Positions 1 to 64,000 of a DNA stretch of 64,000 nucleotides are shown in pieces. The notes under the pieces were generated by a model, which did not search any database, was not told the DNA's origin, and worked only from the letters and a program-made list of their open reading frames with translations. Location of the stretch: positions 2,147-66,146 of the forward strand of contig JBARBF010000007.1 of assembly GCA_049792755.1 (NCBI GenBank), written 5' to 3'. The stretch comes from Bacteroidales bacterium. Lineage in GTDB: Bacteria > Bacteroidota > Bacteroidia > Bacteroidales > VadinHA17. The position numbers and the translations under genes were made by a program. How positions within the stretch are numbered: position 1 is the first letter of the stretch; each line of letters starts with the position of its first letter.

Positions 1-2492
1 TACCACACGGCATCTCCGTTTGCCGGATCAACCCCGGCATATTGAGCTCCATAGAAAACTCCGATAGGCTGACCTACCATTACAACGTTCATGTAACGTG
101 CACTCCCCTGATCAATAATGGTCTGACCTCCCAGACTGGTAACCTCATTTTTATTTTTTGAAAAATTAATACTGGTGCTCCATGTGAAATTCCCCGTAAG
201 GTTATTAGTATTTAGAACAAACTCAAATCCTTTGTTTTGAACCGATCCGATGTTCTTCATTTGAGTGGCAAACCCTGAAGTAGAAGGAACAGGAACATTT
301 AACAAAAGATCTTTGGTTTTCTTAACGTAGTAATCAATTTCACCCGAAATACGATTTTTTAGAAATCCATAATCTACTCCAAAATCAATTTGTTGTGTAG
401 ATTCCCATCCGAGATCCGGGTTAGGAATCTGTGTTGGTACTAATCCGGATTCACTGTTATAGTGCCCAACACCATAAAGACCCAACTGTCCGAAATTTCC
501 TATACCGGCATTCCCGGTGAGTCCATAGCTGGTTCTGATTTTAAGAAAACTTAGTGCTGTACTGTTAGCCAGAAAATCTTCTTTGGTCAGGACCCATCCC
601 AGTGAAGCAGCTGGAAAGACGCCATACCTGTTGTTTCTTCCAAACCTTGAAGAACCATCAATTCGTCCTGAAAGCATCAGAAGGTATTTAGCTTTGTAAT
701 CAAAGTTAATCCTCGAAAAATAGGAAAGAAAACTGTATTTTGTAAGTGTAGATGTTGCCCCGGTAATTAAACCGGCACTTGCGAGTGTTTTCAGATCATC
801 AAGAGGAAATCCGGTTCCCTGGGCCCATGCATTATCAACTGTAGTATATTGAAATTCAGTACCCAGAACGGCACTTAAACTATAATCACCTAAACTTTTT
901 GATAAATCAAAATACGATTTTGTGGTTATGTTCTGAGTTTGACCATAATTTGCAAAACCATAACCATTTACTCCGGTTCCTTCTTCTGTAAGGTTACCAT
1001 ACCTGGCATTTTCTTTAAGATTGTAAAGATCAAAACCAAATTCATTTCTCCATTTAAGTCCGTCCAATAACTTAAAGGTCAGATATCCATTTGCAATTGA
1101 CCTGTACTCAATAATAATTCTTGATGCATATGCCACATCCAGAAGCGGATTATAATAGGTCGTGGTCGGAGTATTATACAACTGTCCATTCAGATCCCTG
1201 GGAGGGGTTATTGGCGATAAAGCAACCATCTGCATGGGTGTTGTGAATGCATTGTCAGCAGAAACCTGGTTAATCTTGTTCCTGTTAAGGCTTAAAGCAA
1301 ATCCCAGATCAATATAATCATTAGCTTTATTATCGACGTTGAGCCTTGCTGATATCTTTTCTATACCGTTAGATACAAGAATTCCCTGACTGTTATTATA
1401 GGAGAGGCTGGTGAAATACTTTAATTTCTCATTTCCACCCTGTGCTGACATGTCAGCTGAAAATATATGCCCCTTTTGAAAAGCAAGATCCTGCCAGTTT
1501 GTATTGACTTTTGATCCGGTATAATTTCCGGATCCATCCTGAATTGCTGCCCATCCGGAATATCTGGCTAAACGTCCGTTTACAAATTCCAACCAGGAGT
1601 CAGGATAATCTGCAGAATTATTTATAGGATCTTTCCCATCAATCAAATCACTATTATAAGCTGCGTCCTTGAAATATTTCACATATTCTGTTGAATTCAT
1701 GAATTTTCTCTTATTTGAAGCTTCGTTGTAACCCGATTGTATTGTGAAATTTAATTTGGTAGCTCCGCTGATTCCTTTCTTGGTGGTAATAATCACCACA
1801 CCGTTTGCTCCCCTGGAACCATAAATTGCAGATGAAGCCGCATCTTTTAGAATATCAATTGATTCAACATCGTTAAAATTAATTGATGTAAGAGGGTTAA
1901 TAACTGCACCTGACTGGTTTAATGCTTCGGTAGTTATAGGAATACCATCTACAACGAAAAGCGGCTGGTTAGTCGCTGTAATTGAGGATGATCCTCTGAT
2001 CCTCATGTTAGTGGTACCTGTCGATTTTCCATTAACCGATTCAATAAATACACCTGCTGTCTTTCCCTGGAGAGCCTGTTCAACAGTTGGAACAGGAATG
2101 TTTCTGAGTACATCCCCATCTACTTTGGAAATACTCCCGGTAACTTTGGATTTAATCTGAGTACCATAACCAACAACAACAATTTCGTTAACGCCGACAA
2201 GATCATATTCCAGATCTACGTCATAAACATTCGAAGCTCCGACGACTACCTCCTTGATTCTTTTGCCAACAAAGCGGAATTCAAGAGTAGCTCCAAGCGG
2301 AGCACTTATCTGATATTTCCCATCCGGACCAGTGATTACTCCGGTTGAGGTTCCTTTAATAAGTACTGTAGCTCCTGTAATGGGAAGATTATCTTCTTCA
2401 CCTTTGACAGTACCTGAAACCGATTTTTGTTGTGCAGCTGCCGTCAACAAAAAACCAAAGAACAGAAATAATAAAAACAGAAGTTTTCTCAT
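1..2492 (-). CDS. SusC/RagA-family TonB-dependent outer-membrane receptor (partial; C-terminus lies beyond the window start)
   Basis: My own minus-strand translation from the ATG at 2492..2490 gives MRKLLFLLFLFFGFLLTAAAQQKSVSGTVKGEEDNLPITGATVLIKGTSTGVITGPDGKYQI (signal peptide plus carboxypeptidase-regulatory-like domain). It continues ...NEIVVVGYGTQ... and the plug motif DILKDAASSAIYGSRGANGVVIITTKKG. The frame stays open to position 1. It is not in the ORF track because it runs off the window edge. Confidence 0.9.
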   Translation of the reverse strand, partial: MRKLLFLLFLFFGFLLTAAAQQKSVSGTVKGEEDNLPITGATVLIKGTSTGVITGPDGKYQISAPLGATLEFRFVGKRIKEVVVGASNVYDVDLEYDLVGVNEIVVVGYGTQIKSKVTGSISKVDGDVLRNIPVPTVEQALQGKTAGVFIESVNGKSTGTTNMRIRGSSSITATNQPLFVVDGIPITTEALNQSGAVINPLTSINFNDVESIDILKDAASSAIYGSRGANGVVIITTKKGISGATKLNFTIQSGYNEASNKRKFMNSTEYVKYFKDAAYNSDLIDGKDPINNSADYPDSWLEFVNGRLARYSGWAAIQDGSGNYTGSKVNTNWQDLAFQKGHIFSADMSAQGGNEKLKYFTSLSYNNSQGILVSNGIEKISARLNVDNKANDYIDLGFALSLNRNKINQVSADNAFTTPMQMVALSPITPPRDLNGQLYNTPTTTYYNPLLDVAYASRIIIEYRSIANGYLTFKLLDGLKWRNEFGFDLYNLKENARYGNLTEEGTGVNGYGFANYGQTQNITTKSYFDLSKSLGDYSLSAVLGTEFQYTTVDNAWAQGTGFPLDDLKTLASAGLITGATSTLTKYSFLSYFSRINFDYKAKYLLMLSGRIDGSSRFGRNNRYGVFPAASLGWVLTKEDFLANSTALSFLKIRTSYGLTGNAGIGNFGQLGLYGVGHYNSESGLVPTQIPNPDLGWESTQQIDFGVDYGFLKNRISGEIDYYVKKTKDLLLNVPVPSTSGFATQMKNIGSVQNKGFEFVLNTNNLTGNFTWSTSINFSKNKNEVTSLGGQTIIDQGSARYMNVVMVGQPIGVFYGAQYAGVDPANGDAVW

Positions 2493-2763
2493 AACGATTA
2501 TTTTAGGTTTAGTAATAGAGTAATTGAGATTAAATGAATCCTTTTTAATATTAGTAACGTAGGTTAGCGTCACAAAACAAATTTATAATCTTTTAGTTTG
2601 AAATCTAATGTTTTTATTAAAAATAATTGATTTTTTCTTTAAATTCAAAACCCAGAAGCTAAAGCTGATTTTAATTAGTCCCGTTTGTCAGTCTTCTTCC
2701 TATCTTAATTCAATTTTACCTATTTTTGTATCCTTATAGAATCAAATATTTAACTCCCTCCAT

Positions 2764-5700
2764 ATGGCAGGATTTGCACATTTACACGTTCATACTCAAT
2801 ACTCTATACTCGACGGAGCCTCAAATATCGGGTTGCTTATGGACAGGGTAAAAACTCTGGGAATGGATTCTGTTGCCATTACAGATCATGGGAATATGTT
2901 CGGTGTCAAAGAGTTTCACAACAGTGCCACTAAAAAAGGCATAAAACCTATAATAGGATGTGAGATATATGTTGCAAAAAGATCAATCGAAGATGTCTCA
3001 GGAAAAGAAGACCGCTCCGGAGATCATCTTATTCTCCTGGCCAAAAACCTGACAGGTTATAAGAATCTTATCAAACTGGTTTCTATTGCCTGGATCAAAG
3101 GATTTTACTATAAGCCGAGGATCGACAAAGAACTGTTAAAGAAGTATAAGGAGGGACTTATAGCTTCTTCTGCCTGTCTGGCTGGTGAGGTTCAGGATGA
3201 AATACTCAATGGTACGATGTCGGGAGCAGAAACTTCGCTGAAAAGTTATCTTGACATCTTTGGTGAGGATTTTTACCTTGAGATCATGAGGCATGAGACT
3301 TATGATCCTGACGCAGACAGATCAGCTTTTCCCCTTCAACAAAAAGTTATCGAAGCCTTTAAAAAGCTTTCAGTTAAATATAATGTCCGTCTGATCGCAA
3401 CAAATGATGTACATTTTATAAATGCCGAAGATGCTGAAGCCCACGACAGACTGATTTGTATTAATACTGCAAAAGATATCGACGATCCGAACAGATTAAG
3501 ATATTCCAAACAGGAATTTATTAAGAGTGAAGAAGAGATGCGCGCCATATTCAGCGATGTACCTGAAGCCATAGATAATGTTGCGGGACTGGTTTCAAAA
3601 ATTGAAAAGTACAAACTCGACCATGAACCTATAATGCCGGATTTTGACTTGCCGGAAGGTTATACTGATAAGGACGTGTATCTGAAATACCTTACTTACA
3701 AAGGAGCAGAAGAGAGATGGGGAACATTGACCAGCGAACAAACAGTCCGGCTCGATTTTGAGTTGGATACGATTGCCCAAATGGGCTTTCCGGGCTACTT
3801 TCTGATTGTTCAGGATTTCCTTCGTGCTGCAAGAGAAATGGGGGTTTCTGTTGGTCCGGGAAGAGGATCAGCTGCCGGATCTGCAGTTGCATATTGTCTG
3901 AGAATAACAGATATTGATCCTATTAAATACGGACTCCTGTTCGAACGTTTTCTGAATTTCGATCGAATATCAATGCCTGATATTGATATAGATTTCGATG
4001 AAGACGGAAGAGAGGCGGTACTGAGATATGTAGTCGACAAATATGGGCACGAAAAGGTTGCTCACATAATAACTTTTGGGTCGATGGCAGCAAAAATGGC
4101 CATTCGCGATGTTGCACGGGTACAAAAATTGCCATTACAGGATGCAGACAGACTTGCCAAGCTTGTACCTGAAAGACCAGGAATAACGCTTAAAGCAGCT
4201 TACGCGGAAGTACCTGAGCTGGCCAGGGAAAGAGAATCTTCCAATAAACTGATAGCACAGACCCTGAAATATGCCGAGGTTCTTGAAGGTTCCGTCAGGC
4301 AAACCGGGGTACATGCCTGCGGTATAATAATAGGAAAGGATTCTCTTGATAATTATATTCCCCTCTGCACGGCGAAAGATACCGATCTCTATGCTACACA
4401 GTACGATGGAAGCCATGTCGAGTCGGTAGGCCTTCTTAAAATGGATTTTCTTGGTTTAAAAACATTGTCAATAATAAAAGATGCAATAGACAATATTAAA
4501 AAGTCAAAGGGAACAGAGATTGACATTGATACACTTCCTCTTGATGACAAAAAAACTTTTGAATTCTTCAGCAATGGCGAGACCACAGGAATCTTCCAGT
4601 TTGAATCAACAGGAATGAAAAGATATCTGAGAGATCTGGGACCTAACCGGCTGGAAGATTTGATTGCCATGAATGCTCTCTATCGTCCGGGACCAATGGA
4701 ATATATCCCAAAATTTATCAGGAGAAAGAACGGTACTGAAAAGATCGATTACCCTATTCCTGTAATGGAAAAATATCTTGACGATACGTATGGAATAACC
4801 GTTTACCAGGAACAGGTGATGTTGCTGTCGCAGGAACTGGCAGGTTTTTCAAAAGGGGAAGCCGATTCTCTCAGGAAAGCCATGGGGAAGAAGAAACGTT
4901 CCATAATGGATGAAATGAAGCTGAAGTTTCAGGAAGGATGTTCAAAGAAGGGGTATAATGTGGAAATCATTAACAAGATTTGGTCCGACTGGGAAGCCTT
5001 TGCACAATATGCTTTTAATAAATCGCATTCAACATGTTATGCTCTAATAGCTTACCAGACAGGATATCTGAAAGCTAATTATCCCGCAGAATACATGGCA
5101 GCAGTACTCAGCCGGAACATAAGTGATATTAAAAAGATCACAACTTTTATGGATGAGTGCCGGAGAATGGGGATGGAAGTACTCGGGCCGGATGTGAATG
5201 AGAGTAATGTTAAATTCACGGTAAACAAGGATGGAAACATAAGGTTCGGATTGGGAGCAATCAAAGGAGTAGGGGAAAGTGCAGTATTGCAACTTATTGA
5301 AGAAAGGGAGAAGAATGGCTTTTACAAAGATATTTATGACCTGGTTGAGAGAGTGAACCTTAATTCACTTAACAAGAAAAATCTGGAGGCTATAGCCGTT
5401 GCTGGTGGATTCGATTGCTTCCGGAAAATAACGAGGGCACAATATTTCTCCCTCGACACCAAAGGATCGAGCTTTATAGAGAGTCTTATAAGATACGGAA
5501 ACAATTCCAGATCGGTGAAGTCCTCATGTCAGCAATCACTTTTCGGAGAATCCGGCGGATTTGATATGATAAAACCTGAACCGTCTCCTTGTCCCGATTG
5601 GCCCAAGCTTGAAAAACTTAACAGGGAAAAAGAGGTTATCGGTATTTATTTATCATCTCATCCACTTGATGATTTCAAGCTTGAGATCAATACTTTTACC

Positions 5701-6249
5701 ACAGCAACGCTTGCTGATCTCCAAAACCTTCGCGAATACATCGAGCGTGATGTCGTAGTAGCAGGAATAGTGACAGACATAAAAACCGGTATCGGGAAAA
5801 ATGGCAAACCTTATGGTTCTTTTACTTTACAGGATTATTCCGATTCCTTCAGGTTCATGCTGTTTGACAAAGATTATATTGAAAACAGTAAGTTCTTCAT
5901 TGTCGGCTATTATCTTCTGGTAAAAGGAAGAGTACAGAAACGGAAGTTCAAAGAAGAAGAGATTGAATTCAGAATTAAAACAATTAATCTTTTATCAAGT
6001 GTTAAGGATGAACTTATCAAATCAGTCACTTTGAAGATCAACCCTGAGAACATCGATAATGAAATGATTAAGAACCTGAAAAATCTTATAAATGAACATA
6101 AAGGCGAAACGGAGCTTAAGTTTCTTTTCATCGATTCAGATGATAAAATTTCCCTTCCAATGTTTTCCAGGACGTTCCGGATCAGACTAAATAACGAGTT
6201 ACTTTCTTTTCTTGAAGACCACCCGGAAATAGAATTTAAGGTTAATTAG
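2764..6249 (+). CDS. dnaE: DNA polymerase III alpha subunit
   Basis: 1161 aa. N-terminal PHP domain (FAHLHVHTQYSILDGA, AITDHGNMFG), a polymerase core and a C-terminal OB-fold region. Length is typical of DnaE. Confidence 0.95.
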   Translation: MAGFAHLHVHTQYSILDGASNIGLLMDRVKTLGMDSVAITDHGNMFGVKEFHNSATKKGIKPIIGCEIYVAKRSIEDVSGKEDRSGDHLILLAKNLTGYKNLIKLVSIAWIKGFYYKPRIDKELLKKYKEGLIASSACLAGEVQDEILNGTMSGAETSLKSYLDIFGEDFYLEIMRHETYDPDADRSAFPLQQKVIEAFKKLSVKYNVRLIATNDVHFINAEDAEAHDRLICINTAKDIDDPNRLRYSKQEFIKSEEEMRAIFSDVPEAIDNVAGLVSKIEKYKLDHEPIMPDFDLPEGYTDKDVYLKYLTYKGAEERWGTLTSEQTVRLDFELDTIAQMGFPGYFLIVQDFLRAAREMGVSVGPGRGSAAGSAVAYCLRITDIDPIKYGLLFERFLNFDRISMPDIDIDFDEDGREAVLRYVVDKYGHEKVAHIITFGSMAAKMAIRDVARVQKLPLQDADRLAKLVPERPGITLKAAYAEVPELARERESSNKLIAQTLKYAEVLEGSVRQTGVHACGIIIGKDSLDNYIPLCTAKDTDLYATQYDGSHVESVGLLKMDFLGLKTLSIIKDAIDNIKKSKGTEIDIDTLPLDDKKTFEFFSNGETTGIFQFESTGMKRYLRDLGPNRLEDLIAMNALYRPGPMEYIPKFIRRKNGTEKIDYPIPVMEKYLDDTYGITVYQEQVMLLSQELAGFSKGEADSLRKAMGKKKRSIMDEMKLKFQEGCSKKGYNVEIINKIWSDWEAFAQYAFNKSHSTCYALIAYQTGYLKANYPAEYMAAVLSRNISDIKKITTFMDECRRMGMEVLGPDVNESNVKFTVNKDGNIRFGLGAIKGVGESAVLQLIEEREKNGFYKDIYDLVERVNLNSLNKKNLEAIAVAGGFDCFRKITRAQYFSLDTKGSSFIESLIRYGNNSRSVKSSCQQSLFGESGGFDMIKPEPSPCPDWPKLEKLNREKEVIGIYLSSHPLDDFKLEINTFTTATLADLQNLREYIERDVVVAGIVTDIKTGIGKNGKPYGSFTLQDYSDSFRFMLFDKDYIENSKFFIVGYYLLVKGRVQKRKFKEEEIEFRIKTINLLSSVKDELIKSVTLKINPENIDNEMIKNLKNLINEHKGETELKFLFIDSDDKISLPMFSRTFRIRLNNELLSFLEDHPEIEFKVN

Positions 6250-6298
6250 CTATCTTTACAACGGATTTTAATGTTAGATTTTTAAAATATTAATTATT

Positions 6299-6616
6299 AT
6301 GGAATTAGAAGTAAATGATGGAAACTTCGACGAAATTGTTATCAACTCAGACAAACCTGTTGTTGTGGATTTCTGGGCTGAATGGTGCGGACCTTGCAGG
6401 ATGGTTGCTCCAATCATGGAAGAGATCTCACAAGAATATGAAGGGAAAGCTGTTGTGGTAAAGTGCGATGTAGACAGCAGTCCTGAAGTTGCTGCAAAGT
6501 ATAGTATCAGGAATATCCCTACCATCCTGTTTTTTAAGGATGGGAAAATAGTTGACAAACAGGTCGGGGCAGTTCCAAAGAAGAACTTTGTAGTAAAATT
6601 AAATTCTCTTATTTAA
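6299..6616 (+). CDS. trxA: thioredoxin
   Basis: 105 aa with the canonical WCGPC active site (FWAEWCGPCRMVAP). Confidence 0.95.
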   Translation: MELEVNDGNFDEIVINSDKPVVVDFWAEWCGPCRMVAPIMEEISQEYEGKAVVVKCDVDSSPEVAAKYSIRNIPTILFFKDGKIVDKQVGAVPKKNFVVKLNSLI

Positions 6617-6637
6617 AATATATAAATTATTTAATCT

Positions 6638-6668
6638 GGCCGTTCGGATTATCTCAAACGGCCTTTTT
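6638..6668 (+). terminator. rho-independent terminator after trxA
   Basis: GGCCGTT (6638-6644) and AACGGCC (6657-6663) form a stem, followed by TTTTT. Confidence 0.7.
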
Positions 6669-6679
6669 AATTATCTTCC

Positions 6680-7255
6680 ATGACAGTTTGTGTGTTTGCC
6701 TCATCGAGCAGCCGTATAGACCATGGTTATGCAACTGCTGCTTCCAGTCTTGGAATGCTTCTTGCAGGAGCCAAAATGGATGTTGTTTACGGAGGTGGTG
6801 GTATTGGCCTGATGGGTAGGCTTGCTGATGCGGTTCTTGAAAACGGAGGCAGGATAACCGGGGTAATTCCGTCGTTCATGAAAGATGAAGGATGGGATCA
6901 TCCTTCAGTAAGCGAAATGATAATCACCTCCGATATGGGAGAAAGGAAAAAACGAATGTTCGCCATGGCAGATGCTATAGTTGCATTACCCGGAGGAGTT
7001 GGTACTCTTGAAGAATTAACAGAGGCGTTGACATTAAAACAACTTGGACTCTTCAGGGGCCCTGTCATTTTATTGAATACCCTGAATTTTTATAAATCTT
7101 TTATTGAATTTCTTGAACATATGGTTTCAGGTCATTTTCTCAGGCATGAACATAAAGGGATGTGGGAAATAGCCTCTAGTGCTGAGGAAGTCATTCAACT
7201 ACTGGGGAAAATGGAGGGTTGGCTCCAGGATCCGCGAAGTATTGCCAGAATCTAA
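6680..7255 (+). CDS. LOG-family (TIGR00730-type) Rossmann-fold nucleotide-binding protein
   Basis: 191 aa with VYGGGGIGLMG and the PGGVGTLEE motif typical of LOG / lysine-decarboxylase-like proteins. Confidence 0.8.
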   Translation: MTVCVFASSSSRIDHGYATAASSLGMLLAGAKMDVVYGGGGIGLMGRLADAVLENGGRITGVIPSFMKDEGWDHPSVSEMIITSDMGERKKRMFAMADAIVALPGGVGTLEELTEALTLKQLGLFRGPVILLNTLNFYKSFIEFLEHMVSGHFLRHEHKGMWEIASSAEEVIQLLGKMEGWLQDPRSIARI

Positions 7256-10200
7256 TATTCAGGAATTTTTGTACCCACAAACAGAATATCATCTACCTGC
7301 TCAAGATCACCTTTCCATGCAAGTATCTCCTTTTCAAGTCTCTCTTTTTGTTCGTTTACAGGAAGATTCCATATCTCAGACAGGATTTTTTTAACATTGG
7401 CCGAATTATATTTCTTTCCGGAAAGAGATCCAAACTGATCGGCATAACCGTCGGAACACATATATAACATATCTCCGGGCTGAATATCAACAGGCTGATT
7501 TGTAAAGTTCTTCCTCTCAGCAATAGATGCCATACCAATTTCGTATCTGTCACCCCTGTAAAGAAATACTTCTCCTTTTCTGACAACATACAACGGATTG
7601 AATGCTCCCGCGAATTCAAGTGTAAAATTCTTCTTATTGAATGCTATAAGTGCAAGATCCATTCCGTCGGTTATTGCTTTTTCATGACGTTGCATAAGAG
7701 CCTTTATAACCTCATTATTAAGCTGGTCAACAATTGCAGATGGACGTGTTAATCCATACTCCCTTACAACTTTATTCAGGGAGTTATGGCCTATAATAGA
7801 CATAAATGCTCCGGGAACACCATGTCCTGTGCAATCTACTACAGCGATGAACTGCCAGTCACCATTATCATACATCCAGTAAAAGTCTCCGCTCACGATG
7901 TCTTTTGGCATGAAGAGAACAAATGTTTCCTTAAATGTATCTTCCTTTGGAAGCATCGCCCTCTGAATGCGCTCTGCATATCTGATACTTGAGGTTATGT
8001 CTCTGTTTTTCTCTTCAATTTCCATACTTTTCTGAACAACCTCAGCTGTCCTCTCTTTAACTTTTACTTCAAGAATTATCTTCTCTCTTATCAGGTTTTG
8101 TTCCCTGATTTTAATATATATTATAACAATTACTACAACTGTGACGACAGATAAAAGGATAAACCACCAGGTCAGATAAAAAGGCGGTAATATCACGAAA
8201 TGAAAGGAAACAGGTTTACTGTTCCAGATTCCCTGACTGTTGCAGGCTATTACATTGAATGTGTATTTTCCCGGAGCCAGCGCAGAATAAATTGCCCTAG
8301 TCTGATCTGTTACCGGTTGCCAGTTTTCATCTGCCCCGTCAAGTTTCACCCTGTATTTAACAACATCGGGATTCGTAAGACATATGCTATAGTAGTTGAA
8401 TAAAACATGTTTCTCATTATAGTTTAATTTCAGACCGGGGGTCATTTCCCTTGTTTCATAGTTTACCTGTATGTTCATAATATGCGTCAGAGGCTCAAGG
8501 CTTTTGTTTGAAGTTTCAAAAGGATTCAGATGTGTGGCACCGTTAGCAGTGCCAAACCAGAGGTCTCCGGAAGAGCTTTTACAAACAGCATTTGTCATGG
8601 TTTCAATCCCGGTGAATCCGTTTCTTTCAGTATAAGAAGATATTCTTTTGCTATCAGGGAAATACCTGTTCAGCCCATTATTTGTGCCTATATAAATACT
8701 TCCATCTTCCCCTACAGTAAGTAAATTTATATTATTTGAAAGAAGTCCGTCATTCTGTGTGATACTCAGGACGATGGAATCATTCCTGAATGCTTTCAAC
8801 CCCTCACTTGTGCCAATCCAAAGAACACCTTTTGCATCCATAACCATTGTCTTGGGTATTAGCCCCGCCAGAGCAGGGACCCTTTTAAAGTTCTTTTTAG
8901 AGGAACTATACTTAATAAGACCCGGTTTCTCTCCCATTCTTTCAGTTCCAATCCACATATCTCCATTAAGATCACAATAAAGAGAACTGATTCCAAAGAC
9001 TGTTAAACTGTCAAGATTTGTGCTTCTGTAAAAATTCTGCTGATTAATAGTGCCAACGGCAACACCTTCGCTGGTCCCAATCCAAAGATTATTCCTGCGG
9101 TCAATTTCAAGTGCCTTTATCTTGTTATCGTGATACAGTTTTGAATTAATGTATGGCTGTGCTTCAAATTTAGAGGTTTTCATATTAAAGAATAATACTC
9201 CCCCCTCATTAGTACCTATCCACAAATTGCCATCTTTGTCCTCCCTGAAAAACCTGATTTCCTGTGGAATTGCATCATTCAACTGATTATAAATCACAGC
9301 TTTATTTCCCGAATCAGGATTATACCTTGAAATGCCGGCATTTGTTCCAAACCATAAGGCCCCTGTTTTATCGAGGTAGATTGCATTTACGTTCGGATCG
9401 GGAAGGATTTCTTTTTCATTGATTGTTTCAAACGTATCTCCTTTAAATATTGTAAGTCCGTTATCCTGATCAGCAATAAGAATATTACCTTCAACATCTT
9501 CTATAATATCATAAATTTTTGAAGCTTTCAGCCCATTGCCAGAATCAAACTTCCGCATGTTGTTACCTTCAAAAACTGCGATTCCTCCCCCGAAAGTTCC
9601 AGCCCAGATACCCCCTTTGCTGTCCTCAGTCAGACATGATACCGTGTTACTTGTCATTCCTGCTTTCGGGAGGTCAATCACCTCCATCCTGCTTTCTGAC
9701 ATAACGTATTTATATAGCCCGCCTTTGTCAGTTCCGAACCATAAATTCCCTTTTGTATCCTCAAGCATACAATTTGTGCCAAAGTAGGTGGTCATATGTG
9801 GCATCCTGTAATTTTCGAACTTGTTTTCACCAGAATTGTACTTTCTCAAACCAACGTCGGCTATGCAGATGAATGATCCGTTCCTCTCTAATTTAGATCC
9901 ATAAATCTGGTCGCTTAAACCTGCCTTACCCCTTAATTGTCTGGCTTTTATATGCTTAATGTCCTTAACAGGAAAATCAGCCTGAATAGCGCCGTCATTT
10001 GCAGAAGTAAACCAGAGTTTATCTTTAATCTGAACAATACTTGTGATACCTCCGGTAATTTTAATTGAATCGAACGCTGCCCGTTCAAAGATATTGCCAT
10101 TGTATCGTGAGATTCCGCCGGGATTCAAATGACCAAACCAGATATTGCCCAATGTATCTTCAAAAATAGCCTGTACACCACCTAATGCCAGACTGTCGCC

Positions 10201-10443
10201 TGAAGTGAAATTTTTAAAATTTTTCCCGTCAAAACGTGAGAGGCCATTTGCTGTTCCAAGCCAGATATAATCTTTTGAATCCTGAAAAAGAGTATATACT
10301 TTCTGTTCACTTAAACCCTGTTTAATACCATAATTGTCAAAAAAATATTTCTGAGCTGAAAGCTGTAAAAAATTAAGAGGTAAAAAAAGAAAAAGCCAGA
10401 CAACAAATTTTGTCTGGCGCTCTATGAAGTTAATGGCTGACAT
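7252..10443 (-). CDS. transmembrane sensor: periplasmic two-component-regulator beta-propeller repeats plus Y_Y_Y-like domain, one TM helix, cytoplasmic PP2C/SpoIIE phosphatase
   Basis: 1063 aa. Signal peptide, then many repeats of the type G..W.GT..GL..(Y/F). TM segment WWFILLSVVTVVVIVIIYI and a coiled coil. C-terminal SpoIIE-like block (VSGDFYW...VVDCTGHGVPGAFMS...DGMDLAL...SDGYADQFG). Confidence 0.85.
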   Translation of the reverse strand: MSAINFIERQTKFVVWLFLFLPLNFLQLSAQKYFFDNYGIKQGLSEQKVYTLFQDSKDYIWLGTANGLSRFDGKNFKNFTSGDSLALGGVQAIFEDTLGNIWFGHLNPGGISRYNGNIFERAAFDSIKITGGITSIVQIKDKLWFTSANDGAIQADFPVKDIKHIKARQLRGKAGLSDQIYGSKLERNGSFICIADVGLRKYNSGENKFENYRMPHMTTYFGTNCMLEDTKGNLWFGTDKGGLYKYVMSESRMEVIDLPKAGMTSNTVSCLTEDSKGGIWAGTFGGGIAVFEGNNMRKFDSGNGLKASKIYDIIEDVEGNILIADQDNGLTIFKGDTFETINEKEILPDPNVNAIYLDKTGALWFGTNAGISRYNPDSGNKAVIYNQLNDAIPQEIRFFREDKDGNLWIGTNEGGVLFFNMKTSKFEAQPYINSKLYHDNKIKALEIDRRNNLWIGTSEGVAVGTINQQNFYRSTNLDSLTVFGISSLYCDLNGDMWIGTERMGEKPGLIKYSSSKKNFKRVPALAGLIPKTMVMDAKGVLWIGTSEGLKAFRNDSIVLSITQNDGLLSNNINLLTVGEDGSIYIGTNNGLNRYFPDSKRISSYTERNGFTGIETMTNAVCKSSSGDLWFGTANGATHLNPFETSNKSLEPLTHIMNIQVNYETREMTPGLKLNYNEKHVLFNYYSICLTNPDVVKYRVKLDGADENWQPVTDQTRAIYSALAPGKYTFNVIACNSQGIWNSKPVSFHFVILPPFYLTWWFILLSVVTVVVIVIIYIKIREQNLIREKIILEVKVKERTAEVVQKSMEIEEKNRDITSSIRYAERIQRAMLPKEDTFKETFVLFMPKDIVSGDFYWMYDNGDWQFIAVVDCTGHGVPGAFMSIIGHNSLNKVVREYGLTRPSAIVDQLNNEVIKALMQRHEKAITDGMDLALIAFNKKNFTLEFAGAFNPLYVVRKGEVFLYRGDRYEIGMASIAERKNFTNQPVDIQPGDMLYMCSDGYADQFGSLSGKKYNSANVKKILSEIWNLPVNEQKERLEKEILAWKGDLEQVDDILFVGTKIPEY

Positions 10444-10451
10444 ATAAGTAC

Positions 10452-12806
10452 CTATTTGCTAATAAAGAAGAATGTCCCCTTATCATCCTCCAGACCCTGT
10501 ATGTTTCCAAACTTAGGTTTCTGCCCTTTATCGGTTAAAACAGCAGCAGTTACATACTTTACAACAGTCTCGATAGGTATACAGGCATTTTTGTTGTTCA
10601 TAAGGGTGTTGGCAAATGTTGCAGCAAATTTAGAATTATCGGAAGCAAGCTCATACGCTTCCCCGGCAGAGGCAAAAACCTGTGCTGATTTTGAACCTGC
10701 CACCTGTACATTATCGCAGGTCGGAGCTTCATTCGCAGCGCGTGATGCAGAATAAAAACCAGGGCCCGATTCGCAGGCATCAGATACCACAAGAGTGTGA
10801 ACAACCACGTCACTGTATCCTTGCAGTCCGGCTTTTAATGAGTTAATATTAAAGTAGGTGAATTCATCATCTCGTTTTGCATCGACAGGGATCCAGTAAC
10901 CTACATCATTAATATACTTGCCATGACCTGCATAGTAGATCATCAAAGATTTAACCTGGTTTTTCTTTACCAGGTCGCGGAGCTCAATGTTAAAGAATCT
11001 CTCCATCTCCGCCTTGGTCATATCTTTTTTAGGAATAATGTTATGTATCTGATAATTAGCAAGAGCCCTACGCATTGTACTGATATCTTTTATGGGGCCG
11101 TCAAGACTCGCAAAAGTTTCATAACTCGAATTTTCAATAAATACAACCCAGGTTTTTCCCATGGGATCTTTTGCAGAAATTCCAGCACCTTCTCTGTTAA
11201 GGGTAAATTCGGTTTCCTGTCTGTTTCCATAGATATCTTCAGCAACCACCGTAAACTTATTTAAATCTGAAACATTTAATGTTGCCGTAAACGCAGGATT
11301 TAATTCATTCGGATTATAACTAGCAGTAAAATTGCCCACAGTAATAGATTTAATCTTGCTTTCGTCTGAAATTTTCCCCTGAATTGCAATATTGGGAGTA
11401 GGTGTATCAAGGAAGACCTGCCCTTCTTCAGATGTATATGGCGCTACAATAAATATTTTAGGAGGATTAATTTCAGTTCGTTTAAGAGTATAATTCACAA
11501 CTTTTTCGTTATCATAATCGTCGATGGCAGAAAAAGTAATCTTATCAACACCATTGACACTAATATTTGCAAGAAAATCATTTACCCCGTTTTTTTCTAC
11601 CAGGATTACACTCTCATTATTAATCTTAAAAGATTTGATCTTGCTTTTATCTTTTAAATTACCGGAAATAAGAAGAGTAGATTTGTCTCCTTTTATTTCG
11701 ATCGTATCTTTTTCCGGTACAGGGCTTATAACAGATATTTCGGGAGGGTCTGTCTCCCTGTTTAGTTCATATAATCTCTTCTGAGAAAGTTCCAGCATTT
11801 CCCTTGCCTTCACATCGTATTTGGATAGAAAGGTGATCTTATTATAATCGGCTCTGGCTTTATCATAATCCATTATTTCCTCATAAGATTTGGCACGCGA
11901 ATAATAGACTTCGGGATCTTCCTTCTTAAGTGCTGCGTTAAGTGAGATAGTCTTTGAAAAATCATTTATTGCATTAGCATGTTGATTGAATTCCTGATAG
12001 CATTTGCCACGTTCATAAAAAAACATCGGGTTTTCCGGATCAATCAATATGGTTTTGGAAATATCATTGATTGCGCTGGGATAATCAAGGTTTTTTCTGT
12101 ATACCTTACTTCTCTCAAGATAAGCTTCAGTATTCCTGTCGTTATTCTTAATCACCTCATTACACTGTTCCATTGCTTCCCTGGTATTAGAGGAAGTAAG
12201 CAGGTTCGCAAGCTCAATTCTTGGCTCAGCCAGTTTCTTATCTTTTGAAATTGATTTACGCAATTCCTTTTCCCCAAGTACATCGTTTTTTAGTCTTCTG
12301 TAGATAAGGCCCCGCCAATAGTAATCCATTGGGTTATCTTTAATTATTATTACGGTATCGGAGGCCTGGAGCGCCTGGTCATATTTATTAAGGTAATACA
12401 GTGATATTACTTTTTCGGGATAAACCTTTGAATTTCGCTTTTCAAGTGTTGATACACGGTTTAGAACCTTCAGGGCTTCTTCGTAGTTGCCCAGTTTATT
12501 ACTTACAGCGCCAAGCCTTATCATTGCATCAATTTCTTTAGGCGCAAAAATCAGTGTTTTCTCAAAATCGGCTTTAGCTTCAGTGTACTTTGACAACTTT
12601 TCATAAGCCTGCCCTCTGGCATAATAATAATCAGGATTTGAAGGTTCGAGACTGATGGCGCTTGTAAACTGAACGATGGCATCTTCATATTTTAAATTAT
12701 CAACAAATTCCATCCCTGCCTTGTAAGACTTTCTGGCAGTTTGCCCAAAAGCGCATATTGGCACCAGCGTCATGATGGTTACCATTAAAAATACCAGCTT
12801 CTTCAT
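10452..12806 (-). CDS. secreted TPR-repeat / Ig-like repeat / caspase-family (peptidase C14) protein
   Basis: 784 aa. Signal peptide MKKLVFLMVTIMTLVPICAFGQ, then about 330 aa of TPR-like repeats and two similar ~90-aa beta-rich repeats (KSKIKSF / ESKIKSI). The C-terminal caspase fold has the His-Cys dyad context YYAGHG and VVSDACESG. It ends 8 bp upstream of the PP2C sensor gene on the same strand. Confidence 0.75.
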   Translation of the reverse strand: MKKLVFLMVTIMTLVPICAFGQTARKSYKAGMEFVDNLKYEDAIVQFTSAISLEPSNPDYYYARGQAYEKLSKYTEAKADFEKTLIFAPKEIDAMIRLGAVSNKLGNYEEALKVLNRVSTLEKRNSKVYPEKVISLYYLNKYDQALQASDTVIIIKDNPMDYYWRGLIYRRLKNDVLGEKELRKSISKDKKLAEPRIELANLLTSSNTREAMEQCNEVIKNNDRNTEAYLERSKVYRKNLDYPSAINDISKTILIDPENPMFFYERGKCYQEFNQHANAINDFSKTISLNAALKKEDPEVYYSRAKSYEEIMDYDKARADYNKITFLSKYDVKAREMLELSQKRLYELNRETDPPEISVISPVPEKDTIEIKGDKSTLLISGNLKDKSKIKSFKINNESVILVEKNGVNDFLANISVNGVDKITFSAIDDYDNEKVVNYTLKRTEINPPKIFIVAPYTSEEGQVFLDTPTPNIAIQGKISDESKIKSITVGNFTASYNPNELNPAFTATLNVSDLNKFTVVAEDIYGNRQETEFTLNREGAGISAKDPMGKTWVVFIENSSYETFASLDGPIKDISTMRRALANYQIHNIIPKKDMTKAEMERFFNIELRDLVKKNQVKSLMIYYAGHGKYINDVGYWIPVDAKRDDEFTYFNINSLKAGLQGYSDVVVHTLVVSDACESGPGFYSASRAANEAPTCDNVQVAGSKSAQVFASAGEAYELASDNSKFAATFANTLMNNKNACIPIETVVKYVTAAVLTDKGQKPKFGNIQGLEDDKGTFFFISK

Positions 12807-12886
12807 GTTGATAGTAATAAGTTTAACTTCTCTAACAATATATCAAAATTAGAAATATTTCTTCTAATTATCAATCTCCCGGAATC

Positions 12887-13942
12887 CTAGCTCTCATTCT
12901 TTAAATATATTTCAAGAGATGATCCGCTGAAGACTGTCTTTGAAAAAAGTATTCCGTTTATCTGTGGAGCATTTACTCCTCCTTTGAAATATATCTCACC
13001 GGTAAAAATTCTGGCTTCATCCCAAAACCCTGTTGAAATAAAATGATTAAGTACTTCTGCCCCTCCTTCAATAAATAATGACTGAATGCCGGATGAATAC
13101 AGGTAGTTGCAGATTTGAACTGAAGAAGGAACATCTTTTCTGAGTATTACCTTCAACGAGTCAGGAATATCTGCATCTGGATTATGGGTAAATACAATTG
13201 TTTTATTACCTGTACTATTTAAGGATTGTGTTTTATTAAAAGATCCTGAACTGCTGAGGATTAATTTTAATGGATCGGCGCCTTTCCATTCCCTCACATT
13301 AAGCCTGGGATTATCTGCTCTTATAGTTCCTGCTCCAACAAGTATAGCCTGTTCCGATGCCCTCCATTTATGAACAAGCACTTTTTCAGGCTTACCGGTT
13401 ATCCAGCTTGGCTTTGTTTTATTTTTTTCAGATCTTGGTGCATCGAGATATCCATCAGCACTTTGTGCCCATTTCAAAGTTATAAATGGTCGCCTTTTTT
13501 CATGAAAAGTAAAAAACCGTCTGTTCAGTCTTCTGCAATCCGTTTCAAGAACTCCGGCTTTGACCTCACAACCGGCTTCCCTGAGTCTTTTTATTCCGTT
13601 TCCCGAAACCTTTTCACTGGTATCAATTGTACCTATAACTATCTTAGTAATCCCGTTTGAAATAATTAAATCTGCACAGGGAGGTGTCCTCCCGAAATGT
13701 GAACATGGCTCCAGGTTAACATAAAGAGTCGAAAGCTTTAATTTTGTTTTATCAGTTACGGAATTAATAGCATTTACCTCTGCATGAGATTCACCGTATC
13801 TCAAATGATACCCTTCTCCCAATATTTTCCCATTATGTACAATCACAGAACCTACCATCGGATTTGGATAAGTCAGACCTTCTGCTTTAGAGGCAAGTTC
13901 AAGACATCTTCGCATGAATTTAATATCTTCTTTCTCTGTCAT
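12887..13942 (-). CDS. ribD: bifunctional riboflavin biosynthesis protein RibD (pyrimidine deaminase/reductase)
   Basis: 351 aa. CMP/dCMP-type deaminase motifs HAEVNA and PCSHFGRTPPC, followed by a RibD C-terminal reductase domain. Confidence 0.9.
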   Translation of the reverse strand: MTEKEDIKFMRRCLELASKAEGLTYPNPMVGSVIVHNGKILGEGYHLRYGESHAEVNAINSVTDKTKLKLSTLYVNLEPCSHFGRTPPCADLIISNGITKIVIGTIDTSEKVSGNGIKRLREAGCEVKAGVLETDCRRLNRRFFTFHEKRRPFITLKWAQSADGYLDAPRSEKNKTKPSWITGKPEKVLVHKWRASEQAILVGAGTIRADNPRLNVREWKGADPLKLILSSSGSFNKTQSLNSTGNKTIVFTHNPDADIPDSLKVILRKDVPSSVQICNYLYSSGIQSLFIEGGAEVLNHFISTGFWDEARIFTGEIYFKGGVNAPQINGILFSKTVFSGSSLEIYLKNES

Positions 13943-13968
13943 TGAACTGAATATACTAAATTTGACTT

Positions 13969-14835
13969 ATGGGTGTCAAGATACAAACAATAAAAGATAT
14001 CAGATTTCATCTGAAGAAGGAACTTTCAGGTATTTATAAGGAAACTGAAATAAGAGTCCTTGCAGATATCCTGATTAAGACTGTTACCGGTGCTACAAAG
14101 TTGCACCAGCAATATGATAATGGATATGAAATTACACAAAATGAAGCGGAGAAAATTACTATTTTAATGGAGGAACTTAAAACCGGGAAACCTGTTCAAT
14201 ATATTCTTGGTGAAACAACCTTCTACAACTGTACCATTAAAGTAAATAGATATACTCTTATTCCACGCCCTGAAACAGAGGAGCTTGTGGATCTGATTAT
14301 AAAGGAAAACAGGGATTATAAAGGAAATATTATTGATTTTGGCTCCGGTTCGGGATGTATTTCAATAGCTTTGGTTGCAAACCTTCCGTCAGCGAAGATT
14401 ACAGGAATTGAGATTTCTGATGAAGCCATTAGAATTGCAAAGGAAAATGCCGTTCTGAATAAAGTCAGGGCTACATTTATTAAAGGAGATATCTTCAATC
14501 TCGATCATCAAGCGTTCAGTAAAGCAGGTATTATAGTGAGTAATCCTCCCTATGTACGAAATTCAGAGAAGTTGTTGATGGCCAGAAATGTACTTGATTA
14601 TGAACCACATCTGGCATTGTTTGTGAGTGATTCAAATCCTCTTATTTATTACAGAGCTATACTTGAACTGACTGAAAAAATTCTTCTCCCGGGCGGACGT
14701 CTGTATTTTGAGATAAATGAAGCAATGGGTAGTTTATTGTTTCACTTATTGGAATCATTTAATTATTCCGAAATAGAAATCATTTTGGACCTTAATAAAA
14801 AAGAAAGAATAATAAAAGGCAGAAAAAATGTCTGA
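13969..14835 (+). CDS. prmC: peptide chain release factor N5-glutamine methyltransferase
   Basis: 288 aa. SAM-binding DFGSGSGCI and the catalytic NPPY motif (VSNPPYV). Confidence 0.85.
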   Translation: MGVKIQTIKDIRFHLKKELSGIYKETEIRVLADILIKTVTGATKLHQQYDNGYEITQNEAEKITILMEELKTGKPVQYILGETTFYNCTIKVNRYTLIPRPETEELVDLIIKENRDYKGNIIDFGSGSGCISIALVANLPSAKITGIEISDEAIRIAKENAVLNKVRATFIKGDIFNLDHQAFSKAGIIVSNPPYVRNSEKLLMARNVLDYEPHLALFVSDSNPLIYYRAILELTEKILLPGGRLYFEINEAMGSLLFHLLESFNYSEIEIILDLNKKERIIKGRKNV

Positions 14836-15295
14836 GAAAGAAATATTCAGGATAGCACTTGATAAGGCAATGACACTGTGTTCCCGCCGGGAATTCTGTG
14901 GTGACGACATACGAAATAAATTGTCTTTATGGAGTATTGAAAATGATGATGTTGAGAAGATTATAGAAATACTGATACGGGAAAACTTTATTAATGAATC
15001 AAGGTATGCAGCAGCATTTGTCAGAGATAAATTTAAATACAATAAATGGGGAAAGGTTAAGATTGCTGCTCATCTTGGAGCAAAGAAATTGCCTTCCGAT
15101 GTTATCAGGACAGCTCTTGATTCAATTGATAATGAACAGTATATTAAATTCCTTCAGGGACTGATTGAAACTCACAGAAAATCAATAAAAGCTAAGAATC
15201 AATACGATCTTAAGGCAAAACTGCTTCGATACGGATTATCAAAAGGCTATGAGAGCAGTTTATTGTATGAAATTCTGAATGATCAGGGGGATTAA
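14828..15295 (+). CDS. recX: regulatory protein RecX
   Basis: 155 aa helical-repeat protein with a typical RecX N-terminus (ALDKAMTLCSRREFCGDDIRNKL) and matching size. Overlaps the prmC end by 8 nt. Confidence 0.7.
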   Translation: MSEKEIFRIALDKAMTLCSRREFCGDDIRNKLSLWSIENDDVEKIIEILIRENFINESRYAAAFVRDKFKYNKWGKVKIAAHLGAKKLPSDVIRTALDSIDNEQYIKFLQGLIETHRKSIKAKNQYDLKAKLLRYGLSKGYESSLLYEILNDQGD

Positions 15296-15430
15296 ATTTT
15301 ACCTGCGATATTTACCCCCTTTGTATTTCCCCCAAGGGAGGAAAAATCTCTGTATTCAAATGTAATTTAAAGAAATACAACCGAATTATCTCCCCCGCCG
15401 GGGGAGGTGACGTGAAGCGGTAGAGGGGTT

Positions 15431-15895
15431 TTACCCCCGAAACAAAACTCCGGAAATTATGTTCACTATAAACGGCCAGAAAGCGATAAAAAATATTACA
15501 CCCGATCCTATAGAATCAAAAATTATCAATTGTTTGCGGGTTTCAGCATACCTCAGGTAAAAAATTGAAAATGCAACTCTCAAAACAAGTTGCACCGCGA
15601 AAAAAAGAAAGATTCTCATACCATAACGATTCCAACGAAATGCTTCTTCAATTCTTCCCCTGACTATTAAAGAAAAGCTATGTGACAGACCACATGAGAT
15701 ACATGGCTGACCAGTGAGTTTCTCGTGAATACATGCCACAGGAAAGTTATCCTTTTCAGGAGAAAAAAAGCCGGAGTATGCAAAAATCAGCATTATTACT
15801 CCGGCAAAAAATATATTAATAATAAGGTAAGGCTCATTCCGGGGCCTAACCTTCAGGATTTGTTCAGTATTACTTTTTCTTTCTGACAATAACAT
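15431..15895 (-). CDS. DUF2752-like membrane protein
   Basis: A TM helix followed by a C...CxxCG motif (ACIHEKLTGQPCISCGLSHSF), then two more TM helices. The start is uncertain. I chose the third in-frame ATG at 15895 because the track start (15931) lies inside the upstream gene's 18-nt repeat. Confidence 0.55.
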   Translation of the reverse strand: MLLSERKSNTEQILKVRPRNEPYLIINIFFAGVIMLIFAYSGFFSPEKDNFPVACIHEKLTGQPCISCGLSHSFSLIVRGRIEEAFRWNRYGMRIFLFFAVQLVLRVAFSIFYLRYAETRKQLIIFDSIGSGVIFFIAFWPFIVNIISGVLFRG

Positions 15896-16397
15896 GTTTC
15901 TGAGTACTATCATGTTTCTGAATAGTATCATGTTTCTGACCGCTCACTCCTTCAAGATCTTCAAGTTTCTTTTCCTGATCCTTTTTATTGGGGTTAGTGT
16001 TTATTTCCACCTTTTCCCCATTGCTTTCCACCTTTATTGATACGTTTGCATTTTCAATCTCCTTGTTGACATTATCCTGAACATCATTTATAATATTATG
16101 AATGTTGTTTGGCCATCTGTCAGCCTTTCGAAAAATCTTTCCGGCAACAAATATCTGTGAAAATGAGATCATCGAGGCTATTATGGCAATAATTAATCCG
16201 GCCAGCAGCACACCGCGGGGTGAATTGCTTCTCGAAGCCTGAGAGAGTCCGACCGATGCGAGAACTATAGCTATAATTCCGGGAATAATCGCTATCAGAC
16301 CTACACAGGGAATGACTGCAAGTACAAAAGTTATTACAGCTGTTATAAGAGCAGCAATCCCCAGATTTTGTCCCGAATTATTTTTTACCTCTTCCAT
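15870..16397 (-). CDS. hypothetical membrane protein (two TM helices, charged C-terminal tail with a hexapeptide repeat)
   Basis: 175 aa. Hydrophobic N-terminal half. The C-terminal QKHDTI/QKHDST/QKHVIV is encoded by an 18-nt tandem repeat at about 15893-15945. Confidence 0.5.
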   Translation of the reverse strand: MEEVKNNSGQNLGIAALITAVITFVLAVIPCVGLIAIIPGIIAIVLASVGLSQASRSNSPRGVLLAGLIIAIIASMISFSQIFVAGKIFRKADRWPNNIHNIINDVQDNVNKEIENANVSIKVESNGEKVEINTNPNKKDQEKKLEDLEGVSGQKHDTIQKHDSTQKHVIVRKKK

Positions 16398-16405
16398 GAT
16401 ATTGA

Positions 16406-16990
16406 TTATTTATTATTATTCATTCCTGTCAGGATGTTAACCATATCCTGCTCTAAAGACGTCACAGGATTTTCAATGATGCGTCCGGCCTCAATATTAT
16501 TTTTATAAAGAATAAATGTAGGGACCCGAAGTATATCCAGTTTTATATACTCTCCGACAGGAGATTGTTTAGTGTCATCCACTCCGATAAAAGTTACTTT
16601 TGCTGCAGGGAAATGCCATAGATCCATCACCTTCATAAATCGCGGGACCTCTCTTCTGCTGTCGGGGCACCATATTCCCATTACAACCTTTACAGATAAA
16701 TTCTCCTTACTTATCTCTAGCAGTTTATTAAGAGCATCCGTCTTTACCTGGTAATCATCAAATCCTTTTAAATACCATGTTGAATAAGGATAATGAGTTA
16801 AAAGTTCCGGATTAAAATACCCGAGGATCCAGAGGGTCTGATCATGGAAATTTATTTCCGCTGTTGCAGCATCTGATGTTACTGCAGGCTTTGTCTCAGT
16901 TTCTGTTCTGCCTTTAGTAAGAGTTTTCGCAGTTTTACATCCACCCGATAGAACAATGAGTATAAAGAACAGAGAATAAATATTTTTCAT
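16406..16990 (-). CDS. thioredoxin-fold lipoprotein (CxxS-type, TlpA-like)
   Basis: 194 aa. Lipobox-like LSGGC. Thioredoxin-like core with WCPDS (GIWCPDSRREVPRF) and a cis-Pro context (RVPTFILY). Confidence 0.6.
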   Translation of the reverse strand: MKNIYSLFFILIVLSGGCKTAKTLTKGRTETETKPAVTSDAATAEINFHDQTLWILGYFNPELLTHYPYSTWYLKGFDDYQVKTDALNKLLEISKENLSVKVVMGIWCPDSRREVPRFMKVMDLWHFPAAKVTFIGVDDTKQSPVGEYIKLDILRVPTFILYKNNIEAGRIIENPVTSLEQDMVNILTGMNNNK

Positions 16991-17085
16991 TTACTGATAA
17001 TTAAGTGAATACAAATTAAAAGTATTTTTTTTAATGCATAAAATTAATTGAATGGAATATATTTTTGACAGGGAACAGAATTAAA

Positions 17086-18726
17086 CTAACCTGTTTTTTT
17101 CCCCCGGTTAGTATAATAGATTGAAATGCCGATGGAAATTGCAGCCAGAAAAAGTAATGCTAAAACCCTGTATATTAGCTCAATCCTTTCAAGATCAATA
17201 ATGAACAGATAAAATGCAGAGCAAATCATAGTCCCGAGAGCCATATATCTGTATTTTATATTTTTAAATAAAAGGCTGATTAAAAAATAAAAAAGTGCGG
17301 CCATTGTCCAGGAGAAAGTTACAAATTGCTTTGGAACAGCGTGTAACAAAGTTATTAACATCATAAAGAAGCCTTCGAACATATACAGGTTTCTCAGCAT
17401 ATCTGTCTTAATTTGTAACCGCGACTTTTTCCAGTTAATGATTCCGGCCGAAACAAGGGAAATCAGGGTAAAAGAATAATTAACTTCATTAATAGATTTT
17501 GAGGAAATAAGATATGTAAGCAGGATCATTAGAAAAAGGAGACTATTCATTACTACAATTAACCTGTTCCGAAACCAGAGTGCCATCGAAACCACAACAA
17601 GACTTTGCACAGCCAGAAGCAAATAAACCCGTGGAAACCCTAAGAGTCCGTGAAAAGCAATACTCATTGCCATAAAACCGTACAGGGCATAGAAGGCTGA
17701 TGCAAAATTCCAGTCATATCTTGAATGTAAAACTATTGAATAGACAAGACAGCAAAGAGTTAAACCGGAAAAAAGAACTACGTAGTTTTTACTATAGAAC
17801 CCTAAAACAATAAAAACCAGGAGAAGTGAATATAATATTCCATTAACGAATGTTACTCCTGCCAAAAAATCATCTTCAGATTTATCTTTGTTTCTGAATA
17901 ATAATGCAGTGGAAAAAACGGCTCCAAGTCCCAAAAAATAAACAACACCCGAATGCTGTTCAGCAATCAGTTTCACAGGATGACCTATTACAGGATTTCC
18001 CAGAAGCCATATGAAGGCAGATATATAACTAAGAATGATTGTTACAATGAGCAAGTGTGCCCACCTGAACCGGTAATAATAATAAACGGCTCCGCAGGCT
18101 GCCAGGGCTATTAAAGGGAGAATAAAAAGTGCTGCATCACAAACAATTCCGGTAGTCAGTGTAAAAATCATGAATAAGGTGCCAAAGCCCTGGGATTTAT
18201 CCCTGATTGATAAATATGCCAGTAATCCGATCAGAAAAAATAATAACAATACAGAGATCGTCTTACTTGAGAGTATTGGTGTGGCGGAGAAGAAATGCAA
18301 TCTGAGGGTTAAATAAAAGAGAAGGACCTGTGCATTCATCTTAAAAATAAATGACAGATGGACATTTGTTTTCTTCAGATAATTTGAAAGAATATAGATT
18401 GACAGGGCAGCCAGGTAACCAAGAATAACTGAAATAAACCGATACTTCTGAATCATCAGATACTGAGTAAGGAAGATTATACCAAAAAGCAAAACTACAT
18501 TGCCTAGCCAGGCCAGACCAAACTGCCCGATTTGTGATTCAAGACCCTTCTCTTCTTCTATGTTTTGTGAATTAAGTAATTGTTCCGATGTCTGAACATC
18601 TTCTTCAGAACTTTTCATCTTTTCATTTACCGGAATAATAAAGGCTGATTCAAGTTGGGCAAGCCTGGTTTCTAATGATTTAAGACGTCTCTCAATTTTT
18701 TCCAGTTCATTTTCGTGATCGGTCAT
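17086..18726 (-). CDS. DUF2339-like polytopic membrane protein
   Basis: 546 aa. N-terminal coiled coil (LEKIERRLKSLETRLAQLE) followed by more than 12 predicted TM helices. Confidence 0.6.
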   Translation of the reverse strand: MTDHENELEKIERRLKSLETRLAQLESAFIIPVNEKMKSSEEDVQTSEQLLNSQNIEEEKGLESQIGQFGLAWLGNVVLLFGIIFLTQYLMIQKYRFISVILGYLAALSIYILSNYLKKTNVHLSFIFKMNAQVLLFYLTLRLHFFSATPILSSKTISVLLLFFLIGLLAYLSIRDKSQGFGTLFMIFTLTTGIVCDAALFILPLIALAACGAVYYYYRFRWAHLLIVTIILSYISAFIWLLGNPVIGHPVKLIAEQHSGVVYFLGLGAVFSTALLFRNKDKSEDDFLAGVTFVNGILYSLLLVFIVLGFYSKNYVVLFSGLTLCCLVYSIVLHSRYDWNFASAFYALYGFMAMSIAFHGLLGFPRVYLLLAVQSLVVVSMALWFRNRLIVVMNSLLFLMILLTYLISSKSINEVNYSFTLISLVSAGIINWKKSRLQIKTDMLRNLYMFEGFFMMLITLLHAVPKQFVTFSWTMAALFYFLISLLFKNIKYRYMALGTMICSAFYLFIIDLERIELIYRVLALLFLAAISIGISIYYTNRGKKTG

Positions 18727-18963
18727 GGCACAGAATATTGGGACATTTGAAATTTATAATTATAATTCGAAGTACTGATATATATATGATAAATATGATT
18801 CTTTTCTAATATGGTTTTAAAATATTTATAAATTGTCCCCCGTACCCGATATTTGAATTTCTGACATAAGAAATTGAGTTTAATCAATATTTAGTGCAAA
18901 ATTAAACTAATGCCAGGGAAAATATCAATAAAGACTTGATAAATAAAGAGTAAGCTTGAACCA

Positions 18964-18998
18964 AATTTTGAATATAAATTCAATTTATATTCAAAATT
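18964..18998. promoter_or_regulatory. perfect 35-bp palindrome (candidate operator) abutting a TAnnTTTG -7 box
   Basis: AATTTTGAATATAAATT-C-AATTTATATTCAAAATT, with all 17 arm positions complementary when checked base by base. TATATTTG follows at 19001-19008. The cytochrome operon ATG is at 19108. Confidence 0.5.
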
Positions 18999-19107
18999 CA
19001 TATATTTGTTATGTAAAATATTCTGGTCGGACTTAATCTTCTTTAATTCTGACAATATATGTCCCACTTTTTTAAAAAGATCTATTAATTGAAAAACCAA
19101 AACAAAG

Positions 19108-19686
19108 ATGAAATACTACCTAAAAACAAAATTTAAAATAGAATATTTTCTGTTTTTATCGGTATGTTTTTTAATAGTCAGATGCAATGATACACCTGAA
19201 GTCTATAAGCTGGGGCAAACTGAGAAGATAAACACCGGAAACAAGAGTTATGTGCAACATGAATTAATAGCCGTATCGCCACCCCCGTTCACAGATGGAG
19301 TTTTCCCCTGCAATGATTGTCATGCGTTCCGTAAACCTAATGCCGTCAGAAGAAAGTTAGAATGGCATGAAGATATTACAGATATGTTCAACCATGACAG
19401 CGAAAACCGGTGGTGCCTCGATTGCCATGATCTGAAGCAAAGAGATTCTTTAAGACTTGCCAGTGGAAAATTACTTGATTTTAAAGAATCCTATAAATTA
19501 TGTGGTCAGTGTCATGGCGATAAATTAAGAGATTGGGAAGTCGGTGTCCATGGAAGAAGGACAGGTGAATGGAATGGTAAAAAACAATATTATCTCTGCG
19601 TAAGCTGTCATAATCCTCATTCCCCGAAATTCAAATCCATTAAACCGGAAGCTCCTCCTTTCAGGGAGGATGCACAGATTAAATAG
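19108..19686 (+). CDS. tetraheme c-type cytochrome (cytochrome c3-family-like)
   Basis: 192 aa. N-terminal hydrophobic anchor/signal. Four CxxCH motifs: CNDCH, CLDCH, CGQCH, CVSCH. Confidence 0.85.
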   Translation: MKYYLKTKFKIEYFLFLSVCFLIVRCNDTPEVYKLGQTEKINTGNKSYVQHELIAVSPPPFTDGVFPCNDCHAFRKPNAVRRKLEWHEDITDMFNHDSENRWCLDCHDLKQRDSLRLASGKLLDFKESYKLCGQCHGDKLRDWEVGVHGRRTGEWNGKKQYYLCVSCHNPHSPKFKSIKPEAPPFREDAQIK

Positions 19687-19708
19687 AAAAGGAAAAAAAC
19701 AGATATTT

Positions 19709-20608
19709 ATGAAGAAATCCGTTATTTATTCAGGCCGTCGAAAATTTTTAAAGAACCTGTCAATATTTGCAGTTGGTTCTTTAGCGCTTTCCGGATGCGG
19801 CCCGGTGTCAATGAAAGAATTTTTACAGAAAAACTTCAGAACCTTATCCAAAAAAGAGAAAGATGATATTATAAAAGCCCTGGAAAAAAAATACACAGCC
19901 AAATACGGTAAGGAATTCCATGTAACAGATGAAGCGTCAGCTGAAGGCGTGGAATTTGGTTATGCACTCGATTTATCGCGATGCGTCGGATGCAGAAGAT
20001 GCGTGTATGCCTGTGTAAAAGAAAATAATCAATCTCGTGATCCTCAGATTCATTATATCCAGGTTTTGCAGATGGAGAAGGAAAAAGGAATTGACTTTGC
20101 ACATTCTGACGTTCATTATAATCCTGAACTTGTTCCTGAAGAAGGATATTTCTATGTCCCTGTACAATGTCAGCAATGCAGGAATCCTCAATGTACAGAG
20201 GTTTGTCCTGTTAAAGCTACATGGCAGGAACCCGACGGAGTTGTTGTTGTTGATTATAACTGGTGTATTGGCTGCAGATATTGTATGGCTGCATGTCCTT
20301 ACGGAGCAAGACATTTTAACTGGGGCGAACCTTATATACCTGCTGACGAAATCAATCCCGAGACCCATTATTTAGGAAACAGACCAAGAATGAAGGGCGT
20401 AGTTGAAAAATGTACTTTCTGTATAAAAAGAGTCAGGAATGGTAAATATCCGGCATGCGTTGAAATATGTCCGGTTGGTGCAAGAAAATTCGGGAATTTA
20501 CTCGATCCTGAAAGTGAAATCAGATATATCCTTGCAAATAAAAGGGTATTGGTGTTAAAGCAGGAACTCAACACTCAACCAAGATTTTATTATTTCTTCG
20601 GGGTATAA
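19709..20608 (+). CDS. Tat-exported 4Fe-4S ferredoxin-type subunit (NrfC/PsrB/DsrO-like)
   Basis: Twin-arginine signal SGRRKFLKNLSIFAVGSLALSGC. Four Cys clusters (CVGCRRCVYAC, CQQCRNPQCTEVCP, CIGCRYCMAACP, CTFCIKR..CVEICP). Start moved to the ATG at 19709. Confidence 0.85.
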   Translation: MKKSVIYSGRRKFLKNLSIFAVGSLALSGCGPVSMKEFLQKNFRTLSKKEKDDIIKALEKKYTAKYGKEFHVTDEASAEGVEFGYALDLSRCVGCRRCVYACVKENNQSRDPQIHYIQVLQMEKEKGIDFAHSDVHYNPELVPEEGYFYVPVQCQQCRNPQCTEVCPVKATWQEPDGVVVVDYNWCIGCRYCMAACPYGARHFNWGEPYIPADEINPETHYLGNRPRMKGVVEKCTFCIKRVRNGKYPACVEICPVGARKFGNLLDPESEIRYILANKRVLVLKQELNTQPRFYYFFGV

Positions 20609-20648
20609 ATAAATCTATTCAGCGTTCCAAAAATTAAAAATAGATCAT

Positions 20649-21905
20649 ATGAATTTCTTACGATTTGTTATCGGCAGCTTCAAAATAGTCACTAAAGGAA
20701 GTGCATCTTATTATGCATGGGTGACTTTTCTGATTTTATTAATTGCCTGGGGTGGATTTGGTTATGCCAACCAGTTGGCCCATGGATTGATCGTAACTCA
20801 TATGCGTGATTCTGTATCATGGGCATTTTATATCGGAAATTTCACTTTTTTGGTCGGAGTTGCAGCTGCATCAGTAATGTTGGTTATTCCAGCTTACGTT
20901 TATCACTGGAAGCCAATCAAAGAAATTGTGATTTTCGGAGAATTATTAGCGATATGTGCTGTTATAATGTGCCTTTGTTTCATTGTTGTTGATATTGGTA
21001 ATCCCTTAAGATTCTGGCACATGCTTCCCGGAATTGGAATCCTGAATTTCCCATCATCACTTTTATCATGGGACTTTTTCGTTCTGAACTCCTATTTTAT
21101 TCTCAATTTAATTATTGTTGTTTATTTGCTCTATTGTCATTTTTATAAAAGAGAATACAAAATTTCCTTTGTGATGCCGCTTGTCTTATTCAGCATTCCT
21201 CTTGCAATAGGAATTCACACTGTTACAGCCTTTTTATTCAATGCCTTGCCGGGAAGACCATTCTGGAACAGCGCTCTGCTGGCTCCCCGGTTTCTAGCTT
21301 CTGCCTTTTGTTCAGGACCTGCTATACTTCTGATTCTGTTTCAGATCTTGCGTAAAATAACAAAATTTGAAGTAAAAGATGAGGCAATATGGACAATAGC
21401 CGAGTTAATGGTTTATGCAATGTTCATTTATTTGTTTTTCACCGTTGCAGAACTTTTCAAGGAATTCTACTCCGGAACCGAAAATATTTTATACTGGAAA
21501 TATTTATTGTTTGGAATCGGGAACAATCATGAGATAGTTATTTATAGCTGGTCTTCAATAATAATGGGGAGCATTGCATTTCTATTATTTCTTGTTCCGG
21601 GTACACGTAAAAATTTCCTGACACTTAATATCGGAGCCGTGCTGATCTACGGTAGCGTCTATATTGAAAAAGGAATAGCATTGATAGTCCCGGGATTTAC
21701 TCCTGACACTTTAGGACAAATATATGTTTATACTCCTTCTATAACTGAAGTCCGGACTGCAGTAATGATATTTTCAAGCGGCTTTTTACTTTTTACATTT
21801 CTGAGTAAAATAGCGATAGCCATAGTTTTTGAAGATTATAATATTGATGATCTCAAATCTGGAAAAAGGGTTAATAAGGTGAAGGAAGTCCCGGTTGCCA
21901 TGTAA
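20649..21905 (+). CDS. NrfD/PsrC-family polytopic quinone-interacting membrane subunit
   Basis: 418 aa with about 10 TM helices. Lies directly after the FeS subunit in the standard cytochrome/FeS/NrfD module order. Confidence 0.75.
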   Translation: MNFLRFVIGSFKIVTKGSASYYAWVTFLILLIAWGGFGYANQLAHGLIVTHMRDSVSWAFYIGNFTFLVGVAAASVMLVIPAYVYHWKPIKEIVIFGELLAICAVIMCLCFIVVDIGNPLRFWHMLPGIGILNFPSSLLSWDFFVLNSYFILNLIIVVYLLYCHFYKREYKISFVMPLVLFSIPLAIGIHTVTAFLFNALPGRPFWNSALLAPRFLASAFCSGPAILLILFQILRKITKFEVKDEAIWTIAELMVYAMFIYLFFTVAELFKEFYSGTENILYWKYLLFGIGNNHEIVIYSWSSIIMGSIAFLLFLVPGTRKNFLTLNIGAVLIYGSVYIEKGIALIVPGFTPDTLGQIYVYTPSITEVRTAVMIFSSGFLLFTFLSKIAIAIVFEDYNIDDLKSGKRVNKVKEVPVAM

Positions 21906-22126
21906 GGAAAGAAGATTCCTCCTGCTCCTAAACAAGAAAGAGGCTATATCAAAAATCCTCAGTGAAACTCTGTGATCTCTCCCGCCGAAGCGGGACAAGT
22001 TGTGTAAGTTCTTGATTATTTGTTACACAGGGGGCCACAGAGAAGACACAGAGCTACACAGAGAAAGAATTACAGGAAAATTTGACTTTTGAGATAGTCT
22101 CTTTATGATTATGGAAAGTGTTGAAT

Positions 22127-22531
22127 TTATTTCTTTAATGATCTTATATAGTTCACTGTCTGCCAGAGGCCGGTATCATCAATCTTACCTTCATATTTAG
22201 GCATATCTCCCCGACCGGATTTTGATTTATAGAACAGCTCTCCATCGGTCTGTTTCTGACACTCTGCTGTTAAAAAACTGGCTACGTGTGTTTTCAATCC
22301 TTTTGATTTCGGACCATCACCTACACCGCTTTTCCCATGACATGCAGCGCAATTCTTGTTAAAAAGATCTTTCCCGGCCAGAAGATTTGCATCATCTGAC
22401 TTAACAGGGTTGTTCATAGTTTTGAAATTAGCCGGAACGTCCCATGGTTTAGACTTCTGTCCAAAAGAAGTTAAGGAAATTCCAAAGACTAAAAGAATTC
22501 CTATTAATAGGATGTGTTTTAAGTTTTTCAT
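22127..22531 (-). CDS. monoheme class I c-type cytochrome
   Basis: 134 aa. Signal peptide, a single CAACH haem site and a distal Met context (RGDMPKY). Confidence 0.8.
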   Translation of the reverse strand: MKNLKHILLIGILLVFGISLTSFGQKSKPWDVPANFKTMNNPVKSDDANLLAGKDLFNKNCAACHGKSGVGDGPKSKGLKTHVASFLTAECQKQTDGELFYKSKSGRGDMPKYEGKIDDTGLWQTVNYIRSLKK

Positions 22532-22655
22532 AACAATAGTGTTTTAATTTTATACCAAAGTTAAAAGTTATTATCTACTTTCGGTCTATTTATATGTTAA
22601 TTTCTCTTGAAGCAAATTGATGGTTTGCAGAAATTTCAAGAGGTAGTACTACCTC

Positions 22656-24812
22656 TTACGAATGATAAATTTCCAGTAATATTTCCAGAATCTGCTTAGC
22701 CGCTTTTGATACTGATGTTCCGGGGCCAAATATGGCCGCGACGCCTGAGTCGTACAGATACTGATAATCCTGGTGAGGGATTACTCCACCCGCAATTACA
22801 AGAATATCTTCCCTGCCAAGTCTCTTCAGCTCAGTAATCACCTGTGGTATAAGCGTTTTATGGCCTCCGGCAAGGCTTGATACTCCCAATACATGAACAT
22901 CATTCTCAATAGCCTGTTTGGCTGCTTCACCCGGAGTCTGAAAGAGCGGCCCGATATCGACGTCAAAGCCTATATCAGCATAACCTGTTGAGACAACTTT
23001 TGCGCCCCGATCGTGGCCATCCTGGCCCATCTTGACAATCATTATCCTGGGCTGACGGCCCTCTTTTTCTGCAAACCTGGCAACGAGTGCCCTGGCTTCT
23101 TTAAAATCATCATCTGATTTATATTCCGATGAATAAACACCTGAGATAGTTTGTATCACTGCTTTGTACCTCCCGACAATTTTTTCACATGCATAAGATA
23201 TTTCACCCAGACTTGCCCGCTTCTCAGCTGCCTTCACAGCCAACTCAAGAAGGTTACCTTCACCTGTCTTAGCACAATTGGTTATAGCATCAAGAGCGAT
23301 CCGGCATTCCGCTTCATTCCTTCCGGCACGTAGCTTAACCAGCCTGGCTATCTGCGATTCACGTACTGTGGAATTATCAACTTCCAGAGTTTCGAGCGGA
23401 TCTTCTTTTTCGAGCCTGTATTTGTTTGTTCCGACTATAGTCTGCACTCCTGAATCAATCCTTGCCTGTGCTCTTGCAGCAGCTTCTTCAATCCTCATCT
23501 TCGGAACTCCCGATTCAACTGCTTTTGCCATGCCACCCAGACTTTCAACTTCCAGAATATGCTCCCAGGCCCGATGGGCTATTTCATGTGTAAGGTTTTC
23601 AACATAGTATGACCCTGCCCATGGATCAATAGCCCTGCAAACCCGGGTCTCCTCCTGAATATATATCTGAGTATTTCTGGCGATCCTTGCTGAAAAATCT
23701 GTTGGCAACGCGATAGCTTCATCCAGAGCATTTGTATGAAGACTCTGGGTATGTCCCAGCACTGCAGCCATAGCTTCGATACATGTCCGCCCGACATTAT
23801 TATAGGGATCCTGCTCGGTCAGACTCCAACCAGATGTCTGACAATGCGTTCTGAGAGCCAGTGATTTGGCATTCTTTGGATTGAATTCACTGACAATTTT
23901 CGACCATAACATCCGTGCTGCCCTCAGTTTAGCAATCTCCATGAAATGATTCATTCCTATTGCCCAGAAGAATGAGAGCCGGGGTGCAAAAGCATCGATA
24001 TCAAGCCCTGCTTTAATGCCCGTTCTAAGATATTCAAGTCCATCAGCAAGTGTATAAGCGAGTTCTATGTCACAGGTTGCTCCTGCCTCCTGCATGTGAT
24101 AACCTGAGATACTTATAGAATTGAACTTAGGCATTTTTTCAGAGGTATATCTGAAAATATCGGCAATTATCCTCATCGAGAATTCCGGAGGGTAAATATA
24201 GGTATTCCTTACCATGAATTCTTTCAGAATATCATTCTGTATTGTTCCTGATAATTCGTCGAACCGGGCTCCCTGTTCGAGCGCTGCGACAATATAAAAG
24301 GCCATTATCGGGAGAACAGCTCCATTCATTGTCATCGATACTGACATTTTATTGAGAGGTATCTGGTCAAAAAGCAATTTCATATCCAGAATTGAGTCAA
24401 CAGCGACTCCTGCTTTACCAACATCTCCTGCGACCCTTTCATGATCCGAATCATATCCCCTGTGAGTGGCAAGATCGAATGCAACTGATAAACCTTTCTG
24501 TCCTGCAGCGAGGTTGCGCCTGTAAAATGCATTTGACTCTTCAGCTGTCGAGAACCCTGCATACTGCCTTATTGTCCATGGCAACATTGCATACATGCCG
24601 GAATACGGACCTCTTAAAAATGGCGGTAACCCGGCAGCATAATTAAGATGTTCCAGCCCTGCTAGATCCTCTTTTGTATAAATGCTCCGGATTGGAATCC
24701 TTTCCGGAGTCACCCAATCCTTTTTTAAGTTATTATCCTTCTCCCACTCATTATAATCCTTTTTCAGAATGGTGAGTGATTTTAGATCGCTATAACTGAA
24801 TTTTGGTCTCAT
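22656..24812 (-). CDS. mutB: methylmalonyl-CoA mutase large (catalytic, B12-binding) subunit
   Basis: 718 aa. Mutase TIM-barrel motifs ([23 protein letters not shown]). C-terminal cobalamin-binding domain ([21 protein letters not shown]). Confidence 0.92.
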
Positions 24813-24815
24813 TAT

Positions 24816-26312
24816 CTACATTTTTACTCCTTTTTCAGCTTCTAACCTCACCCTTTCATGCTCCTCTGATCCTCTGAAAAGTTTTATCGGTTCAATCTGA
24901 AGGTCCCTTTCTGATACCGGTGGTTTAAATACTCTGGTCAGATCAATTTTTGTAGGAGCTTTTTCATTTAAATCAGGATATCTGTTTGTTCCAAGAAGTA
25001 TCTCTTTGCCACTTGCTATATCCGACTTTTTCCGTGATGCTGATTCTGATATTTTTTTCTGTATCAATCCTGATTTAAGACAGGAAAGAAAACCACCCTT
25101 ATCTTCTATTTCAATGAATAATCTCCACGCGCTTTCTGAAATCATACTGGTAAGGTATTCAATATAATATGAACCTGCAGAAGGATCTGCTACCTTATCG
25201 AAATAAGCTTCTTCCTTAAGTATCAGCTGCTGGTTCCGGGCGATTCTTTCAGAAAACTCATCAGGCTGTCTGAAAACAATGTCAAAAGGCTCTACCGTGA
25301 GTGAATCAGTTCCCCCGAGAATAGCTGACATCGCTTCAGTCTGTGTTCTGAGAAGGTTCACGTAAGGATCATACACTGTTTTATTCCATTCACTTGTCAC
25401 ACAATGTATATCCATTTTAATGTTTCCAGCGTTTGCCGGATGAAAACCGTTGGTGACAACTGACCAGAGAAGACGTGCGGCTCTCAGTTTTGCAATCTCA
25501 GGGAAATAGTTTGATCCCGTTCCGAAACTAAACCTGATCTTTGAAGCGGCTACAGCGGCGCTTATTCCTCTTTGGGTGAGTTGCGCCATATATTCGCAAC
25601 CCATCGAAATTGCGAATGCCAGTTCCTGAACAATATCAGCTCCCGCATTATTAAAGTTCGAAGCATTCAGATGTACCGTTCTGAATTTTGACAGAATTGC
25701 CGAGGATTTTACCAATGAGGCAAGATAATCAAATCCCTGTTCAGTAGGTGTACATAAAGTACTATTTAACATCAGTCTGCTCAACGGATCGACTTCAACG
25801 GCTCCTCTGATTTTGTCGGGGTCAGAATAAGATTTTTTTACATAGTTTATAATCAGATCTATTATCTCCTTTGCTTTACCTGCAGAGACAAAATTTATTT
25901 CAACTCCTCTCAAGAGGATCCTTTCGAGGAGAAGATCAAAATTTCTTTCATTAATTGATTCCGGTTCAGCGATAATAAAACCAAGTGAATCAATTCCTTT
26001 CATCAGTATTGACATAGCTTTCCGGTTCGCTTCAGAATAACCTGATACTACTATGTTTTGTCTGACCAGCCAGTTGTTATTTTTAATCTTTGTCCCTCTT
26101 ATGTATGGAAATTCACCCGGAAGAGTATTTATGTACAGCAGGTTTTCCACATCTTCCATCCGGTAGAAAGGATTTACCTCAAACCCTTCATTTGTTTTCC
26201 AGACAAGCGTTTTATTAAAATCAGCTCCCTTCAGGTCAGAAGTGATCTTATCCATCCATTCCTTTGAAGTTACCGGCGGAAAATGATCAAACAATTTTCC
26301 CTTTTGCTCCAT
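24816..26312 (-). CDS. mutA: methylmalonyl-CoA mutase small subunit
   Basis: 498 aa. Mutase-like barrel ([25 protein letters not shown]) without a B12 domain. Its stop lies 3 bp upstream of the mutB start. Confidence 0.75.
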   Translation of the reverse strand: MEQKGKLFDHFPPVTSKEWMDKITSDLKGADFNKTLVWKTNEGFEVNPFYRMEDVENLLYINTLPGEFPYIRGTKIKNNNWLVRQNIVVSGYSEANRKAMSILMKGIDSLGFIIAEPESINERNFDLLLERILLRGVEINFVSAGKAKEIIDLIINYVKKSYSDPDKIRGAVEVDPLSRLMLNSTLCTPTEQGFDYLASLVKSSAILSKFRTVHLNASNFNNAGADIVQELAFAISMGCEYMAQLTQRGISAAVAASKIRFSFGTGSNYFPEIAKLRAARLLWSVVTNGFHPANAGNIKMDIHCVTSEWNKTVYDPYVNLLRTQTEAMSAILGGTDSLTVEPFDIVFRQPDEFSERIARNQQLILKEEAYFDKVADPSAGSYYIEYLTSMISESAWRLFIEIEDKGGFLSCLKSGLIQKKISESASRKKSDIASGKEILLGTNRYPDLNEKAPTKIDLTRVFKPPVSERDLQIEPIKLFRGSEEHERVRLEAEKGVKM

Positions 26313-26408
26313 TCTTTTCAGAGTTGTAAATTAAAACACAAATTAAATAAATCGGTATTCATAGTTTTTATTAATTTTATCATATGGTGATGATCCCGGA
26401 ATCCTGAA

Positions 26409-27498
26409 TTATTTTCCCGCAAATTCCATCAGATAAGATTTAATGAAAGGATTCAGGTCACCATCAAGAACTGCCTGAACATTACCGGTCTCATGGTTTG
26501 TGCGTAAGTCCTTTATCATTTTATAAGGATGCAGCACATAGGACCTTATCTGAGAACCCCATTCAATCTTTTTCTTTTCTCCTTCAATCTTCGCCTGCTC
26601 CTCCTGTTGTTTTCTGAGTTCAAGTTCATAAAGCTGCGATTTAAGGATCCTCATAGCGTTCTCTTTATTATTGAGCTGCGAACGTGTCTCCTGGTTTTCA
26701 ATTATCAGCCCGGAAGGCTTATGCCTCAGCCTTACTGCTGTTTCAACCTTATTCACATTCTGTCCACCTGCACCACTCGACCGGAATGTATCCCAGGTAA
26801 TATCAGCAGGATTAATTTCAATCTCAATATTATTATCAACCAGCGGTGATATAAAGACAGAAGCAAATGTTGTCTGACGTTTACCCTGAGCGTTGAATGG
26901 TGAAATTCTGACAAGCCTGTGAACACCGTTCTCACTCTTCAGGTAACCGTAAGCCCGCTCACCCTCAATCTCTAACGTCACAGTTTTAATACCAACTTCA
27001 TCACCGGATTGATAATCAAGCTCTTTAACTTTATAGTTGTTTCGTTCGGCCCAGCGAAGATACATTCTCATCAGCATTGCAGCCCAGTCGTTGCTTTCAG
27101 TGCCTCCTGCACCTGAGTTTATTTTCAATATTGCCCCAAGCTGGTCCTCTTCTTTCTGCAGCATATTCCTGACCTCAAGGTCCTCAATCAGTGAGAGACA
27201 GTTATTATACTGGCTATTTGCTTCTTCTTCAGTAGCTTCACCCTCTCTGAAAAAATCATTAATTACATTTATATCGTCAATAGCTGAATTTATTTTGTCA
27301 AAGGCTGCCGTCCAGCTCTTCAGCTGTGCTATACTCTTCAGAAGTTCTTCGGCTTTCTTAGGATCATTCCACAATCCGGGTTGTTGTGAAAGGTTTTCTT
27401 TTTCTGCAATGAGTTCCAGTTTTCTGTCAATGTCAAAGATACCTCCTCAAAGCATCTCTGCGTCCCGATAAAGCTTTTATCTGTTCGTTAGTTATCAT
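26409..27498 (-). CDS. prfB: peptide chain release factor 2, requiring a +1 programmed ribosomal frameshift
   Basis: Frame 0 (27498..27436) reads [21 protein letters not shown] and then hits TGA. The minus strand reads AGG AGG TAT CTT TGA C. Skipping T at 27435 continues [30 protein letters not shown]... into the track ORF 26409..27374. GGQ ([11 protein letters not shown]) and SPF ([11 protein letters not shown]) motifs are present. 27434-26409+1 = 1026 nt, which is in frame. Confidence 0.93.
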
Positions 27499-27581
27499 TT
27501 CCGAATTTTGGGACAAATTTAGTCTTTTCCAGCCTAACTTTAAGGTTTAAAACCCTAATTTTGGCTTTCCAGCGAACAACG

Positions 27582-27995
27582 ATGCTCAAACTGATACAAT
27601 ATCTGAGACCTTTTGCAAAATATTTATTGATTGCCTGGGTGGCAATTATAATAATCTTATCGTCTATCCCGAATATCCCGACATTAAAGATTCATATCTC
27701 CAGGTCTGATTTCAGGCTTGATTATTTTATGCATTTTTGTGAGTATGGAGTACTGACTTTTATGGCTTTTCTTGCATTTGCAGAAGATGAGTTCAGGATT
27801 AACTGGAAGATATTCATTGCGTTAGTAGTTTGCCTGATATTATTTGCTATTCTGGATGAGTTGCATCAGAAGCTGATCGAGGGGAGGACATGCAGCATAA
27901 AAGATGTTGCAAGTGATGTTATGGGAGTCGTAGCAGCGATAGTATTTACGTTAGTGGTCTTCAGATCGGTCAGAATCGGAATTGAAAAGACATGA
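27582..27995 (+). CDS. VanZ-family membrane protein
   Basis: About 137 aa with four TM helices. Conserved acidic/His patch (ILDELHQKLIEGRTCSIKDVASD) typical of VanZ-like proteins. Start set at the first ATG. Confidence 0.6.
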   Translation: MLKLIQYLRPFAKYLLIAWVAIIIILSSIPNIPTLKIHISRSDFRLDYFMHFCEYGVLTFMAFLAFAEDEFRINWKIFIALVVCLILFAILDELHQKLIEGRTCSIKDVASDVMGVVAAIVFTLVVFRSVRIGIEKT

Positions 27996-28160
27996 TAATA
28001 TCCATTTTTGTCATTCCTTAGTTACAGAGACGGGACACAGAGAACAACAGAGCAATCATCAGGGGTTTTGCCTTAGTGCAACGCTGTGATTCTCAGTATC
28101 TTTCTGTGAAAGTTCAAAATACTTAATTTAGTAATTATATTCAACACCGGAGGTATTCTA

Positions 28161-28631
28161 TCAATTTTCATCGTAAAATTCATAAAGATATTCATCTTTA
28201 AAGTCTATCCCTTGTTCATTTAAAATATGTAAATACTCCTCCTTAAAACTTCCTTTTAAATGATGTTTTTGTTGATTTAAAATGTAGTTATAAACATTAT
28301 CCAAATCGCGATACCCTATCGTAAATGCTCCGTATCCCTCTTGCCAACTAAATTTAGGTACAATAAGACGATTTGTATTAATATATATTGATGAACTACG
28401 TTTAATATCTCTAACAAGTTCCTCTATGGATATTGAAGGGCAAAATCCAACAAGGATATGTACATGATCGATTGTGCCATTTATTGCAACAGGATTGCAA
28501 TTCTTCCCTTCAATAATGCCGTATATGTATTTATGAACATTATTTCTGATAGAATCTTTTAGTAAAGAATGTCTGCCTTTAGGAGTAAAAACGCAATGGG
28601 CATACAATTTGGTGTAGGTGTTTGGTTTCAT
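28161..28631 (-). CDS. IS200/IS605-family Y1 (HUH) transposase-like protein, RAYT-like
   Basis: 156 aa. HUH motif in DHVHILV. Catalytic Tyr context YxxxQ (YILNQ). WQEGYGAF block typical of PF01797-type proteins. No tnpB and no IS ends are visible. REP-like hairpins begin about 85 bp upstream. Confidence 0.8.
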   Translation of the reverse strand: MKPNTYTKLYAHCVFTPKGRHSLLKDSIRNNVHKYIYGIIEGKNCNPVAINGTIDHVHILVGFCPSISIEELVRDIKRSSSIYINTNRLIVPKFSWQEGYGAFTIGYRDLDNVYNYILNQQKHHLKGSFKEEYLHILNEQGIDFKDEYLYEFYDEN

Positions 28632-28713
28632 GTCAGTTAATTTTAAAAATGCAGCAATTAAAATTAAGAGCTATTTTTCGATTTACCATGAAATCAGCAA
28701 CATGTTTTGACAG

Positions 28714-29027
28714 GATTTTTGATGGAACCGCTCCGCGGTTCTGGCAATATTCCGCGTTTGCATTACTATGATTGATGGAACCACTCTGTGGTTCTGGCAA
28801 TATTCCGCATTTGTATTGCTATGATTGATGGAACCGCTCCGCGGTTCTGGCAATATTCCGCATTTGTATTGCGATGATTGATGGAACCGCTCCGCGGTTC
28901 TTTGAAAAGTATATTAACATTTCGCTAAGAATAGGGAGCCCGTCAAAATCAACCCCGGAGGGGTTCCATCAATAATAGGAAAATGAATAAATATATGATT
29001 TTCTGAACGCCGGAGGCGTTCCATCAA
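28714..29027. repeat. cluster of six REP-like hairpin elements (about 3.5 tandem 53-bp units plus two inverted copies)
   Basis: The GATTGATG-GAACCGC-TCC-GCGGTTC unit starts at about 28717, 28770, 28823 and 28876, giving a 53-bp period. Reverse-oriented copies lie at 28960-28982 (GAACCCC-TCC-GGGGTT) and 29005-29027 (GAACGCC-TCC-GGCGTTC). Confidence 0.85.
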
Positions 29028-30382
29028 TAAACCTTATAGCCGGAAAAGTTTCCGGTTCCAATGCCTGTACCTGTGCCGGTATAGATAACCACCTTAATTT
29101 TATCACTGGCAACAAGCTTAATAGTAATAGTTCTTGATATAGCACTGCCAGCACCTATTACACTTTCAAGATAATCATATAAATTCCCGTTTTTAAATAA
29201 CATTAACTTTCTCCCGGCACCACCATCATTCGGATCAATGTACTTCACATCGAAAGTATATATACTCGTAGAAGGAGCTGTAAATTCGCCTGTTCCAATA
29301 TTAAGGCTGTTTCCATCATTATATTCTAATTGATCTGGAAGAAAGTCGATATTTGATAATGGCATTGGAGCAGATGTGGCAACTGTTTTGGCAGCTCTGA
29401 ATGCAATCATATCACCAAGCGAAACCGTATTCCCATTAGTTATGGTCAGAGAGTTATTTGCTGAATTATATGCAAGCGTCTGATTATCTGTATTGTCCAT
29501 GTATTTACTCAGATCGACCCCTGTTGAAGACGAATTTTTATCTATCGAAAGTTGATTGCCATTCAGATGAATATCCTGAATAGCTGCGGTTTTAAGCGAA
29601 GAAAGATCAGCTCCAGTGCCATTTGACAAACTTAAAATTCCGGTTGCACTATTATAGGAAAGATTCTGCTTAAACGGACTCAGATCGATAGCTGTTGCGG
29701 AAGGGTTTTTAGTTATTTTAAGCACATTGTTGATATCGAGCTGTAAATCCTGAATCTGATTGGTTAATCCTACCTTGTTACCACCAAGAATTGAAAGGGT
29801 ATCTCCTATAAGTGTAAGCTGGTGAGGAACATTAAGAGTTGCAAGGTTTACTGTATTTCCATTGGAAATTGAAAGATTATTGCCGTCAAATGAAAGTGTC
29901 TGTTTATCTGATGCCGGATCACCCGGATCACCCTTTGGTCCCTGCGGCCCCGGTTCAAGAGACTTCTGTGCATAGAGCGCGTATGGCACAGCAAGAAACT
30001 CCATTGTCCCCATTTCTATGAAATCATTATCAAATTTTACTTCTACCTTTAAATAATGAGAAGCTGTGTTCCATTGAATCTGTGACAGGTCAGTGTAAAT
30101 TCCACCTGTGGGTGTACCGCGACCAATAATCAATGAAAAAATTCCGAATTTTGAGGTGCTGATATCCGAATAAAGCTCCTGGTAAACAACTGTTCCAAGC
30201 GGATTGCCGATGATAATTGAAAATTTAACATCAATATTTTTATTGACAAGTTCCTTTCCTGAATTATCTCTGGCTACGGCCTGGTAATAAATACCCGGAC
30301 TAACATTCTGCCCAAAAGACAGTAAACCCGAAATTAAAAATATCAACAACAAATAATACCTAATAATTCCTTTTGAGGCCAT
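29024..30382 (-). CDS. secreted fibre-like protein with a short collagen-triplet segment, leucine/asparagine-rich repeats and a C-terminal C1q/TNF-like jelly-roll
   Basis: 452 aa with a signal peptide. GPQGPKGDPGDP triplets. Repeats of the type LS.SNGNTV.L. The C-terminal ~130 aa matches the gC1q pattern (AFRAAKT...F..D...YNDGN......GEFTAP..SIYTF.V....L.LFKNG....S.TI.L...D.I.VVIY....FSGYKVY). Confidence 0.6.
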   Translation of the reverse strand: MASKGIIRYYLLLIFLISGLLSFGQNVSPGIYYQAVARDNSGKELVNKNIDVKFSIIIGNPLGTVVYQELYSDISTSKFGIFSLIIGRGTPTGGIYTDLSQIQWNTASHYLKVEVKFDNDFIEMGTMEFLAVPYALYAQKSLEPGPQGPKGDPGDPASDKQTLSFDGNNLSISNGNTVNLATLNVPHQLTLIGDTLSILGGNKVGLTNQIQDLQLDINNVLKITKNPSATAIDLSPFKQNLSYNSATGILSLSNGTGADLSSLKTAAIQDIHLNGNQLSIDKNSSSTGVDLSKYMDNTDNQTLAYNSANNSLTITNGNTVSLGDMIAFRAAKTVATSAPMPLSNIDFLPDQLEYNDGNSLNIGTGEFTAPSTSIYTFDVKYIDPNDGGAGRKLMLFKNGNLYDYLESVIGAGSAISRTITIKLVASDKIKVVIYTGTGTGIGTGNFSGYKVY

Positions 30383-30393
30383 AGTCTTCCGGA

Positions 30394-30894
30394 TTACATT
30401 TTCTCTATTTTAAATACTCTTTTGATTGTCCCATCGTCACTAGTTACTCTGACAAAATAGAAGCCGAATTTCAGGCTGGCAACACCAATCTGTTGTATAT
30501 AATAATATTTCTCAGTAAAATCAACATTCACAGAATTAACTATCATACCGGTAATATTAATTATTTCAATATTGAATTTTCGGGCCATGTCTCCATACAA
30601 TTTGACGAAAATAAAATCTGTTGCAGGATTCGGATAGACATCAACACCGTTTCCTTCAGGTGGAGTTCCTGCAATAATTTGAATCCTCGGTTGCTGAAAT
30701 CCCTGTGTCAATATGAAACCTGCACTGCTAAATGTCTCAACTGCTGTTTCGCCAATTGTTTGTGAATACTCTATTACTCCGGCTGTTGACAGACCTGCGG
30801 CAGAAACCAAAACCTTGGGTGTCAAATCCTGTGAGAAACCGCTTATTCCGGAAAATAGCAATAACAGCATCAAAACATAAGTTCCTTTAATCAT
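30394..30894 (-). CDS. small secreted protein with a T9SS (Por) C-terminal sorting domain
   Basis: Start moved to MIKGTYVLMLLLLFSGISGFSQ (signal peptide). The C-terminal VYPNPATDFIFVKL...FYFVRVTSDDGTIKRVFKIEK is a typical type A T9SS CTD. Confidence 0.75.
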   Translation of the reverse strand: MIKGTYVLMLLLLFSGISGFSQDLTPKVLVSAAGLSTAGVIEYSQTIGETAVETFSSAGFILTQGFQQPRIQIIAGTPPEGNGVDVYPNPATDFIFVKLYGDMARKFNIEIINITGMIVNSVNVDFTEKYYYIQQIGVASLKFGFYFVRVTSDDGTIKRVFKIEKM

Positions 30895-31088
30895 GTTATA
30901 TTTATTCTGGAAGATCAAATATAAATGTATTTTTGAAAAAGCAATTATTTTTGTTAATAAATATGTTAATAACTTGTTTAAAAACACTTTAAGTCAGTCC
31001 GATAGTTCATTTTAGCTTTTAACCCTTCCTGACATAAAGTCATATCCAAATATTATATTAAGATTTTTACTGAATATTTAATTGTACA

Positions 31089-31688
31089 ATGTTAAAATCA
31101 TACCTCTATCATAATCTCATTGAAGCGGGCTGTGATGAAGCCGGTCGGGGTTGTCTGGCAGGACCAGTGGTGGCAGCAGCTGTTATCCTTCCAAAAAACT
31201 ATAAACATCCTGTTCTCAATGATTCCAAAAAACTTACATCCAAACAAAGAGCTGTTTTAAAGGATGAAATAATAAATTCAGCAATTGACTGGAAGGTTGC
31301 ATTTGTCGATAATGCTGAAATTGATGAAATGAATATTCTCAGGGCTTCTATAAAAGCCATGCATCTTGCTATCGGGGGTCTTAAAAAGGTTCCGCAGTTC
31401 CTGCTTATCGACGGGAACAGGTTTTATGCCTATAAAGACATTAATTATAAAACAATTGTCAGAGGTGATGGTCTTTTTTTCTCAATTGCTGCCGCCTCAG
31501 TGCTTGCAAAAACATTCCGTGACGAGTTCATGGATAAAATACATTATGAATTTCCCGAATTTGGCTGGAACAATAATAAAGGATATCCAACCCCTTTTCA
31601 CAGGGCAGCTATAATGAAATACGGTATAACCCCATACCATCGAAAATCATTTAATCTTTTTGATTCCCAGTTGAAATTTGAATTTTAA
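31089..31688 (+). CDS. rnhB: ribonuclease HII
   Basis: 199 aa with the active-site block GCDEAGRGCLAGPVVAAAVIL and the DSKKL motif. Confidence 0.92.
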   Translation: MLKSYLYHNLIEAGCDEAGRGCLAGPVVAAAVILPKNYKHPVLNDSKKLTSKQRAVLKDEIINSAIDWKVAFVDNAEIDEMNILRASIKAMHLAIGGLKKVPQFLLIDGNRFYAYKDINYKTIVRGDGLFFSIAAASVLAKTFRDEFMDKIHYEFPEFGWNNNKGYPTPFHRAAIMKYGITPYHRKSFNLFDSQLKFEF

Positions 31689-31914
31689 ATATTTATTTAA
31701 GTCCTAAAAACTTTTTTGCCGCCAAGACATCAAGACACGAAGTTACACCAGGAAATAAATAATTAAAGATAAACTCTATATGAACCTTCGCGTTTTGAGC
31801 TTTGGTGGCAATTGCATAATAAAGACATTTTGTAGCGTCCATAATATTCCATTATTAATTATAAAGGCTATCTTTGAGCGATAATTTAAAATCAATCTAA
31901 ACAAGTTGTACTAT

Positions 31915-34065
31915 ATGAAAAAATTGTTTGTAATCTTATTGCTTCTTCTACTAGGTTTTGGATTCAAAGTTAAAGCTGATGAAGGTATGTGGCTGTTGCC
32001 ACTTATCGAAAAATTGAACATTGGTAAAATGACCGAACTGGGTCTGAAGCTCTCCGCTGAAGATATATACAGCATCAATAAAGTCTGTCTGAAAGATGCA
32101 GTTGTAATCTTTGGAGGCGGATGCACTGCAGAGATTGTTTCCTCACAAGGCCTTGTTCTGACAAATCATCATTGCGGGTACGGTTCGATCCAGGCTCACA
32201 GCAGTGTCGACCACGACTATCTGCGTGACGGATTCTGGGCAAAAACTAAAGACGAAGAGCTGCCAAACCCCAACCTTTCAGTTACATTCCTTATCAGAGT
32301 TGAAGATGTAACCGGCCAGGTTCTGGCAAATGTTAAGCTGGGAATGAGCGAAACAGATCGTACTGCAGCAATAAACGATGCAAGACAGGCGATTGAGAAG
32401 AAAGCTGCCGAAGGAAATAATTACAGGGCACAAGTTTCAAGCTTTTATGGCGGAAACTACTTTTATCTTCTTACCTATGAGAGATATAACGATGTCCGCC
32501 TCGTTGGAGCGCCACCCTCTTCAATTGGTAAGTTCGGATTTGACACTGATAACTGGGAATGGCCACGTCATACCGGTGACTTCAGCGTATTCCGCGTTTA
32601 TTCCGGACCAGATGGGAAACCTGCTCCCTATTCAAAAGATAATATCCCTCTTAAGCCAAAACGTTATATGACAGTATCTTTAAAAGATCGTAATATAGGT
32701 GACTTTGCAATGATCCTGGGTTATCCTGGTAGAACTAACAGGTATATGACCTCTTTCGAAGTTAATGAACAACTGCAGATTGTACATCCCGATAGAATTA
32801 AAATAAGAGGTATCAAACAGGAAATCTGGATGAAAGATATGATGGCCGACCAGAAGGTAAATATTCAATATTCATCAAAATATTCAGGTTCTTCAAACTA
32901 TTGGAAGTATTCCATAGGACAAAAAGCCAGTCTTGAAAAACTCAATGTAAAAGTAAAGAAAGAAGAGATTGAGAACCAGTTCAATAAATGGGTAATAGCC
33001 GATCCGGAACGTAAAGCTAAATACGGCGAAGCTCTGAATATGATAAAAACTGCAATTGAAGGAAGGGCAGATTATTATAATGCGATTCAATATATAAGTG
33101 AATGCATGCAGGGTTGTGAACTTTTCGGGCTGAACAGAAGAATTGCCAGTTTAGTCACAGCACTCAAATCAAAGGATAATCAGAAAATATCAGATGCTGT
33201 CACAGAATTTAAGAATACCAGCAGTAATTTTTACAAAGACTACAATCTGCCAACCGATATTCAATCAACGAAAGCGATGCTCAGGCTTTACAAAACTGAT
33301 GTTGCTGTAAAATTCCAGCCAGATTTTTATGCAAATATTGTAGATAAAAAATTTAAAGGGAATATTGACAAATTCGTTGATGACATGTTTGCAAAGTCGG
33401 TATTTACGAATGAAGCAAAACTTAATGCATTTCTCGATAAACCGGTTCTGAAAACCATTGAAAGTGATCCGGTTTATTTGACCGCAACTTCATTTTTCAA
33501 TACAGCAACAGGAGTCTCGAAGGATCTAAGCCAGTTTGATGCCGGATTAGCCACAGGCAAGAGATTATGGATCGCTGCATTATTGGAAATGGTTCCAGAA
33601 AAAACATTATACCCCGATGCAAACTCCACAATGCGTCTTTCTTATGGAACTGTCCAGGATTACGACCCGAGAGATGCTGTAACCTATAAGTATTACACCA
33701 CTCTGCAGGGAGTTGTAGATAAGTATAAACCAGGTGATTATGAATTCGATGTTCCAAAAAGGCTTATTGAGCTGAACAACAAGAAAGAATTCGGAAGATA
33801 TGGATCCTCAAAAGGGTACATGCCCGTTTGCTTCCTTACCACAAATGATATTACAGGAGGTAACTCAGGCAGCCCGGTGATGAATGGAAACGGTGAATTA
33901 ATCGGATTGGCTTTTGATGGAAACTGGGAATCTATGAGCGGAGATATCGCGTATGAACCTGAACTTCAAAGGACAATAGTCGTAGATATCCGCTATGTTT
34001 TGTGGTTGATGGACATTTATTCCGGAGCAAAAAATCTGGTCGATGAGATGACTATCGTTCAGTAA
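31915..34065 (+). CDS. S46-family dipeptidyl-peptidase (DPP7/DPP11-like)
   Basis: About 716 aa. Signal peptide followed by ADEGMWL. His context LVLTNHHCG. C-terminal Ser context TTNDITGGNSGSPV. Confidence 0.88.
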   Translation: MKKLFVILLLLLLGFGFKVKADEGMWLLPLIEKLNIGKMTELGLKLSAEDIYSINKVCLKDAVVIFGGGCTAEIVSSQGLVLTNHHCGYGSIQAHSSVDHDYLRDGFWAKTKDEELPNPNLSVTFLIRVEDVTGQVLANVKLGMSETDRTAAINDARQAIEKKAAEGNNYRAQVSSFYGGNYFYLLTYERYNDVRLVGAPPSSIGKFGFDTDNWEWPRHTGDFSVFRVYSGPDGKPAPYSKDNIPLKPKRYMTVSLKDRNIGDFAMILGYPGRTNRYMTSFEVNEQLQIVHPDRIKIRGIKQEIWMKDMMADQKVNIQYSSKYSGSSNYWKYSIGQKASLEKLNVKVKKEEIENQFNKWVIADPERKAKYGEALNMIKTAIEGRADYYNAIQYISECMQGCELFGLNRRIASLVTALKSKDNQKISDAVTEFKNTSSNFYKDYNLPTDIQSTKAMLRLYKTDVAVKFQPDFYANIVDKKFKGNIDKFVDDMFAKSVFTNEAKLNAFLDKPVLKTIESDPVYLTATSFFNTATGVSKDLSQFDAGLATGKRLWIAALLEMVPEKTLYPDANSTMRLSYGTVQDYDPRDAVTYKYYTTLQGVVDKYKPGDYEFDVPKRLIELNNKKEFGRYGSSKGYMPVCFLTTNDITGGNSGSPVMNGNGELIGLAFDGNWESMSGDIAYEPELQRTIVVDIRYVLWLMDIYSGAKNLVDEMTIVQ

Positions 34066-34076
34066 AAAATAAATAG

Positions 34077-34268
34077 GAACTCACCCCTTTTAGCCCCCTC
34101 TCTGCTAGACAAAGAGGGGGCTTTTTTTTCAATAATTCGAAATTTTTCCATAGAATTAGTTACCTTAATAAATTAATGAACCTGATTAAATATCATAATA
34201 TCTAATAACATAACCTGAGGTATCTTTCCCCTCTTTACAAAGCAGAGAGGGGATTAAGTGGTGAGTTC
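34077..34268. repeat. ~41-bp imperfect inverted repeats flanking a ~107-bp AT-rich core
   Basis: Left arm GAACTCACCCCTTTTAGCCCCCTCTCTGCTAGACAAAGAGGGG. The reverse complement of the right arm is GAACTCACCACTTAATCCCCTCTCTGCTTTGTAAAGAGGGG. Confidence 0.6.
34094..34129 (+). terminator. rho-independent terminator after the S46 peptidase gene
   Basis: CCCCCTCT (34094-34101) pairs with AGAGGGGG (34113-34120), followed by a T8 run. Confidence 0.75.
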
Positions 34269-34330
34269 ATGAATAAAAGAGATTAAGATTTTAAGATTTT
34301 TGTGATTATCTTTGCACCAAACTTTTAAAT

Positions 34331-34915
34331 ATGCATTTTAGTCTGATCGAGATCCTTGCAGCTTTTATGGTATTGTTTGCAATAATTGATATCCCTGGTT
34401 CAATTCCTATAATCATTGACATTAAATCAAAATCCGGTGATATTAAATCAACTAAAGTCACACTTGTTTCATTCCTGATACTTCTTGCATTTTTATTCAT
34501 TGGAAGTCCCTTGCTCGGCATCTTCGGCATCGATGTATCATCCTTTGCGATCGCAGGTTCGTTTATCATTTTTTTAATAGCTATGGAAATGATCCTTGGT
34601 ATAGAACTTTTTAAACAAGATTCACACGGCAGCGGATCAATTTTCCCGATAGCTTTTCCATTAATAGCCGGTGCAGGATCAATTACCACAATCTTATCCT
34701 TAAAAGCTGAATATCAAACAATTAATATTTTTATTGCCCTTGTCCTGAATATGGTGGTAATTTATCTCGTATTACAATTAACTTCAATATTTGAAAAAAT
34801 ACTGGGAGCTGGCGGACTTCAAATCCTGAAAAAAGTTTTTGGCGTAATCCTGTTATCAATTGCTATAAAACTTTTCGTAACCAACACAGGCATTGTCCTT
34901 CATCATGCCAGGTGA
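34331..34915 (+). CDS. MarC-family (UPF0056) integral membrane protein
   Basis: 194 aa with six TM helices. Start of the type FMVLFAIIDIPGSIPI, characteristic of the MarC family. Confidence 0.75.
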   Translation: MHFSLIEILAAFMVLFAIIDIPGSIPIIIDIKSKSGDIKSTKVTLVSFLILLAFLFIGSPLLGIFGIDVSSFAIAGSFIIFLIAMEMILGIELFKQDSHGSGSIFPIAFPLIAGAGSITTILSLKAEYQTINIFIALVLNMVVIYLVLQLTSIFEKILGAGGLQILKKVFGVILLSIAIKLFVTNTGIVLHHAR

Positions 34916-35384
34916 AATTACAATATATACCGATGGAGCTTCAAGCGGAAATCCTGGTCCGGGAGGATTTGGTGTCGTGCTTATTTCAGGTAAGCACAGA
35001 CTTGAAAAATCAGCAGGATTCAGGCTTACAACAAATAACAGGATGGAGCTTATGGCAGTTATTGAAGGATTGGAAGCCCTGAAAATAGCTGGCAGCAGAG
35101 TAGTAGTTTATACCGACTCAAAATATGTTGCAGATTCCGTTGAAAGAGGATGGGTATTTGAGTGGGAATCCAAAGCTTTCAAAAAGAAAAAAAACCCGGA
35201 TCTCTGGATCAGATTTCTGAAGATTTACCGGAAACATAAGGTCAGATTTGTTTGGATAAAAGGTCATGCCGATAATATTGAAAATGAAATCTGCGACAGG
35301 TTAGCAGTGGAAGCTTATTCAAATAGTTCACTTCTCGAAGATACCGGTTATGGCCCGGAAGATGAAAGTAATAAGCTATTTTAG
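34905..35384 (+). CDS. rnhA: ribonuclease HI
   Basis: ITIYTDGASSGNPGPGGFGVVL, TNNRMEL, VYTDSKYV and KGHADNIENEICDRLA carry the DEDD catalytic residues. Start set at the ATG at 34905, overlapping marC by 11 nt. Confidence 0.9.
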   Translation: MPGEITIYTDGASSGNPGPGGFGVVLISGKHRLEKSAGFRLTTNNRMELMAVIEGLEALKIAGSRVVVYTDSKYVADSVERGWVFEWESKAFKKKKNPDLWIRFLKIYRKHKVRFVWIKGHADNIENEICDRLAVEAYSNSSLLEDTGYGPEDESNKLF

Positions 35385-35480
35385 CCTGGAACAGATTAAA
35401 ACATGTTAGCGTTTTATTAATTAATGAGGCAATTTTGTAAAGAGGTTACCAATGGAAAAAATTTATATCAGTAAATCCTG

Positions 35481-35975
35481 ATGAGGGGGCAAAGAGAATT
35501 ATATTTACTATTCGAGAGGCTCGACATTCGGTTTGAGTATCATGAACATCCTCCCCTGGCCACTATTGAAGATACCAAAATACACTGGAGAAATTATAAT
35601 TCAGGACGATGTAAGAACATCTTCTTTCGCAATCATAAAGGAGACAGGCATTATCTTGTTATCCTTGAACACCTGCGACAGCTTAATATCAAAGACCTGG
35701 AAAAACGTTTAAAGCAGGGGAAACTTACTTTTGCTTCAGATCAGAGATTAAAAAAATATCTTGGCGTTGAACCGGGTTCCGTTTCACCGTTTGGCCTTAT
35801 TAATGACTCTGAAAAACATGTTCATCTGTTTATCGATGAGAAACTAATTGAATCTGAAAGGCTTACCTTTCATCCTAATATAAACACTGCTTCACTTGTT
35901 ATTTCTAAATCTGATTTTTTAAAATTTCTTGAATACACAGGTAACACATTTGAATTTATCCGGCTTTATGAATAG
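35481..35975 (+). CDS. YbaK/ProX-type aminoacyl-tRNA editing domain protein
   Basis: 164 aa. CKNIFFRNHKGDRHYLVIL and GVEPGSVSPFGLIND are typical of prolyl-tRNA-synthetase-associated editing domains. Confidence 0.65.
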   Translation: MRGQRELYLLFERLDIRFEYHEHPPLATIEDTKIHWRNYNSGRCKNIFFRNHKGDRHYLVILEHLRQLNIKDLEKRLKQGKLTFASDQRLKKYLGVEPGSVSPFGLINDSEKHVHLFIDEKLIESERLTFHPNINTASLVISKSDFLKFLEYTGNTFEFIRLYE

Positions 35976-36112
35976 GGTATCTGTACAAGTAGTGTGTCTT
36001 TATATTTTCAACCATGAAATTTTTATTTAGAAAAAATAGAAATAAATTATCTTTTGCATCAAAATCCAATCTTTTACGTCTTTATTGAGTAAGCACCTAA
36101 AGCAAACTATGC

Positions 36113-38749
36113 ATGAAAAGAATCTTTATTACTATCCTGACCATATTTTCTCTTCTCCCTGTGCTTTTTGGTCAGGATCCTGAAAAGAAGCAATATACTG
36201 CAACACATATAACAACGCCTCCCGTCATCAATGGAGTTCTGGACGATGAAGCGTGGCTCTCCGGTACCTGGGCCGGTGATTTTACTCAAAATCAGCCATT
36301 TAGTGGCAGACCGGAAACTCAAAGAACAGAATTCAAGATACTGTTTGATAATGATAATCTTTATGTCGCAATTAAAGCCTTTGACACAGCGCCGGATAGT
36401 ATTGTAAATCGCTTAACAAGACGGGATGAGGCTGACGGTGATCTTGTAGGAATAATTATTGACAGTTTTCATGACCTGCGCACCGGGTTCCTGTTTGGTG
36501 TGAGTTCCGCCGGTGTTAAATATGATCAGATGTTTACCAATGACGGACAGAACCAGGATCCTACGTGGGATCCAAACTGGTGGGTAGCGACTTCCGTCAA
36601 CAAAGATGGCTGGGTTGCCGAGATGAAAATTCCGTTCAGCCAGGTTAGATTCGATAAAAGTTCCTCTGATGGATGGGGTCTTGATGTGGCAAGAGTTTTA
36701 TACAGGAAAAACGAACAAAGTTTCTGGCAGCATATTCCCAGAGATGCACCCGGATTAGTTCATTTGTTTGGTGAACTAAAAGGGATTGAACAGATAAAAC
36801 CGAGGAAAATTTTCGACATAACCCCTTATGGCGTTGCCAAAACAGAAACTTATCAGTCGGAACCCGGGAATCCGTTTCTGGCATCCGGAAAATCGTCAAA
36901 ATTAAACGGAGGCATAGACGCCAAGATAGGTGTGACAAATAATATGACTATGGACCTGACAATCAATCCGGATTTTGGCCAGGTCGAAGCTGACCCATCT
37001 GTGGTAAATCTTTCAGCTTATGAAACATTTTTTACCGAAAAGCGTCCATTCTTTATCGAAGGGAACAATATCACCGATTTCGGATTAGGTATTGGCAACG
37101 GTGGTGTTGGAAACGATAACCTATTCTATTCCAGGAGAATAGGTCGACAGCCACAGGGATATCCCGAAGTGAAAGACGGCTGGTATCCAAATGTTCCTAC
37201 CAGGACTGATATTCTTGGAGCAGCTAAACTTACCGGAAAGACAAAAGACGGACTTTCAGTTGGTTTTGTGGAGGCAGTCACGGCTCAGGAGAAGGCTGAA
37301 ATTGATACCATTGGCAAAAGAAAATTTGCAACGGTTGAACCGCTGACAAATTATTTTGTGGGTAGGATTCAGAAAGATATTAATAATGGAAACACTTTAA
37401 TCGGCGGAATTTTTACCAGCACAAACAGGGAGCTCGATGCTGATGTAACAGATATTATGCATAAAGCTGCATATGCGGGAGGAGTTGACTTCACTCAATA
37501 TTTCAATAAAAAAAGCTGGATGTTTAACCTCAATACAGCGTTCAGCCTTGTGGAAGGTTCTAAGAAAGCCATAACTAATACACAGGAATCGTCTGCGCAT
37601 TATTTCCAGAGACCAGGTAAAAACTATGCTGTTCTTGATACAAACAGGACCTCTCTTGCCGGATCAGGAGGGAGAATGCAGATAATGAAACTTAACGGAC
37701 ACTGGAATTTTCTGGGTGCAGCTTTATGGAAAACTCCCGGCTTTGAAATTAATGACATGGGTTATATGCGGACAACAGATCAGATTCTTTCGGTGCTCTG
37801 GGCAGGATACAACCAATTTGAGCCAAAAGGAATTTATAAGAGTTTCAATCTGAATTCTGATTTTTATTCAATTAATAATTTTGGAGGCAACTGGATTGGC
37901 GGAGGATATGAATGGAATGCCAGCATAAATCTCAAGAATTTCTGGAATGTATGGACCGGCGGAAGTCTTAATACCTCATCACTTTCCACCGATATGCTTC
38001 GTGGCGGACCAATGATGAAACTGCCCGGCAGCGTCAATCCAAGAGCCGGCATCTCAACAGACAATCGTAAAAAATTAGTATTCAGCTTTTCAGCAAACCT
38101 GTCAACAGGATTTGAAAACAGCTCTGATAACTTATATACCGAACTGGACATAACATACAAACCAACCAATTATCTTGTTTTTATGATCAGTCCCTCCTAT
38201 AATAAGTCATTTACAGAGCTTCAGTACGTTACGGAGACATCCTACAATGGAAATGACAGGTACATTTTTGCCAGTATTGATCAAAAAACCATCAACACAT
38301 CTTTCAGAGTGAACGTGAACATCAGCCCGAACCTTACTTTCCAGTACTGGGGACAGCCATTTGTTGCTACCGGAAAATATTACAATTATAAATACATCAC
38401 CAATCCTATGGCAACCCAATACCACGACAGGTTCCTGACATACAACAGCGATCAGATATGGTTTGATACAGATCATTATAATATCTCTGAAAACGGGAAT
38501 AGCAATATCGACTACACAATCGGTAAAAATGATTTTAATTGGAAGCAATTCCTTTCCAACCTCGTAGTAAGATGGGAATATAGTCCCGGATCAACACTCT
38601 ATCTGGTATGGAGTCAGACCAGAAGTTATAACACCGATTCAGGTCAGATGGATTTTTTCAATAATGTTGGCGATCTTTTTAATAAAAGTAAAGATATACC
38701 TCATAATGTTTTTTTGATTAAATTCAGTTATCGGTTTGGGCTAAAATAG
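36113..38749 (+). CDS. CBM9-like / DUF5916-type outer-membrane-associated protein
   Basis: 878 aa with a signal peptide. N-terminal PPVINGVLDDEAW...FTQNQPFSG...ILFDNDNLYVA pattern. Long beta-rich C-terminal part ending in an aromatic-rich strand (FLIKFSYRFGLK). Confidence 0.65.
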   Translation: MKRIFITILTIFSLLPVLFGQDPEKKQYTATHITTPPVINGVLDDEAWLSGTWAGDFTQNQPFSGRPETQRTEFKILFDNDNLYVAIKAFDTAPDSIVNRLTRRDEADGDLVGIIIDSFHDLRTGFLFGVSSAGVKYDQMFTNDGQNQDPTWDPNWWVATSVNKDGWVAEMKIPFSQVRFDKSSSDGWGLDVARVLYRKNEQSFWQHIPRDAPGLVHLFGELKGIEQIKPRKIFDITPYGVAKTETYQSEPGNPFLASGKSSKLNGGIDAKIGVTNNMTMDLTINPDFGQVEADPSVVNLSAYETFFTEKRPFFIEGNNITDFGLGIGNGGVGNDNLFYSRRIGRQPQGYPEVKDGWYPNVPTRTDILGAAKLTGKTKDGLSVGFVEAVTAQEKAEIDTIGKRKFATVEPLTNYFVGRIQKDINNGNTLIGGIFTSTNRELDADVTDIMHKAAYAGGVDFTQYFNKKSWMFNLNTAFSLVEGSKKAITNTQESSAHYFQRPGKNYAVLDTNRTSLAGSGGRMQIMKLNGHWNFLGAALWKTPGFEINDMGYMRTTDQILSVLWAGYNQFEPKGIYKSFNLNSDFYSINNFGGNWIGGGYEWNASINLKNFWNVWTGGSLNTSSLSTDMLRGGPMMKLPGSVNPRAGISTDNRKKLVFSFSANLSTGFENSSDNLYTELDITYKPTNYLVFMISPSYNKSFTELQYVTETSYNGNDRYIFASIDQKTINTSFRVNVNISPNLTFQYWGQPFVATGKYYNYKYITNPMATQYHDRFLTYNSDQIWFDTDHYNISENGNSNIDYTIGKNDFNWKQFLSNLVVRWEYSPGSTLYLVWSQTRSYNTDSGQMDFFNNVGDLFNKSKDIPHNVFLIKFSYRFGLK

Positions 38750-38784
38750 GTTTTTTTAGGTGCATTGCCGGAGGCCGTTAAATT

Positions 38785-39900
38785 TTATTTAGTTTCCGAT
38801 AACTTTTGAATTTCAGAAAATAATGCTTTAAAACAATTCACCTGTGAATTCTCTGAATTTTCAGGTTTTCTTCCATAATAATTATCGAGAAATTGCCCGG
38901 CTCCTGACCATATCGTCTGCATTATTCCTAAATAACGATCTTTCATCTCGTGAGTGGAACAGTTTCTGAACCTTACCATATCCTGTGCCTGAAGAATAGC
39001 ACTTCCCGGATTCCTCCACGGACATGTAATGACACTCAGTCCTTTCATTGCAAAATAAACTGGGGTCTGATCAGGCCGCTCATAATGCCAGTCGCATATT
39101 ATAACGTCTTTTGGAATCATATCGACGGCCCTGAAAGTACTGTTATAGCTTGCCTCCCATTCTCCCAATCCTGTTGTTTTTCCGTCAAGAAGCCGGTCAC
39201 CCCATATCCAAAGTTTGCGGCCCTTTAAGGCAAGATGATCCCGAATTGTTCGAACTTCACCGGCAAACAGTTCCGCTTTATCTCTTCCGGAACAAAGCGG
39301 ACATTGAGTTTCTCCTAAATAAAAAACCTCATCCATACCCGCATGGAAAGCCTCAGCTTCAAAAACATAGCAAATCTCGTCAATCAGGTCAAAGACTATT
39401 TTATGGACATCAGGATTCAGGGGACAATAGCTCTTACAGTACAATCCATCGGCATTTGGCCATTCATATTTCTCAGGCATTTTAACTAATGGAGTCTCAT
39501 CAAACTGGGGATAAACCTTCAATAAATTTCCAATTTTGCCGGCCCATGACTGGTGACCGAGCAGGTTTACCTGCGGCAATAATTGTATATGATTCTTCTT
39601 GCATACTTCAACAATCTTTTTAACATCCTTTTTCGAAAGGGCAACTGAATCGCGCAATTCAGGATGACTTTCATACTGATAATTATAATCCACTCTCAGG
39701 ATAAGGGTATTCACCGACCTTGGACCAAGTTCCTCATCAATAAACTTTATAAACTCGTCGACCTCATTTGGCTGCGGTGCTGCAATGCAGAAGCCTCGTA
39801 CCGGAAGTATATTGTCTTCAGCGGTTTTTGAATTCTCAGCTGCCTGTGAAAATGTATTGGAGCAGATTGCGAATAGTAATATCGTAAGAAAATGTTTCAT
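38785..39900 (-). CDS. GH20-like glycoside hydrolase (hexosaminidase-type TIM barrel)
   Basis: 371 aa with a signal peptide. VRGFCIAAP, NLLGHQSWA and the acid/base-like FHAGMDEV block. Confidence 0.5.
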   Translation of the reverse strand: MKHFLTILLFAICSNTFSQAAENSKTAEDNILPVRGFCIAAPQPNEVDEFIKFIDEELGPRSVNTLILRVDYNYQYESHPELRDSVALSKKDVKKIVEVCKKNHIQLLPQVNLLGHQSWAGKIGNLLKVYPQFDETPLVKMPEKYEWPNADGLYCKSYCPLNPDVHKIVFDLIDEICYVFEAEAFHAGMDEVFYLGETQCPLCSGRDKAELFAGEVRTIRDHLALKGRKLWIWGDRLLDGKTTGLGEWEASYNSTFRAVDMIPKDVIICDWHYERPDQTPVYFAMKGLSVITCPWRNPGSAILQAQDMVRFRNCSTHEMKDRYLGIMQTIWSGAGQFLDNYYGRKPENSENSQVNCFKALFSEIQKLSETK

Positions 39901-40094
39901 ATATCGGTCGGTAAGGGTTATAATATGAAAAATATTTAATCATAAAGTTATTGTTTTTTTATTCTGACCGGCTTTCTCCAAAGATTGTTTTGTTCAAAGA
40001 TTAAATAAATATCATATTAAAATTTTATTGTCCGGATATGAAATAATTGTTGTCTGATAATTATTGTAGTTCTATCTTGCTTCTTTTTTTAGCT

Positions 40095-43000
40095 ATGAAA
40101 AATAGTTGCCGGACCGGTTGGCAAAAAGTTGAATATAATTTTATCCCCCGGAAATATTTAATACTGTGCCTGGGAATAGTTTTCCCGATCCTGAAAGTCT
40201 CATCACAGGATTATTTTCAACAGAAAGTAAGCTATGAAATTCATGTGACACTTAATGATATAAAGCATGAATTGAAAGGATTTGAATATGTTGAATATAT
40301 TAACAATTCTCCCGATACTCTGCGGTTCCTATATTATCATCTGTGGCCAAACGCATATTCAAATAATAAAACAGAGTTAGCAAAACAGCTTATGGATAGA
40401 GATGGAAAATCAAAATTATTCAACGATCCGGAGCTCAGAGGATATATTGATTCTTTAAATTTCAAGGTTGGACAACAGGTTATTGAGTGGAATTTTTTGT
40501 CCGGCTTGCCTGATATCTGCAGGCTTGACCTTAACAAGCCTCTCAAACCGGGTGACACAATTTATATTTCCACCCCGTTTCATCTGAAAATTCCAAAAGG
40601 CGTAACATCCCGCTTAGGTCATATCGATGAATCGTACCAGATCTCTCAATGGTATCCCAAACCGGCAGTTTATGACAGATCGGGCTGGCATCAGATGCCT
40701 TACCTCGATCAGGGTGAATTCTATTCTGAGTTTGGCAGCTTTGATGTCAGCATCACACTGCCTGCAAATTATGTTGTTGGAGCAACCGGCAACCTTCAGA
40801 ACGAAGAGGAAAAGATTTGGCTTAATAATCTATCTTCAGATACTGCCTGGATGAGAATCCCCAACTACTTCGATGAAAGTTTTCCACCCTCATCGAAAAA
40901 AATGAAAACTTTGCGCTATACCGAAAATAATATCCACGATTTCGCATGGTTTGCCGATAAGAGATTTCATGTACTTAAAGGAAATCTAAGACTTCCGGAA
41001 TCCGGCAGGGAAGTTAAAACCTGGGCAATGTTCACTAACAAGGAAGCGTATCTATGGAGAAAAGCAGTCTCATACATAAATAATGCTGTATGGTATTTTT
41101 CAATATGGAACGGAGATTATCCTTATAACACATTTACCGCAGTTCAGAGCGCACTTAATGCCGGTTCAGGAATGGAATATCCCGAGCTGACAGTAATTGG
41201 TATGGCTAATGACCCTTATAGTCTCGATGAAGTTATAGCTCACGAAATTTGTCATAGTTGGTTTTACAGCGCATTGGGATCAGATGAACGAAGATTCCCA
41301 TATATGGACGAGAGTATCACATCGGCAAATGAATCAAGATATATGAATATAAGATATCCCGATAAAAAGCTCTGGGAAATTGATTTGCAAAACAGGAAGC
41401 TGGCTAAATTCTTCCAGATAGATAAAATGCCCATTCAAAGGATACAGGAACTTGAATGGATTGTCCCCGCCCGCGGTAACCTTGAACAGAAAATAAATCT
41501 TGCTGCTCCGGAATTCAGTTTCAATAATTATGAAAGTATAATCTATAGTAAAGCAGCCCAGGGGTTCAATTATCTTCGTGCTTATCTGGGAGATTCCCTG
41601 TATGATTCCATAATGCATGATTACTATCGTTTGTGGAAAAACAAACATCCTCACCCAGATGATCTCCGGGATATCTTTGAATCTCATACAAATAAGGATC
41701 TATCCTGGTTTTTTGAAGATTTCCTTGGCACTACCAAAAGACTGGATTATAAAATTGCCCGGTTCAGGGACGGGAAGGTTCTCATAAAAAATCAGGGTGA
41801 GTTAAAAGCCCCATTATTGATTGCTGATTTAAAGGGAGATTCTATATGCTCTGAAAAATGGGAAGAAGGTTTTGAAGGGAGCAAATGGTTTAGTGCAGGT
41901 CCGGGAAATTTTTCCGAAATACTAATAGATCCCGAGCATAAAATGACTGAATTAAAAAGGTTGAATAATAACATCCGTACAACAGGTATATTCAGGAAAG
42001 CCGATCCTGTTCGTTTTCAGCTGTTATATACAGTTGAGGATCCTGATAAGCGGTATCTGATTTATTTCCCGTCCTTTGACTGGACAAATACTGACGGTTT
42101 TATGACCGGGGTGGCTTTGCAAAACGGGACACTTATCCCAAAACCGGTCGAATATTTTGTCATGCCATTTTATGCCTTCCGGAAAAATGCACTTACAGGT
42201 TATGGGAAAATTTCATTTAATAAATTCCCTTATGATAGTTTTATAAGAGTGGCATCTCTTTCACTTGAAGGAGAACAGTTCGGTGCACCCGGAGCTCAGG
42301 ATTACCATAGAGCGCGAATTGGATTAGATTTATTTTTCAGGTCCAAAAATGAGGTTGATCCGGTCAACCGGAAGATTTTTGGGCTTTATACTCTGGCTTC
42401 CGATCTCACCCAGATTGAGGCTTTCACTCAGGCAAAGATGCGTTCGTATCTGCAATTCGGTTACCTCATTGATAAGTCCGGAGTAATAAATCCATTTAAC
42501 ATAGAAGTTTCTTTGGAAGCAGGAAAATCTTATCAGAAGACGTCCTTTGAGCTAAATTATAAATACAGCTATGAGGGAAAGAAAAACGGCCTTGAATTCA
42601 GGTTGTTTGCAGGAACGATGCTTAAAAATGATGCATCCGATCCATTCTATTCATTTTCGGCAAGCGGAAGAAGTGGCAGGGAACAATATTTATATGAAGG
42701 AGTATATCCTGACCGTTTCACAGAGTTCCCTAAAACCTTATGGTCTAGAGAGATGACGTTGTCGGAAGGCGGAATTATTTCCGCTCTGAATGACAGTCTC
42801 GGATACAGCCGCCGGATGGTTTCAATCTCTTTAACCAGCAGTCTGCCCGGGATTGCTTCAAAGATACCTGTTAAACCCTTTGCCAATCTGTTACTGAACG
42901 ATCATGGACCAGGAACAATCAATAAACCGGCTTTTTTCTATGAAGCCGGTCTTAAGGCAGGTATATGGAATTTTTTAGAGATTTATTTTCCTTTTATAGT

Positions 43001-43097
43001 TTCTGATAATATAAAAGCTATTGCAGGATCGTTTAAAGAAAGAATCCGCTTTGTTTTCAGACTCGATAAATTAAATCCCATGAGATTAAAAACTTAG
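40095..43097 (+). CDS. M1-family zinc metallopeptidase with a long C-terminal extension
   Basis: HEICHSWFY (HExxH) with a downstream Glu region, and GSGMEYPELT (GxMEN-like). About 450 aa of additional C-terminal sequence. Start set at the ATG at 40095. Confidence 0.75.
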   Translation: MKNSCRTGWQKVEYNFIPRKYLILCLGIVFPILKVSSQDYFQQKVSYEIHVTLNDIKHELKGFEYVEYINNSPDTLRFLYYHLWPNAYSNNKTELAKQLMDRDGKSKLFNDPELRGYIDSLNFKVGQQVIEWNFLSGLPDICRLDLNKPLKPGDTIYISTPFHLKIPKGVTSRLGHIDESYQISQWYPKPAVYDRSGWHQMPYLDQGEFYSEFGSFDVSITLPANYVVGATGNLQNEEEKIWLNNLSSDTAWMRIPNYFDESFPPSSKKMKTLRYTENNIHDFAWFADKRFHVLKGNLRLPESGREVKTWAMFTNKEAYLWRKAVSYINNAVWYFSIWNGDYPYNTFTAVQSALNAGSGMEYPELTVIGMANDPYSLDEVIAHEICHSWFYSALGSDERRFPYMDESITSANESRYMNIRYPDKKLWEIDLQNRKLAKFFQIDKMPIQRIQELEWIVPARGNLEQKINLAAPEFSFNNYESIIYSKAAQGFNYLRAYLGDSLYDSIMHDYYRLWKNKHPHPDDLRDIFESHTNKDLSWFFEDFLGTTKRLDYKIARFRDGKVLIKNQGELKAPLLIADLKGDSICSEKWEEGFEGSKWFSAGPGNFSEILIDPEHKMTELKRLNNNIRTTGIFRKADPVRFQLLYTVEDPDKRYLIYFPSFDWTNTDGFMTGVALQNGTLIPKPVEYFVMPFYAFRKNALTGYGKISFNKFPYDSFIRVASLSLEGEQFGAPGAQDYHRARIGLDLFFRSKNEVDPVNRKIFGLYTLASDLTQIEAFTQAKMRSYLQFGYLIDKSGVINPFNIEVSLEAGKSYQKTSFELNYKYSYEGKKNGLEFRLFAGTMLKNDASDPFYSFSASGRSGREQYLYEGVYPDRFTEFPKTLWSREMTLSEGGIISALNDSLGYSRRMVSISLTSSLPGIASKIPVKPFANLLLNDHGPGTINKPAFFYEAGLKAGIWNFLEIYFPFIVSDNIKAIAGSFKERIRFVFRLDKLNPMRLKT

Positions 43098-43133
43098 GTT
43101 TCAATGGACTTTAACGTGTAATGCCGGAAGATG

Positions 43134-44105
43134 CTAGACTTTATTGGCGCTACCAAGAACATTAACGACTTTATGTTTATAAAGTTCTTTAAGTTTATCA
43201 CGGGCAGGGCCCAAATAATTACGCGGGTCAAACTCACCGGGTTTTTCAACAAATACCTTGCGGATAGCAGCTGTCATAGCGAGACGGCCATCACTGTCGA
43301 TATTAATCTTACAAACAGCTGATTTTGCTGCTTTGCGCAACTGGTCTTCAGATACGCCGGCCGTATTCTCCATTTTTCCGCCATACTTATTAATCTCGTC
43401 CACAATATCCTGGGGCACAGATGAAGCTCCATGAAGAACTATCGGGAAACCCGGAATACGTCTTTCACATTCTTCCAGAATATCAAAACGCAAAGGGGGA
43501 GGAAGTTCGCCAGGTTTAACTTTGAATTTGAAAGCGCCGTGTGAAGTACCAATGGAAATAGCCAGAGAATCAACCCCTGTTTTTTTCACAAAGTCTTCTA
43601 CCTCCTGTGGTCTGGTATAAGATGTATGTTCTGATGAAACTTCATCCTCAATACCTGCCAGAACCCCCAGTTCACCTTCTACCGTCACATCGAATTGATG
43701 AGCATAATCAACAACCTGTTTGGTTAACCTTATGTTTTCTTCATATGGGAAATGTGATCCGTCGATCATTACTGAGGAAAAACCCATTTCGATACACGAC
43801 TTGCAGGTATCAAATGAATCGCCATGATCGAGATGCAATACAATTGGAATTGCGCAGCCAAGCTCTTTTGAATATTCCACAGCTCCCTTGGCAAGATATT
43901 GAAGTAGAGTCTGGTTGGCATATTTACGTGCACCTTTCGATACCTGGAGAATCACCGGAGATTTTGTCTCCACACAGGCGCTGATAATTGCCTGCATCTG
44001 TTCCAGATTGTTGAAATTGAAAGCAGGAACGGCATATCCTCCTTTAAAAGCACTCTTAAACAATTCTCTCGAATTCACTAACCCTAATTCTTTAAAATGT
44101 ACCAT
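43134..44105 (-). CDS. fba: class II fructose-1,6-bisphosphate aldolase
   Basis: 323 aa. YAVPAFNFNN, LHLDHG, MIDGS and GTSHGAFKF motifs. Confidence 0.9.
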   Translation of the reverse strand: MVHFKELGLVNSRELFKSAFKGGYAVPAFNFNNLEQMQAIISACVETKSPVILQVSKGARKYANQTLLQYLAKGAVEYSKELGCAIPIVLHLDHGDSFDTCKSCIEMGFSSVMIDGSHFPYEENIRLTKQVVDYAHQFDVTVEGELGVLAGIEDEVSSEHTSYTRPQEVEDFVKKTGVDSLAISIGTSHGAFKFKVKPGELPPPLRFDILEECERRIPGFPIVLHGASSVPQDIVDEINKYGGKMENTAGVSEDQLRKAAKSAVCKINIDSDGRLAMTAAIRKVFVEKPGEFDPRNYLGPARDKLKELYKHKVVNVLGSANKV

Positions 44106-44711
44106 AATTTATTGTCTTTAATTAAGCCGCAAAAAGTAGCTATTTTAGACTTAGCTTCCAAGATATTTGATAAAAATCTGTCACAATGCCGTTTAATTTC
44201 TGATTATATATTTAATAAACCCGGCGCTTAAAAGGACTGATTTCAGAGTTTGAACCTCAGCTGTGCACCTTCTGAATGACAATTTTACAATTCCATGACC
44301 CGAATTTGTTTAAAAAACCAAATTTTGATCCTAATTATTATATTGTTTGTCAAAATCGAAGTTTTTCTTGCTATTTATTGAATGCCTCTCTATTATTCAG
44401 ATAATCAATAATATCGATTGAAAATGATTTTTTAACGGGATTCTTTAACTGATATCCGGTAAAATTCGACTCCTTTTTGACGAACTATCCAATTTTGGCG
44501 GGTCAGGAATTGATTCATGTTAATAATCCTCCATTTTTGCAGGATAAAGAGTATCCAAAGTCAGCTTAATTCCTCACCAGTTGGGCCTTAGGGACTTGAC
44601 AAAGGCATTAAGGTATATTACTTTTACTATGTAATTTATTGTAAAATGTACATATGCTTTAATAATAAGTTTTGCAAAAAAGAATCCATTATTTGTAAGC
44701 AATATCAATCA

Positions 44712-45224
44712 ATGCTAAAGATGTCTGAAATATTGAAATCAATAATTACCATTTTTTTTGCTTTTGTTTTATCTCAGGCAGTCAATGCACAGTGCAGCCT
44801 GAAAACTTCTAAGGACCCTTGTGATGACATTGTCACACGTTCAGCCTATTATGAGAATGTATCCGGTAAACCCAGTGCTTTAAAACTGAAAATAGAACAG
44901 AATATCAATTACAAAGATACCTCCACAACACTTTTCATACTTCTGACACCTTCATATAAGAGTTGTTTTGGGAAAGAAAGCAAAATATCAATACAGTCAG
45001 GTAATGATGTCATTATTCTTCCTTTTTCCGGCCAGGTTACCTGTAAAAGCGAAGGTGAGAAATTGACAGATTATGCTGAAATGACGAAGAGTAACATTGA
45101 ATTTCTAAAAGCACATACAATTAATACAATAAGGGTTTATTATATTAACAGTTATGATGACTTTGTCATTAAAAAGCAGGATTATTTCATCAGGACTTTG
45201 AAATGTTTTGAGTATCCTCTTTAG
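44712..45224 (+). CDS. hypothetical secreted protein
   Basis: Signal peptide MSEILKSIITIFFAFVLSQAVNAQ. I do not recognise any family. The start is uncertain (44712 or 44721). Confidence 0.4.
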   Translation: MLKMSEILKSIITIFFAFVLSQAVNAQCSLKTSKDPCDDIVTRSAYYENVSGKPSALKLKIEQNINYKDTSTTLFILLTPSYKSCFGKESKISIQSGNDVIILPFSGQVTCKSEGEKLTDYAEMTKSNIEFLKAHTINTIRVYYINSYDDFVIKKQDYFIRTLKCFEYPL

Positions 45225-45310
45225 TTTTCTTCCAGACCTTATGCATTGTCCTATCTGAGACATATAAATGCAAGAAAGGCCAGTTTTACTAATTTACCTG
45301 AACAGTTGAG

Positions 45311-45338
45311 CCCCCGGAGAAGAAGTCCGGGGGTTTTG
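45311..45338 (+). terminator. rho-independent terminator
   Basis: CCCCCGG (45311-45317) pairs with CCGGGGG (45327-45333), followed by TTTTGTTT. Confidence 0.65.
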
Positions 45339-45442
45339 TTTAAAGACTTTTGATTTGGAAATTTGCTTTAACCGGTTGTAAAAAGTGTCTGAGATTAAAC
45401 AATAAACCCGCTGATATTCAGCGGATTTATTCATTTAATATG

Positions 45443-45513
45443 AGGTCGGTGGCGGATTCGAACCGCCGTAAACGGTTTTGCAGACCGCTACCTAGCCACT
45501 CGGTTAACCGACC
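45443..45513 (-). tRNA. tRNA-Cys (anticodon GCA)
   Basis: Minus strand reads GGTCGGT TA ACC..GGT A GCGGT CTGCAAA ACCGT TTAC GGCGG TTCGAAT CCGCC ACCGACC T. It folds as a cloverleaf with anticodon loop C-U-GCA-A-A and the U73 discriminator typical of tRNA-Cys. CCA is not encoded. TATTTTTG lies upstream on the minus strand and a hairpin lies downstream at about 45408-45424. Confidence 0.9.
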
Positions 45514-45816
45514 GTTTACGCCCTAGCTTTTGCGAAGGCGGACCGTAAGTTTGGAGTGCAAAAATAATAATTTTTGTGTTATTTGATGATATTCATACAA
45601 ATCATCCCTTTTTTTTCTTAACCCTTACCCCAACCTTATTATGCAAATAGTCTGCCACCGACCACAAATCAAAATTCTGTCATAGCAGCATTTCAGTATG
45701 ATAGGGTTTTTATATTTCTTAACCAGTGATAAAACTATTATTTAAATAAAACCTCTAATTTTGAACGTGCCAATTTCATCAGAACCGGTATAATAAATTA
45801 TCACCCTGTAGATTGA

Positions 45817-47037
45817 ATGAAAATATATATTTATAAAATACTCTCTCTTTCAATAATCCTTTCAATTTATTCCAACCAGTCTCTTTCAGGCCAGTCCGGG
45901 AAAATGTTCATTAAAGATAGCTCAATAGTTCAGCAAAAAGATGTTGTTGATATATTTCAAAAACTTTTTAATAAACAATTAAGGAAAGACAGCTCTTCAA
46001 TGAAAGACAACGGCCCGTTCTTTTCACTCATTCCTGTTATTGGCTATTCACTTCACACCGGTCTTACAGGCGTTATTGCAACCAGCACCACCTTTTATTC
46101 GGATAATGAAAGAAAGAAAAATTCACGCATATTGATAAATGGCAATTACTCAATTTACCATCAATACTGGTTTACTGCAATAAGTAATGTCTTTCTTGAA
46201 AAGATCAAGCTTCATCTGGTAGGTGATACCCGGTATTATAAATTCCCAACCCAGACCTACGGATTGGGACCTAATAGCTTATCACCAAACCCTCTTCAAA
46301 TTGATTATTCATATTTACGATTCTACCAGGTTGCTTTTCGTGAAGTAGCTTCAAATCTGTTTATCGGGTTAGGTTATAACCTCGACTATCACTGGAATAT
46401 TGAAGCAGACTCAATACAGGGTATCAAATTTGAAGAATTTGAAAAGTACCAGAAGGGCAATAAGTCAGTCTCATCGGGAATATCTTTAAATATTCAGTAT
46501 GATAATAGAAAAAACGCAGTGAACCCGCAAAACGGCACTTATGCCAACGTTCAGGTCAGACCTAAACTCACTTTTCTTGGAAGTAACAAAAACTGGCAGT
46601 CAATATTGATCGACATCAGGCATTATATAAAACTACCCGTTTCCTCGCATAATATTCTTGCTTTCTGGAGTTATAATGATATTACATTATCAGGAACTCC
46701 TCCCTATTTGGACCTGCCAAGTATCGGCTGGGATAATTATTCAACAACAGGCCGCGGATACAGTCCTGGAAGGTATACAGGAAGAAATCTTATTTATCTT
46801 GAATCGGAATACAGGTTTTCAATGTCCCGAAACGGCCTTCTGGGAGGTGTAATATTTGGGAATGTTGAATCAGTTTCGGAAAGTATTACAGATAATTTCA
46901 ATTCAATAATTCCAGCCGGAGGATTTGGTTTGAGGATAAAGATAAACAAGTACTCGGGAACCAATCTGGCAATTGATTATGGATTTGGGATCAGGGGTTC
47001 ACATGGATTTTTCTTCAATTTGGGTGAGGTTTTCTGA
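45817..47037 (+). CDS. Omp85/BamA-type beta-barrel outer-membrane protein without obvious POTRA domains
   Basis: 406 aa with a signal peptide and alternating beta-strand pattern. C-terminal GGFGLRIKI...NLAIDYGFG...GFFFNLGEVF ends in Phe. Confidence 0.6.
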   Translation: MKIYIYKILSLSIILSIYSNQSLSGQSGKMFIKDSSIVQQKDVVDIFQKLFNKQLRKDSSSMKDNGPFFSLIPVIGYSLHTGLTGVIATSTTFYSDNERKKNSRILINGNYSIYHQYWFTAISNVFLEKIKLHLVGDTRYYKFPTQTYGLGPNSLSPNPLQIDYSYLRFYQVAFREVASNLFIGLGYNLDYHWNIEADSIQGIKFEEFEKYQKGNKSVSSGISLNIQYDNRKNAVNPQNGTYANVQVRPKLTFLGSNKNWQSILIDIRHYIKLPVSSHNILAFWSYNDITLSGTPPYLDLPSIGWDNYSTTGRGYSPGRYTGRNLIYLESEYRFSMSRNGLLGGVIFGNVESVSESITDNFNSIIPAGGFGLRIKINKYSGTNLAIDYGFGIRGSHGFFFNLGEVF

Positions 47038-47229
47038 TTCTTAGAATGCTGCCATGTAACTGCTCTTTATGAAACTCATCTGCAACACCTTAGATGTCAG
47101 GAAGAGCAGATGTCCGAAATACTTTGATAAAAAATAACTTTTTTACAAAAGCTTAATTTTCAATTTAGAAGCAAACTAAAAAGTTGTATATTTGTTTAAC
47201 AGATAAAACAAACCTGACTAAAAGGAAAA

Positions 47230-47790
47230 TTGAAACTGTACATCAAAAATATGGTTTGTATACGGTGTAAGATGGTCGTTAAATCGGAGCTTGAAAAACT
47301 TGGATTACATTTTAGCACTGTCGAATTGGGTGAAGTTGAAATAACAGACAAGATTTCAAAAGATCAACTGGACAATCTGAGTGTTGCCCTGAAACTGACA
47401 GGACTTGAACTGATGGATGACAATAAAAAAATACTTATAGAGAAAATTAAAACCATAATCATTCAACTGATCCATTACAATGATGAACAAATCAAAATTA
47501 ACCTGTCAGATTACCTTAGTGAAAAACTCAATCATAATTATACATATCTATCCAACCTTTTTTCCGAAGTTACAGGGATTACGATCGAACAGTTTTACCT
47601 GGCAAATAAAATAGAAAGGGTAAAAGAACTACTTGTTTATGATGAGCTCAATCTTACGGAAATCGCCTGGAAACTTCATTACAGCAGTGTGTCCCATTTG
47701 TCAAACCAGTTTAAAAAAATGACAGGTCTCACACCTTCTCATTTTAAAAACCTCAGGATCAAAAGACGGATTGCACTGGGGAATCTTTAA
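47230..47790 (+). CDS. AraC-family transcriptional regulator with an N-terminal HMA-like (CxxC) domain, paralog 1
   Basis: 186 aa. TTG start, supported by collinear alignment with the paralog at 62050 (both begin MKLYIKNMVC.RCK). The N-terminal ~65 aa has the beta-alpha-beta-beta-alpha-beta pattern and M-x-C-x-x-C. The C-terminal part has AraC HTH motifs (LNLTEIAWKLHYSSVSHLSNQFKKMTGLTPSHF). Confidence 0.8.
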   Translation: MKLYIKNMVCIRCKMVVKSELEKLGLHFSTVELGEVEITDKISKDQLDNLSVALKLTGLELMDDNKKILIEKIKTIIIQLIHYNDEQIKINLSDYLSEKLNHNYTYLSNLFSEVTGITIEQFYLANKIERVKELLVYDELNLTEIAWKLHYSSVSHLSNQFKKMTGLTPSHFKNLRIKRRIALGNL

Positions 47791-47873
47791 CCTATTATAT
47801 CTGTTTCCTGTACATCTAAACGTTTGCCTGTCGGGCATGGCGACAGAATCCTCTTTTTTTTATATCCTGATGT

Positions 47874-47937
47874 GTGAATAATGTAACTTATTACAGGAAT
47901 AATGTAACTGATAGAGGTCTTGCAGGCTCTACCTTTG
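47874..47937 (+). promoter_or_regulatory. operator/promoter cassette A (GTGAATA-ATGTAAC-N14-ATGTAAC-N21-TACCTTTG)
   Basis: ATGTAAC at 47881 and 47902 (21-bp spacing). -7 box TACCTTTG at 47930. The first downstream gene starts at 48005. Confidence 0.7.
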
Positions 47938-48004
47938 TTGATGAAATGATTAACTCACTTTTTTAAAACTAATACCCGGGTTAACCTTTCGAACACTAAA
48001 ATCA

Positions 48005-48181
48005 ATGATTATGAAAAGTCTTTTTTATATAATAGCCTTGTTACTGATTCTTGCCTGGTCAATCGGATTTATAGGGTACGGAATAGGAGGAGCTATTCAC
48101 ATCTTACCGGTTCTTGCACTTGTTTCAGTTTTGATGAGGGTTATTCCTGAGATGAAATCAGTACGCAGGTATCCGGTTTAA
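48005..48181 (+). CDS. lmo0937-type small membrane protein (58 aa; below the ORF-track cutoff)
   Basis: My translation is MIMKSLFYIIALLLILAWSIGFIGYGIGGAIHILPVLALVSVLMRVIPEMKSVRRYPV. It resembles the second copy at 48577. Confidence 0.7.
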   Translation: MIMKSLFYIIALLLILAWSIGFIGYGIGGAIHILPVLALVSVLMRVIPEMKSVRRYPV

Positions 48182-48230
48182 ATATGAATAAGAAATATAA
48201 ATAGGTTAACAAATTAAAAAAATCAAAACA

Positions 48231-48557
48231 ATGAAAAAGATTATTTACTGTTTACTTGCAGCTTGCCTGGCAATAACATTATTCCCGATTCAGGCTTCTG
48301 CAGCAACTACTGATAAACCTTCTTCTTTAGTTGTTACAAAGCCTCCCGAACCTGTCGAATCGGCAGAAATAAAATCCTTGCTGAAAAGGGCTGACATGTT
48401 TAATACGACGAATGATTCAAAATTGATCCCGAAGGAAAAGAAAAGTACACAGATTGAAGTACGTTCAGAAGGACGTCATCATAGAAACGGAGGAGTAGTT
48501 TATGTTTCAGCCGGAGCAATAATTCTTGTTGTAATATTATTAGTGATTTTATTATAA
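48231..48557 (+). CDS. small secreted/tail-anchored protein, paralog 1
   Basis: 108 aa. Signal peptide, Pro/Ser/Lys-rich middle, and a C-terminal GGVVYVSAGAIILVVILLVILL anchor. Collinear with 48760..49080. Confidence 0.65.
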   Translation: MKKIIYCLLAACLAITLFPIQASAATTDKPSSLVVTKPPEPVESAEIKSLLKRADMFNTTNDSKLIPKEKKSTQIEVRSEGRHHRNGGVVYVSAGAIILVVILLVILL

Positions 48558-48576
48558 ACAATTAAAAACAAATATC

Positions 48577-48726
48577 ATGGGAAATCTACTTTATTTAGTT
48601 GCAGTAATACTGATAATTGCCTGGGCAATCGGATTCATAGGTTACAGTGCAGGTGGTATTATACACATACTCCTTGTTATTGCTGTAATAGCAATAATAC
48701 TTAGAGTAATTCAGGGAAGAAGATAA
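48577..48726 (+). CDS. lmo0937-type small membrane protein (49 aa; below the ORF-track cutoff)
   Basis: My translation is MGNLLYLVAVILIIAWAIGFIGYSAGGIIHILLVIAVIAIILRVIQGRR. Confidence 0.75.
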   Translation: MGNLLYLVAVILIIAWAIGFIGYSAGGIIHILLVIAVIAIILRVIQGRR

Positions 48727-48759
48727 TATTAAATAAACAATAAATTAAATTATAGTATC

Positions 48760-49080
48760 ATGAAAAAACTTGCAATTTGTTTAATGATGACATGCTTGTC
48801 ATTAACATTAATCCCGCTTCAATTAAATGCAGCAAATCGATCTGAACCATCATCTTTGCCTGCTTCAAAACCTTCAGAATCCTCGGAAGCAAAAACACTG
48901 GAATTAAGATTAAATGAAATAAATTCAATGGACAAGTCGAACATGAAATCGGCAGAAAAGAAAAGCTTGCGTAAAGAGGTAAAAACTATAAACCACAGAC
49001 TTCATAATATAAGTGGAGGTGTATACCTTTCAGCAGGTGCAGTAATACTTATTGTTATATTACTTATTGTATTATTATAA
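48760..49080 (+). CDS. small secreted/tail-anchored protein, paralog 2
   Basis: 106 aa. Same architecture as 48231..48557. Ends SGGVYLSAGAVILIVILLIVLL. Confidence 0.65.
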   Translation: MKKLAICLMMTCLSLTLIPLQLNAANRSEPSSLPASKPSESSEAKTLELRLNEINSMDKSNMKSAEKKSLRKEVKTINHRLHNISGGVYLSAGAVILIVILLIVLL

Positions 49081-49098
49081 TCAATTAAAAACAGGAAA

Positions 49099-49377
49099 AT
49101 GAATTCAGGAAAAGTATTGCTTGGAGTACTGGCAGGCGTTGCTGCCGGTGCATTGTTAGGGATACTATTTGCCCCCGACAAAGGTCAGAACACGCGCAAA
49201 AATATCGCTAAAAAAGGAGACGATTTTGCAGAAGGATTGAAAGAAAAATTCGATGAATTTCTCGAAAACGTATCGGCCAGGGTTGATGAAGTAAAGGAAG
49301 AAGTTTCCGATTTTGCCGAAAAAGCCAAGACTAAAGTTTCTGAAGCTAAAAAAGCGGCAAAAACTGCAACCGAATGA
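49099..49377 (+). CDS. YtxH-domain protein
   Basis: 92 aa. GVLAGVAAGALLGILFAPDKGQNTRKNI followed by a charged helical tail. Confidence 0.8.
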   Translation: MNSGKVLLGVLAGVAAGALLGILFAPDKGQNTRKNIAKKGDDFAEGLKEKFDEFLENVSARVDEVKEEVSDFAEKAKTKVSEAKKAAKTATE

Positions 49378-49424
49378 GTTGTTTCATGGCAGTCAATCTT
49401 TAGAAATCAGGATAAATAAATATT

Positions 49425-49838
49425 ATGGAAATAGAAACTTTGAGGATCATTCCTCCTCTGACAAAGAATTTCAGGTCATCAGATTGTACTTTCTTAGGAT
49501 TTAATCTCCCCTCTTTGATTTCAGCAATGAAACAAAGTTATGCATGGGCAAACGGAGAACTTAAAGCAAAGATTCTTTTAAAAAGTCCCGAAAAACAGAT
49601 GGTTCTTACTGCATTGCATGAAGGGACAGAAATAAAATCCTATCAGTCAAATGATTCTGTCACTTTTCAGATAATTCAGGGCAGACTCAGGGTTCATATC
49701 CGCAGGGATACAGTAACCCTGCATGAAGGTCAGCTGATGACACTTGATGAAAAAATAAAATACCGTCTCACGACCGGGGAAGAAACCGTGTTTCTTTTAA
49801 CAATTTCCAATAGTATTACAAGAGCCTCAAACAACTAG
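49425..49838 (+). CDS. small cupin-like protein
   Basis: 137 aa. The beta-rich core LTALHEGTEIKSYQSNDSVTFQIIQGRLRVHI..DTVTLHEGQLMTLDEKIKYRLTTGEETVFLLTI fits a single cupin barrel. The start is uncertain. Confidence 0.5.
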   Translation: MEIETLRIIPPLTKNFRSSDCTFLGFNLPSLISAMKQSYAWANGELKAKILLKSPEKQMVLTALHEGTEIKSYQSNDSVTFQIIQGRLRVHIRRDTVTLHEGQLMTLDEKIKYRLTTGEETVFLLTISNSITRASNN

Positions 49839-49878
49839 TAATGGCTGTGTTTGCAGAACCTAAATAATAAGGTAAGAC

Positions 49879-50220
49879 ATGGAAGATAATACCAGGTTAC
49901 TGGAATCGTTGCTTGAAAGAGCTTCGGAATACAGTAAAACAAGCTTTGAGTTGCTGAAGCTTAAGACACTCGACAAAACAACTAATGTTGTATCTTCATT
50001 GGTCCCACAATCTATTGTCCTTGTACTTATTGCATCTTTCATGCTTTTTTTAAATCTGGGATTAGCCTTATGGCTGGGCGATATCCTTGGCAAAGCCTTC
50101 TATGGATTCTTTGTAGTAGCCGGTTTTTATATTCTTGTCGGGATAGTAATTCATTTCTTCATGCATAACTGGATCAGGAAGCTTGTTGGGAACTATTTTA
50201 TTAAACGGATGCTTAAATAG
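49879..50220 (+). CDS. holin-X-like (DUF1469-type 'phage holin family') membrane protein
   Basis: 113 aa. An amphipathic N-terminal helix and then two TM helices. This architecture is commonly found next to YtxH genes. Confidence 0.6.
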   Translation: MEDNTRLLESLLERASEYSKTSFELLKLKTLDKTTNVVSSLVPQSIVLVLIASFMLFLNLGLALWLGDILGKAFYGFFVVAGFYILVGIVIHFFMHNWIRKLVGNYFIKRMLK

Positions 50221-50226
50221 GAACAG

Positions 50227-50607
50227 ATGCAACAGATAATTTCTTCAGCCGGACTTAAAGACGCAATTCAATTATTGGAGATTGAACAAGGAATAAAAGG
50301 GCAGTTATTAAAAGAACAGTTCTATCTGACTTATGAAAGTCTGAAACCTGTTAATCTAATCAAAAGCACTTTGAAGGAGATCTCTTCATCTCCATATCTG
50401 ATAGATAATATATCAGGTACTGCGATGGGTCTGCTCAGCGGGTTCCTTTCAAAGAAGATATTTGTTGGGACGTCAGGAAATCTGATACGAAAACTATTTG
50501 GTACTATCCTTCAGTTTGGTATTACAAATGTTGTTGCACATAATTCTGACGTAATCAAATCACTCGGACAGGCTTTGATTCAACATGTCATTCGTAAAAA
50601 GACCTAA
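50227..50607 (+). CDS. hypothetical protein
   Basis: 126 aa. Coding-like, tightly packed in the operon. I do not recognise any family. Confidence 0.45.
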   Translation: MQQIISSAGLKDAIQLLEIEQGIKGQLLKEQFYLTYESLKPVNLIKSTLKEISSSPYLIDNISGTAMGLLSGFLSKKIFVGTSGNLIRKLFGTILQFGITNVVAHNSDVIKSLGQALIQHVIRKKT

Positions 50608-50618
50608 TTCCATCAGTC

Positions 50619-51719
50619 ATGCAGGGTGAAGAATTAAAGCTTCCATTTTACGCAAAGGTTACCATATTCCTTTTGGGCTTAATTGCTTTATTAGCAATAA
50701 TGTATGTTGCAAAAAGCATTATTATCCCTGTAGTTTTCGCAATAATCATTGCAATAGTACTCCACCCCGTGGTAAATTATATGGTGCGGATAAAAATTAA
50801 CAGGATATTAGCTATTATCCTCACAATGTTTCTTACTTTTTTAGTAATTGCCGCATTTGGCGCCGTTTTGTTTTCCCAGGCAAGCAAGTTTGGGGAATCG
50901 TGGCCTGTACTGGTCGGTAAATTTACCTCTCTGCTTAACCAGAGCATCGCAGATGCAGCCGATTATTTCAATAAGGATCCGCAGAAAATCCATGATTGGA
51001 TTACGAAAACCCAGGGTGAAATAATCAACATTAGTACTGCTGCTATCGGACAAACAATAGTCCTTCTCGGCAATGGTTTGATAATATTATTATTAATACC
51101 TTTTTACATCTTCATGATATTATTTTATCAGCCTTTATTAATTGAGTTTATTCGCAGACTCTCCGGGACAAATTACCAAAGTCATGTCAGGCAGATAGTT
51201 TCCCAGATAAAAACTGTTATTCAACGCTATCTTGTGGGGTTGGTTATCGAAGCAGTCCTGATGGCAGCGATGAATACCGCAGCTCTTTTAATACTTGGAA
51301 TCGAATATGCCTTCATTCTTGGCATTCTTGCAGCATTGCTCAATGTAATTCCCTACATCGGGGGGATCATTGCTGTTGCGATGCCGATGATGGTAGCCCT
51401 GGTCACCAAACCTTCACCCTGGTACGCTTTTTACATTCTGGCAGCTTATTATATTATCCAATTGATAGACAATCACTATATCGTTCCATATATTGTTGCT
51501 TCAAAAATAAAAATCAATGCGTTATTCTCCGTAATAGTTGTTCTTGCCGGAAATGCTTTATGGGGTATACCCGGAATGTTTCTATCGATGCCTGTACTTG
51601 CCATAATAAAGCTCATTTGCGACCATATAGAACCATTAAAACCGTGGGGCTATTTATTAGGTGATACCATGCCGCCATTACTTAAAATCAAAACGATATT
51701 AAAAAAAATAACTAAATGA
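50619..51719 (+). CDS. AI-2E (PerM/YhhT) family transporter
   Basis: 366 aa with about 8 TM helices. Conserved LLNVIPYIGGIIA and GIPGMFLSMPVLA blocks. Confidence 0.8.
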   Translation: MQGEELKLPFYAKVTIFLLGLIALLAIMYVAKSIIIPVVFAIIIAIVLHPVVNYMVRIKINRILAIILTMFLTFLVIAAFGAVLFSQASKFGESWPVLVGKFTSLLNQSIADAADYFNKDPQKIHDWITKTQGEIINISTAAIGQTIVLLGNGLIILLLIPFYIFMILFYQPLLIEFIRRLSGTNYQSHVRQIVSQIKTVIQRYLVGLVIEAVLMAAMNTAALLILGIEYAFILGILAALLNVIPYIGGIIAVAMPMMVALVTKPSPWYAFYILAAYYIIQLIDNHYIVPYIVASKIKINALFSVIVVLAGNALWGIPGMFLSMPVLAIIKLICDHIEPLKPWGYLLGDTMPPLLKIKTILKKITK

Positions 51720-52207
51720 TTGAATTCTCTGAACAATTATCAGGTCTGGAACAAAGTTTAATGAAGTATGCATATCACCTTAAATTAAGCAATGATGATG
51801 CGAGAGATCTTGTTCAGGAAACTTTTCTGAAAGCACTTTTGAGCCGGGAAAAATATGTAGATACCGGATTTCTAAAAGCCTGGACCATGACAATTATGAG
51901 AAACACATTTATCAATAGCTACAGGCATAATGTTCTGCATAACACCCATTGTGACCGTACTGATGAGGAATATTACATAAATCAGACAAAATGTTCAGGT
52001 TCAGACGACCCCGATTCCGTATATTCTGTTATGGAAATTACGAAAAGTATTGAACAATTAAAAGGAAAATTCAGGGTGCCATTTAAAATGTATGTTGCCG
52101 GTTACAGGTACAGGGAAATAGCTGATAAGTTTAATCTCAATCTAGGGACAGTAAAAAGCAGAATATTCCTGGCAAGAAAAGTGCTGATTAATCGAATAAA
52201 CTGTTAA
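51716..52207 (+). CDS. sigma-70-family (ECF-like) RNA polymerase sigma factor
   Basis: 163 aa. Region 2 (DLVQETFLKAL...AWTMTIMRNTFINSYR) and region 4 HTH (YREIADKFNLNLGTVKSRIFLARKVL). Its ATG overlaps the AI-2E stop (ATGA). Confidence 0.8.
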   Translation: MIEFSEQLSGLEQSLMKYAYHLKLSNDDARDLVQETFLKALLSREKYVDTGFLKAWTMTIMRNTFINSYRHNVLHNTHCDRTDEEYYINQTKCSGSDDPDSVYSVMEITKSIEQLKGKFRVPFKMYVAGYRYREIADKFNLNLGTVKSRIFLARKVLINRINC

Positions 52208-52252
52208 CCGGAATAAAAGGTATAATAACCTCATTTTAATATTAAACCATAC

Positions 52253-52316
52253 GTGAATTATGTAACTCTTTCAGATAGTTATGTAACACTTACAAAAAGC
52301 CAAAATCCTAATTTTG
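52253..52316 (+). promoter_or_regulatory. operator/promoter cassette B
   Basis: GTGAATT-ATGTAAC (52260) -N14- ATGTAAC (52281) -N21- TAATTTTG (52309). Spacing is identical to cassette A. Confidence 0.7.
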
Positions 52317-52393
52317 TTATGATTAAGAAATGCAAACTATAAATAAGTGATCATGACTTATTATAAGATTTTGAAAATTTCAGCTTTGTCAAT

Positions 52394-52696
52394 ATGAAAT
52401 CTATCATTAAAGTTTCAGTATTATTCCTGATAATTATTGCTTCTGTAATATTTACAAAACAGGCATCAGCTCAGCAATCCAATGTAAGTTTCCAGGTTTT
52501 CTACGATCAACTGAGTCCCTACGGAGATTGGGTAAATTATCCTAATTGGGGGTATGTATGGATTCCTGATGCCGGACCTGATTTTGTACCTTATTCGACT
52601 AATGGTCATTGGATCCTGACTGACTTTGGATGGACATGGATGTCTGATTACAGTTGGGGATGGGCGCCATTTCATTATGGGGGCTGGGGTAAATAA
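52394..52696 (+). CDS. small secreted W-rich (YxWGxW-type repeat) protein, possibly C-terminally truncated
   Basis: 100 aa with a signal peptide. WGYVWIPDAGPDFVPYSTNGHWILTDFGWTWMSDYSWGWAPFHYGGWGK, then a stop. Confidence 0.6.
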   Translation: MKSIIKVSVLFLIIIASVIFTKQASAQQSNVSFQVFYDQLSPYGDWVNYPNWGYVWIPDAGPDFVPYSTNGHWILTDFGWTWMSDYSWGWAPFHYGGWGK

Positions 52697-52957
52697 ATTG
52701 ATTTTCAAGCTATTTAATTATTGTTATCTATGATTCCTGATACTCATATAAGATTTTATTCTGAAAGTCATCGTTTACCGTTAATCGTTAAGCGGTGACT
52801 TTTTTAAATTTTCAGTAGATCTTATAATAATCAGGAGGTAGCAGCAAGAATACTTATATCTCTGAATCTGCCATCCCTTACCAGACAGATTGTTTTTGCA
52901 AAATAAATTATCCGGATATATTCAATCAGATTGACCAGCGCGTAATCAAATAGAATA

Positions 52958-53794
52958 ATGAAAAAAATAAACCCTGTTATTAAGGTAAAAAGCATTGCAA
53001 AGGAGCAATCCATAAAACTCAGTGAAAAAGCTATTGCAAAAACAGTGGTGGCACACAACTTTTTGACAGACATGGCTGACTTCTTTTTATTTCTTTCACA
53101 TACATGTAAAGACACTTTTTCAAGAGATTTTGAGTTCAAAGAGTTTTTACGTCAGTCATTTAAGATCGGATATAAATCATTGCCCCTTATTTCTGTGACC
53201 GGATTAATTATGGGATTGGTACTTACTATTCAGGCGAGGCCATCATTGGTTCATTTTGGTGCAGTATCTTTACTTCCGGGTATGGTAGCCGTATCTCTTA
53301 TCAGGGAAATGGGGCCGGTTATCACCGCACTGATCTGTGCGGGTAAAATTGGTTCCGGGATGGGGGCAGAGTTAGGTTCGATGAAGGTGACAGAACAGAT
53401 TGATGCTATGGAAGTATCATCCACCAATCCAATGAAATTTTTAGTAGTTACCAGGGTATTGGCTGCCACATTGATGATACCTTTGCTGGTAATATATTCT
53501 GACACTCTTGGTATCCTGGGAAGCTGGGCTGGAACAAATATTAAAGGTGATGTGCCTTTTGTACTATTTTGCTCACAAGCTTTTAGCCATCTTGAGTTTA
53601 TTGATTTTTTACCAGCTGTTATAAAATCGTTCTTTTTTGGTGCAGTAATCGGACTTGTTGGATGCTATAAGGGATATACAGCCGGTCGCGGAACAGAAAG
53701 TGTAGGTATTGCAGCTAATTCTGCCGTAGTCGTTTCCTCATTGCTTGTAATAATTGTCGACCTGATTGCAGTGCAGATTACTGATTTATTATGA
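52958..53794 (+). CDS. mlaE: MlaE-family ABC transporter permease
   Basis: 278 aa. Conserved REMGPVITALICAGKIGSGMGAELGSMKVTEQIDAME block. The start may be the downstream ATG at 53069. Confidence 0.85.
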   Translation: MKKINPVIKVKSIAKEQSIKLSEKAIAKTVVAHNFLTDMADFFLFLSHTCKDTFSRDFEFKEFLRQSFKIGYKSLPLISVTGLIMGLVLTIQARPSLVHFGAVSLLPGMVAVSLIREMGPVITALICAGKIGSGMGAELGSMKVTEQIDAMEVSSTNPMKFLVVTRVLAATLMIPLLVIYSDTLGILGSWAGTNIKGDVPFVLFCSQAFSHLEFIDFLPAVIKSFFFGAVIGLVGCYKGYTAGRGTESVGIAANSAVVVSSLLVIIVDLIAVQITDLL

Positions 53795-53818
53795 TATAAT
53801 TTGAAAATTTGAAAGTTA

Positions 53819-54595
53819 ATGAATTCTGCAATGACCGCGACTAAAATTCCGGACAAAATGAAAAGCCTTGAACCGGTTATTGAAATAAATGACCTTAGGA
53901 AAGGATTTGGTACTCAGGAAGTCTTAAAAGATGTGTCATTAAAACTTTTTAAAGGTGAAAACCTGGCAGTACTTGGAAAATCAGGCTCGGGAAAATCTGT
54001 CCTGATAAAATGCATTGTCGGTTTATTTAATCCTGATTTCGGAACTATAAATGTGCTCGGAGAAAACGTGAGTCAATTAAGCAATGATAACTTAGGGGAG
54101 TTACGAAAGAAGATTGGTTTTCTTTTTCAGAGTGGTGCGCTTTATGATTCCATGAATGTAAGACAAAACCTGGAATTTCCTCTAAAGAGAATAAAAAAGG
54201 ATCTCACTCAAAAAGAAATTAATGAAAAAGTAAATGAAGCCCTGGAGAATGTCGGATTGGCTGATGCTATTGACAAGATGCCATCGCAGCTCTCAGGAGG
54301 AATGCGTAAACGGATCAGTCTTGCTCGAACAATAGTTGTTGACCCAATGATCATTTTATATGATGAACCAACAACCGGACTTGATCCTGCAACTTCAGAT
54401 GAAATAAGTTCACTCATTAATGATGTTCAGAAAAAATATAAAACTTCTTCACTTATAATCACTCATGATATAGAGTGTGTTCGTAATACGGCAAACAGGT
54501 TAATAATGTTGAATGACGGAGTAGTTTATAAGGTAGGTGAATTAGCGGAATTTGAAAAGTCCTCTGATTCATTAATCAGATCATTCTTTAAATAA
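53819..54595 (+). CDS. mlaF: MlaF-type ABC transporter ATP-binding protein
   Basis: Walker A GKSGSGKS, signature LSGGMRKR, Walker B ILYDEPTTGLD. Confidence 0.85.
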   Translation: MNSAMTATKIPDKMKSLEPVIEINDLRKGFGTQEVLKDVSLKLFKGENLAVLGKSGSGKSVLIKCIVGLFNPDFGTINVLGENVSQLSNDNLGELRKKIGFLFQSGALYDSMNVRQNLEFPLKRIKKDLTQKEINEKVNEALENVGLADAIDKMPSQLSGGMRKRISLARTIVVDPMIILYDEPTTGLDPATSDEISSLINDVQKKYKTSSLIITHDIECVRNTANRLIMLNDGVVYKVGELAEFEKSSDSLIRSFFK

Positions 54596-54631
54596 TTATT
54601 ATATAAGTATCAGATTTTAAAACCATAAAAA

Positions 54632-55354
54632 ATGGAAAAGCATACAACTAAATTCAAAGTACGGTTAGGATTGTTTATAGCAGGCGGACTTATGATTTTT
54701 GTAGCGGCGGTTTTTATAATCGGGAGACAGAAAAACCTATTTGTTCCAGTCTATAAGCTCACTACAACTTTTAATAATGTAAGCGGATTACTGGTTGGAA
54801 ACAATATCCGCTTTTCAGGAATTAATGTTGGCACCGTTGACAACATTAAAATAATTAACGATTCAACTGTTCAGGTCGATATGTTGATCCAAAAAAGTGT
54901 ACAGAAATTTATTAAATCGGATTGTCAGGCGGCAATTGGTTCAGCCGGACTTATCGGGGACCGCATTTTAATTATTACTCAGGGCAGTTCTGATGCTTCC
55001 CTGGCAAAAGACGGTCAGCAAATTGTGTCAAAGGAACCGGTTGAACCCGATGCTATTATGGCAAGCTTGCAGGTTACGGCAGATAATGCAGCAATTGTTT
55101 CGTTTCAACTCGCAGAAATCATGACCAAAGTTAACAGTGGAAGCGGTACTCTAGGAAGATTTATCCAGGATTCGACAATAGCGGAAAACATTAATCAGAC
55201 GATTGTAAATCTTAAAAAGAGCAGTAAGGGTTTGAACGAAAATATGAATGCAGCCAAGGAAAATTTCCTTTTCAGAGGTTATTTTAAAAGAAAAGAAAAA
55301 GCAGCTGAAAAAAAGGCAGAAGAACAAAAATCAGACGATATCAAGAAAAAATAA
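54632..55354 (+). CDS. mlaD: MlaD/MCE-domain protein
   Basis: 240 aa. N-terminal TM helix and an MCE fold (NVSGLLVGNNIRFSGINVGTVDNI). Confidence 0.8.
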   Translation: MEKHTTKFKVRLGLFIAGGLMIFVAAVFIIGRQKNLFVPVYKLTTTFNNVSGLLVGNNIRFSGINVGTVDNIKIINDSTVQVDMLIQKSVQKFIKSDCQAAIGSAGLIGDRILIITQGSSDASLAKDGQQIVSKEPVEPDAIMASLQVTADNAAIVSFQLAEIMTKVNSGSGTLGRFIQDSTIAENINQTIVNLKKSSKGLNENMNAAKENFLFRGYFKRKEKAAEKKAEEQKSDDIKKK

Positions 55355-55494
55355 CTCTCCGGAAAAATTATTGAAGCTCTTCGCAGCAAGCTACAAAAAA
55401 TCTTCGATCCCCTAAGGTAAATTCTTGATGCCCGCTGACTTCGCAGCAAGTAACGATGAATGCGCTCGCGGGGATTCAAAAATGGTAAGCCCAA

Positions 55495-57330
55495 ATGTAT
55501 TCCAAAATATTTTTCATATCTGTTCTTGTTTGTTTTACCAGTGCTTATTCATCAGCCCAGGAAACTCCTGTTAAATCAGACTCCACTCATATTTATAAAG
55601 ATATTGAAACCTATTCGAAGAGAAACAAGTTTAATACTTTCATGTACCGGTTAATTTTCAAACCGATCACCATAATATCAAAAAAAGAGGTCAAAAAGAA
55701 AGCTTATAAAAAACTGATCCAGAAACCATACAGCATCTTCCAGGGTAAAATTATCAGGAAAATCGATATTGTTACCCTTGATCCTTTCGGTTACTCAGCC
55801 ACCGATACCACTTCAACAGAGCAGACCAGATTAACTAATATCGGAAATTATTTACATATTAAAACACGGATTATTGCTATCCGGAACTTGTTGCTTATCC
55901 ATAAAAATGAACTATTTAATTCTTTTTATGTAAAAGAGTCTGAACGCCTTATCCGCACCCAGAAATTTGTGCATGATGTTTTTTTTTACGTTGCTTCTTC
56001 AGGACCAAAATCTGATTCTGTAGATATTTTTATACGCGAATTGGATAACTGGAGTATCGCTGGTGAAGCAGCCATTTCCACTTCACATACTACGATTGGA
56101 TTATCAGATAATAATTTTCTGGGAACAGGACATGAATTTCAAAATGTCTTCTCCAGAAATATTAGTGCCGGGATCAGCAAATTCAGTACCAATTATCTCA
56201 TTCCGAATATAATGACTACTTACATCAACTCCAATCTGCACTATGAAGTTGACGGATATGGAAACATCAGAAGAAGTCTGGCTGTTGACCGGCCATTCTA
56301 TTCTCCTTATGCCAAATGGGCAGGAGGAATTTCTTTTGCCACTCAGGTAAAAAGAGATTCACTTGCAGGTATGAATCCTCTGTATGTTCCAATAAACTTA
56401 AAATTTAAAACACAGGATTTTTGGGCTGGCAAAGCAATTCAGATTTTCAAAGGCTCAACAGAAGATGAGCTTGCAACTAATTTAATATTATCTGCCCGGT
56501 ATCTCCGTATCAGATATCTCCAGAAACCAAATGATATTAATGACCCTTTGCAAATGTATTCCAACGAGGATTTTTACTTGACAGGAATAGGAATTTCCAC
56601 ACGTAAATATGTCCAGGATAAATATATCTTTAAATATGGGACAATTGAGGATGTCCCGGTCGGAAAGATTATTGAACTGACCGGAGGTTACCAGTTAAGA
56701 AACAGTTCCTGGCGACCATATTTGGGAATGCGGTTTTCCTTCGGAAACTATAATGAATGGGGATACCTGAGCACTAACTTTGAATATGGAACTTTTTTCC
56801 GGGCATCTCATACTGAACAGAGTGTCATTACTATCGGTGTAAACTATTTCACAGGATTATTTGAAATCGGGAATTGGAGATTCAGGCAATTCGTAAAGCC
56901 ACAGGTTACCATAGGAATAAACAGGTTCTCTTACGATACCTTGACTCTCAATGATGATCGAGGTATTAATGGATTTAACAGCAGGGGTTTGGTGGGGACT
57001 AACCGTCTGCTGTTTATGCTACAAACACAATCATATGCTCCCTGGAATTTTTTCGGATTCCATTTCGGACCTTTTCTCGTCTATTCAGCAGGTATGCTAG
57101 GAGATGCAATATCGGGTTTTAAAAACCGGAAATTATATTCTCAGATAGGCTTTGGAGTTTTAATAAAAAATGAAAACCTGGTTTTTGGAACCTTTCAGAT
57201 CTCGTTATCATTTTTTCCATTGATCCCCGGGAATGGTCAGAATATTTTTAAAATGAACTCATTCAGTACCAACGATTTCGGATTCAGGGATTTTGTGATC
57301 GGGGAACCTGCTCCGGTGTTATACAGGTAG
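55495..57330 (+). CDS. hypothetical secreted protein, possibly an outer-membrane beta-barrel
   Basis: 611 aa. Signal peptide and beta-rich, aromatic-rich sequence. Follows mlaFED on the same strand. I do not recognise a confident family. Confidence 0.4.
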   Translation: MYSKIFFISVLVCFTSAYSSAQETPVKSDSTHIYKDIETYSKRNKFNTFMYRLIFKPITIISKKEVKKKAYKKLIQKPYSIFQGKIIRKIDIVTLDPFGYSATDTTSTEQTRLTNIGNYLHIKTRIIAIRNLLLIHKNELFNSFYVKESERLIRTQKFVHDVFFYVASSGPKSDSVDIFIRELDNWSIAGEAAISTSHTTIGLSDNNFLGTGHEFQNVFSRNISAGISKFSTNYLIPNIMTTYINSNLHYEVDGYGNIRRSLAVDRPFYSPYAKWAGGISFATQVKRDSLAGMNPLYVPINLKFKTQDFWAGKAIQIFKGSTEDELATNLILSARYLRIRYLQKPNDINDPLQMYSNEDFYLTGIGISTRKYVQDKYIFKYGTIEDVPVGKIIELTGGYQLRNSSWRPYLGMRFSFGNYNEWGYLSTNFEYGTFFRASHTEQSVITIGVNYFTGLFEIGNWRFRQFVKPQVTIGINRFSYDTLTLNDDRGINGFNSRGLVGTNRLLFMLQTQSYAPWNFFGFHFGPFLVYSAGMLGDAISGFKNRKLYSQIGFGVLIKNENLVFGTFQISLSFFPLIPGNGQNIFKMNSFSTNDFGFRDFVIGEPAPVLYR

Positions 57331-57427
57331 AATCCTTAAATTGCACAGACCTTAGCTATTATGCCTTCATTCCATTGCGTCGTTGAGCCACTGAGCCACT
57401 GTGCCTTTGCCTCTTACTCTCCAATAT

Positions 57428-57491
57428 GTGAATAATGTAACTCTTTCTAATAGTTATGTAATGGTAAAGGGTAGTATGAGGAGTATCTTTG
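57428..57491 (+). promoter_or_regulatory. operator/promoter cassette C
   Basis: GTGAATA-ATGTAAC (57435) -N14- ATGTAAT (57456) -N21- TATCTTTG (57484). Confidence 0.7.
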
Positions 57492-57514
57492 AGTTAAACT
57501 AATAAATCAAAATC

Positions 57515-57700
57515 ATGCCACTATTAACTATTTTAATCGTACTAATTGTTGCAGGCGTTCTACTGTGGCTTGTCAATAATTATATCCCAATGGACCATAA
57601 GATAAAAAACATCCTCAACGCTGTCGTAGTAGTAGTTGTTGTTGTATGGCTTTTAAAAGTTTTTGGGGTTTTCGTTTACCTAAGGGATATTCATCTTTAA
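57515..57700 (+). CDS. Thivi_2564-type small membrane protein
   Basis: 61 aa. MPLLTILIVLIVAGVLLWLVNNYIPMDHKIKNILNAVVVVVVVVWLLKVFGVF. Confidence 0.65.
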   Translation: MPLLTILIVLIVAGVLLWLVNNYIPMDHKIKNILNAVVVVVVVVWLLKVFGVFVYLRDIHL

Positions 57701-57811
57701 TAATGCATATTGAAGTTTTTGAATGTGATTGTTTCTTTTTGGGCAATTCTGGTAAATGTTTATATCGCTTCTTAAGTTTCATTAACTTGCATATAAATAA
57801 TTACAATTATA

Positions 57812-60334
57812 ATGGACCCAAACTCAAAACCATTCTGGAGCCTATCTGTCACAGAATTACTTGTCAATTTTAAATCGACAGCAACAGGACTTACATCAGA
57901 AGATGCAAAAAAACGTCTTATTGAATATGGTACAAATCGTCTGAAGCCTCAGAAACGGTCAGATGCTTTTACGCTCCTTATCGGCCAGTTTAAAAGCCCT
58001 ATAATTCTTATTCTTTTATTTGCAACCGGTCTTTCATTGTTTTTGCATAATATTGTTGATGCTTCAATCATTCTTGTAATTGTACTCATAAGCGGACTTC
58101 TTGGGTTCTGGCAGGAACATGGTGCATCTGATGCGGTTGCAAAATTACTTGCAATTGTACAAATAAAAACAGCTGTATTACGCGATGGAGGTCAACGGGA
58201 AATTCATATTGAAGATGTTGTACCGGGTGATATCGTTGTTCTGAGTGCAGGTGATATAGTTCCGGGAGACTGTCTGCTTCTTGAATCAAAGGATCTTTTT
58301 GTTGATGAAGCTATGCTTACCGGGGAAACTTACCCGGTTGAAAAATTTGTTTCAGAGCTGGCGGCAGATACTGCTCTCTCAAAACGGACTAACTCCGTTT
58401 GGATGGGAACCCATATTGTAAGCGGAAATGCTAAGGCATTAGTTACACTTACTGGCAAAAACACAGAGTTTGGAAAGGTTTCGGAACGGCTTAAACTCAA
58501 ACCCCCGGAAACCGAATTTGAACGGGGCATACGGAGATTCGGCTATTTTCTTGGAGAAGTTACACTGTTCCTGGTAGTTATTATATTTGCCATTAATGTC
58601 TATTTACACCGGCCCGTTCTGGAATCATTTCTTTTTTCACTGGCCCTTGCTGTCGGATTAACTCCGCAATTATTACCTGCAATTATCAGCATCAACCTGG
58701 CACATGGTGCAAAAAAAATGGCTCAGAAGAAGGTTATCGTCAAAAGGCTTGCCTCTATAGAAAATTTTGGAAGCATGAATGTTATCTGTTCTGATAAAAC
58801 CGGTACCCTTACTGAAGGAACCGTAAAGGTAGAATCGGCGCTGGATGTTAACGGAGAGGCCAGCGATAAGGTATTCCTGTTTGCATATCTCAATGCATTT
58901 TACGAAACAGGATTTACTAACCCTATTGATCAGGCTATTCTTAATTATCGCAAGATTGACCTGTCGGATTATCGGAAACAGGATGAAATTCCATATGATT
59001 TCCTTCGGAAACGCCTGAGCATAGCTGTCATAAAAGAAAATGCTCATATTATGGTGACAAAAGGGGCATTGACCAACATACTGGAAGTGTGTTCATCAGC
59101 GGAAACCAAGGAAGGAAATATAGTTGACCTTGGATCTGTGAAGGATAAGATACAGAAACATTTTGAAGAATTCAGCAATAATGGTTTTCGCACTCTGGGT
59201 ATTGCTTATAAAAATATACCTGCGGATACTCTTATTAGTAAAAGCGATGAGAAGGAGATGATATTCTCAGGTTTTCTTACACTTTTTGATCCGCCAAAAG
59301 CAAATATCATCAATACAATTTCAAAGCTGAAGAAGCTTGGGGTATCTCTTAAAATTATAACAGGTGACAATCATCTTGTGGCGGCCAGCATCAGCAAAAA
59401 GATGGGTCTCTCGGATAATAAAATTATAAGTGGTCCTGAGCTCCGCCAGATGAGCGATGCCGCTTTGCTCAGAAGTGTTGGTTCAGTCGATGTATTTGCA
59501 GAAATAGAGCCCAACCAGAAAGAAAGGATTATTATAGCCATGAGGAAGGCCGGAAACGTTGTAGGATATATGGGTGATGGAATAAATGATGCCTCGGCAC
59601 TTCATGCTGCAGATGTTGGGATCTCTGTCGATACCGCAGCAGATGTAGCCAAGGATGCTGCCGATATTGTCCTGCTCGAAAAAGACCTGGGTGTCCTGAT
59701 TGAAGGCGTGAGAGAAGGACGTTCAACATTTGCCAATACTCTTAAATATGTATTTATGGCCACGAGCGCCAATTTTGGAAATATGTTCAGCATGGCCGGA
59801 GTATCGCTTTTTATTCCTTTTCTGCCATTGCTGCCCAAACAGATACTTCTCACCAACCTGATGACCGACTTTCCGGAAATGACAATCGCCACAGATAATG
59901 TTGATGATCAAATGATCGACTATCCACGTCGATGGGATATTAAGGCAATCCGTAAGTTTATGATCACCTTTGGACTTGTAAGTTCATTCTTTGACTATCT
60001 GACATTTGGCCTGCTGTTACTGATATTACATGCAAATGAGGGTCAGTTCAGAACCGGATGGTTTATAGAATCGGTTATTTCTGCATCAATGATTGTCCTT
60101 GTTATCCGGAGCAGAAAACCTTTTTTCAGGAGCAGACCCGGAAAATATCTGTTGATAGCAACATTATCGATAGCTGTTATTACATTGGTATTCCCGTTCA
60201 CACCGCTGGGAAATGTTTTTGGATTCAGCCCTTTAACCCTTTCAACATATTTATTCCTGGTGATGATAATTGCTGTTTATATTCTTGCCGCAGAAATTAC
60301 CAAAAGAATTTTTTATAAAAAGGTGAAATTTTAA
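57812..60334 (+). CDS. mgtA: magnesium-translocating P-type ATPase
   Basis: 840 aa. DKTGTLT phosphorylation site, TGDN and GDGINDA. MgtA-type C-terminal block NTLKYVFMATSANFGNMFSMAG...FLPLLPKQILLTNLMTDF. Confidence 0.8.
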   Translation: MDPNSKPFWSLSVTELLVNFKSTATGLTSEDAKKRLIEYGTNRLKPQKRSDAFTLLIGQFKSPIILILLFATGLSLFLHNIVDASIILVIVLISGLLGFWQEHGASDAVAKLLAIVQIKTAVLRDGGQREIHIEDVVPGDIVVLSAGDIVPGDCLLLESKDLFVDEAMLTGETYPVEKFVSELAADTALSKRTNSVWMGTHIVSGNAKALVTLTGKNTEFGKVSERLKLKPPETEFERGIRRFGYFLGEVTLFLVVIIFAINVYLHRPVLESFLFSLALAVGLTPQLLPAIISINLAHGAKKMAQKKVIVKRLASIENFGSMNVICSDKTGTLTEGTVKVESALDVNGEASDKVFLFAYLNAFYETGFTNPIDQAILNYRKIDLSDYRKQDEIPYDFLRKRLSIAVIKENAHIMVTKGALTNILEVCSSAETKEGNIVDLGSVKDKIQKHFEEFSNNGFRTLGIAYKNIPADTLISKSDEKEMIFSGFLTLFDPPKANIINTISKLKKLGVSLKIITGDNHLVAASISKKMGLSDNKIISGPELRQMSDAALLRSVGSVDVFAEIEPNQKERIIIAMRKAGNVVGYMGDGINDASALHAADVGISVDTAADVAKDAADIVLLEKDLGVLIEGVREGRSTFANTLKYVFMATSANFGNMFSMAGVSLFIPFLPLLPKQILLTNLMTDFPEMTIATDNVDDQMIDYPRRWDIKAIRKFMITFGLVSSFFDYLTFGLLLLILHANEGQFRTGWFIESVISASMIVLVIRSRKPFFRSRPGKYLLIATLSIAVITLVFPFTPLGNVFGFSPLTLSTYLFLVMIIAVYILAAEITKRIFYKKVKF

Positions 60335-60457
60335 AGTACCTGGTCATCTGAATCAGGAATTATAGAGAATAAACAAATGATAAAATCCGATTTATTGAAA
60401 ATAAGGGCATTAACTTGATTATAATGCGTACTTTGGCCAAATATTAAAATTATAATT

Positions 60458-60649
60458 ATGAGTACAGGAACAGTAAAATTTTTTAATAATTCCAAAGGAT
60501 TTGGATTTATTAAGGACGGTGCATCAGAAAAGGAATACTTTGTACATGTATCGGGCCTGAATGATGAGATCAGGGAAAATGATGAAGTAACTTTTGATCT
60601 TCAGGAAGGTAAAAAAGGATTAAATGCCATAAATGTTAAACTGGTGTAA
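60458..60649 (+). CDS. cspA: cold-shock domain protein
   Basis: 63 aa. GTVKFFNNSKGFGFI (RNP1) and FVHVS (RNP2). Confidence 0.9.
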   Translation: MSTGTVKFFNNSKGFGFIKDGASEKEYFVHVSGLNDEIRENDEVTFDLQEGKKGLNAINVKLV

Positions 60650-60785
60650 TTTGAATATTATATAAGACATTTATTATGAAGAGGCTGTCTCAAAAGGGTA
60701 GCTTCTTTTTTTTGTTTTCCATTGCTTAGTGGTACCCTCCTCTCCCATTCAACCTTTGCGCCTTTGTGCCGTTACATAATAATAT

Positions 60786-60849
60786 GTAAATAATATAACA
60801 TTTATTAAGAATTGTGTAACTCTTTTGCTTCAGGCAGCTTTTATCTTTC
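60786..60849 (+). promoter_or_regulatory. operator/promoter cassette D (degenerate copy)
   Basis: GTAAATA-ATATAAC (60793) -N14- GTGTAAC (60814) -N21- TATCTTTC (60842). Spacing is the same but several consensus positions differ. Confidence 0.5.
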
Positions 60850-60874
60850 AATAATATTTTAATAATAAAATATT

Positions 60875-61084
60875 ATGAAAAAAGCCGGAATCTTTATTGT
60901 AATACTTGGGTTAGCATTAACCATTTTTACCGCCATTACTTTTTTTACCAGGGAGAAAGTAGCTGATATCGGAAGTATTAAAATTACAGCAAACAAAGCA
61001 CATCATCTAAACTGGTCACCTCTTTTAGGAATTGCCGTAATGGTAGTTGGTGGAGTCGTGGTTTATATGTCGCCAAAAAAATAA
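60875..61084 (+). CDS. small two-TM membrane protein
   Basis: 69 aa with two hydrophobic helices. Preceded by cassette D. Confidence 0.5.
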   Translation: MKKAGIFIVILGLALTIFTAITFFTREKVADIGSIKITANKAHHLNWSPLLGIAVMVVGGVVVYMSPKK

Positions 61085-61243
61085 CAGGTTTTTAAGCCGA
61101 ATGCTGTTATTCTCAACAAAGCAACCATCAGAAAATGTAACATTTAAAATCAATGCTTGGTCTCTTAGTGCCATTGTGCCGTTGTACCATTATACCGTTG
61201 CACCTTTGTGCCGTTGTACCGTAACGCCATTGTGTCATTATAC

Positions 61244-61307
61244 GTGAATGATGTAACTTATTCCTATAGTTATGTAAGAGATCCCGGTATTAATAGTCTC
61301 ACCTTTG
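61244..61307 (+). promoter_or_regulatory. operator/promoter cassette E
   Basis: GTGAATG-ATGTAAC (61251) -N14- ATGTAAG (61272) -N21- CACCTTTG (61300). Confidence 0.65.
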
Positions 61308-61343
61308 TGTTGTGAAATTATTTTCACAATTAAAAGTACAAAA

Positions 61344-61697
61344 ATGAAAAAAATGAAAGAGTCACTTAAAAACGTTAAATGGTTCATCTATTTAATCTCT
61401 CTGACAGGAATTGGATTATTTTTCAACTCATGTGTGGGTGGATATATTGCAACAGAGCCAGTTTACACCGAGTATGCAAGACCACAACGACTTAATGAAA
61501 CCCAAATCTGGATAGATGGCGACTGGGGTTGGAACAACCAAACTCATGTTTACGTACAAAAGGCAGGTTACTGGGCACAACCCAGGCAGGGTCAGTCATA
61601 TGTGGCTGGTAGCTGGAAGACAACTCAGCATGGAAAATCATGGACTAAAGGTCATTGGCAAAAACAAGCCCGTCAGAAAGACAGCCGTGGACGGTAA
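61344..61697 (+). CDS. small W-rich lipoprotein-like protein
   Basis: Start moved to the ATG at 61344 (MKKMKESLK...) because the track start overlaps the -7 box. Lipobox-like FFNSC. WIDGDWGWNNQTHVYVQKAGYWAQP...GSWKTTQHGKSWTKGHW repeats. Confidence 0.55.
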   Translation: MKKMKESLKNVKWFIYLISLTGIGLFFNSCVGGYIATEPVYTEYARPQRLNETQIWIDGDWGWNNQTHVYVQKAGYWAQPRQGQSYVAGSWKTTQHGKSWTKGHWQKQARQKDSRGR

Positions 61698-61797
61698 TTG
61701 TATTAAAAATCCAAAATCCTCATGAAAAGCAAACAATACTTTTAGTAATCATTTCTTAAAACTGTGTTTGTCTGCAGGAACGTTTAATATATTAAAT

Positions 61798-61835
61798 GAA
61801 GCCGGATACCGTCAGGGTCTCCGGCTTGTTGTTTT
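61798..61835 (+). terminator. rho-independent terminator
   Basis: GAAGCCGGA (61798-61806) pairs with TCCGGCTT (61820-61827), followed by GTTGTTTT. Confidence 0.65.
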
Positions 61836-61863
61836 GAAACAATCTTAGTAATTTATTAAATGT

Positions 61864-61927
61864 GTGAATCATACAAATTTGATAAGCAATTGTGTAACAA
61901 TTCTGCTGCGTTAACAACTTACCTTTA
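61864..61927 (+). promoter_or_regulatory. operator/promoter cassette F (upstream of the second regulator gene)
   Basis: GTGAATC-ATACAAA (61871) -N14- GTGTAAC (61892) -N21- TACCTTTA (61920). A leader hairpin ATCGGGCA...TGCCCGAT follows at 61927-61966. Confidence 0.55.
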
Positions 61928-62049
61928 TCGGGCAATGTTTCAATTATTTTTTAGTTTATGCCCGATCTCCTTATAATAGACTGAATAGCTTTGATTAAAG
62001 TATTTCATGTTCATGGACAGAATTGTATTAATACTGAATTTCAAAAATA

Positions 62050-62610
62050 ATGAAGCTCTATATTAAAAATATGGTGTGCGACCGCTGCAAAGCGACAGTT
62101 AAAACTGAACTTGATAAACTGGCTATCCGATATCTTTCATTGGATTTAGGTGAAGTCATTATCAGGAAAAAACTGACGTCAGAGCAACATCATTTATTGC
62201 AGTTGTCGTTGGAACAGTTTGGATTTGAATTGATAGACGATAAGAAAAAAGATCTTATTGAAAAATTGAAGAGAGCCATTTTTGATCTTGAAAGGTATTC
62301 TGACGAAGATTTAAAAACAAGTTATTCGGATTTCATCAGTCTGAGTGTAAATGACAACTTCATTTCCCTTAACACCCTCTTTTCAGAGATAGAAGGTATA
62401 ACAATTGAAAAATATATAATCAAACAAAAGATTGAGCTGGTAAAAGAATTGCTCGGTCATAATAATCTCAATATTACAGAAATAGCGGTGAAAATGCATT
62501 ACAGTGATGTCGCCCACTTGTCCAGCGAGTTTAAAAGCATTACGGGTCTTACGCCATTGCACTTCCGTCAACTGCGGCACATCAGTTATAAAAATCAGGA
62601 GATCAGTTGA
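62050..62610 (+). CDS. AraC-family transcriptional regulator with an N-terminal HMA-like (CxxC) domain, paralog 2
   Basis: 186 aa. MKLYIKNMVCDRCKATVKTELDKL... Collinear with 47230..47790. AraC HTH (LNITEIAVKMHYSDVAHLSSEFKSITGLTPLHF). Confidence 0.8.
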   Translation: MKLYIKNMVCDRCKATVKTELDKLAIRYLSLDLGEVIIRKKLTSEQHHLLQLSLEQFGFELIDDKKKDLIEKLKRAIFDLERYSDEDLKTSYSDFISLSVNDNFISLNTLFSEIEGITIEKYIIKQKIELVKELLGHNNLNITEIAVKMHYSDVAHLSSEFKSITGLTPLHFRQLRHISYKNQEIS

Positions 62611-62716
62611 ATATTATTATGAAATCATCTTCTTCAATGGTTACGAGACAACCGGTCATATGTAAAGACTGAAATGTTCTTAAAAGACTTTCTTAATCAA
62701 CTTCCGGGATACATGA

Positions 62717-62845
62717 ATGAAAAGGTATATGATCAGGTTTGTTGATATTTCAAAATTTGTTGAAATGCTGGGAGGAAACATACATATGGAAAGCAAACCG
62801 GGTAAAGGGAGCCTGTTTGCATTTCCATTACCGACCTATATATAA
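62717..62845 (+). pseudogene. C-terminal remnant of a histidine-kinase HATPase_c domain
   Basis: The 42-codon frame reads MKRYMIRFVDISKFVEMLGGNIHMESKPGKGSLFAFPLPTYI*. The G2-box/C-terminal pattern (..MGG.I...S..GKGS.F.F.LP) is present, but the rest of the kinase is missing. Confidence 0.6.
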
Positions 62846-62893
62846 TTGACAATATATTTAACCGTCTGAATTATTAAGGTTTTCAGTCTATCT

Positions 62894-62957
62894 GTGAATT
62901 ATGTAACAATTTGTAAAAATTTTGTAACAATTCGAATCACAAAAAACAGGATTTTTA
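62894..62957 (+). promoter_or_regulatory. operator/promoter cassette G
   Basis: GTGAATT-ATGTAAC (62901) -N14- TTGTAAC (62922). The -7 position (62950) reads GATTTTTA, which is a weak match. Confidence 0.5.
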
Positions 62958-63192
62958 TTAAGTCAAAATATAAAAATAAAACAATGAAAATTCTTATAAC
63001 CGGATTGTTGTTGAATCAAGGGGCAAAAAAGAACCTGCCGGTAATAATAGCTCAACAACTGAAAGAGCAAAGAACAGGAGAACAGTAATAACAATAAAAA
63101 ATATACACGAACCACTGACACTCCTATAAATACAATAACAGCTATCTTAGGTCTTTAAAACAAATAATAAAATATTTAAAACAAAAATTCAG

Positions 63193-64000
63193 GTGAAACC
63201 GGGCAAGATAAAATCGACAGTATCTCCAAAGGATAAATCTTCTGATTCTGATACCAATTTGTTTCCTATTGTAGGAATTGGAGCTTCTGCCGGTGGATTG
63301 GAGGCAATTGAACAATTCCTGGGAAATGTTCCTGAAAACAGTGGCATGGCATATATTGTTGTACAACATCTCGATCCAACGCATAAAGGTATGCTTCCTG
63401 AGTTGCTTCAGCGGATTTCCAAAATGCAGGTTTCGCAGGTAAAGGACCGGACTATCGTCAGACCAAACTGTGTTTATGTTATTCCGCCAAATAAAACAAT
63501 GTCAATTATAAATGGAGTACTGCACCTGCATAAACCTGTCCAGTCCAGAGGACAGCGTCTCCCAATAGATTTTTTCTTATACTCCCTAGCTAAAGACAGG
63601 AAAGAGCTTGCTGTCGGACTTATCCTTTCGGGTATGGGCTCAGACGGCAGTTTAGGAATACGAGCTATAAAAGAGAAAAACGGTATAGCTATGGTACAGG
63701 AACCGGGAAGCGCAAAATTCGATAGCATGCCTCGTAATGCCATCGATTCAGTCCCTGTGGATATTGTGGCTTCACCTGGTGAATTTCCTGCAAGACTCCT
63801 GGAATTCCTTAAGCGGATTCCTCTCCTGAGAACTGAAACGGAAGTCGAGATTAAAGACAAGAGCTCACTTGAAAAAATTATTATTCTCCTCCGGACTTAC
63901 ACAGGCAATGACTTCGCACTATATAAAAAGAATACTGTGTACCGTCGTATTGAACGACGCATGGCAATACATAAAATTGAAAAGATCGCATCATACGTAC
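63193..64000 (+). CDS. CheB-type methylesterase / CheR-type methyltransferase fusion signalling protein (partial; continues beyond the window end)
   Basis: My translation from the GTG at 63193 reads ...FPIVGIGASAGGLEAIEQFLGNVPENSGMAYIVVQHLDPTHKGMLPELL...VYVIPPNK...GLILSGMGSDGSLGIRAIKEKNGIAMVQEP, which is CheB-like. It then reads SLEKIIILLRTYTGNDFALYKKNTVYRRIERRMA, a CheR N-terminal domain. The start codon is uncertain because there is no in-frame ATG after the stop at 63148. Confidence 0.75.
   Translation, partial: MKPGKIKSTVSPKDKSSDSDTNLFPIVGIGASAGGLEAIEQFLGNVPENSGMAYIVVQHLDPTHKGMLPELLQRISKMQVSQVKDRTIVRPNCVYVIPPNKTMSIINGVLHLHKPVQSRGQRLPIDFFLYSLAKDRKELAVGLILSGMGSDGSLGIRAIKEKNGIAMVQEPGSAKFDSMPRNAIDSVPVDIVASPGEFPARLLEFLKRIPLLRTETEVEIKDKSSLEKIIILLRTYTGNDFALYKKNTVYRRIERRMAIHKIEKIASYV

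Follow-up and report, generated by a model that had tools for sequence, protein, structure and literature searches.

An HMA-type fold joined to an AraC/XylS DNA-binding domain in a large Bacteroidota family, and its candidate role at a tandem-repeat promoter element

Two genes on the forward strand of the window (the whole 64,000-nt stretch of DNA analysed here), paralog 1 at 47230..47790 and paralog 2 at 62050..62610, belong, on the evidence of structural models and profile comparisons, to a single large Bacteroidota family whose proteins combine an HMA fold with a complete AraC/XylS domain. The best explanation of the data as a whole, to which we assign a probability of about 50%, is that they encode a pair of tandem-binding activators with an HMA-like input domain. 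DNA binding, dimerisation and the thiol or metal chemistry discussed below are what we infer for the family. If this reading is true, it would to our knowledge be the first bacterial AraC regulator with an input domain of metallochaperone fold. Of 151 sampled Bacteroidota genomes, 81 carry the family, with one to five copies each, and it is found in 56 of the 89 genera of the phylum sample. It comprises more than 8000 clusters at 90% identity and, at E<1e-30, 607 clusters at 50% identity; these cluster and MAG counts are not phylogenetically independent, and the MAGs may be incomplete. The family has apparently gone unstudied: in the literature on AraC/HMA, Bacteroidetes stress, YtxH/CsbD and Flavobacterium we found no description of any member and no experiment on one. 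In F. psychrophilum, biofilm growth raises the expression of three AraC genes (PMC5787105), which may or may not be members of the HMA-fold/AraC family.

Both proteins are 186 aa long. A gapless BLASTP alignment gives 94 identities over 176 positions (53%; 74% positives; E 2e-64), in agreement with the initial annotation, which had described two collinear frames with about half of their residues in common. They share the N-terminus MKLYIKNMVC(I/D)RCK, with cysteine codons at 47257-47259 and 47266-47268 in paralog 1 and at 62077-62079 and 62086-62088 in paralog 2. Paralog 2 has an ATG start. The TTG start that had been proposed for paralog 1 is real, since the residues ahead of Met8 (KLYIKN) are kept in 92 orthologous genes, 62 of which start with TTG (27 with ATG), and since these residues form the predicted strand β1. 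Database entries often start the gene at Met8 or Met15. Such a start drops either strand 1 or the entire Cys motif, and the domain is thereby hidden from automatic annotation.

The AlphaFold model (pLDDT 94, pTM 0.83) has a β-α-β-β-α-β arrangement followed by seven helices. In paralog 1 the HMA-like domain spans residues 1-64 (47230..47421, + strand; pLDDT 95-98), with β1 at 2-6, α1 at 11-23, β2 at 28-32, β3 at 35-38, α2 at 44-56 and β4 at 60-62. When this domain was searched alone with Foldseek, it matched TTHA1718, CopZ, MerP, Atx1, HAH1 and GolB (TM 0.6-0.7, probability about 1.0), and nearly all of the top matches were copper or mercury chaperones or metal-binding domains of ATPases. A profile built from 54 N-domains found ATP7B (E 9e-10) and CopZ (E 3.6e-4) in the PDB, over the whole domain and with the M-x-C-x-x-C motif aligned. 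This motif, M8-x-C10-x-R12-C13 in paralog 1, lies at the canonical position in both window proteins, where the β1-α1 loop ends and α1 makes its first turn; the loop-supporting Met8 and Leu/Phe59 have aligned equivalents in the CopZ and ATP7B domains. Pfam HMA matched 24 of the 54 family members (best 1.3e-6). Neither window protein reached its cut-off (PF00403; 24.8 bits): paralog 2 scored 14.7 bits (E 0.041), and paralog 1 gave no match at full length and 13.5 bits with the N-domain alone. As modelled, residues 1 to about 62 of both paralogs are a genuine HMA-type ferredoxin-like fold. This upholds the earlier view that such a domain stands here in place of the cupin or other ligand domain that AraC proteins usually have at the N-terminus.

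In the AlphaFold model no linker separates the HMA-like domain from the DNA-binding domain, which in paralog 1 covers residues 65-177 (47422..47760, + strand) and is predicted to contain two HTH motifs within seven helices (65-82, 92-100, 104-115, 119-136, 142-148, 154-165 and 169-177). Both proteins exceed the Pfam cut-offs for HTH_18 (65.1 and 47.0 bits for paralogs 1 and 2; cut-off 33.6) and HTH_AraC (39.8 and 31.1 bits; cut-off 26.6). Foldseek matches to this domain were AraT, YesN, GadX, MarA, AdpA and AraC, with target-normalised TM scores of 0.72-0.82, and the nearest PDB sequences were the C-terminal domains of YesN/AraT (3lsg, E 1.2e-8; 6swi, E 7.4e-8). The HTH scores and the modelled seven-helix fold place both paralogs among the AraC/XylS regulators. 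The recognition helices of paralog 2 have diverged (F104, E160).

Sequence comparison across the phylum ties the family physically to a 38-nt element, or cassette, of two AATnATGTAAC-type direct repeats 21 bp apart, which lies upstream of a TAnnTTTG -7 box in fixed register. The cassette was present at 76 of 80 ortholog loci of the family. Scanning 885 kb of such loci gave 188 matches, compared with 0 in shuffled sequence, and TTTG began 26 nt past the cassette in 102 of these 188 cases and 25 nt past it in 15. In the 4-Mb genome, a position-weight scan returned 12 sites of at least 18 bits, 7 of them inside the window. A strict pattern search gave one further cassette site in this genome. Over 151 genomes the strict pattern matched 14, of which 12 carry the family, and among the sampled genomes all 7 with two or more matches carry it; since this pattern is too stringent for distant clades and matched only 14 genomes, it lends weak support. 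The cassette (GTAAC ... TGT) was also considered as a promoter of the ECF sigma factor (51716-52207). We rejected this reading, because a normal TAnnTTTG -7 box stands at a fixed 22 nt after the cassette and because it is the AraC gene, and not a sigma gene, that the cassette accompanies from locus to locus.

The two paralogs differ in how they are placed with respect to these elements. Upstream of paralog 1 is a Bacteroidota-type -7 box, TATATTTG, at 47187..47194 (+ strand) and not at about 47197 as first annotated; no cassette was found within 400 nt upstream of the gene (best score -3.2 bits). This arrangement is common in the family, since an upstream cassette is absent from 69 of 71 N7-type genes and present in 2. 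Instead, the cassette begins at or just past the regulator stop codon in 54 of the 71 N7-type orthologs. Here, a terminator-like hairpin with a T-run (47828..47846, + strand) separates paralog 1 from cassette A directly 3' of it (47870..47937, + strand), which consists of the 38-nt two-repeat site followed, after a spacer of 22 nt, by the -7 box TACCTTTG. The putative promoter of paralog 2 is formed by cassette F and TACCTTTA (61860..61927, + strand): the cassette occupies 61860-61897, 22 nt separate it from TACCTTTA, and it lies 190 nt ahead of the ATG. Of the paralog-2 ortholog loci, 6/6 have an F-type cassette ahead of the gene. The upstream scans thus agree with the initial assignment of an ordinary promoter to paralog 1 and of cassette F to paralog 2. 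A further cassette, G (62890..62927, + strand), precedes a CheB-CheR-PAS gene (63193 onwards).

These features suggest a model whereby two regulator molecules would bind the tandem repeats on the same face of the DNA and act as class-II activators, standing in for the -33 element. Their targets would be the seven window cassettes and some six others elsewhere in the genome. Paralog 1 may be the primary, 'master'-type regulator, held at a low constitutive level by its own -7 box, its conserved TTG start and its own terminator. Paralog 2, if transcribed from cassette F as its position suggests, would provide positive feedback or a second tier. Since its predicted DNA-contacting helices have diverged, it probably brings altered specificity or mixed complexes and not merely more of the same protein. 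The genes that lie behind cassettes are of envelope and general stress kinds: they encode DUF5670 peptides, YtxH, CsbD, a holin-X-like protein, Mla-type ABC transporter components, a P-type ATPase, Csp and an ECF sigma factor, joined in some genomes by KaiBC. The set contains neither a thioredoxin, peroxidase or catalase nor a metal exporter that would hint at redox or metal as the signal. The metal or thiol-redox input of the initial annotation is not established; the cassette genes are not those of metal efflux or thiol repair.

What signal the HMA-like domain might receive has to be judged from the conservation of its loop. Cys13 is present in 92/92 orthologous genes and in 134 of 145 distant representatives, and Arg12 in 126 of these 145. 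Arg12-Cys13 is near-invariant over hundreds of 50%-identity clusters, while the majority of surface positions vary. Cys10 behaves differently. On the family tree it has been replaced by Ser or Thr in at least 13 separate losses, and position 10 is Ser in 18 of 99 paralog-1 relatives (those at least 78% identical, with sequence covering this position). Where such regulators with Ser/Thr10 are the sole copy, a strong cassette still lies at the stop codon. At the same time, CxxC is found in 80% of family genes in an even phylum sample and in 39 of 42 single-copy genomes, and the paralog-2 lineage has kept both cysteines strictly (118/118 sequences). Genomes without any CxxC copy were rarer than expected in the even sample (4 observed, 9.4 expected; P 0.008). 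A rule of at least one CxxC copy per genome holds statistically in that sample but is broken by 11 of 17 checked assemblies, drawn from S/T10-bearing relatives, that lack CxxC in every copy. By these alignments only the second cysteine of the pair is conserved family-wide, with the first still favoured; conservation of the cysteines among orthologs, which the initial annotation had named as a test of its reading, thus stands for the second and for the paralog-2 lineage and fails in part for the first.

This pattern leads us to prefer a switch that needs one Cys, the second being optional, or dimerisation via the site, to classic two-Cys metal chelation. The most likely input, at a little under even odds, is that the former metal loop operates as a thiol switch, with Arg12-Cys13 at the helix-1 N-terminus as its centre. 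In that case Cys10 would be an optional second cysteine, resolving or ligand, comparable to that which separates two-Cys from one-Cys OhrR. Oxidation or bridging at the Cys site would govern whether two HMA-like domains pair, and with it the cooperative occupancy of the half-sites. The invariant cysteine can also be merely structural.

Alternatively, the domain might be a degenerate HMA scaffold that senses nothing and serves dimerisation or stability only, the regulon being set by the amount of regulator as with MarA and SoxS. Much of the organisation described above is consistent with this: the protein is little more than a MarA-sized DNA-binding domain with 62 linker-free residues added, the TTG start and the two-tier wiring are conserved, the first cysteine is dispensable, and the window proteins score below the Pfam HMA threshold. 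It is harder to reconcile with the near-invariance of Arg12-Cys13 amid variable surface positions, or with CxxC being commoner in sole copies than chance would give. Moreover, a constitutive master without an input would leave the regulon always on, a poor fit to its stress-type content. We regard such a passive scaffold as rather unlikely, though it is the best placed of the alternatives to the thiol switch.

A classic metal sensor, in which CxxC, as in CopZ and Atx1, takes up Cu(I) or some other soft metal (Hg, Cd, Zn, Ag) and the loading, possibly by bridging two HMA-like domains, switches the activator on, is less probable still. The intact motif at its canonical position, the chaperone-like support from Met8 and Leu/Phe59, the prevalence of CxxC, its retention throughout the paralog-2 lineage and a CopZ-like C-x-H-C in 18 of 137 genes all speak for it. 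Against it, the repeated loss of the first cysteine extends to sole-copy genomes with an intact adjoining cassette, and a lone cysteine cannot form the chaperone-type two-thiolate site within one domain. In addition, no P1B ATPase, RND or CDF exporter or metallothionein was found behind strong cassettes, and the cassette-driven ATPase in the window (57812-60334) has Cation_ATPase_N/C domains, as in pumps of the non-heavy-metal type. At C102:20053 a weak cassette (22.8 bits) does lie ahead of a small peptide and a CopA-type ATPase, and at this score it may be a chance match.

Members of the family often have histidine kinases and receiver proteins encoded beside them, so that partner proteins may instead supply the input. 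A PAS-HK-REC-Hpt hybrid kinase lies 3' of the paralog-1-type gene in 26 of 80 loci and a receiver-only protein occurs at 16 of 80; an intact HisKA/HATPase kinase of about 300 aa follows the paralog-2-type gene in 6/6 orthologous loci. In this genome the hybrid kinase lacks a clear ortholog (its best match is at 42%), and paralog 2 is followed by a kinase remnant (62697..62845, + strand) of the last 50 or so codons with two in-frame stops; the remnant reads KFVEMLGGNIHMESKPGKGSLFAFPLPTYI*, is 70% identical to the C-terminus of the intact kinase and has lost about 775 nt. That the HMA-like domain docks a nearby kinase, Hpt or receiver, as the output half of a 'split' AraC response regulator, is the least probable reading despite these neighbours and the kinship of the DNA-binding domain with the REC-AraC regulators YesN and AraT, because the kinases lie downstream of the cassette and are perhaps regulon members and not inputs, because both regulators and all cassettes are intact here while the kinases are unclear or decayed, and because we know of no phospho-acceptor in an HMA fold.

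If the activator reading is true, one family of small proteins present in about half of the sampled Bacteroidota genomes controls a compact, sequence-recognisable set of stress and envelope genes. A literature search for a master stress regulator of Bacteroidota found none; we know of none, nor of any equivalent of RpoS, SigB or EcfG in this phylum. It is a speculative possibility, well short of even odds, that the family is the master regulator, so far undescribed, by which environmental Bacteroidota mount a general stress response, with pairing on the tandem half-sites governed by a metallochaperone fold turned one-Cys (optionally two-Cys) thiol switch, and with the response re-tuned by the strictly CxxC paralog-2 lineage, which is normally coupled to an orphan histidine kinase of its own. 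The natural CxxC/SxxC/TxxC series offers a ready set of mutants with which to probe the function of the loop.

The predicted arrangement resembles several known systems in part. With AraC at araBAD (I1-I2), RhaS/RhaR, XylS and MelR, which are class-II activators of the AraC/XylS type, the family shares the two-HTH domain, tandem direct-repeat half-sites with a 21-bp spacing, which adjoin the upstream promoter element or overlap it, and an N-terminal domain expected to provide pairing and signal. In contrast to their cupin or sugar-binding domain, it has a 62-aa HMA fold, and it differs from AraC in having no flexible linker and no N-terminal arm and in a promoter of the Bacteroidota -33/-7 type. 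MarA and SoxS lack any additional domain and, as monomers, recognise one asymmetric box. The DNA-binding part of the family is similar in size to MarA, SoxS and Rob and shares structural matches with them, and control by abundance would recall MarA and SoxS, with the SoxR-to-SoxS cascade paralleling a constitutive master and an induced second copy; the added, conserved 62-aa domain and the two-repeat site set the family apart.

With CopZ, Atx1, HAH1, MerP, ATP7A/B and CopA the N-domain shares the β-α-β-β-α-β fold, the position of M-x-C-x-x-C and the loop-supporting hydrophobic residues. Unlike CopZ-type HMA domains, it does not conserve the first cysteine, has a family-specific invariant Arg12 and small deletions in the α1-β2 and β2-β3 loops, and is joined to a transcription factor whose putative regulon is devoid of metal-handling genes. 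YesN and AraT have the closest DNA-binding domains by sequence, and histidine kinases often adjoin both them and the family, whereas the N-domain here is not a receiver and has no phospho-acceptor Asp motif. Finally, possible functional analogues are the thiol-based redox-switch regulators RclR, OhrR and OxyR. RclR of E. coli is an AraC-family activator under reversible cysteine oxidation with a cupin-like N-domain, and in OhrR, which has a MarR fold, the sensing cysteine is invariant and the second optional. RclR and OhrR provide precedents for control by cysteine oxidation in the AraC family and for an optional second cysteine, respectively; their sensor folds are unrelated to the HMA fold, and the likeness to the family lies in the pattern of conservation.

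The two paralogs are, with a probability of about 0.85, HMA-fold AraC activators of the cassette regulon. Their open reading frames lie where the initial annotation had placed them, at 47230-47790 (paralog 1, TTG start) and 62050-62610 (paralog 2, ATG start), and each encodes 186 aa. The proteins align end to end without a gap, with 94 of 176 positions identical (53%; 74% similar, E 2e-64), in agreement with its estimate of about half. They also share the N-terminus MKLYIKNMVC(I/D)RCK, with the codons for Cys10 and Cys13 of the M-x-C-x-x-C loop intact in both. The −7 box of paralog 1 had been misplaced by ten bases, and its actual position is 47187-47194. The paralog-1 unit ends in a terminator-like hairpin at 47828-47846.

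In many database entries the paralog-1 protein is called from Met8 (179 aa) or from Met15 (172 aa, Cys motif missing), and such starts in public gene calls (entries P0002, P0007, P0015 and others) cost it strand 1 or the entire Cys motif. These short calls arise because TTG is the usual start codon: exactly at the position of the paralog-1 start codon, 62 of 92 orthologous genes have TTG and 27 have ATG. The six residues preceding Met8 are conserved at the protein level in these 92 genes (80 loci) and form strand 1 of the fold predicted by AlphaFold. Given this conservation, the shared start position and the strand, the long, 186-aa form is the correct gene model. Conservation of this weak start codon suggests that its product is held at low abundance.

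The C-terminal halves of both paralogs score above the Pfam curated thresholds for HTH_18 and HTH_AraC. Compared by sequence with solved structures, they match best the AraC-type domains of two response regulators, YesN (3lsg) and AraT (6swi), with XylR, SoxS, AraC and MarA ranking next. An AlphaFold model based on an alignment of 97 diverse family members (pLDDT 94.1, pTM 0.83) predicts an N-domain composed of strand 2-6, helix 11-23, strands 28-32 and 35-38, helix 44-56 and strand 60-62. The seven helices of the AraC DNA-binding domain start immediately afterwards and, since the first (65-82) comes directly after strand 60-62, a flexible linker between the two domains is predicted to be absent. 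When the whole model was submitted to Foldseek, AraC-type domains ranked first and the N-terminal part matched Atx1, TTHA1718, CopZ, GolB and HAH1. Residues 1-70 modelled alone (pLDDT 83) had copper- and mercury-chaperone-type folds as their best PDB matches, namely TTHA1718, CopZ, a B. anthracis copper protein, an HMA7 domain, Atx1, MerP and HAH1 (probability ~1.0, TM 0.6-0.7). Against Pfam HMA, paralog 2 (14.7 bits) and the paralog-1 N-domain (13.5 bits) both fall below the cut-off of 24.8 bits. A profile of 54 family N-domains gave full-domain matches to ATP7B (E 9e-10), ATP7B domains 5-6 (E 1.7e-7) and CopZ (E 3.6e-4), in which the M-x-C-x-x-C motifs align and two loops carry short deletions; individually, 24 of the 54 have HMA matches (best 1.3e-6). 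Two paralog-2 relatives are labelled 'copper chaperone CopZ' by JGI. The N-terminal HMA fold originally proposed from the sequence is thus borne out by AlphaFold, Foldseek and the profile comparison.

The HMA-fold/AraC proteins are probable AraC/XylS activators carrying a new input domain, and a literature search found no publication describing such a family. Among clusters at 90% identity, a search for the family gave at least 8000 matches, and an exhaustive search (E<1e-30) gave 607 clusters at 50% identity, nearly all of ~186 aa and matched over their full length. In an even sample of Bacteroidota, the family is present in 81 of 151 genomes, with 1 to 5 copies per genome, and in 56 of 89 genera. 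The closest relatives of paralog 1 belong to uncultured Bacteroidales of fens, permafrost and soil, and remoter ones to Prolixibacteraceae, Carboxylicivirga, Chitinophagaceae, Mucilaginibacter, Lacihabitans and Flavobacteriales. The genome itself holds two full copies and one 79-aa ORF with the N-domain only (MKIYIKNMVCLGTRF..., at C135:32980-33219, outside the window; 39% identical over 61 aa). In this ORF Arg12 and Cys13 have been lost and the DNA-binding domain is missing; it is flanked by an Fe/Mn superoxide dismutase gene on one side and a UspA-type gene on the other.

The 38-nt cassettes A to G start at 47870, 52249, 57424, 60782, 61240, 61860 and 62890, and their consensus, TGTGAATnATGTAAC-N10-AATTnTGTAAC, comprises two direct repeats 21 bp apart. 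Only 12 sites of at least 18 bits were found by a position-weight scan of the 4-Mb genome, with one more from a later search. A good copy on the minus strand at C63:3555-3588 in the same genome, GTGAATGATGTAACTTTTTCTGAAAGTTATATAA, escapes any scan that demands TGTAA in its proximal repeat. Cassettes C, D and E are immediately preceded by runs of 8-nt units (CCnTTGTG / GCCACTGn type), at 57380-57408, 60745-60773 and 61155-61239.

Cassettes occur at 76 of the 80 loci encoding a paralog-1 relative (188 matches in 885 kb versus none in shuffled sequence), where they very often start 4 nt before the stop codon of the regulator; conversely, all seven sampled genomes with at least two strict matches carry the family. 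The regulator-operator link is therefore well supported, albeit indirectly. Since the TTTG of the TAnnTTTG box starts at a fixed distance past the cassette (26 nt in 102 of 188 matches, 25 nt in 15), the element is a putative class-II activator site that would replace the −33 element. Its spacing to the same box is unlike that of an alternative-sigma promoter.

Among genes of the paralog-1 type (Asn7), the cassette lies at or just past the stop codon in 54 of 71 and within 400 nt upstream in 2 of 71; in the Tyr7-Ser10 clade, 11 of 24 genes have one within 400 nt upstream and the stop-codon cassette is not a consistent feature. In a tree of 96 genes, with the motif columns left out, paralog 2 falls into a third, long-branched lineage, its own orthologs being 67-96% identical. 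All six paralog-2 loci carry an F-type cassette, with a distinctive CATAyAAA half-site, upstream of the gene, so the pair is a conserved design, which supports the earlier suggestion of autoregulatory or feed-forward wiring. Paralog 2 is more than a plain duplicate. Tyr104 in recognition helix 1, invariant family-wide, is Phe in its lineage, and Gln160 in recognition helix 2 is variable there and Glu in paralog 2 itself.

Kinases adjoin both types of regulator. In 6 of 6 paralog-2 loci a HisKA/HATPase kinase of ~300 aa lies 0-40 nt past the gene, with a G-type cassette and then a 972-aa CheB-CheR-PAS protein beyond it. The window retains a remnant of this kinase at 62697-62845, with ~775 nt missing relative to those loci: 62753-62845 still encodes its final 30 residues at 70% identity, and two in-frame stops fall within 62697-62747. 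Paralog-1 relatives are followed by a PAS-HK-REC-Hpt hybrid kinase at 26 of 80 loci, a receiver-only protein at 16 and KaiB/KaiC at 11-12. Neither a close ortholog of the paralog-2-associated kinase elsewhere in the genome nor a clear ortholog of the hybrid kinase was found there; because of this absence, the kinases are not obligatory partners, and they may be inputs or mere regulon members. Four tandem HisKA/HATPase paralogs, 44-49% identical to the paralog-2-associated kinase, lie at C162:4600-15500 in the same genome. Genes for KaiC (~577 aa) and a KaiB-like protein (~115 aa) adjoin the regulator behind cassettes at loci L008, L024, L030-L032, L036, L039, L046, L047, L061 and others; the window contains none.

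The content of the regulon holds no pointer to metal or redox. Behind the window cassettes are genes for DUF5670 peptides, tail-anchored small proteins, YtxH, cupin-like, holin-X-like and DUF6600 proteins, an AI-2E transporter, an ECF sigma factor, MlaE/F/D-like ABC transporter components, a P-type ATPase with Cation_ATPase_N/C domains and a cold-shock protein. Cassettes elsewhere in the genome precede genes for a coiled-coil membrane protein and for a protein of 572 aa, and also an ECF sigma factor gene whose neighbour is taken to encode its putative anti-sigma factor. The sole metal gene near a cassette encodes a CopA-type P1B ATPase with a canonical HMA domain; it follows a 41-aa GW-rich membrane peptide behind a weak cassette-like site (22.8 bits, C102:20053, outside the window) with a correctly spaced TATCTTTG. 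This site may match by chance alone; a genuine one would bring in the only metal gene of the regulon.

The proposal of a metal or thiol-redox signal had relied on an intact CxxC, and its conservation among orthologs holds for the second cysteine but only in part for the first. Cys13 is kept in 92 of 92 genes of the ortholog loci and 134 of 145 distant representatives, and Arg12, directly before it, in 126 of those 145. In contrast, position 10 is Cys in 81 and Ser in 18 of the 99 paralog-1 relatives (≥78% identical) that include it, and across 152 aligned sequences (150 representatives and the two window proteins) CxxC occurs 83 times and SxxC 45 times. The first cysteine is absent throughout the Tyr7-Ser10 clade and kept in 118 of 118 sequences of the paralog-2 lineage. 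On the tree, the Cys/non-Cys state at this position changes at least 13 times, and strongly supported branches require only 3 of these changes. When the phylum is sampled evenly, CxxC is found in 108 of 135 genes (80%) and 39 of 42 single-copy genomes, and 4 of 79 genomes are without any CxxC copy, versus 9.4 ± 2.1 expected under random dealing of variants (P 0.008). Among 17 assemblies chosen for Ser/Thr10 in a paralog-1-type gene, 11 have no CxxC copy at all, and regulators in such assemblies retain strong stop-codon cassettes. C-x-H-C, a CopZ-like loop, replaces C-x-R-C in 18 of the 137 family genes from the phylum sample (L087-L223), and both cysteines are gone in a few distant members.

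This pattern of conservation points to a first cysteine that is favoured yet dispensable, and to one essential cysteine beside an invariant arginine at the helix N-terminus. With respect to the input signal, the data shift the expectation from a CxxC metal site toward a Cys13-centred site with an optional second cysteine; a thiol-switch mechanism is a tentative reading, slightly short of an even chance. As far as conservation alone can be a guide, Cys13 with an optional Cys10 is the same pattern as in one-Cys and two-Cys thiol switches, and unlike the two-thiolate metal site of the chaperones.

Follow-up and report, generated by a model that had tools for sequence, protein, structure and literature searches.

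The window analysed here, a 64,000-nucleotide stretch of contig JBARBF010000007.1 from a Bacteroidales bacterium, contains genes for two AraC-type proteins and seven copies of a 64-bp cassette. The seven sites (A to G, starting at 47874, 52253, 57428, 60786, 61244, 61864 and 62894) align without gaps and all lie on the plus strand, as the first-pass annotation had described, and the spacings of 21, 21 and 49 that it gave are exact in all seven cassettes. GTGAATnATGTAAC occupies cassette positions 1-14, the second (A/G/T)TGTAAC occupies positions 29-35, and 21 variable nucleotides separate the latter from a TAnnTTTG-like box at positions 57-64. The pattern GTGAATNATGTAAC-N15-TGTAA is exact in five of the seven cassettes, with two mismatches in D and three in F. 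The -7 box has no mismatch in A, B and C, one in D, E and F, and two in G. In flavobacteria, TAnnTTTG is the sigma-A box and spans -12 to -5 (PMC9723704), which places the predicted +1 at cassette position 69. On this numbering the predicted span of the proximal repeat, A-R-T-T-R-TGTAAC, is ~-47 to -33, and that of the distal repeat, AATGT-GTGAATnATGTAAC, is ~-72 to -55.

Allowing up to three mismatches to the core pattern gave seven matches, compared to 0.08 expected from 100 shuffles. In leave-one-out matrix scans of both strands, every held-out cassette was the top non-training position. A 72-nt external matrix, trained solely on sites from other genomes, recovered exactly the seven cassettes at 37.6-65.6 bits; the next window position scored -10.5. 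The maximum of this matrix within the first 47 kb was -18.9 and the minus strand was also empty, in agreement with the earlier statement that the first 47 kb hold no copy. Lone 15-mer matches at 10549 and 18566 are no more than chance predicts.

The features described below are all on the plus strand, and cassette scores are from the external matrix. The gene for regulator 1 (47230..47790) is separated by a terminator-like hairpin (47828..47846) from cassette A (47874..47937, 56.0 bits; distal box 47874-47887, proximal TGTAAC 47903-47908, -7 box TACCTTTG at 47930-47937, predicted +1 at 47942). Downstream of cassette A is a 10-gene operon, operon A (48005..52207), encoding in order an lmo0937/DUF5670 peptide, a 108-aa protein, a second DUF5670 peptide, a 106-aa protein, YtxH, a cupin-like protein, a holin-X-like membrane protein, a 126-aa protein, an AI-2E transporter and an ECF-type sigma factor. 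The gene calls for this operon, including its last two members, check out, and its gene order also follows the regulator in another locus (L121). Among 81 listed loci (462 kb) picked for a homologue of the window's AraC proteins, homologues of operon A members were found in 7-14, and of the sigma factor in only one. The sigma factor is thus present as claimed, but as a lineage-specific passenger. Cassette B (52253..52316, 52.2 bits; -7 box TAATTTTG, predicted +1 at 52321) precedes the gene for a DUF6600 small secreted protein (52394..52696; Pfam PF20245, 59.6 bits), past which lies a terminator-like hairpin (52775-52798). DUF6600 genes also directly follow cassettes in other genomes.

Cassette C (57428..57491, 58.7 bits; proximal TGTAAT, -7 box TATCTTTG, predicted +1 at 57496) is followed by genes for a 61-aa Thivi_2564-family membrane protein (57515-57700; NF041949, 77.6 bits) and the Mg2+-translocating P-type ATPase MgtA (57812-60334; TIGR01524 equivalog, 817 bits with a cutoff of 611), matching the small peptide and mgtA reported previously. 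Six cassettes elsewhere also have the gene for the 61-aa protein as their first gene downstream, and an MgtA-type ATPase occurs near cassettes in 9-14 listed loci. The degenerate cassette D (60786..60849, 39.0 bits; GTAAATAATATAAC, -7 box TATCTTTC, predicted +1 at 60854) precedes the gene for a 69-aa hydrophobic small protein (60875..61084), homologues of which lie near cassettes in 3 and 2 listed loci. Cassette E, the best of the window (61244..61307, 65.6 bits; proximal TGTAAG, -7 box CACCTTTG, predicted +1 at 61312), precedes the gene for a 117-aa W-rich lipoprotein-like protein (61344..61697) that has an orthologue with the same leader in locus L089. Cassette F, the weakest (61864..61927, 37.6 bits; distal ATACAAA, -7 box TACCTTTA, predicted +1 at 61932), lies upstream of regulator 2 (62050..62610), which therefore has its own cassette as had been noted. 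Immediately past cassette G (62894..62957, 44.9 bits; -7 box GATTTTTA, predicted +1 at 62962) are a 34-aa putative ORF (62984..63088) and then a gene for a CheB methylesterase/CheR methyltransferase fusion (63193..64000; Pfam CheB_methylest 180 bits, CheR_N 48 bits), which extends beyond the window and has its sole canonical start, GTG, at 63193. In locus L113, a CheB/CheR-type protein extends into HisKA-HATPase and adjoins an AraC homologue. The mlaEFD and cspA gene calls in the window also hold.

Regulators 1 and 2 are 186-aa paralogues with 53% identity. Regulator 1, which has a TTG start and belongs to a CxxC subfamily, consists of an HMA-like N-domain and an AraC DNA-binding domain (Pfam HTH_18 65 bits, HTH_AraC 40 bits). 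Its AlphaFold2 model (pLDDT 86) has a b-a-b-b-a-b domain followed by a long helix and the DNA-binding domain. Foldseek matched the N-domain of the model to CopZ, Atx1 and GolB and the DNA-binding domain to AraT, GadX, MarA and SoxS. The N-domain shares the b-a-b-b-a-b fold of HMA metallochaperones and domains (CopZ, Atx1, GolB, HAH1; target-normalised TM-scores 0.62-0.67 over 65-69 columns), and the cysteines of the CxxC subfamily are placed in the b1-a1 loop as in GMxCxxC. Unlike these proteins, the regulators have a variable first Cys and, in the AraC proteins of the window, no match to Pfam HMA; metal binding is only putative. In 27 of 106 homologues the first Cys gives way to S, T or N, so metal sensing is not family-wide. 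The label "HMA" given in the first-pass annotation is therefore apt for the predicted fold, but not as a Pfam assignment or as a family-wide CxxC motif. Judging from the homologues, the motif is kept in only one regulator subfamily. Genes of the SxxC subfamily share an operon with those for a hybrid PAS histidine kinase and a single-domain receiver, and the subfamily is predicted to be autoregulated. The helix-turn-helix helices of the homologues are nearly invariant across orders, paralleling the invariant operator. Regulator 2 also carries CxxC and has diverged in both recognition helices; its target site may differ from that of regulator 1. We found no described fusion of an HMA-like ferredoxin fold to a DNA-binding domain in the literature.

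Scanning GTDB species genomes for the exact pattern gave at least 120 matches, nearly all in Bacteroidota and from many orders. The cassette, with the -7 box in register, recurs over many Bacteroidota orders, and at least 366 sites were collected. The loci surveyed were mostly from metagenome-assembled genomes or metagenome contigs. Conservation extended outside the search pattern to AATGT, A25, R26, T27, T28, R29, C35, A36 and A58-C60-TTTG, with a conserved C at -9 inside the -7 box. Where the -7 box was not searched for, it was in register at 109 of 137 sites, displaced to -1 at 11 and to +1 or +2 at none. Neither a -33 TTTG element nor the positions 16-17 nt past either TGTAAC were conserved among the cassette sites. 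Only 31 of the 366 sites fell inside a long open frame compared to 72% of random 50-mers, and an ATG-ORF began within 300 nt downstream of 125 of 140 cassettes (median distance 41 nt). The scan of related Bacteroidota was thus positive, with intergenic, gene-directed sites that co-occur with HMA-like AraC genes at the level of loci. The seven repeats are genuine instances of a promoter cassette that is conserved throughout the Bacteroidota. The view of the region as a compact, self-contained circuit was not borne out: with sites across many orders, the window is one island of a phylum-conserved regulon.

At least one cassette was present in 78 of the 81 listed AraC-anchored loci (140 sites in the 462 kb), and the regulator gene was found in 25 of 120 listed cassette-anchored 8-kb loci. 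In 55 cassettes, T2-G3-A4 of GTGAAT is the in-frame TGA stop of an AraC-like ORF; the gap between regulator and cassette is missing in most relatives, where the stop codon falls within the cassette. Genes of the CxxC subfamily have a cassette downstream in 58 of 79 cases and upstream in none, and are thus not cassette targets; regulator 1 has no cassette upstream and cassette A directly downstream. AraC genes are themselves preceded by cassettes in some loci, and in some relatives the regulator gene has divergent cassettes 150-190 nt upstream. Among frequent cassette neighbours, HMA-like AraC was the only DNA-binding family enriched.

We consider it likely that the cassette is a housekeeping-sigma promoter subject to class II activation by two tandem HMA-like/AraC protomers of 186 aa, and that it drives a phylum-wide stress regulon. 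Direct repeats overlapping -35 are compatible with class II activation by an AraC/XylS-type protein. Two protomers would occupy the two repeats on one face of the DNA, 21 bp being two helical turns, and the proximal protomer would replace the absent -33 contact and recruit RNA polymerase, as at araBAD I1-I2 or XylS Pm. The repeats are unequal, GTG being restricted to the distal copy, so one protomer plus another factor is also conceivable. At araBAD of E. coli, the AraC I1-I2 half-sites are direct repeats with a 21-bp period, the proximal one overlapping -35; as this promoter has no good hexamer upstream, activation is class II. The cassette regulator shares with AraC the DNA-binding domain, the repeat period and the -35-overlapping proximal site. 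In contrast, its N-domain is a 62-residue HMA-like ferredoxin fold rather than a jelly-roll arabinose-binding/dimerisation domain, a distal looping site is not evident at the cassettes, the promoter belongs to the Bacteroidota -7/-33 class, and a multi-operon stress regulon takes the place of one catabolic operon. Pm of the TOL plasmid carries two 15-bp direct repeats in tandem at a strict 21-bp spacing, the proximal one slightly overlapping -35. The tandem arrangement, 21-bp spacing and proximal site at -35 recur here, whereas XylS has an effector-binding (benzoate) N-domain, one target promoter and other recognition sequences. The DNA-binding domain of the regulator 1 model superimposes on MarA, SoxS and Rob of Enterobacteria, which are likewise small AraC-type proteins serving many dispersed stress genes through an asymmetric ~20-bp box at fixed promoter distances. 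MarA and SoxS, however, are abundance-regulated single-domain monomers with one box per promoter, while the cassette system has two boxes, and its regulator a sensor-like domain at the N-terminus and a long linker helix.

The cassette might instead be read by a different factor encoded elsewhere, either a sigma factor (alternative or ECF) for which TGTAAC serves as the -35 or another transcription factor, the AraC genes being mere neighbours or members. TGTAAC resembles the 'AAC' type -35 elements of ECF sigma factors, an ECF-type sigma gene closes operon A, and the AraC genes that are cassette targets in some loci could be co-located through membership rather than control. This seems improbable given that just 1/120 and 1/81 listed loci have a homologue of the window's sigma factor near a cassette, that the conserved element past TGTAAC is a sigma-A-type TAnnTTTG 21 nt on rather than anything at 16-17 nt, and that no other DNA-binding family is enriched among the neighbours. 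The CxxC-subfamily genes, not being targets, and the 55 regulator stop codons embedded in the operator also argue against it.

We also think it unlikely that the HMA-like AraC proteins bind the cassette mainly as repressors or dual regulators that block -33 until a signal arrives. The proximal repeat does occupy the position of a would-be -33 element, some relatives have the divergent cassettes 5' of the regulator gene, and a candidate island in F. psychrophilum, of putative homology, was silent in 64 of 64 samples. However, this silence is equally compatible with an activator staying off, and there is no conserved -33 TTTG for a repressor to mask. In 88% of sites the -7 box keeps its 21-nt distance to within 0-1 nt, a hallmark of polymerase-contacting activators, and tandem-repeat AraC/XylS proteins abutting -35 (AraC, XylS, RhaS, MelR) are typically activators. 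Seven copies on one strand in 15 kb could also suggest local duplication, that is, a dispersed repeat, mobile-element remnant or chance AT-rich similarity with no regulatory role. This origin is effectively refuted by the restriction of conservation to transcription-factor-sized blocks and the -7 box, with wholly different spacers between copies, by the recovery of the cassettes with the external matrix, by the identical blocks at hundreds of sites across orders, by the strong intergenic and orientation bias, and by the 0.08 matches predicted by chance.

Elsewhere in the phylum, the cassette lies upstream of genes for CsbD, YtxH, lmo0937-type peptides, OmpA/Gly-zipper proteins, Usp, ferritin, MlaEFD and ice-binding-like proteins. 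Members of known general stress regulons include CsbD/YjbJ, YtxH, lmo0937-type peptides, Gly-zipper/OsmB-like and OmpA-like proteins, Usp and Dps/ferritin. Since the cassette precedes stress-type families phylum-wide, the system resembles a general stress regulon run by a transcription factor. The role suggested by the gene families, many of which are uncharacterised, is in general stress (of the water, envelope or stationary-phase type) rather than specifically in ion stress, and the envelope/ion-stress circuit proposed earlier is revised accordingly. Sigma-B of Bacillus and Listeria, RpoS of E. coli and EcfG-PhyR-NepR of Alphaproteobacteria have overlapping gene content and resemble the present system in the sensor kinase and single-domain receiver module linked to the regulator gene. 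In contrast to those systems, which use alternative sigma factors, specificity here would come from an upstream activator site combined with a housekeeping -7 box. No literature on the cassette or its regulon was found, and a general stress regulon of this type appears not to have been described for Bacteroidota.

In the window, the predicted output would be small membrane and envelope stress proteins, the AI-2E transporter, MgtA and the ECF sigma factor. Regulator 2 and the CheB/CheR sensor gene, each with a weaker cassette, may form a feed-forward or positive-feedback layer. The HMA-like domain of the CxxC subfamily might act as a thiol or metal switch, and input to the SxxC subfamily might be a phosphorelay through the hybrid PAS histidine kinase and the receiver. 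At cassette E, the palindrome GTGAAATTATTTTCAC (61312..61327) begins at the predicted +1. GTGAA-N6-TTCAC occurs at the same offset in 37 of the 366 cassettes and shifted 3 nt downstream in nine more, with ~1.7 expected. Folded as RNA, the cassette E palindrome gave -5.8 kcal/mol (z = -2.45), and it may serve as a second operator or form a hairpin at the 5' end of the RNA.

Seven 64-bp cassettes (A-G) start at positions 47874, 52253, 57428, 60786, 61244, 61864 and 62894 of the window and align over their full length without gaps, as the first-pass annotation had claimed; the spacings counted there are exact. Each cassette comprises a distal block at positions 1-14 (GTGAATnATGTAAC), a proximal heptamer, (A/G/T)TGTAAC, at positions 29-35, a variable stretch of 21 nucleotides and a TAnnTTTG-like -7 box at positions 57-64. 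The core pattern is exact in five of the seven, with two mismatches in cassette D and three in cassette F, and the box is perfect only in cassettes A, B and C, with one or two mismatches in D-G. The seven matches in the window compare with 0.08 expected in shuffled sequence, and in leave-one-out scans each held-out cassette was the top hit among the non-training positions. A 72-nt matrix built solely from cassettes in other genomes returned exactly the seven cassettes at 37.6-65.6 bits, including the degenerate D and F, and the next position scored -10.5. A chance origin of the seven cassettes is excluded. All are on the plus strand inside the last 16 kb and the first 47 kb has none, in agreement with the original description. 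Half-sites standing alone do not exceed chance anywhere in the window; mlaE, cspA and the first of the two AraC-type genes discussed below, for instance, have none above chance upstream.

To determine how widely the cassette occurs, the exact pattern GTGAATNATGTAAC-N15-TGTAA was scanned over one genome per GTDB species, which gave at least 120 matches. Among the matches listed, the sites were almost all in Bacteroidota, namely in Marinilabiliales-type Bacteroidales (Paludibacter, Mariniphaga, Maribellus, Carboxylicivirga, Labilibaculum, Lentimicrobium), Chitinophagales, Sphingobacteriales, Saprospiraceae, Cytophagales (Emticicia, Cyclobacteriaceae) and Flavobacteriales (Lutibacter, Yeosuana). 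These listed sites share bases outside the search pattern: AATGT 5' of GTGAAT; A25, R26, T27, T28 and R29 ahead of the second heptamer; C35 and A36; and A58, c59, C60, T61, T62, T63 and G64 of the box. The conserved unsearched positions mark the proximal element (AATnRTGTAAC) as a shortened repeat of the distal one, with an offset of 21 bp in the downstream direction. The cassette is not a local repeat, and the compact, local circuit originally proposed is too narrow in scope, since the species scan finds the same cassette across many Bacteroidota groups. Among the collected loci from other genomes and metagenome contigs (L-numbers), the taxonomic outliers were a Prosthecochloris bin with one strong cassette of 57 bits (L007), an FCB group bin (L046) and a Saccharibacteria bin with four cassettes, the regulator and two-component genes (L057), whose contig is probably misbinned Bacteroidota. 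A Spirochaetia locus (L044) was a chance pattern match that fails the matrix.

The loci together yielded 366 distinct cassettes scoring 25 bits or more. Open frames of at least 120 codons enclose 31 of the 366, compared to 72% of 50-mers drawn at random from these loci, and an ATG-initiated ORF of at least 40 aa begins within 300 nt downstream of 125 of 140 cassettes, at a median of 41 nt past the box. The sites in related Bacteroidota are thus intergenic, face genes and stand at a set distance from them, which bears out an expectation of the first-pass annotation. In 109 of 137 independent sites A58 and T61-63 of the -7 box are in register; in 11 the distance to the box is shorter by one base, and it is longer in none. 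The sigma-A box of Flavobacterium psychrophilum spans -12 to -5 (PMC9723704). On that scale the predicted +1 is cassette position 69, 5 nt past the box, which for cassettes A-G means window positions 47942, 52321, 57496, 60854, 61312, 61932 and 62962; the proximal repeat extends from -47 to -33 and the distal block from about -72 to -55. The conserved -33 TTTG, sought about 19-21 nt upstream of the -7 box, is absent; positions 33-37 read AAC-A-n and fall within the proximal repeat. Its absence fits an activator-dependent promoter with the activator on that spot. The "n" positions of the box (window 47932-47933 in cassette A) are not free: 74% of sites have C at position 60 and 53% have it at position 59 (tAcCTTTG), and T occupies position 57 in just 43%. 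The C preference at positions 59-60 may be a mark of activator-dependent promoters.

The window encodes two 186-aa AraC paralogues that are 53% identical, regulator 1 (47230..47790, plus strand), which ends 84 nt before cassette A, and regulator 2 (62050..62610, plus strand), which starts 122 nt after cassette F. Homologues of their specific N-terminal domain were found in 25 of the 120 cassette-anchored 8-kb loci drawn from the matches listed. Loci fetched solely for a regulator homologue (66-90% identity), from a metagenome scan and one complete genome, contained at least one cassette in 78 of 81 cases, with 140 cassettes in 462 kb. The predicted co-occurrence of the cassette with HMA-AraC genes was therefore supported, at the level of these loci, from both directions. 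In 55 cassettes, an AraC-like ORF with a C-terminus of LENV, LGNV or ENM uses T2-G3-A4 of GTGAAT as its in-frame stop codon (L021, L031, L078, L082, L087, L099, L126-L140 and others), so that operator and regulator gene physically overlap. There is no such overlap in the window or in its closest relatives (L121-L125, L147), where 79-87 nt with a terminator-like hairpin (window 47828-47846) separate the stop codon from the cassette. The two recognition helices (YTYLxNLFSE; HYSSVAHLSNQFKK) are nearly invariant between orders, as is the operator. Divergent cassettes were also observed 147-193 nt upstream of CxxC-type regulator starts (L151, L165, L167, L169, L173, L178, L194), where the regulator could influence its own promoter region; in the window, there is none upstream of regulator 1 at 47230.

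Other recognition systems were weighed against an AraC-type activator. LytTR-type regulators likewise bind repeats with a 21-bp period and were considered for that reason, and none appears among the frequent neighbours. The two-component cluster obtained when the ORFs of the 120 cassette-anchored loci were clustered contains kinases, receivers and three sigma-54 activators, and no LytTR output occurs among the top 25 families. The only frequent DNA-binding family among the clustered ORFs of these loci is the HMA-like AraC; the remaining frequent neighbours are two-component proteins without DNA-binding outputs and the target families. An ECF sigma factor is encoded at the end of operon A, the ten genes downstream of cassette A, and might recognise the cassette as its promoter. 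A homologue of it lies near a cassette in only 1 of 120 cassette-anchored and 1 of 81 AraC-anchored loci. Moreover, positions 52-56 are poor in information, the conserved box lies 21 nt past TGTAAC rather than 16-17, and nothing is conserved past either TGTAAC at the spacing of the CGT-type -10 element of ECF promoters. An ECF sigma promoter was rejected on these grounds. A reading as a structured RNA element was dropped because the predicted start is downstream of the cassette, and a search of 44000-64000 against Rfam (E <= 1) returned a tRNA alone. The site layout and genetic linkage lead us to predict that the AraC-type regulators bind the tandem direct repeats abutting -35 and activate transcription, and on this sequence evidence we consider an AraC-activated promoter probable.

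AraC/XylS regulators share a C-terminal DNA-binding domain of about 100 residues with two helix-turn-helix motifs. The two window proteins score 65.1 and 47.0 bits for HTH_18 (cutoff 33.6) and 39.8 and 31.1 bits for HTH_AraC (cutoff 26.6). The AlphaFold2 model (pLDDT 86) consists of a b-a-b-b-a-b domain (1-62), a long helix (64-82) and a seven-helix AraC DNA-binding domain, the N-domain being modelled at pLDDT of about 90 as E2-6, H11-23, E28-32, E35-38, H44-56 and E60-61. Foldseek matched the DNA-binding domain to AraT, YesN, GadX, AdpA, MarA and SoxS (rmsd 2.1-2.8) and the N-domain to the metallochaperones CopZ, Atx1, GolB and HAH1 (TM 0.62-0.67). The label "HMA-AraC" is therefore right for the fold. 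It does not hold at the level of sequence, as Pfam HMA (PF00403) had no match in either protein at E <= 0.01, with a sole weak match to PDB 2kyz (E = 0.23), and the CxxC pair of the b1-a1 loop is not found in every member. Across 106 homologues C13 is invariant; C10 is Cys in 79, both window proteins among them, and the other 27 have S, T or N at this position. A canonical metal-sensing HMA domain is not supported for the family as a whole. NCBIfam has no model specific to the regulator. A search with the N-domain alone yielded 1,859 cluster representatives (50% identity), of which 463 had E <= 1e-10; every one of the 1,859 is a short protein of one shared architecture.

The residue at C10 marks two subfamilies that are cleanly separated by genomic context. 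Among the 79 CxxC homologues, the cassette is at or just past the stop in 58 and upstream in none, and a histidine kinase follows in three. Among the 23 SxxC homologues, the cassette is at or just past the stop in six and about 90 nt upstream in ten, and a kinase follows in 11. The conserved SxxC-type operon runs from the cassette through the regulator and a hybrid PAS-HisKA-HATPase-REC kinase to a 143-aa single-domain receiver (L012, L014, L021, L029, L056, L057, L061, L067, and also L113 and L120). Regulator 1 is a typical CxxC protein. Regulator 2 is a divergent CxxC protein with its own cassette, followed by a putatively cassette-driven CheB/CheR sensor gene (window 62050-64000).

Each cassette is predicted to drive the genes that follow it. 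Cassette A precedes operon A (48005..52207, plus strand), whose ten genes include two lmo0937/DUF5670 peptides, YtxH, cupin-like and holin-X-like proteins, AI-2E and the sigma factor. Cassette B precedes a DUF6600 gene, D and E small envelope proteins, F regulator 2 and G the CheB/CheR sensor. Cassette C precedes a pair consisting of a 61-aa Thivi_2564-family membrane protein (57515-57700) and mgtA (57812-60334; MgtA, TIGR01524 equivalog). Thivi_2564-family small proteins are also the first gene past cassettes in six other loci; unlike the mgtL-type leader peptide of enterobacterial mgtA, the window counterpart is a membrane protein. The DUF6600 gene is followed by a terminator-like hairpin, which suggests a separate transcript for mlaEFD in the window; in other genomes, mlaE lies directly 3' of a cassette. 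Between mlaD and cassette C is a 611-aa protein (55495-57330) with no Pfam or NCBIfam match, which may belong to the regulon neighbourhood because homologues are found near cassettes in 5 of 120 loci. The tRNA gene (45443-45513, minus strand; Rfam RF00005, 61 bits) lies upstream of the island, flanked by a 192-aa ORF on one side and an Omp85-like gene on the other.

The first downstream genes were assigned by Pfam for 125 cases from cassette-anchored and 111 from AraC-anchored loci. The families noted in both sets, with counts in that order, were OmpA (12/125 and 3/111), CsbD (10/125 and 9/111), ice-binding-like (6/125 and 2/111), AraC (5/125 and 3/111), DUF5670 (lmo0937; 4/125 and 15/111), the outer membrane barrel OMP_b-brl_2 (2/125 and 5/111) and the receiver Response_reg (2/125 and 3/111). 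Gly-zipper (7/125), MlaE (4/125), DUF4142 and DUF6600 (3/125 each), and Usp and ferritin (2/125 each) were noted for the cassette-anchored loci alone, and cupin (10/111), histidine kinase (4/111), peptidase M48 (2/111) and SOD (1/111) for the AraC-anchored loci alone. YtxH is not in the first-gene families listed; its homologues were found close to cassettes in 8 of 120 cassette-anchored and 13 of 81 AraC-anchored loci. Hallmarks of sigma-B and RpoS regulons include CsbD/YjbJ, YtxH, lmo0937, OsmB-like Gly-zipper proteins, Usp and Dps. With these hallmarks, the gene content suggests a general stress set, covering water, envelope and stationary phase, and not a specific ion response. The earlier interpretation was supported by the scan of related genomes that it suggested, and amended in scope, in the HMA label and in the type of stress.

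In the proposed mechanism, two protomers would sit on the tandem repeats on the same face of the DNA, and the proximal protomer would take the place of the -33 contact and recruit sigma-A polymerase. This would be class II activation, the mode used at araBAD I1-I2 and by XylS at Pm, with a possible layer of feedback from the weaker cassettes that precede regulator 2 and the sensor gene. To our knowledge, Bacteroidota have no RpoS, sigma-B or EcfG-type system. We tentatively suggest, as a reading that is plausible but somewhat short of an even chance, that the cassette and the HMA-like AraC form a general stress switch of Bacteroidota, one that is activator-based and has two paralogous inputs. 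The CxxC type would respond through a thiol or metal switch in the metallochaperone-like domain, and the SxxC type through a hybrid-kinase/single-receiver phosphorelay, perhaps via protein-protein contact with the HMA-like domain. The regulator stop codon would be part of the operator, giving tight coupling.

In F. psychrophilum (LT670843.1, ~1.333-1.392 Mb), a block around the 179-aa AraC gene THC0290_1150 contains a single-domain receiver, UspA, a peptidoglycan-binding protein, an ABC permease and ATPase, and a GH130/GT1 pair, and its genes are among the least expressed in all 64 samples (PMC9723704, Tables S2 and S4). The GH130/GT1 pair is also present behind operon A and CsbD in L121. The published map has no sigma-A start sites over ~42 kb of the block (PMC9723704). 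The block may be a homologous stress island, and its silence would fit an activator-dependent regulon that is off in every condition tested. The map gives promoter strings 61 nt long, and the sole F. psychrophilum promoter with GTTGTGTAAC, that of T_0932 (M48 peptidase), is not a cassette because its heptamer is 7 nt out of register.

Activation by AraC/XylS class II regulators is a known mode of action. In the full-text literature outside subscription journals, neither the motif nor the regulator family was found described, nor was a general stress regulon of Bacteroidota. The new aspects appear to be the sensor-domain combination, the phylum-wide conservation, the stress-regulon role and the operator embedded in the regulator stop codon; as a sensor-output pair, the fused HMA-like and AraC DNA-binding domains would be new. 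Bacteroidota dominate in guts, soils, peat and oceans, and their general stress and dormancy response is poorly understood. On offer here are a promoter defined over 64 bp, a family of regulators that is strongly predicted, a conserved target set and a linked sensor kinase/receiver module. The cassette can be used as a marker to annotate stress genes, many of them functionally uncharacterised, across thousands of genomes of uncultured bacteria, and Bacteroidota genetics could gain from it an inducible promoter part.

Two elements were observed in the leaders past the predicted start. The palindrome GTGAA-N6-TTCAC begins exactly at the predicted +1 in 37 of the 366 cassettes and 3 nt later in nine more, with ~1.7 expected. 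Examples are window 61312-61327 (past cassette E), L019, L038, L045, L066, L074, L088, L097, L103, L114 and L133, and the genes behind it encode CsbD, ice-binding-like, DUF6600-like and lipoprotein products. Folded as RNA, the palindrome gives a hairpin at the very 5' end with -4 to -6 kcal/mol; it could equally be the operator of a second, dimeric factor. Past the palindrome, a conserved GC-rich hairpin, CTGTnCCGCCAGnnGCGGaAA, which is not present in the window, was found in the leaders of L051, L069, L084, L090, L101, L114, L043 and L013. Together, this hairpin and the +1 hairpin fold at -12 kcal/mol (z = -3.1), and the GC-rich hairpin may be an undescribed 5'-UTR element.
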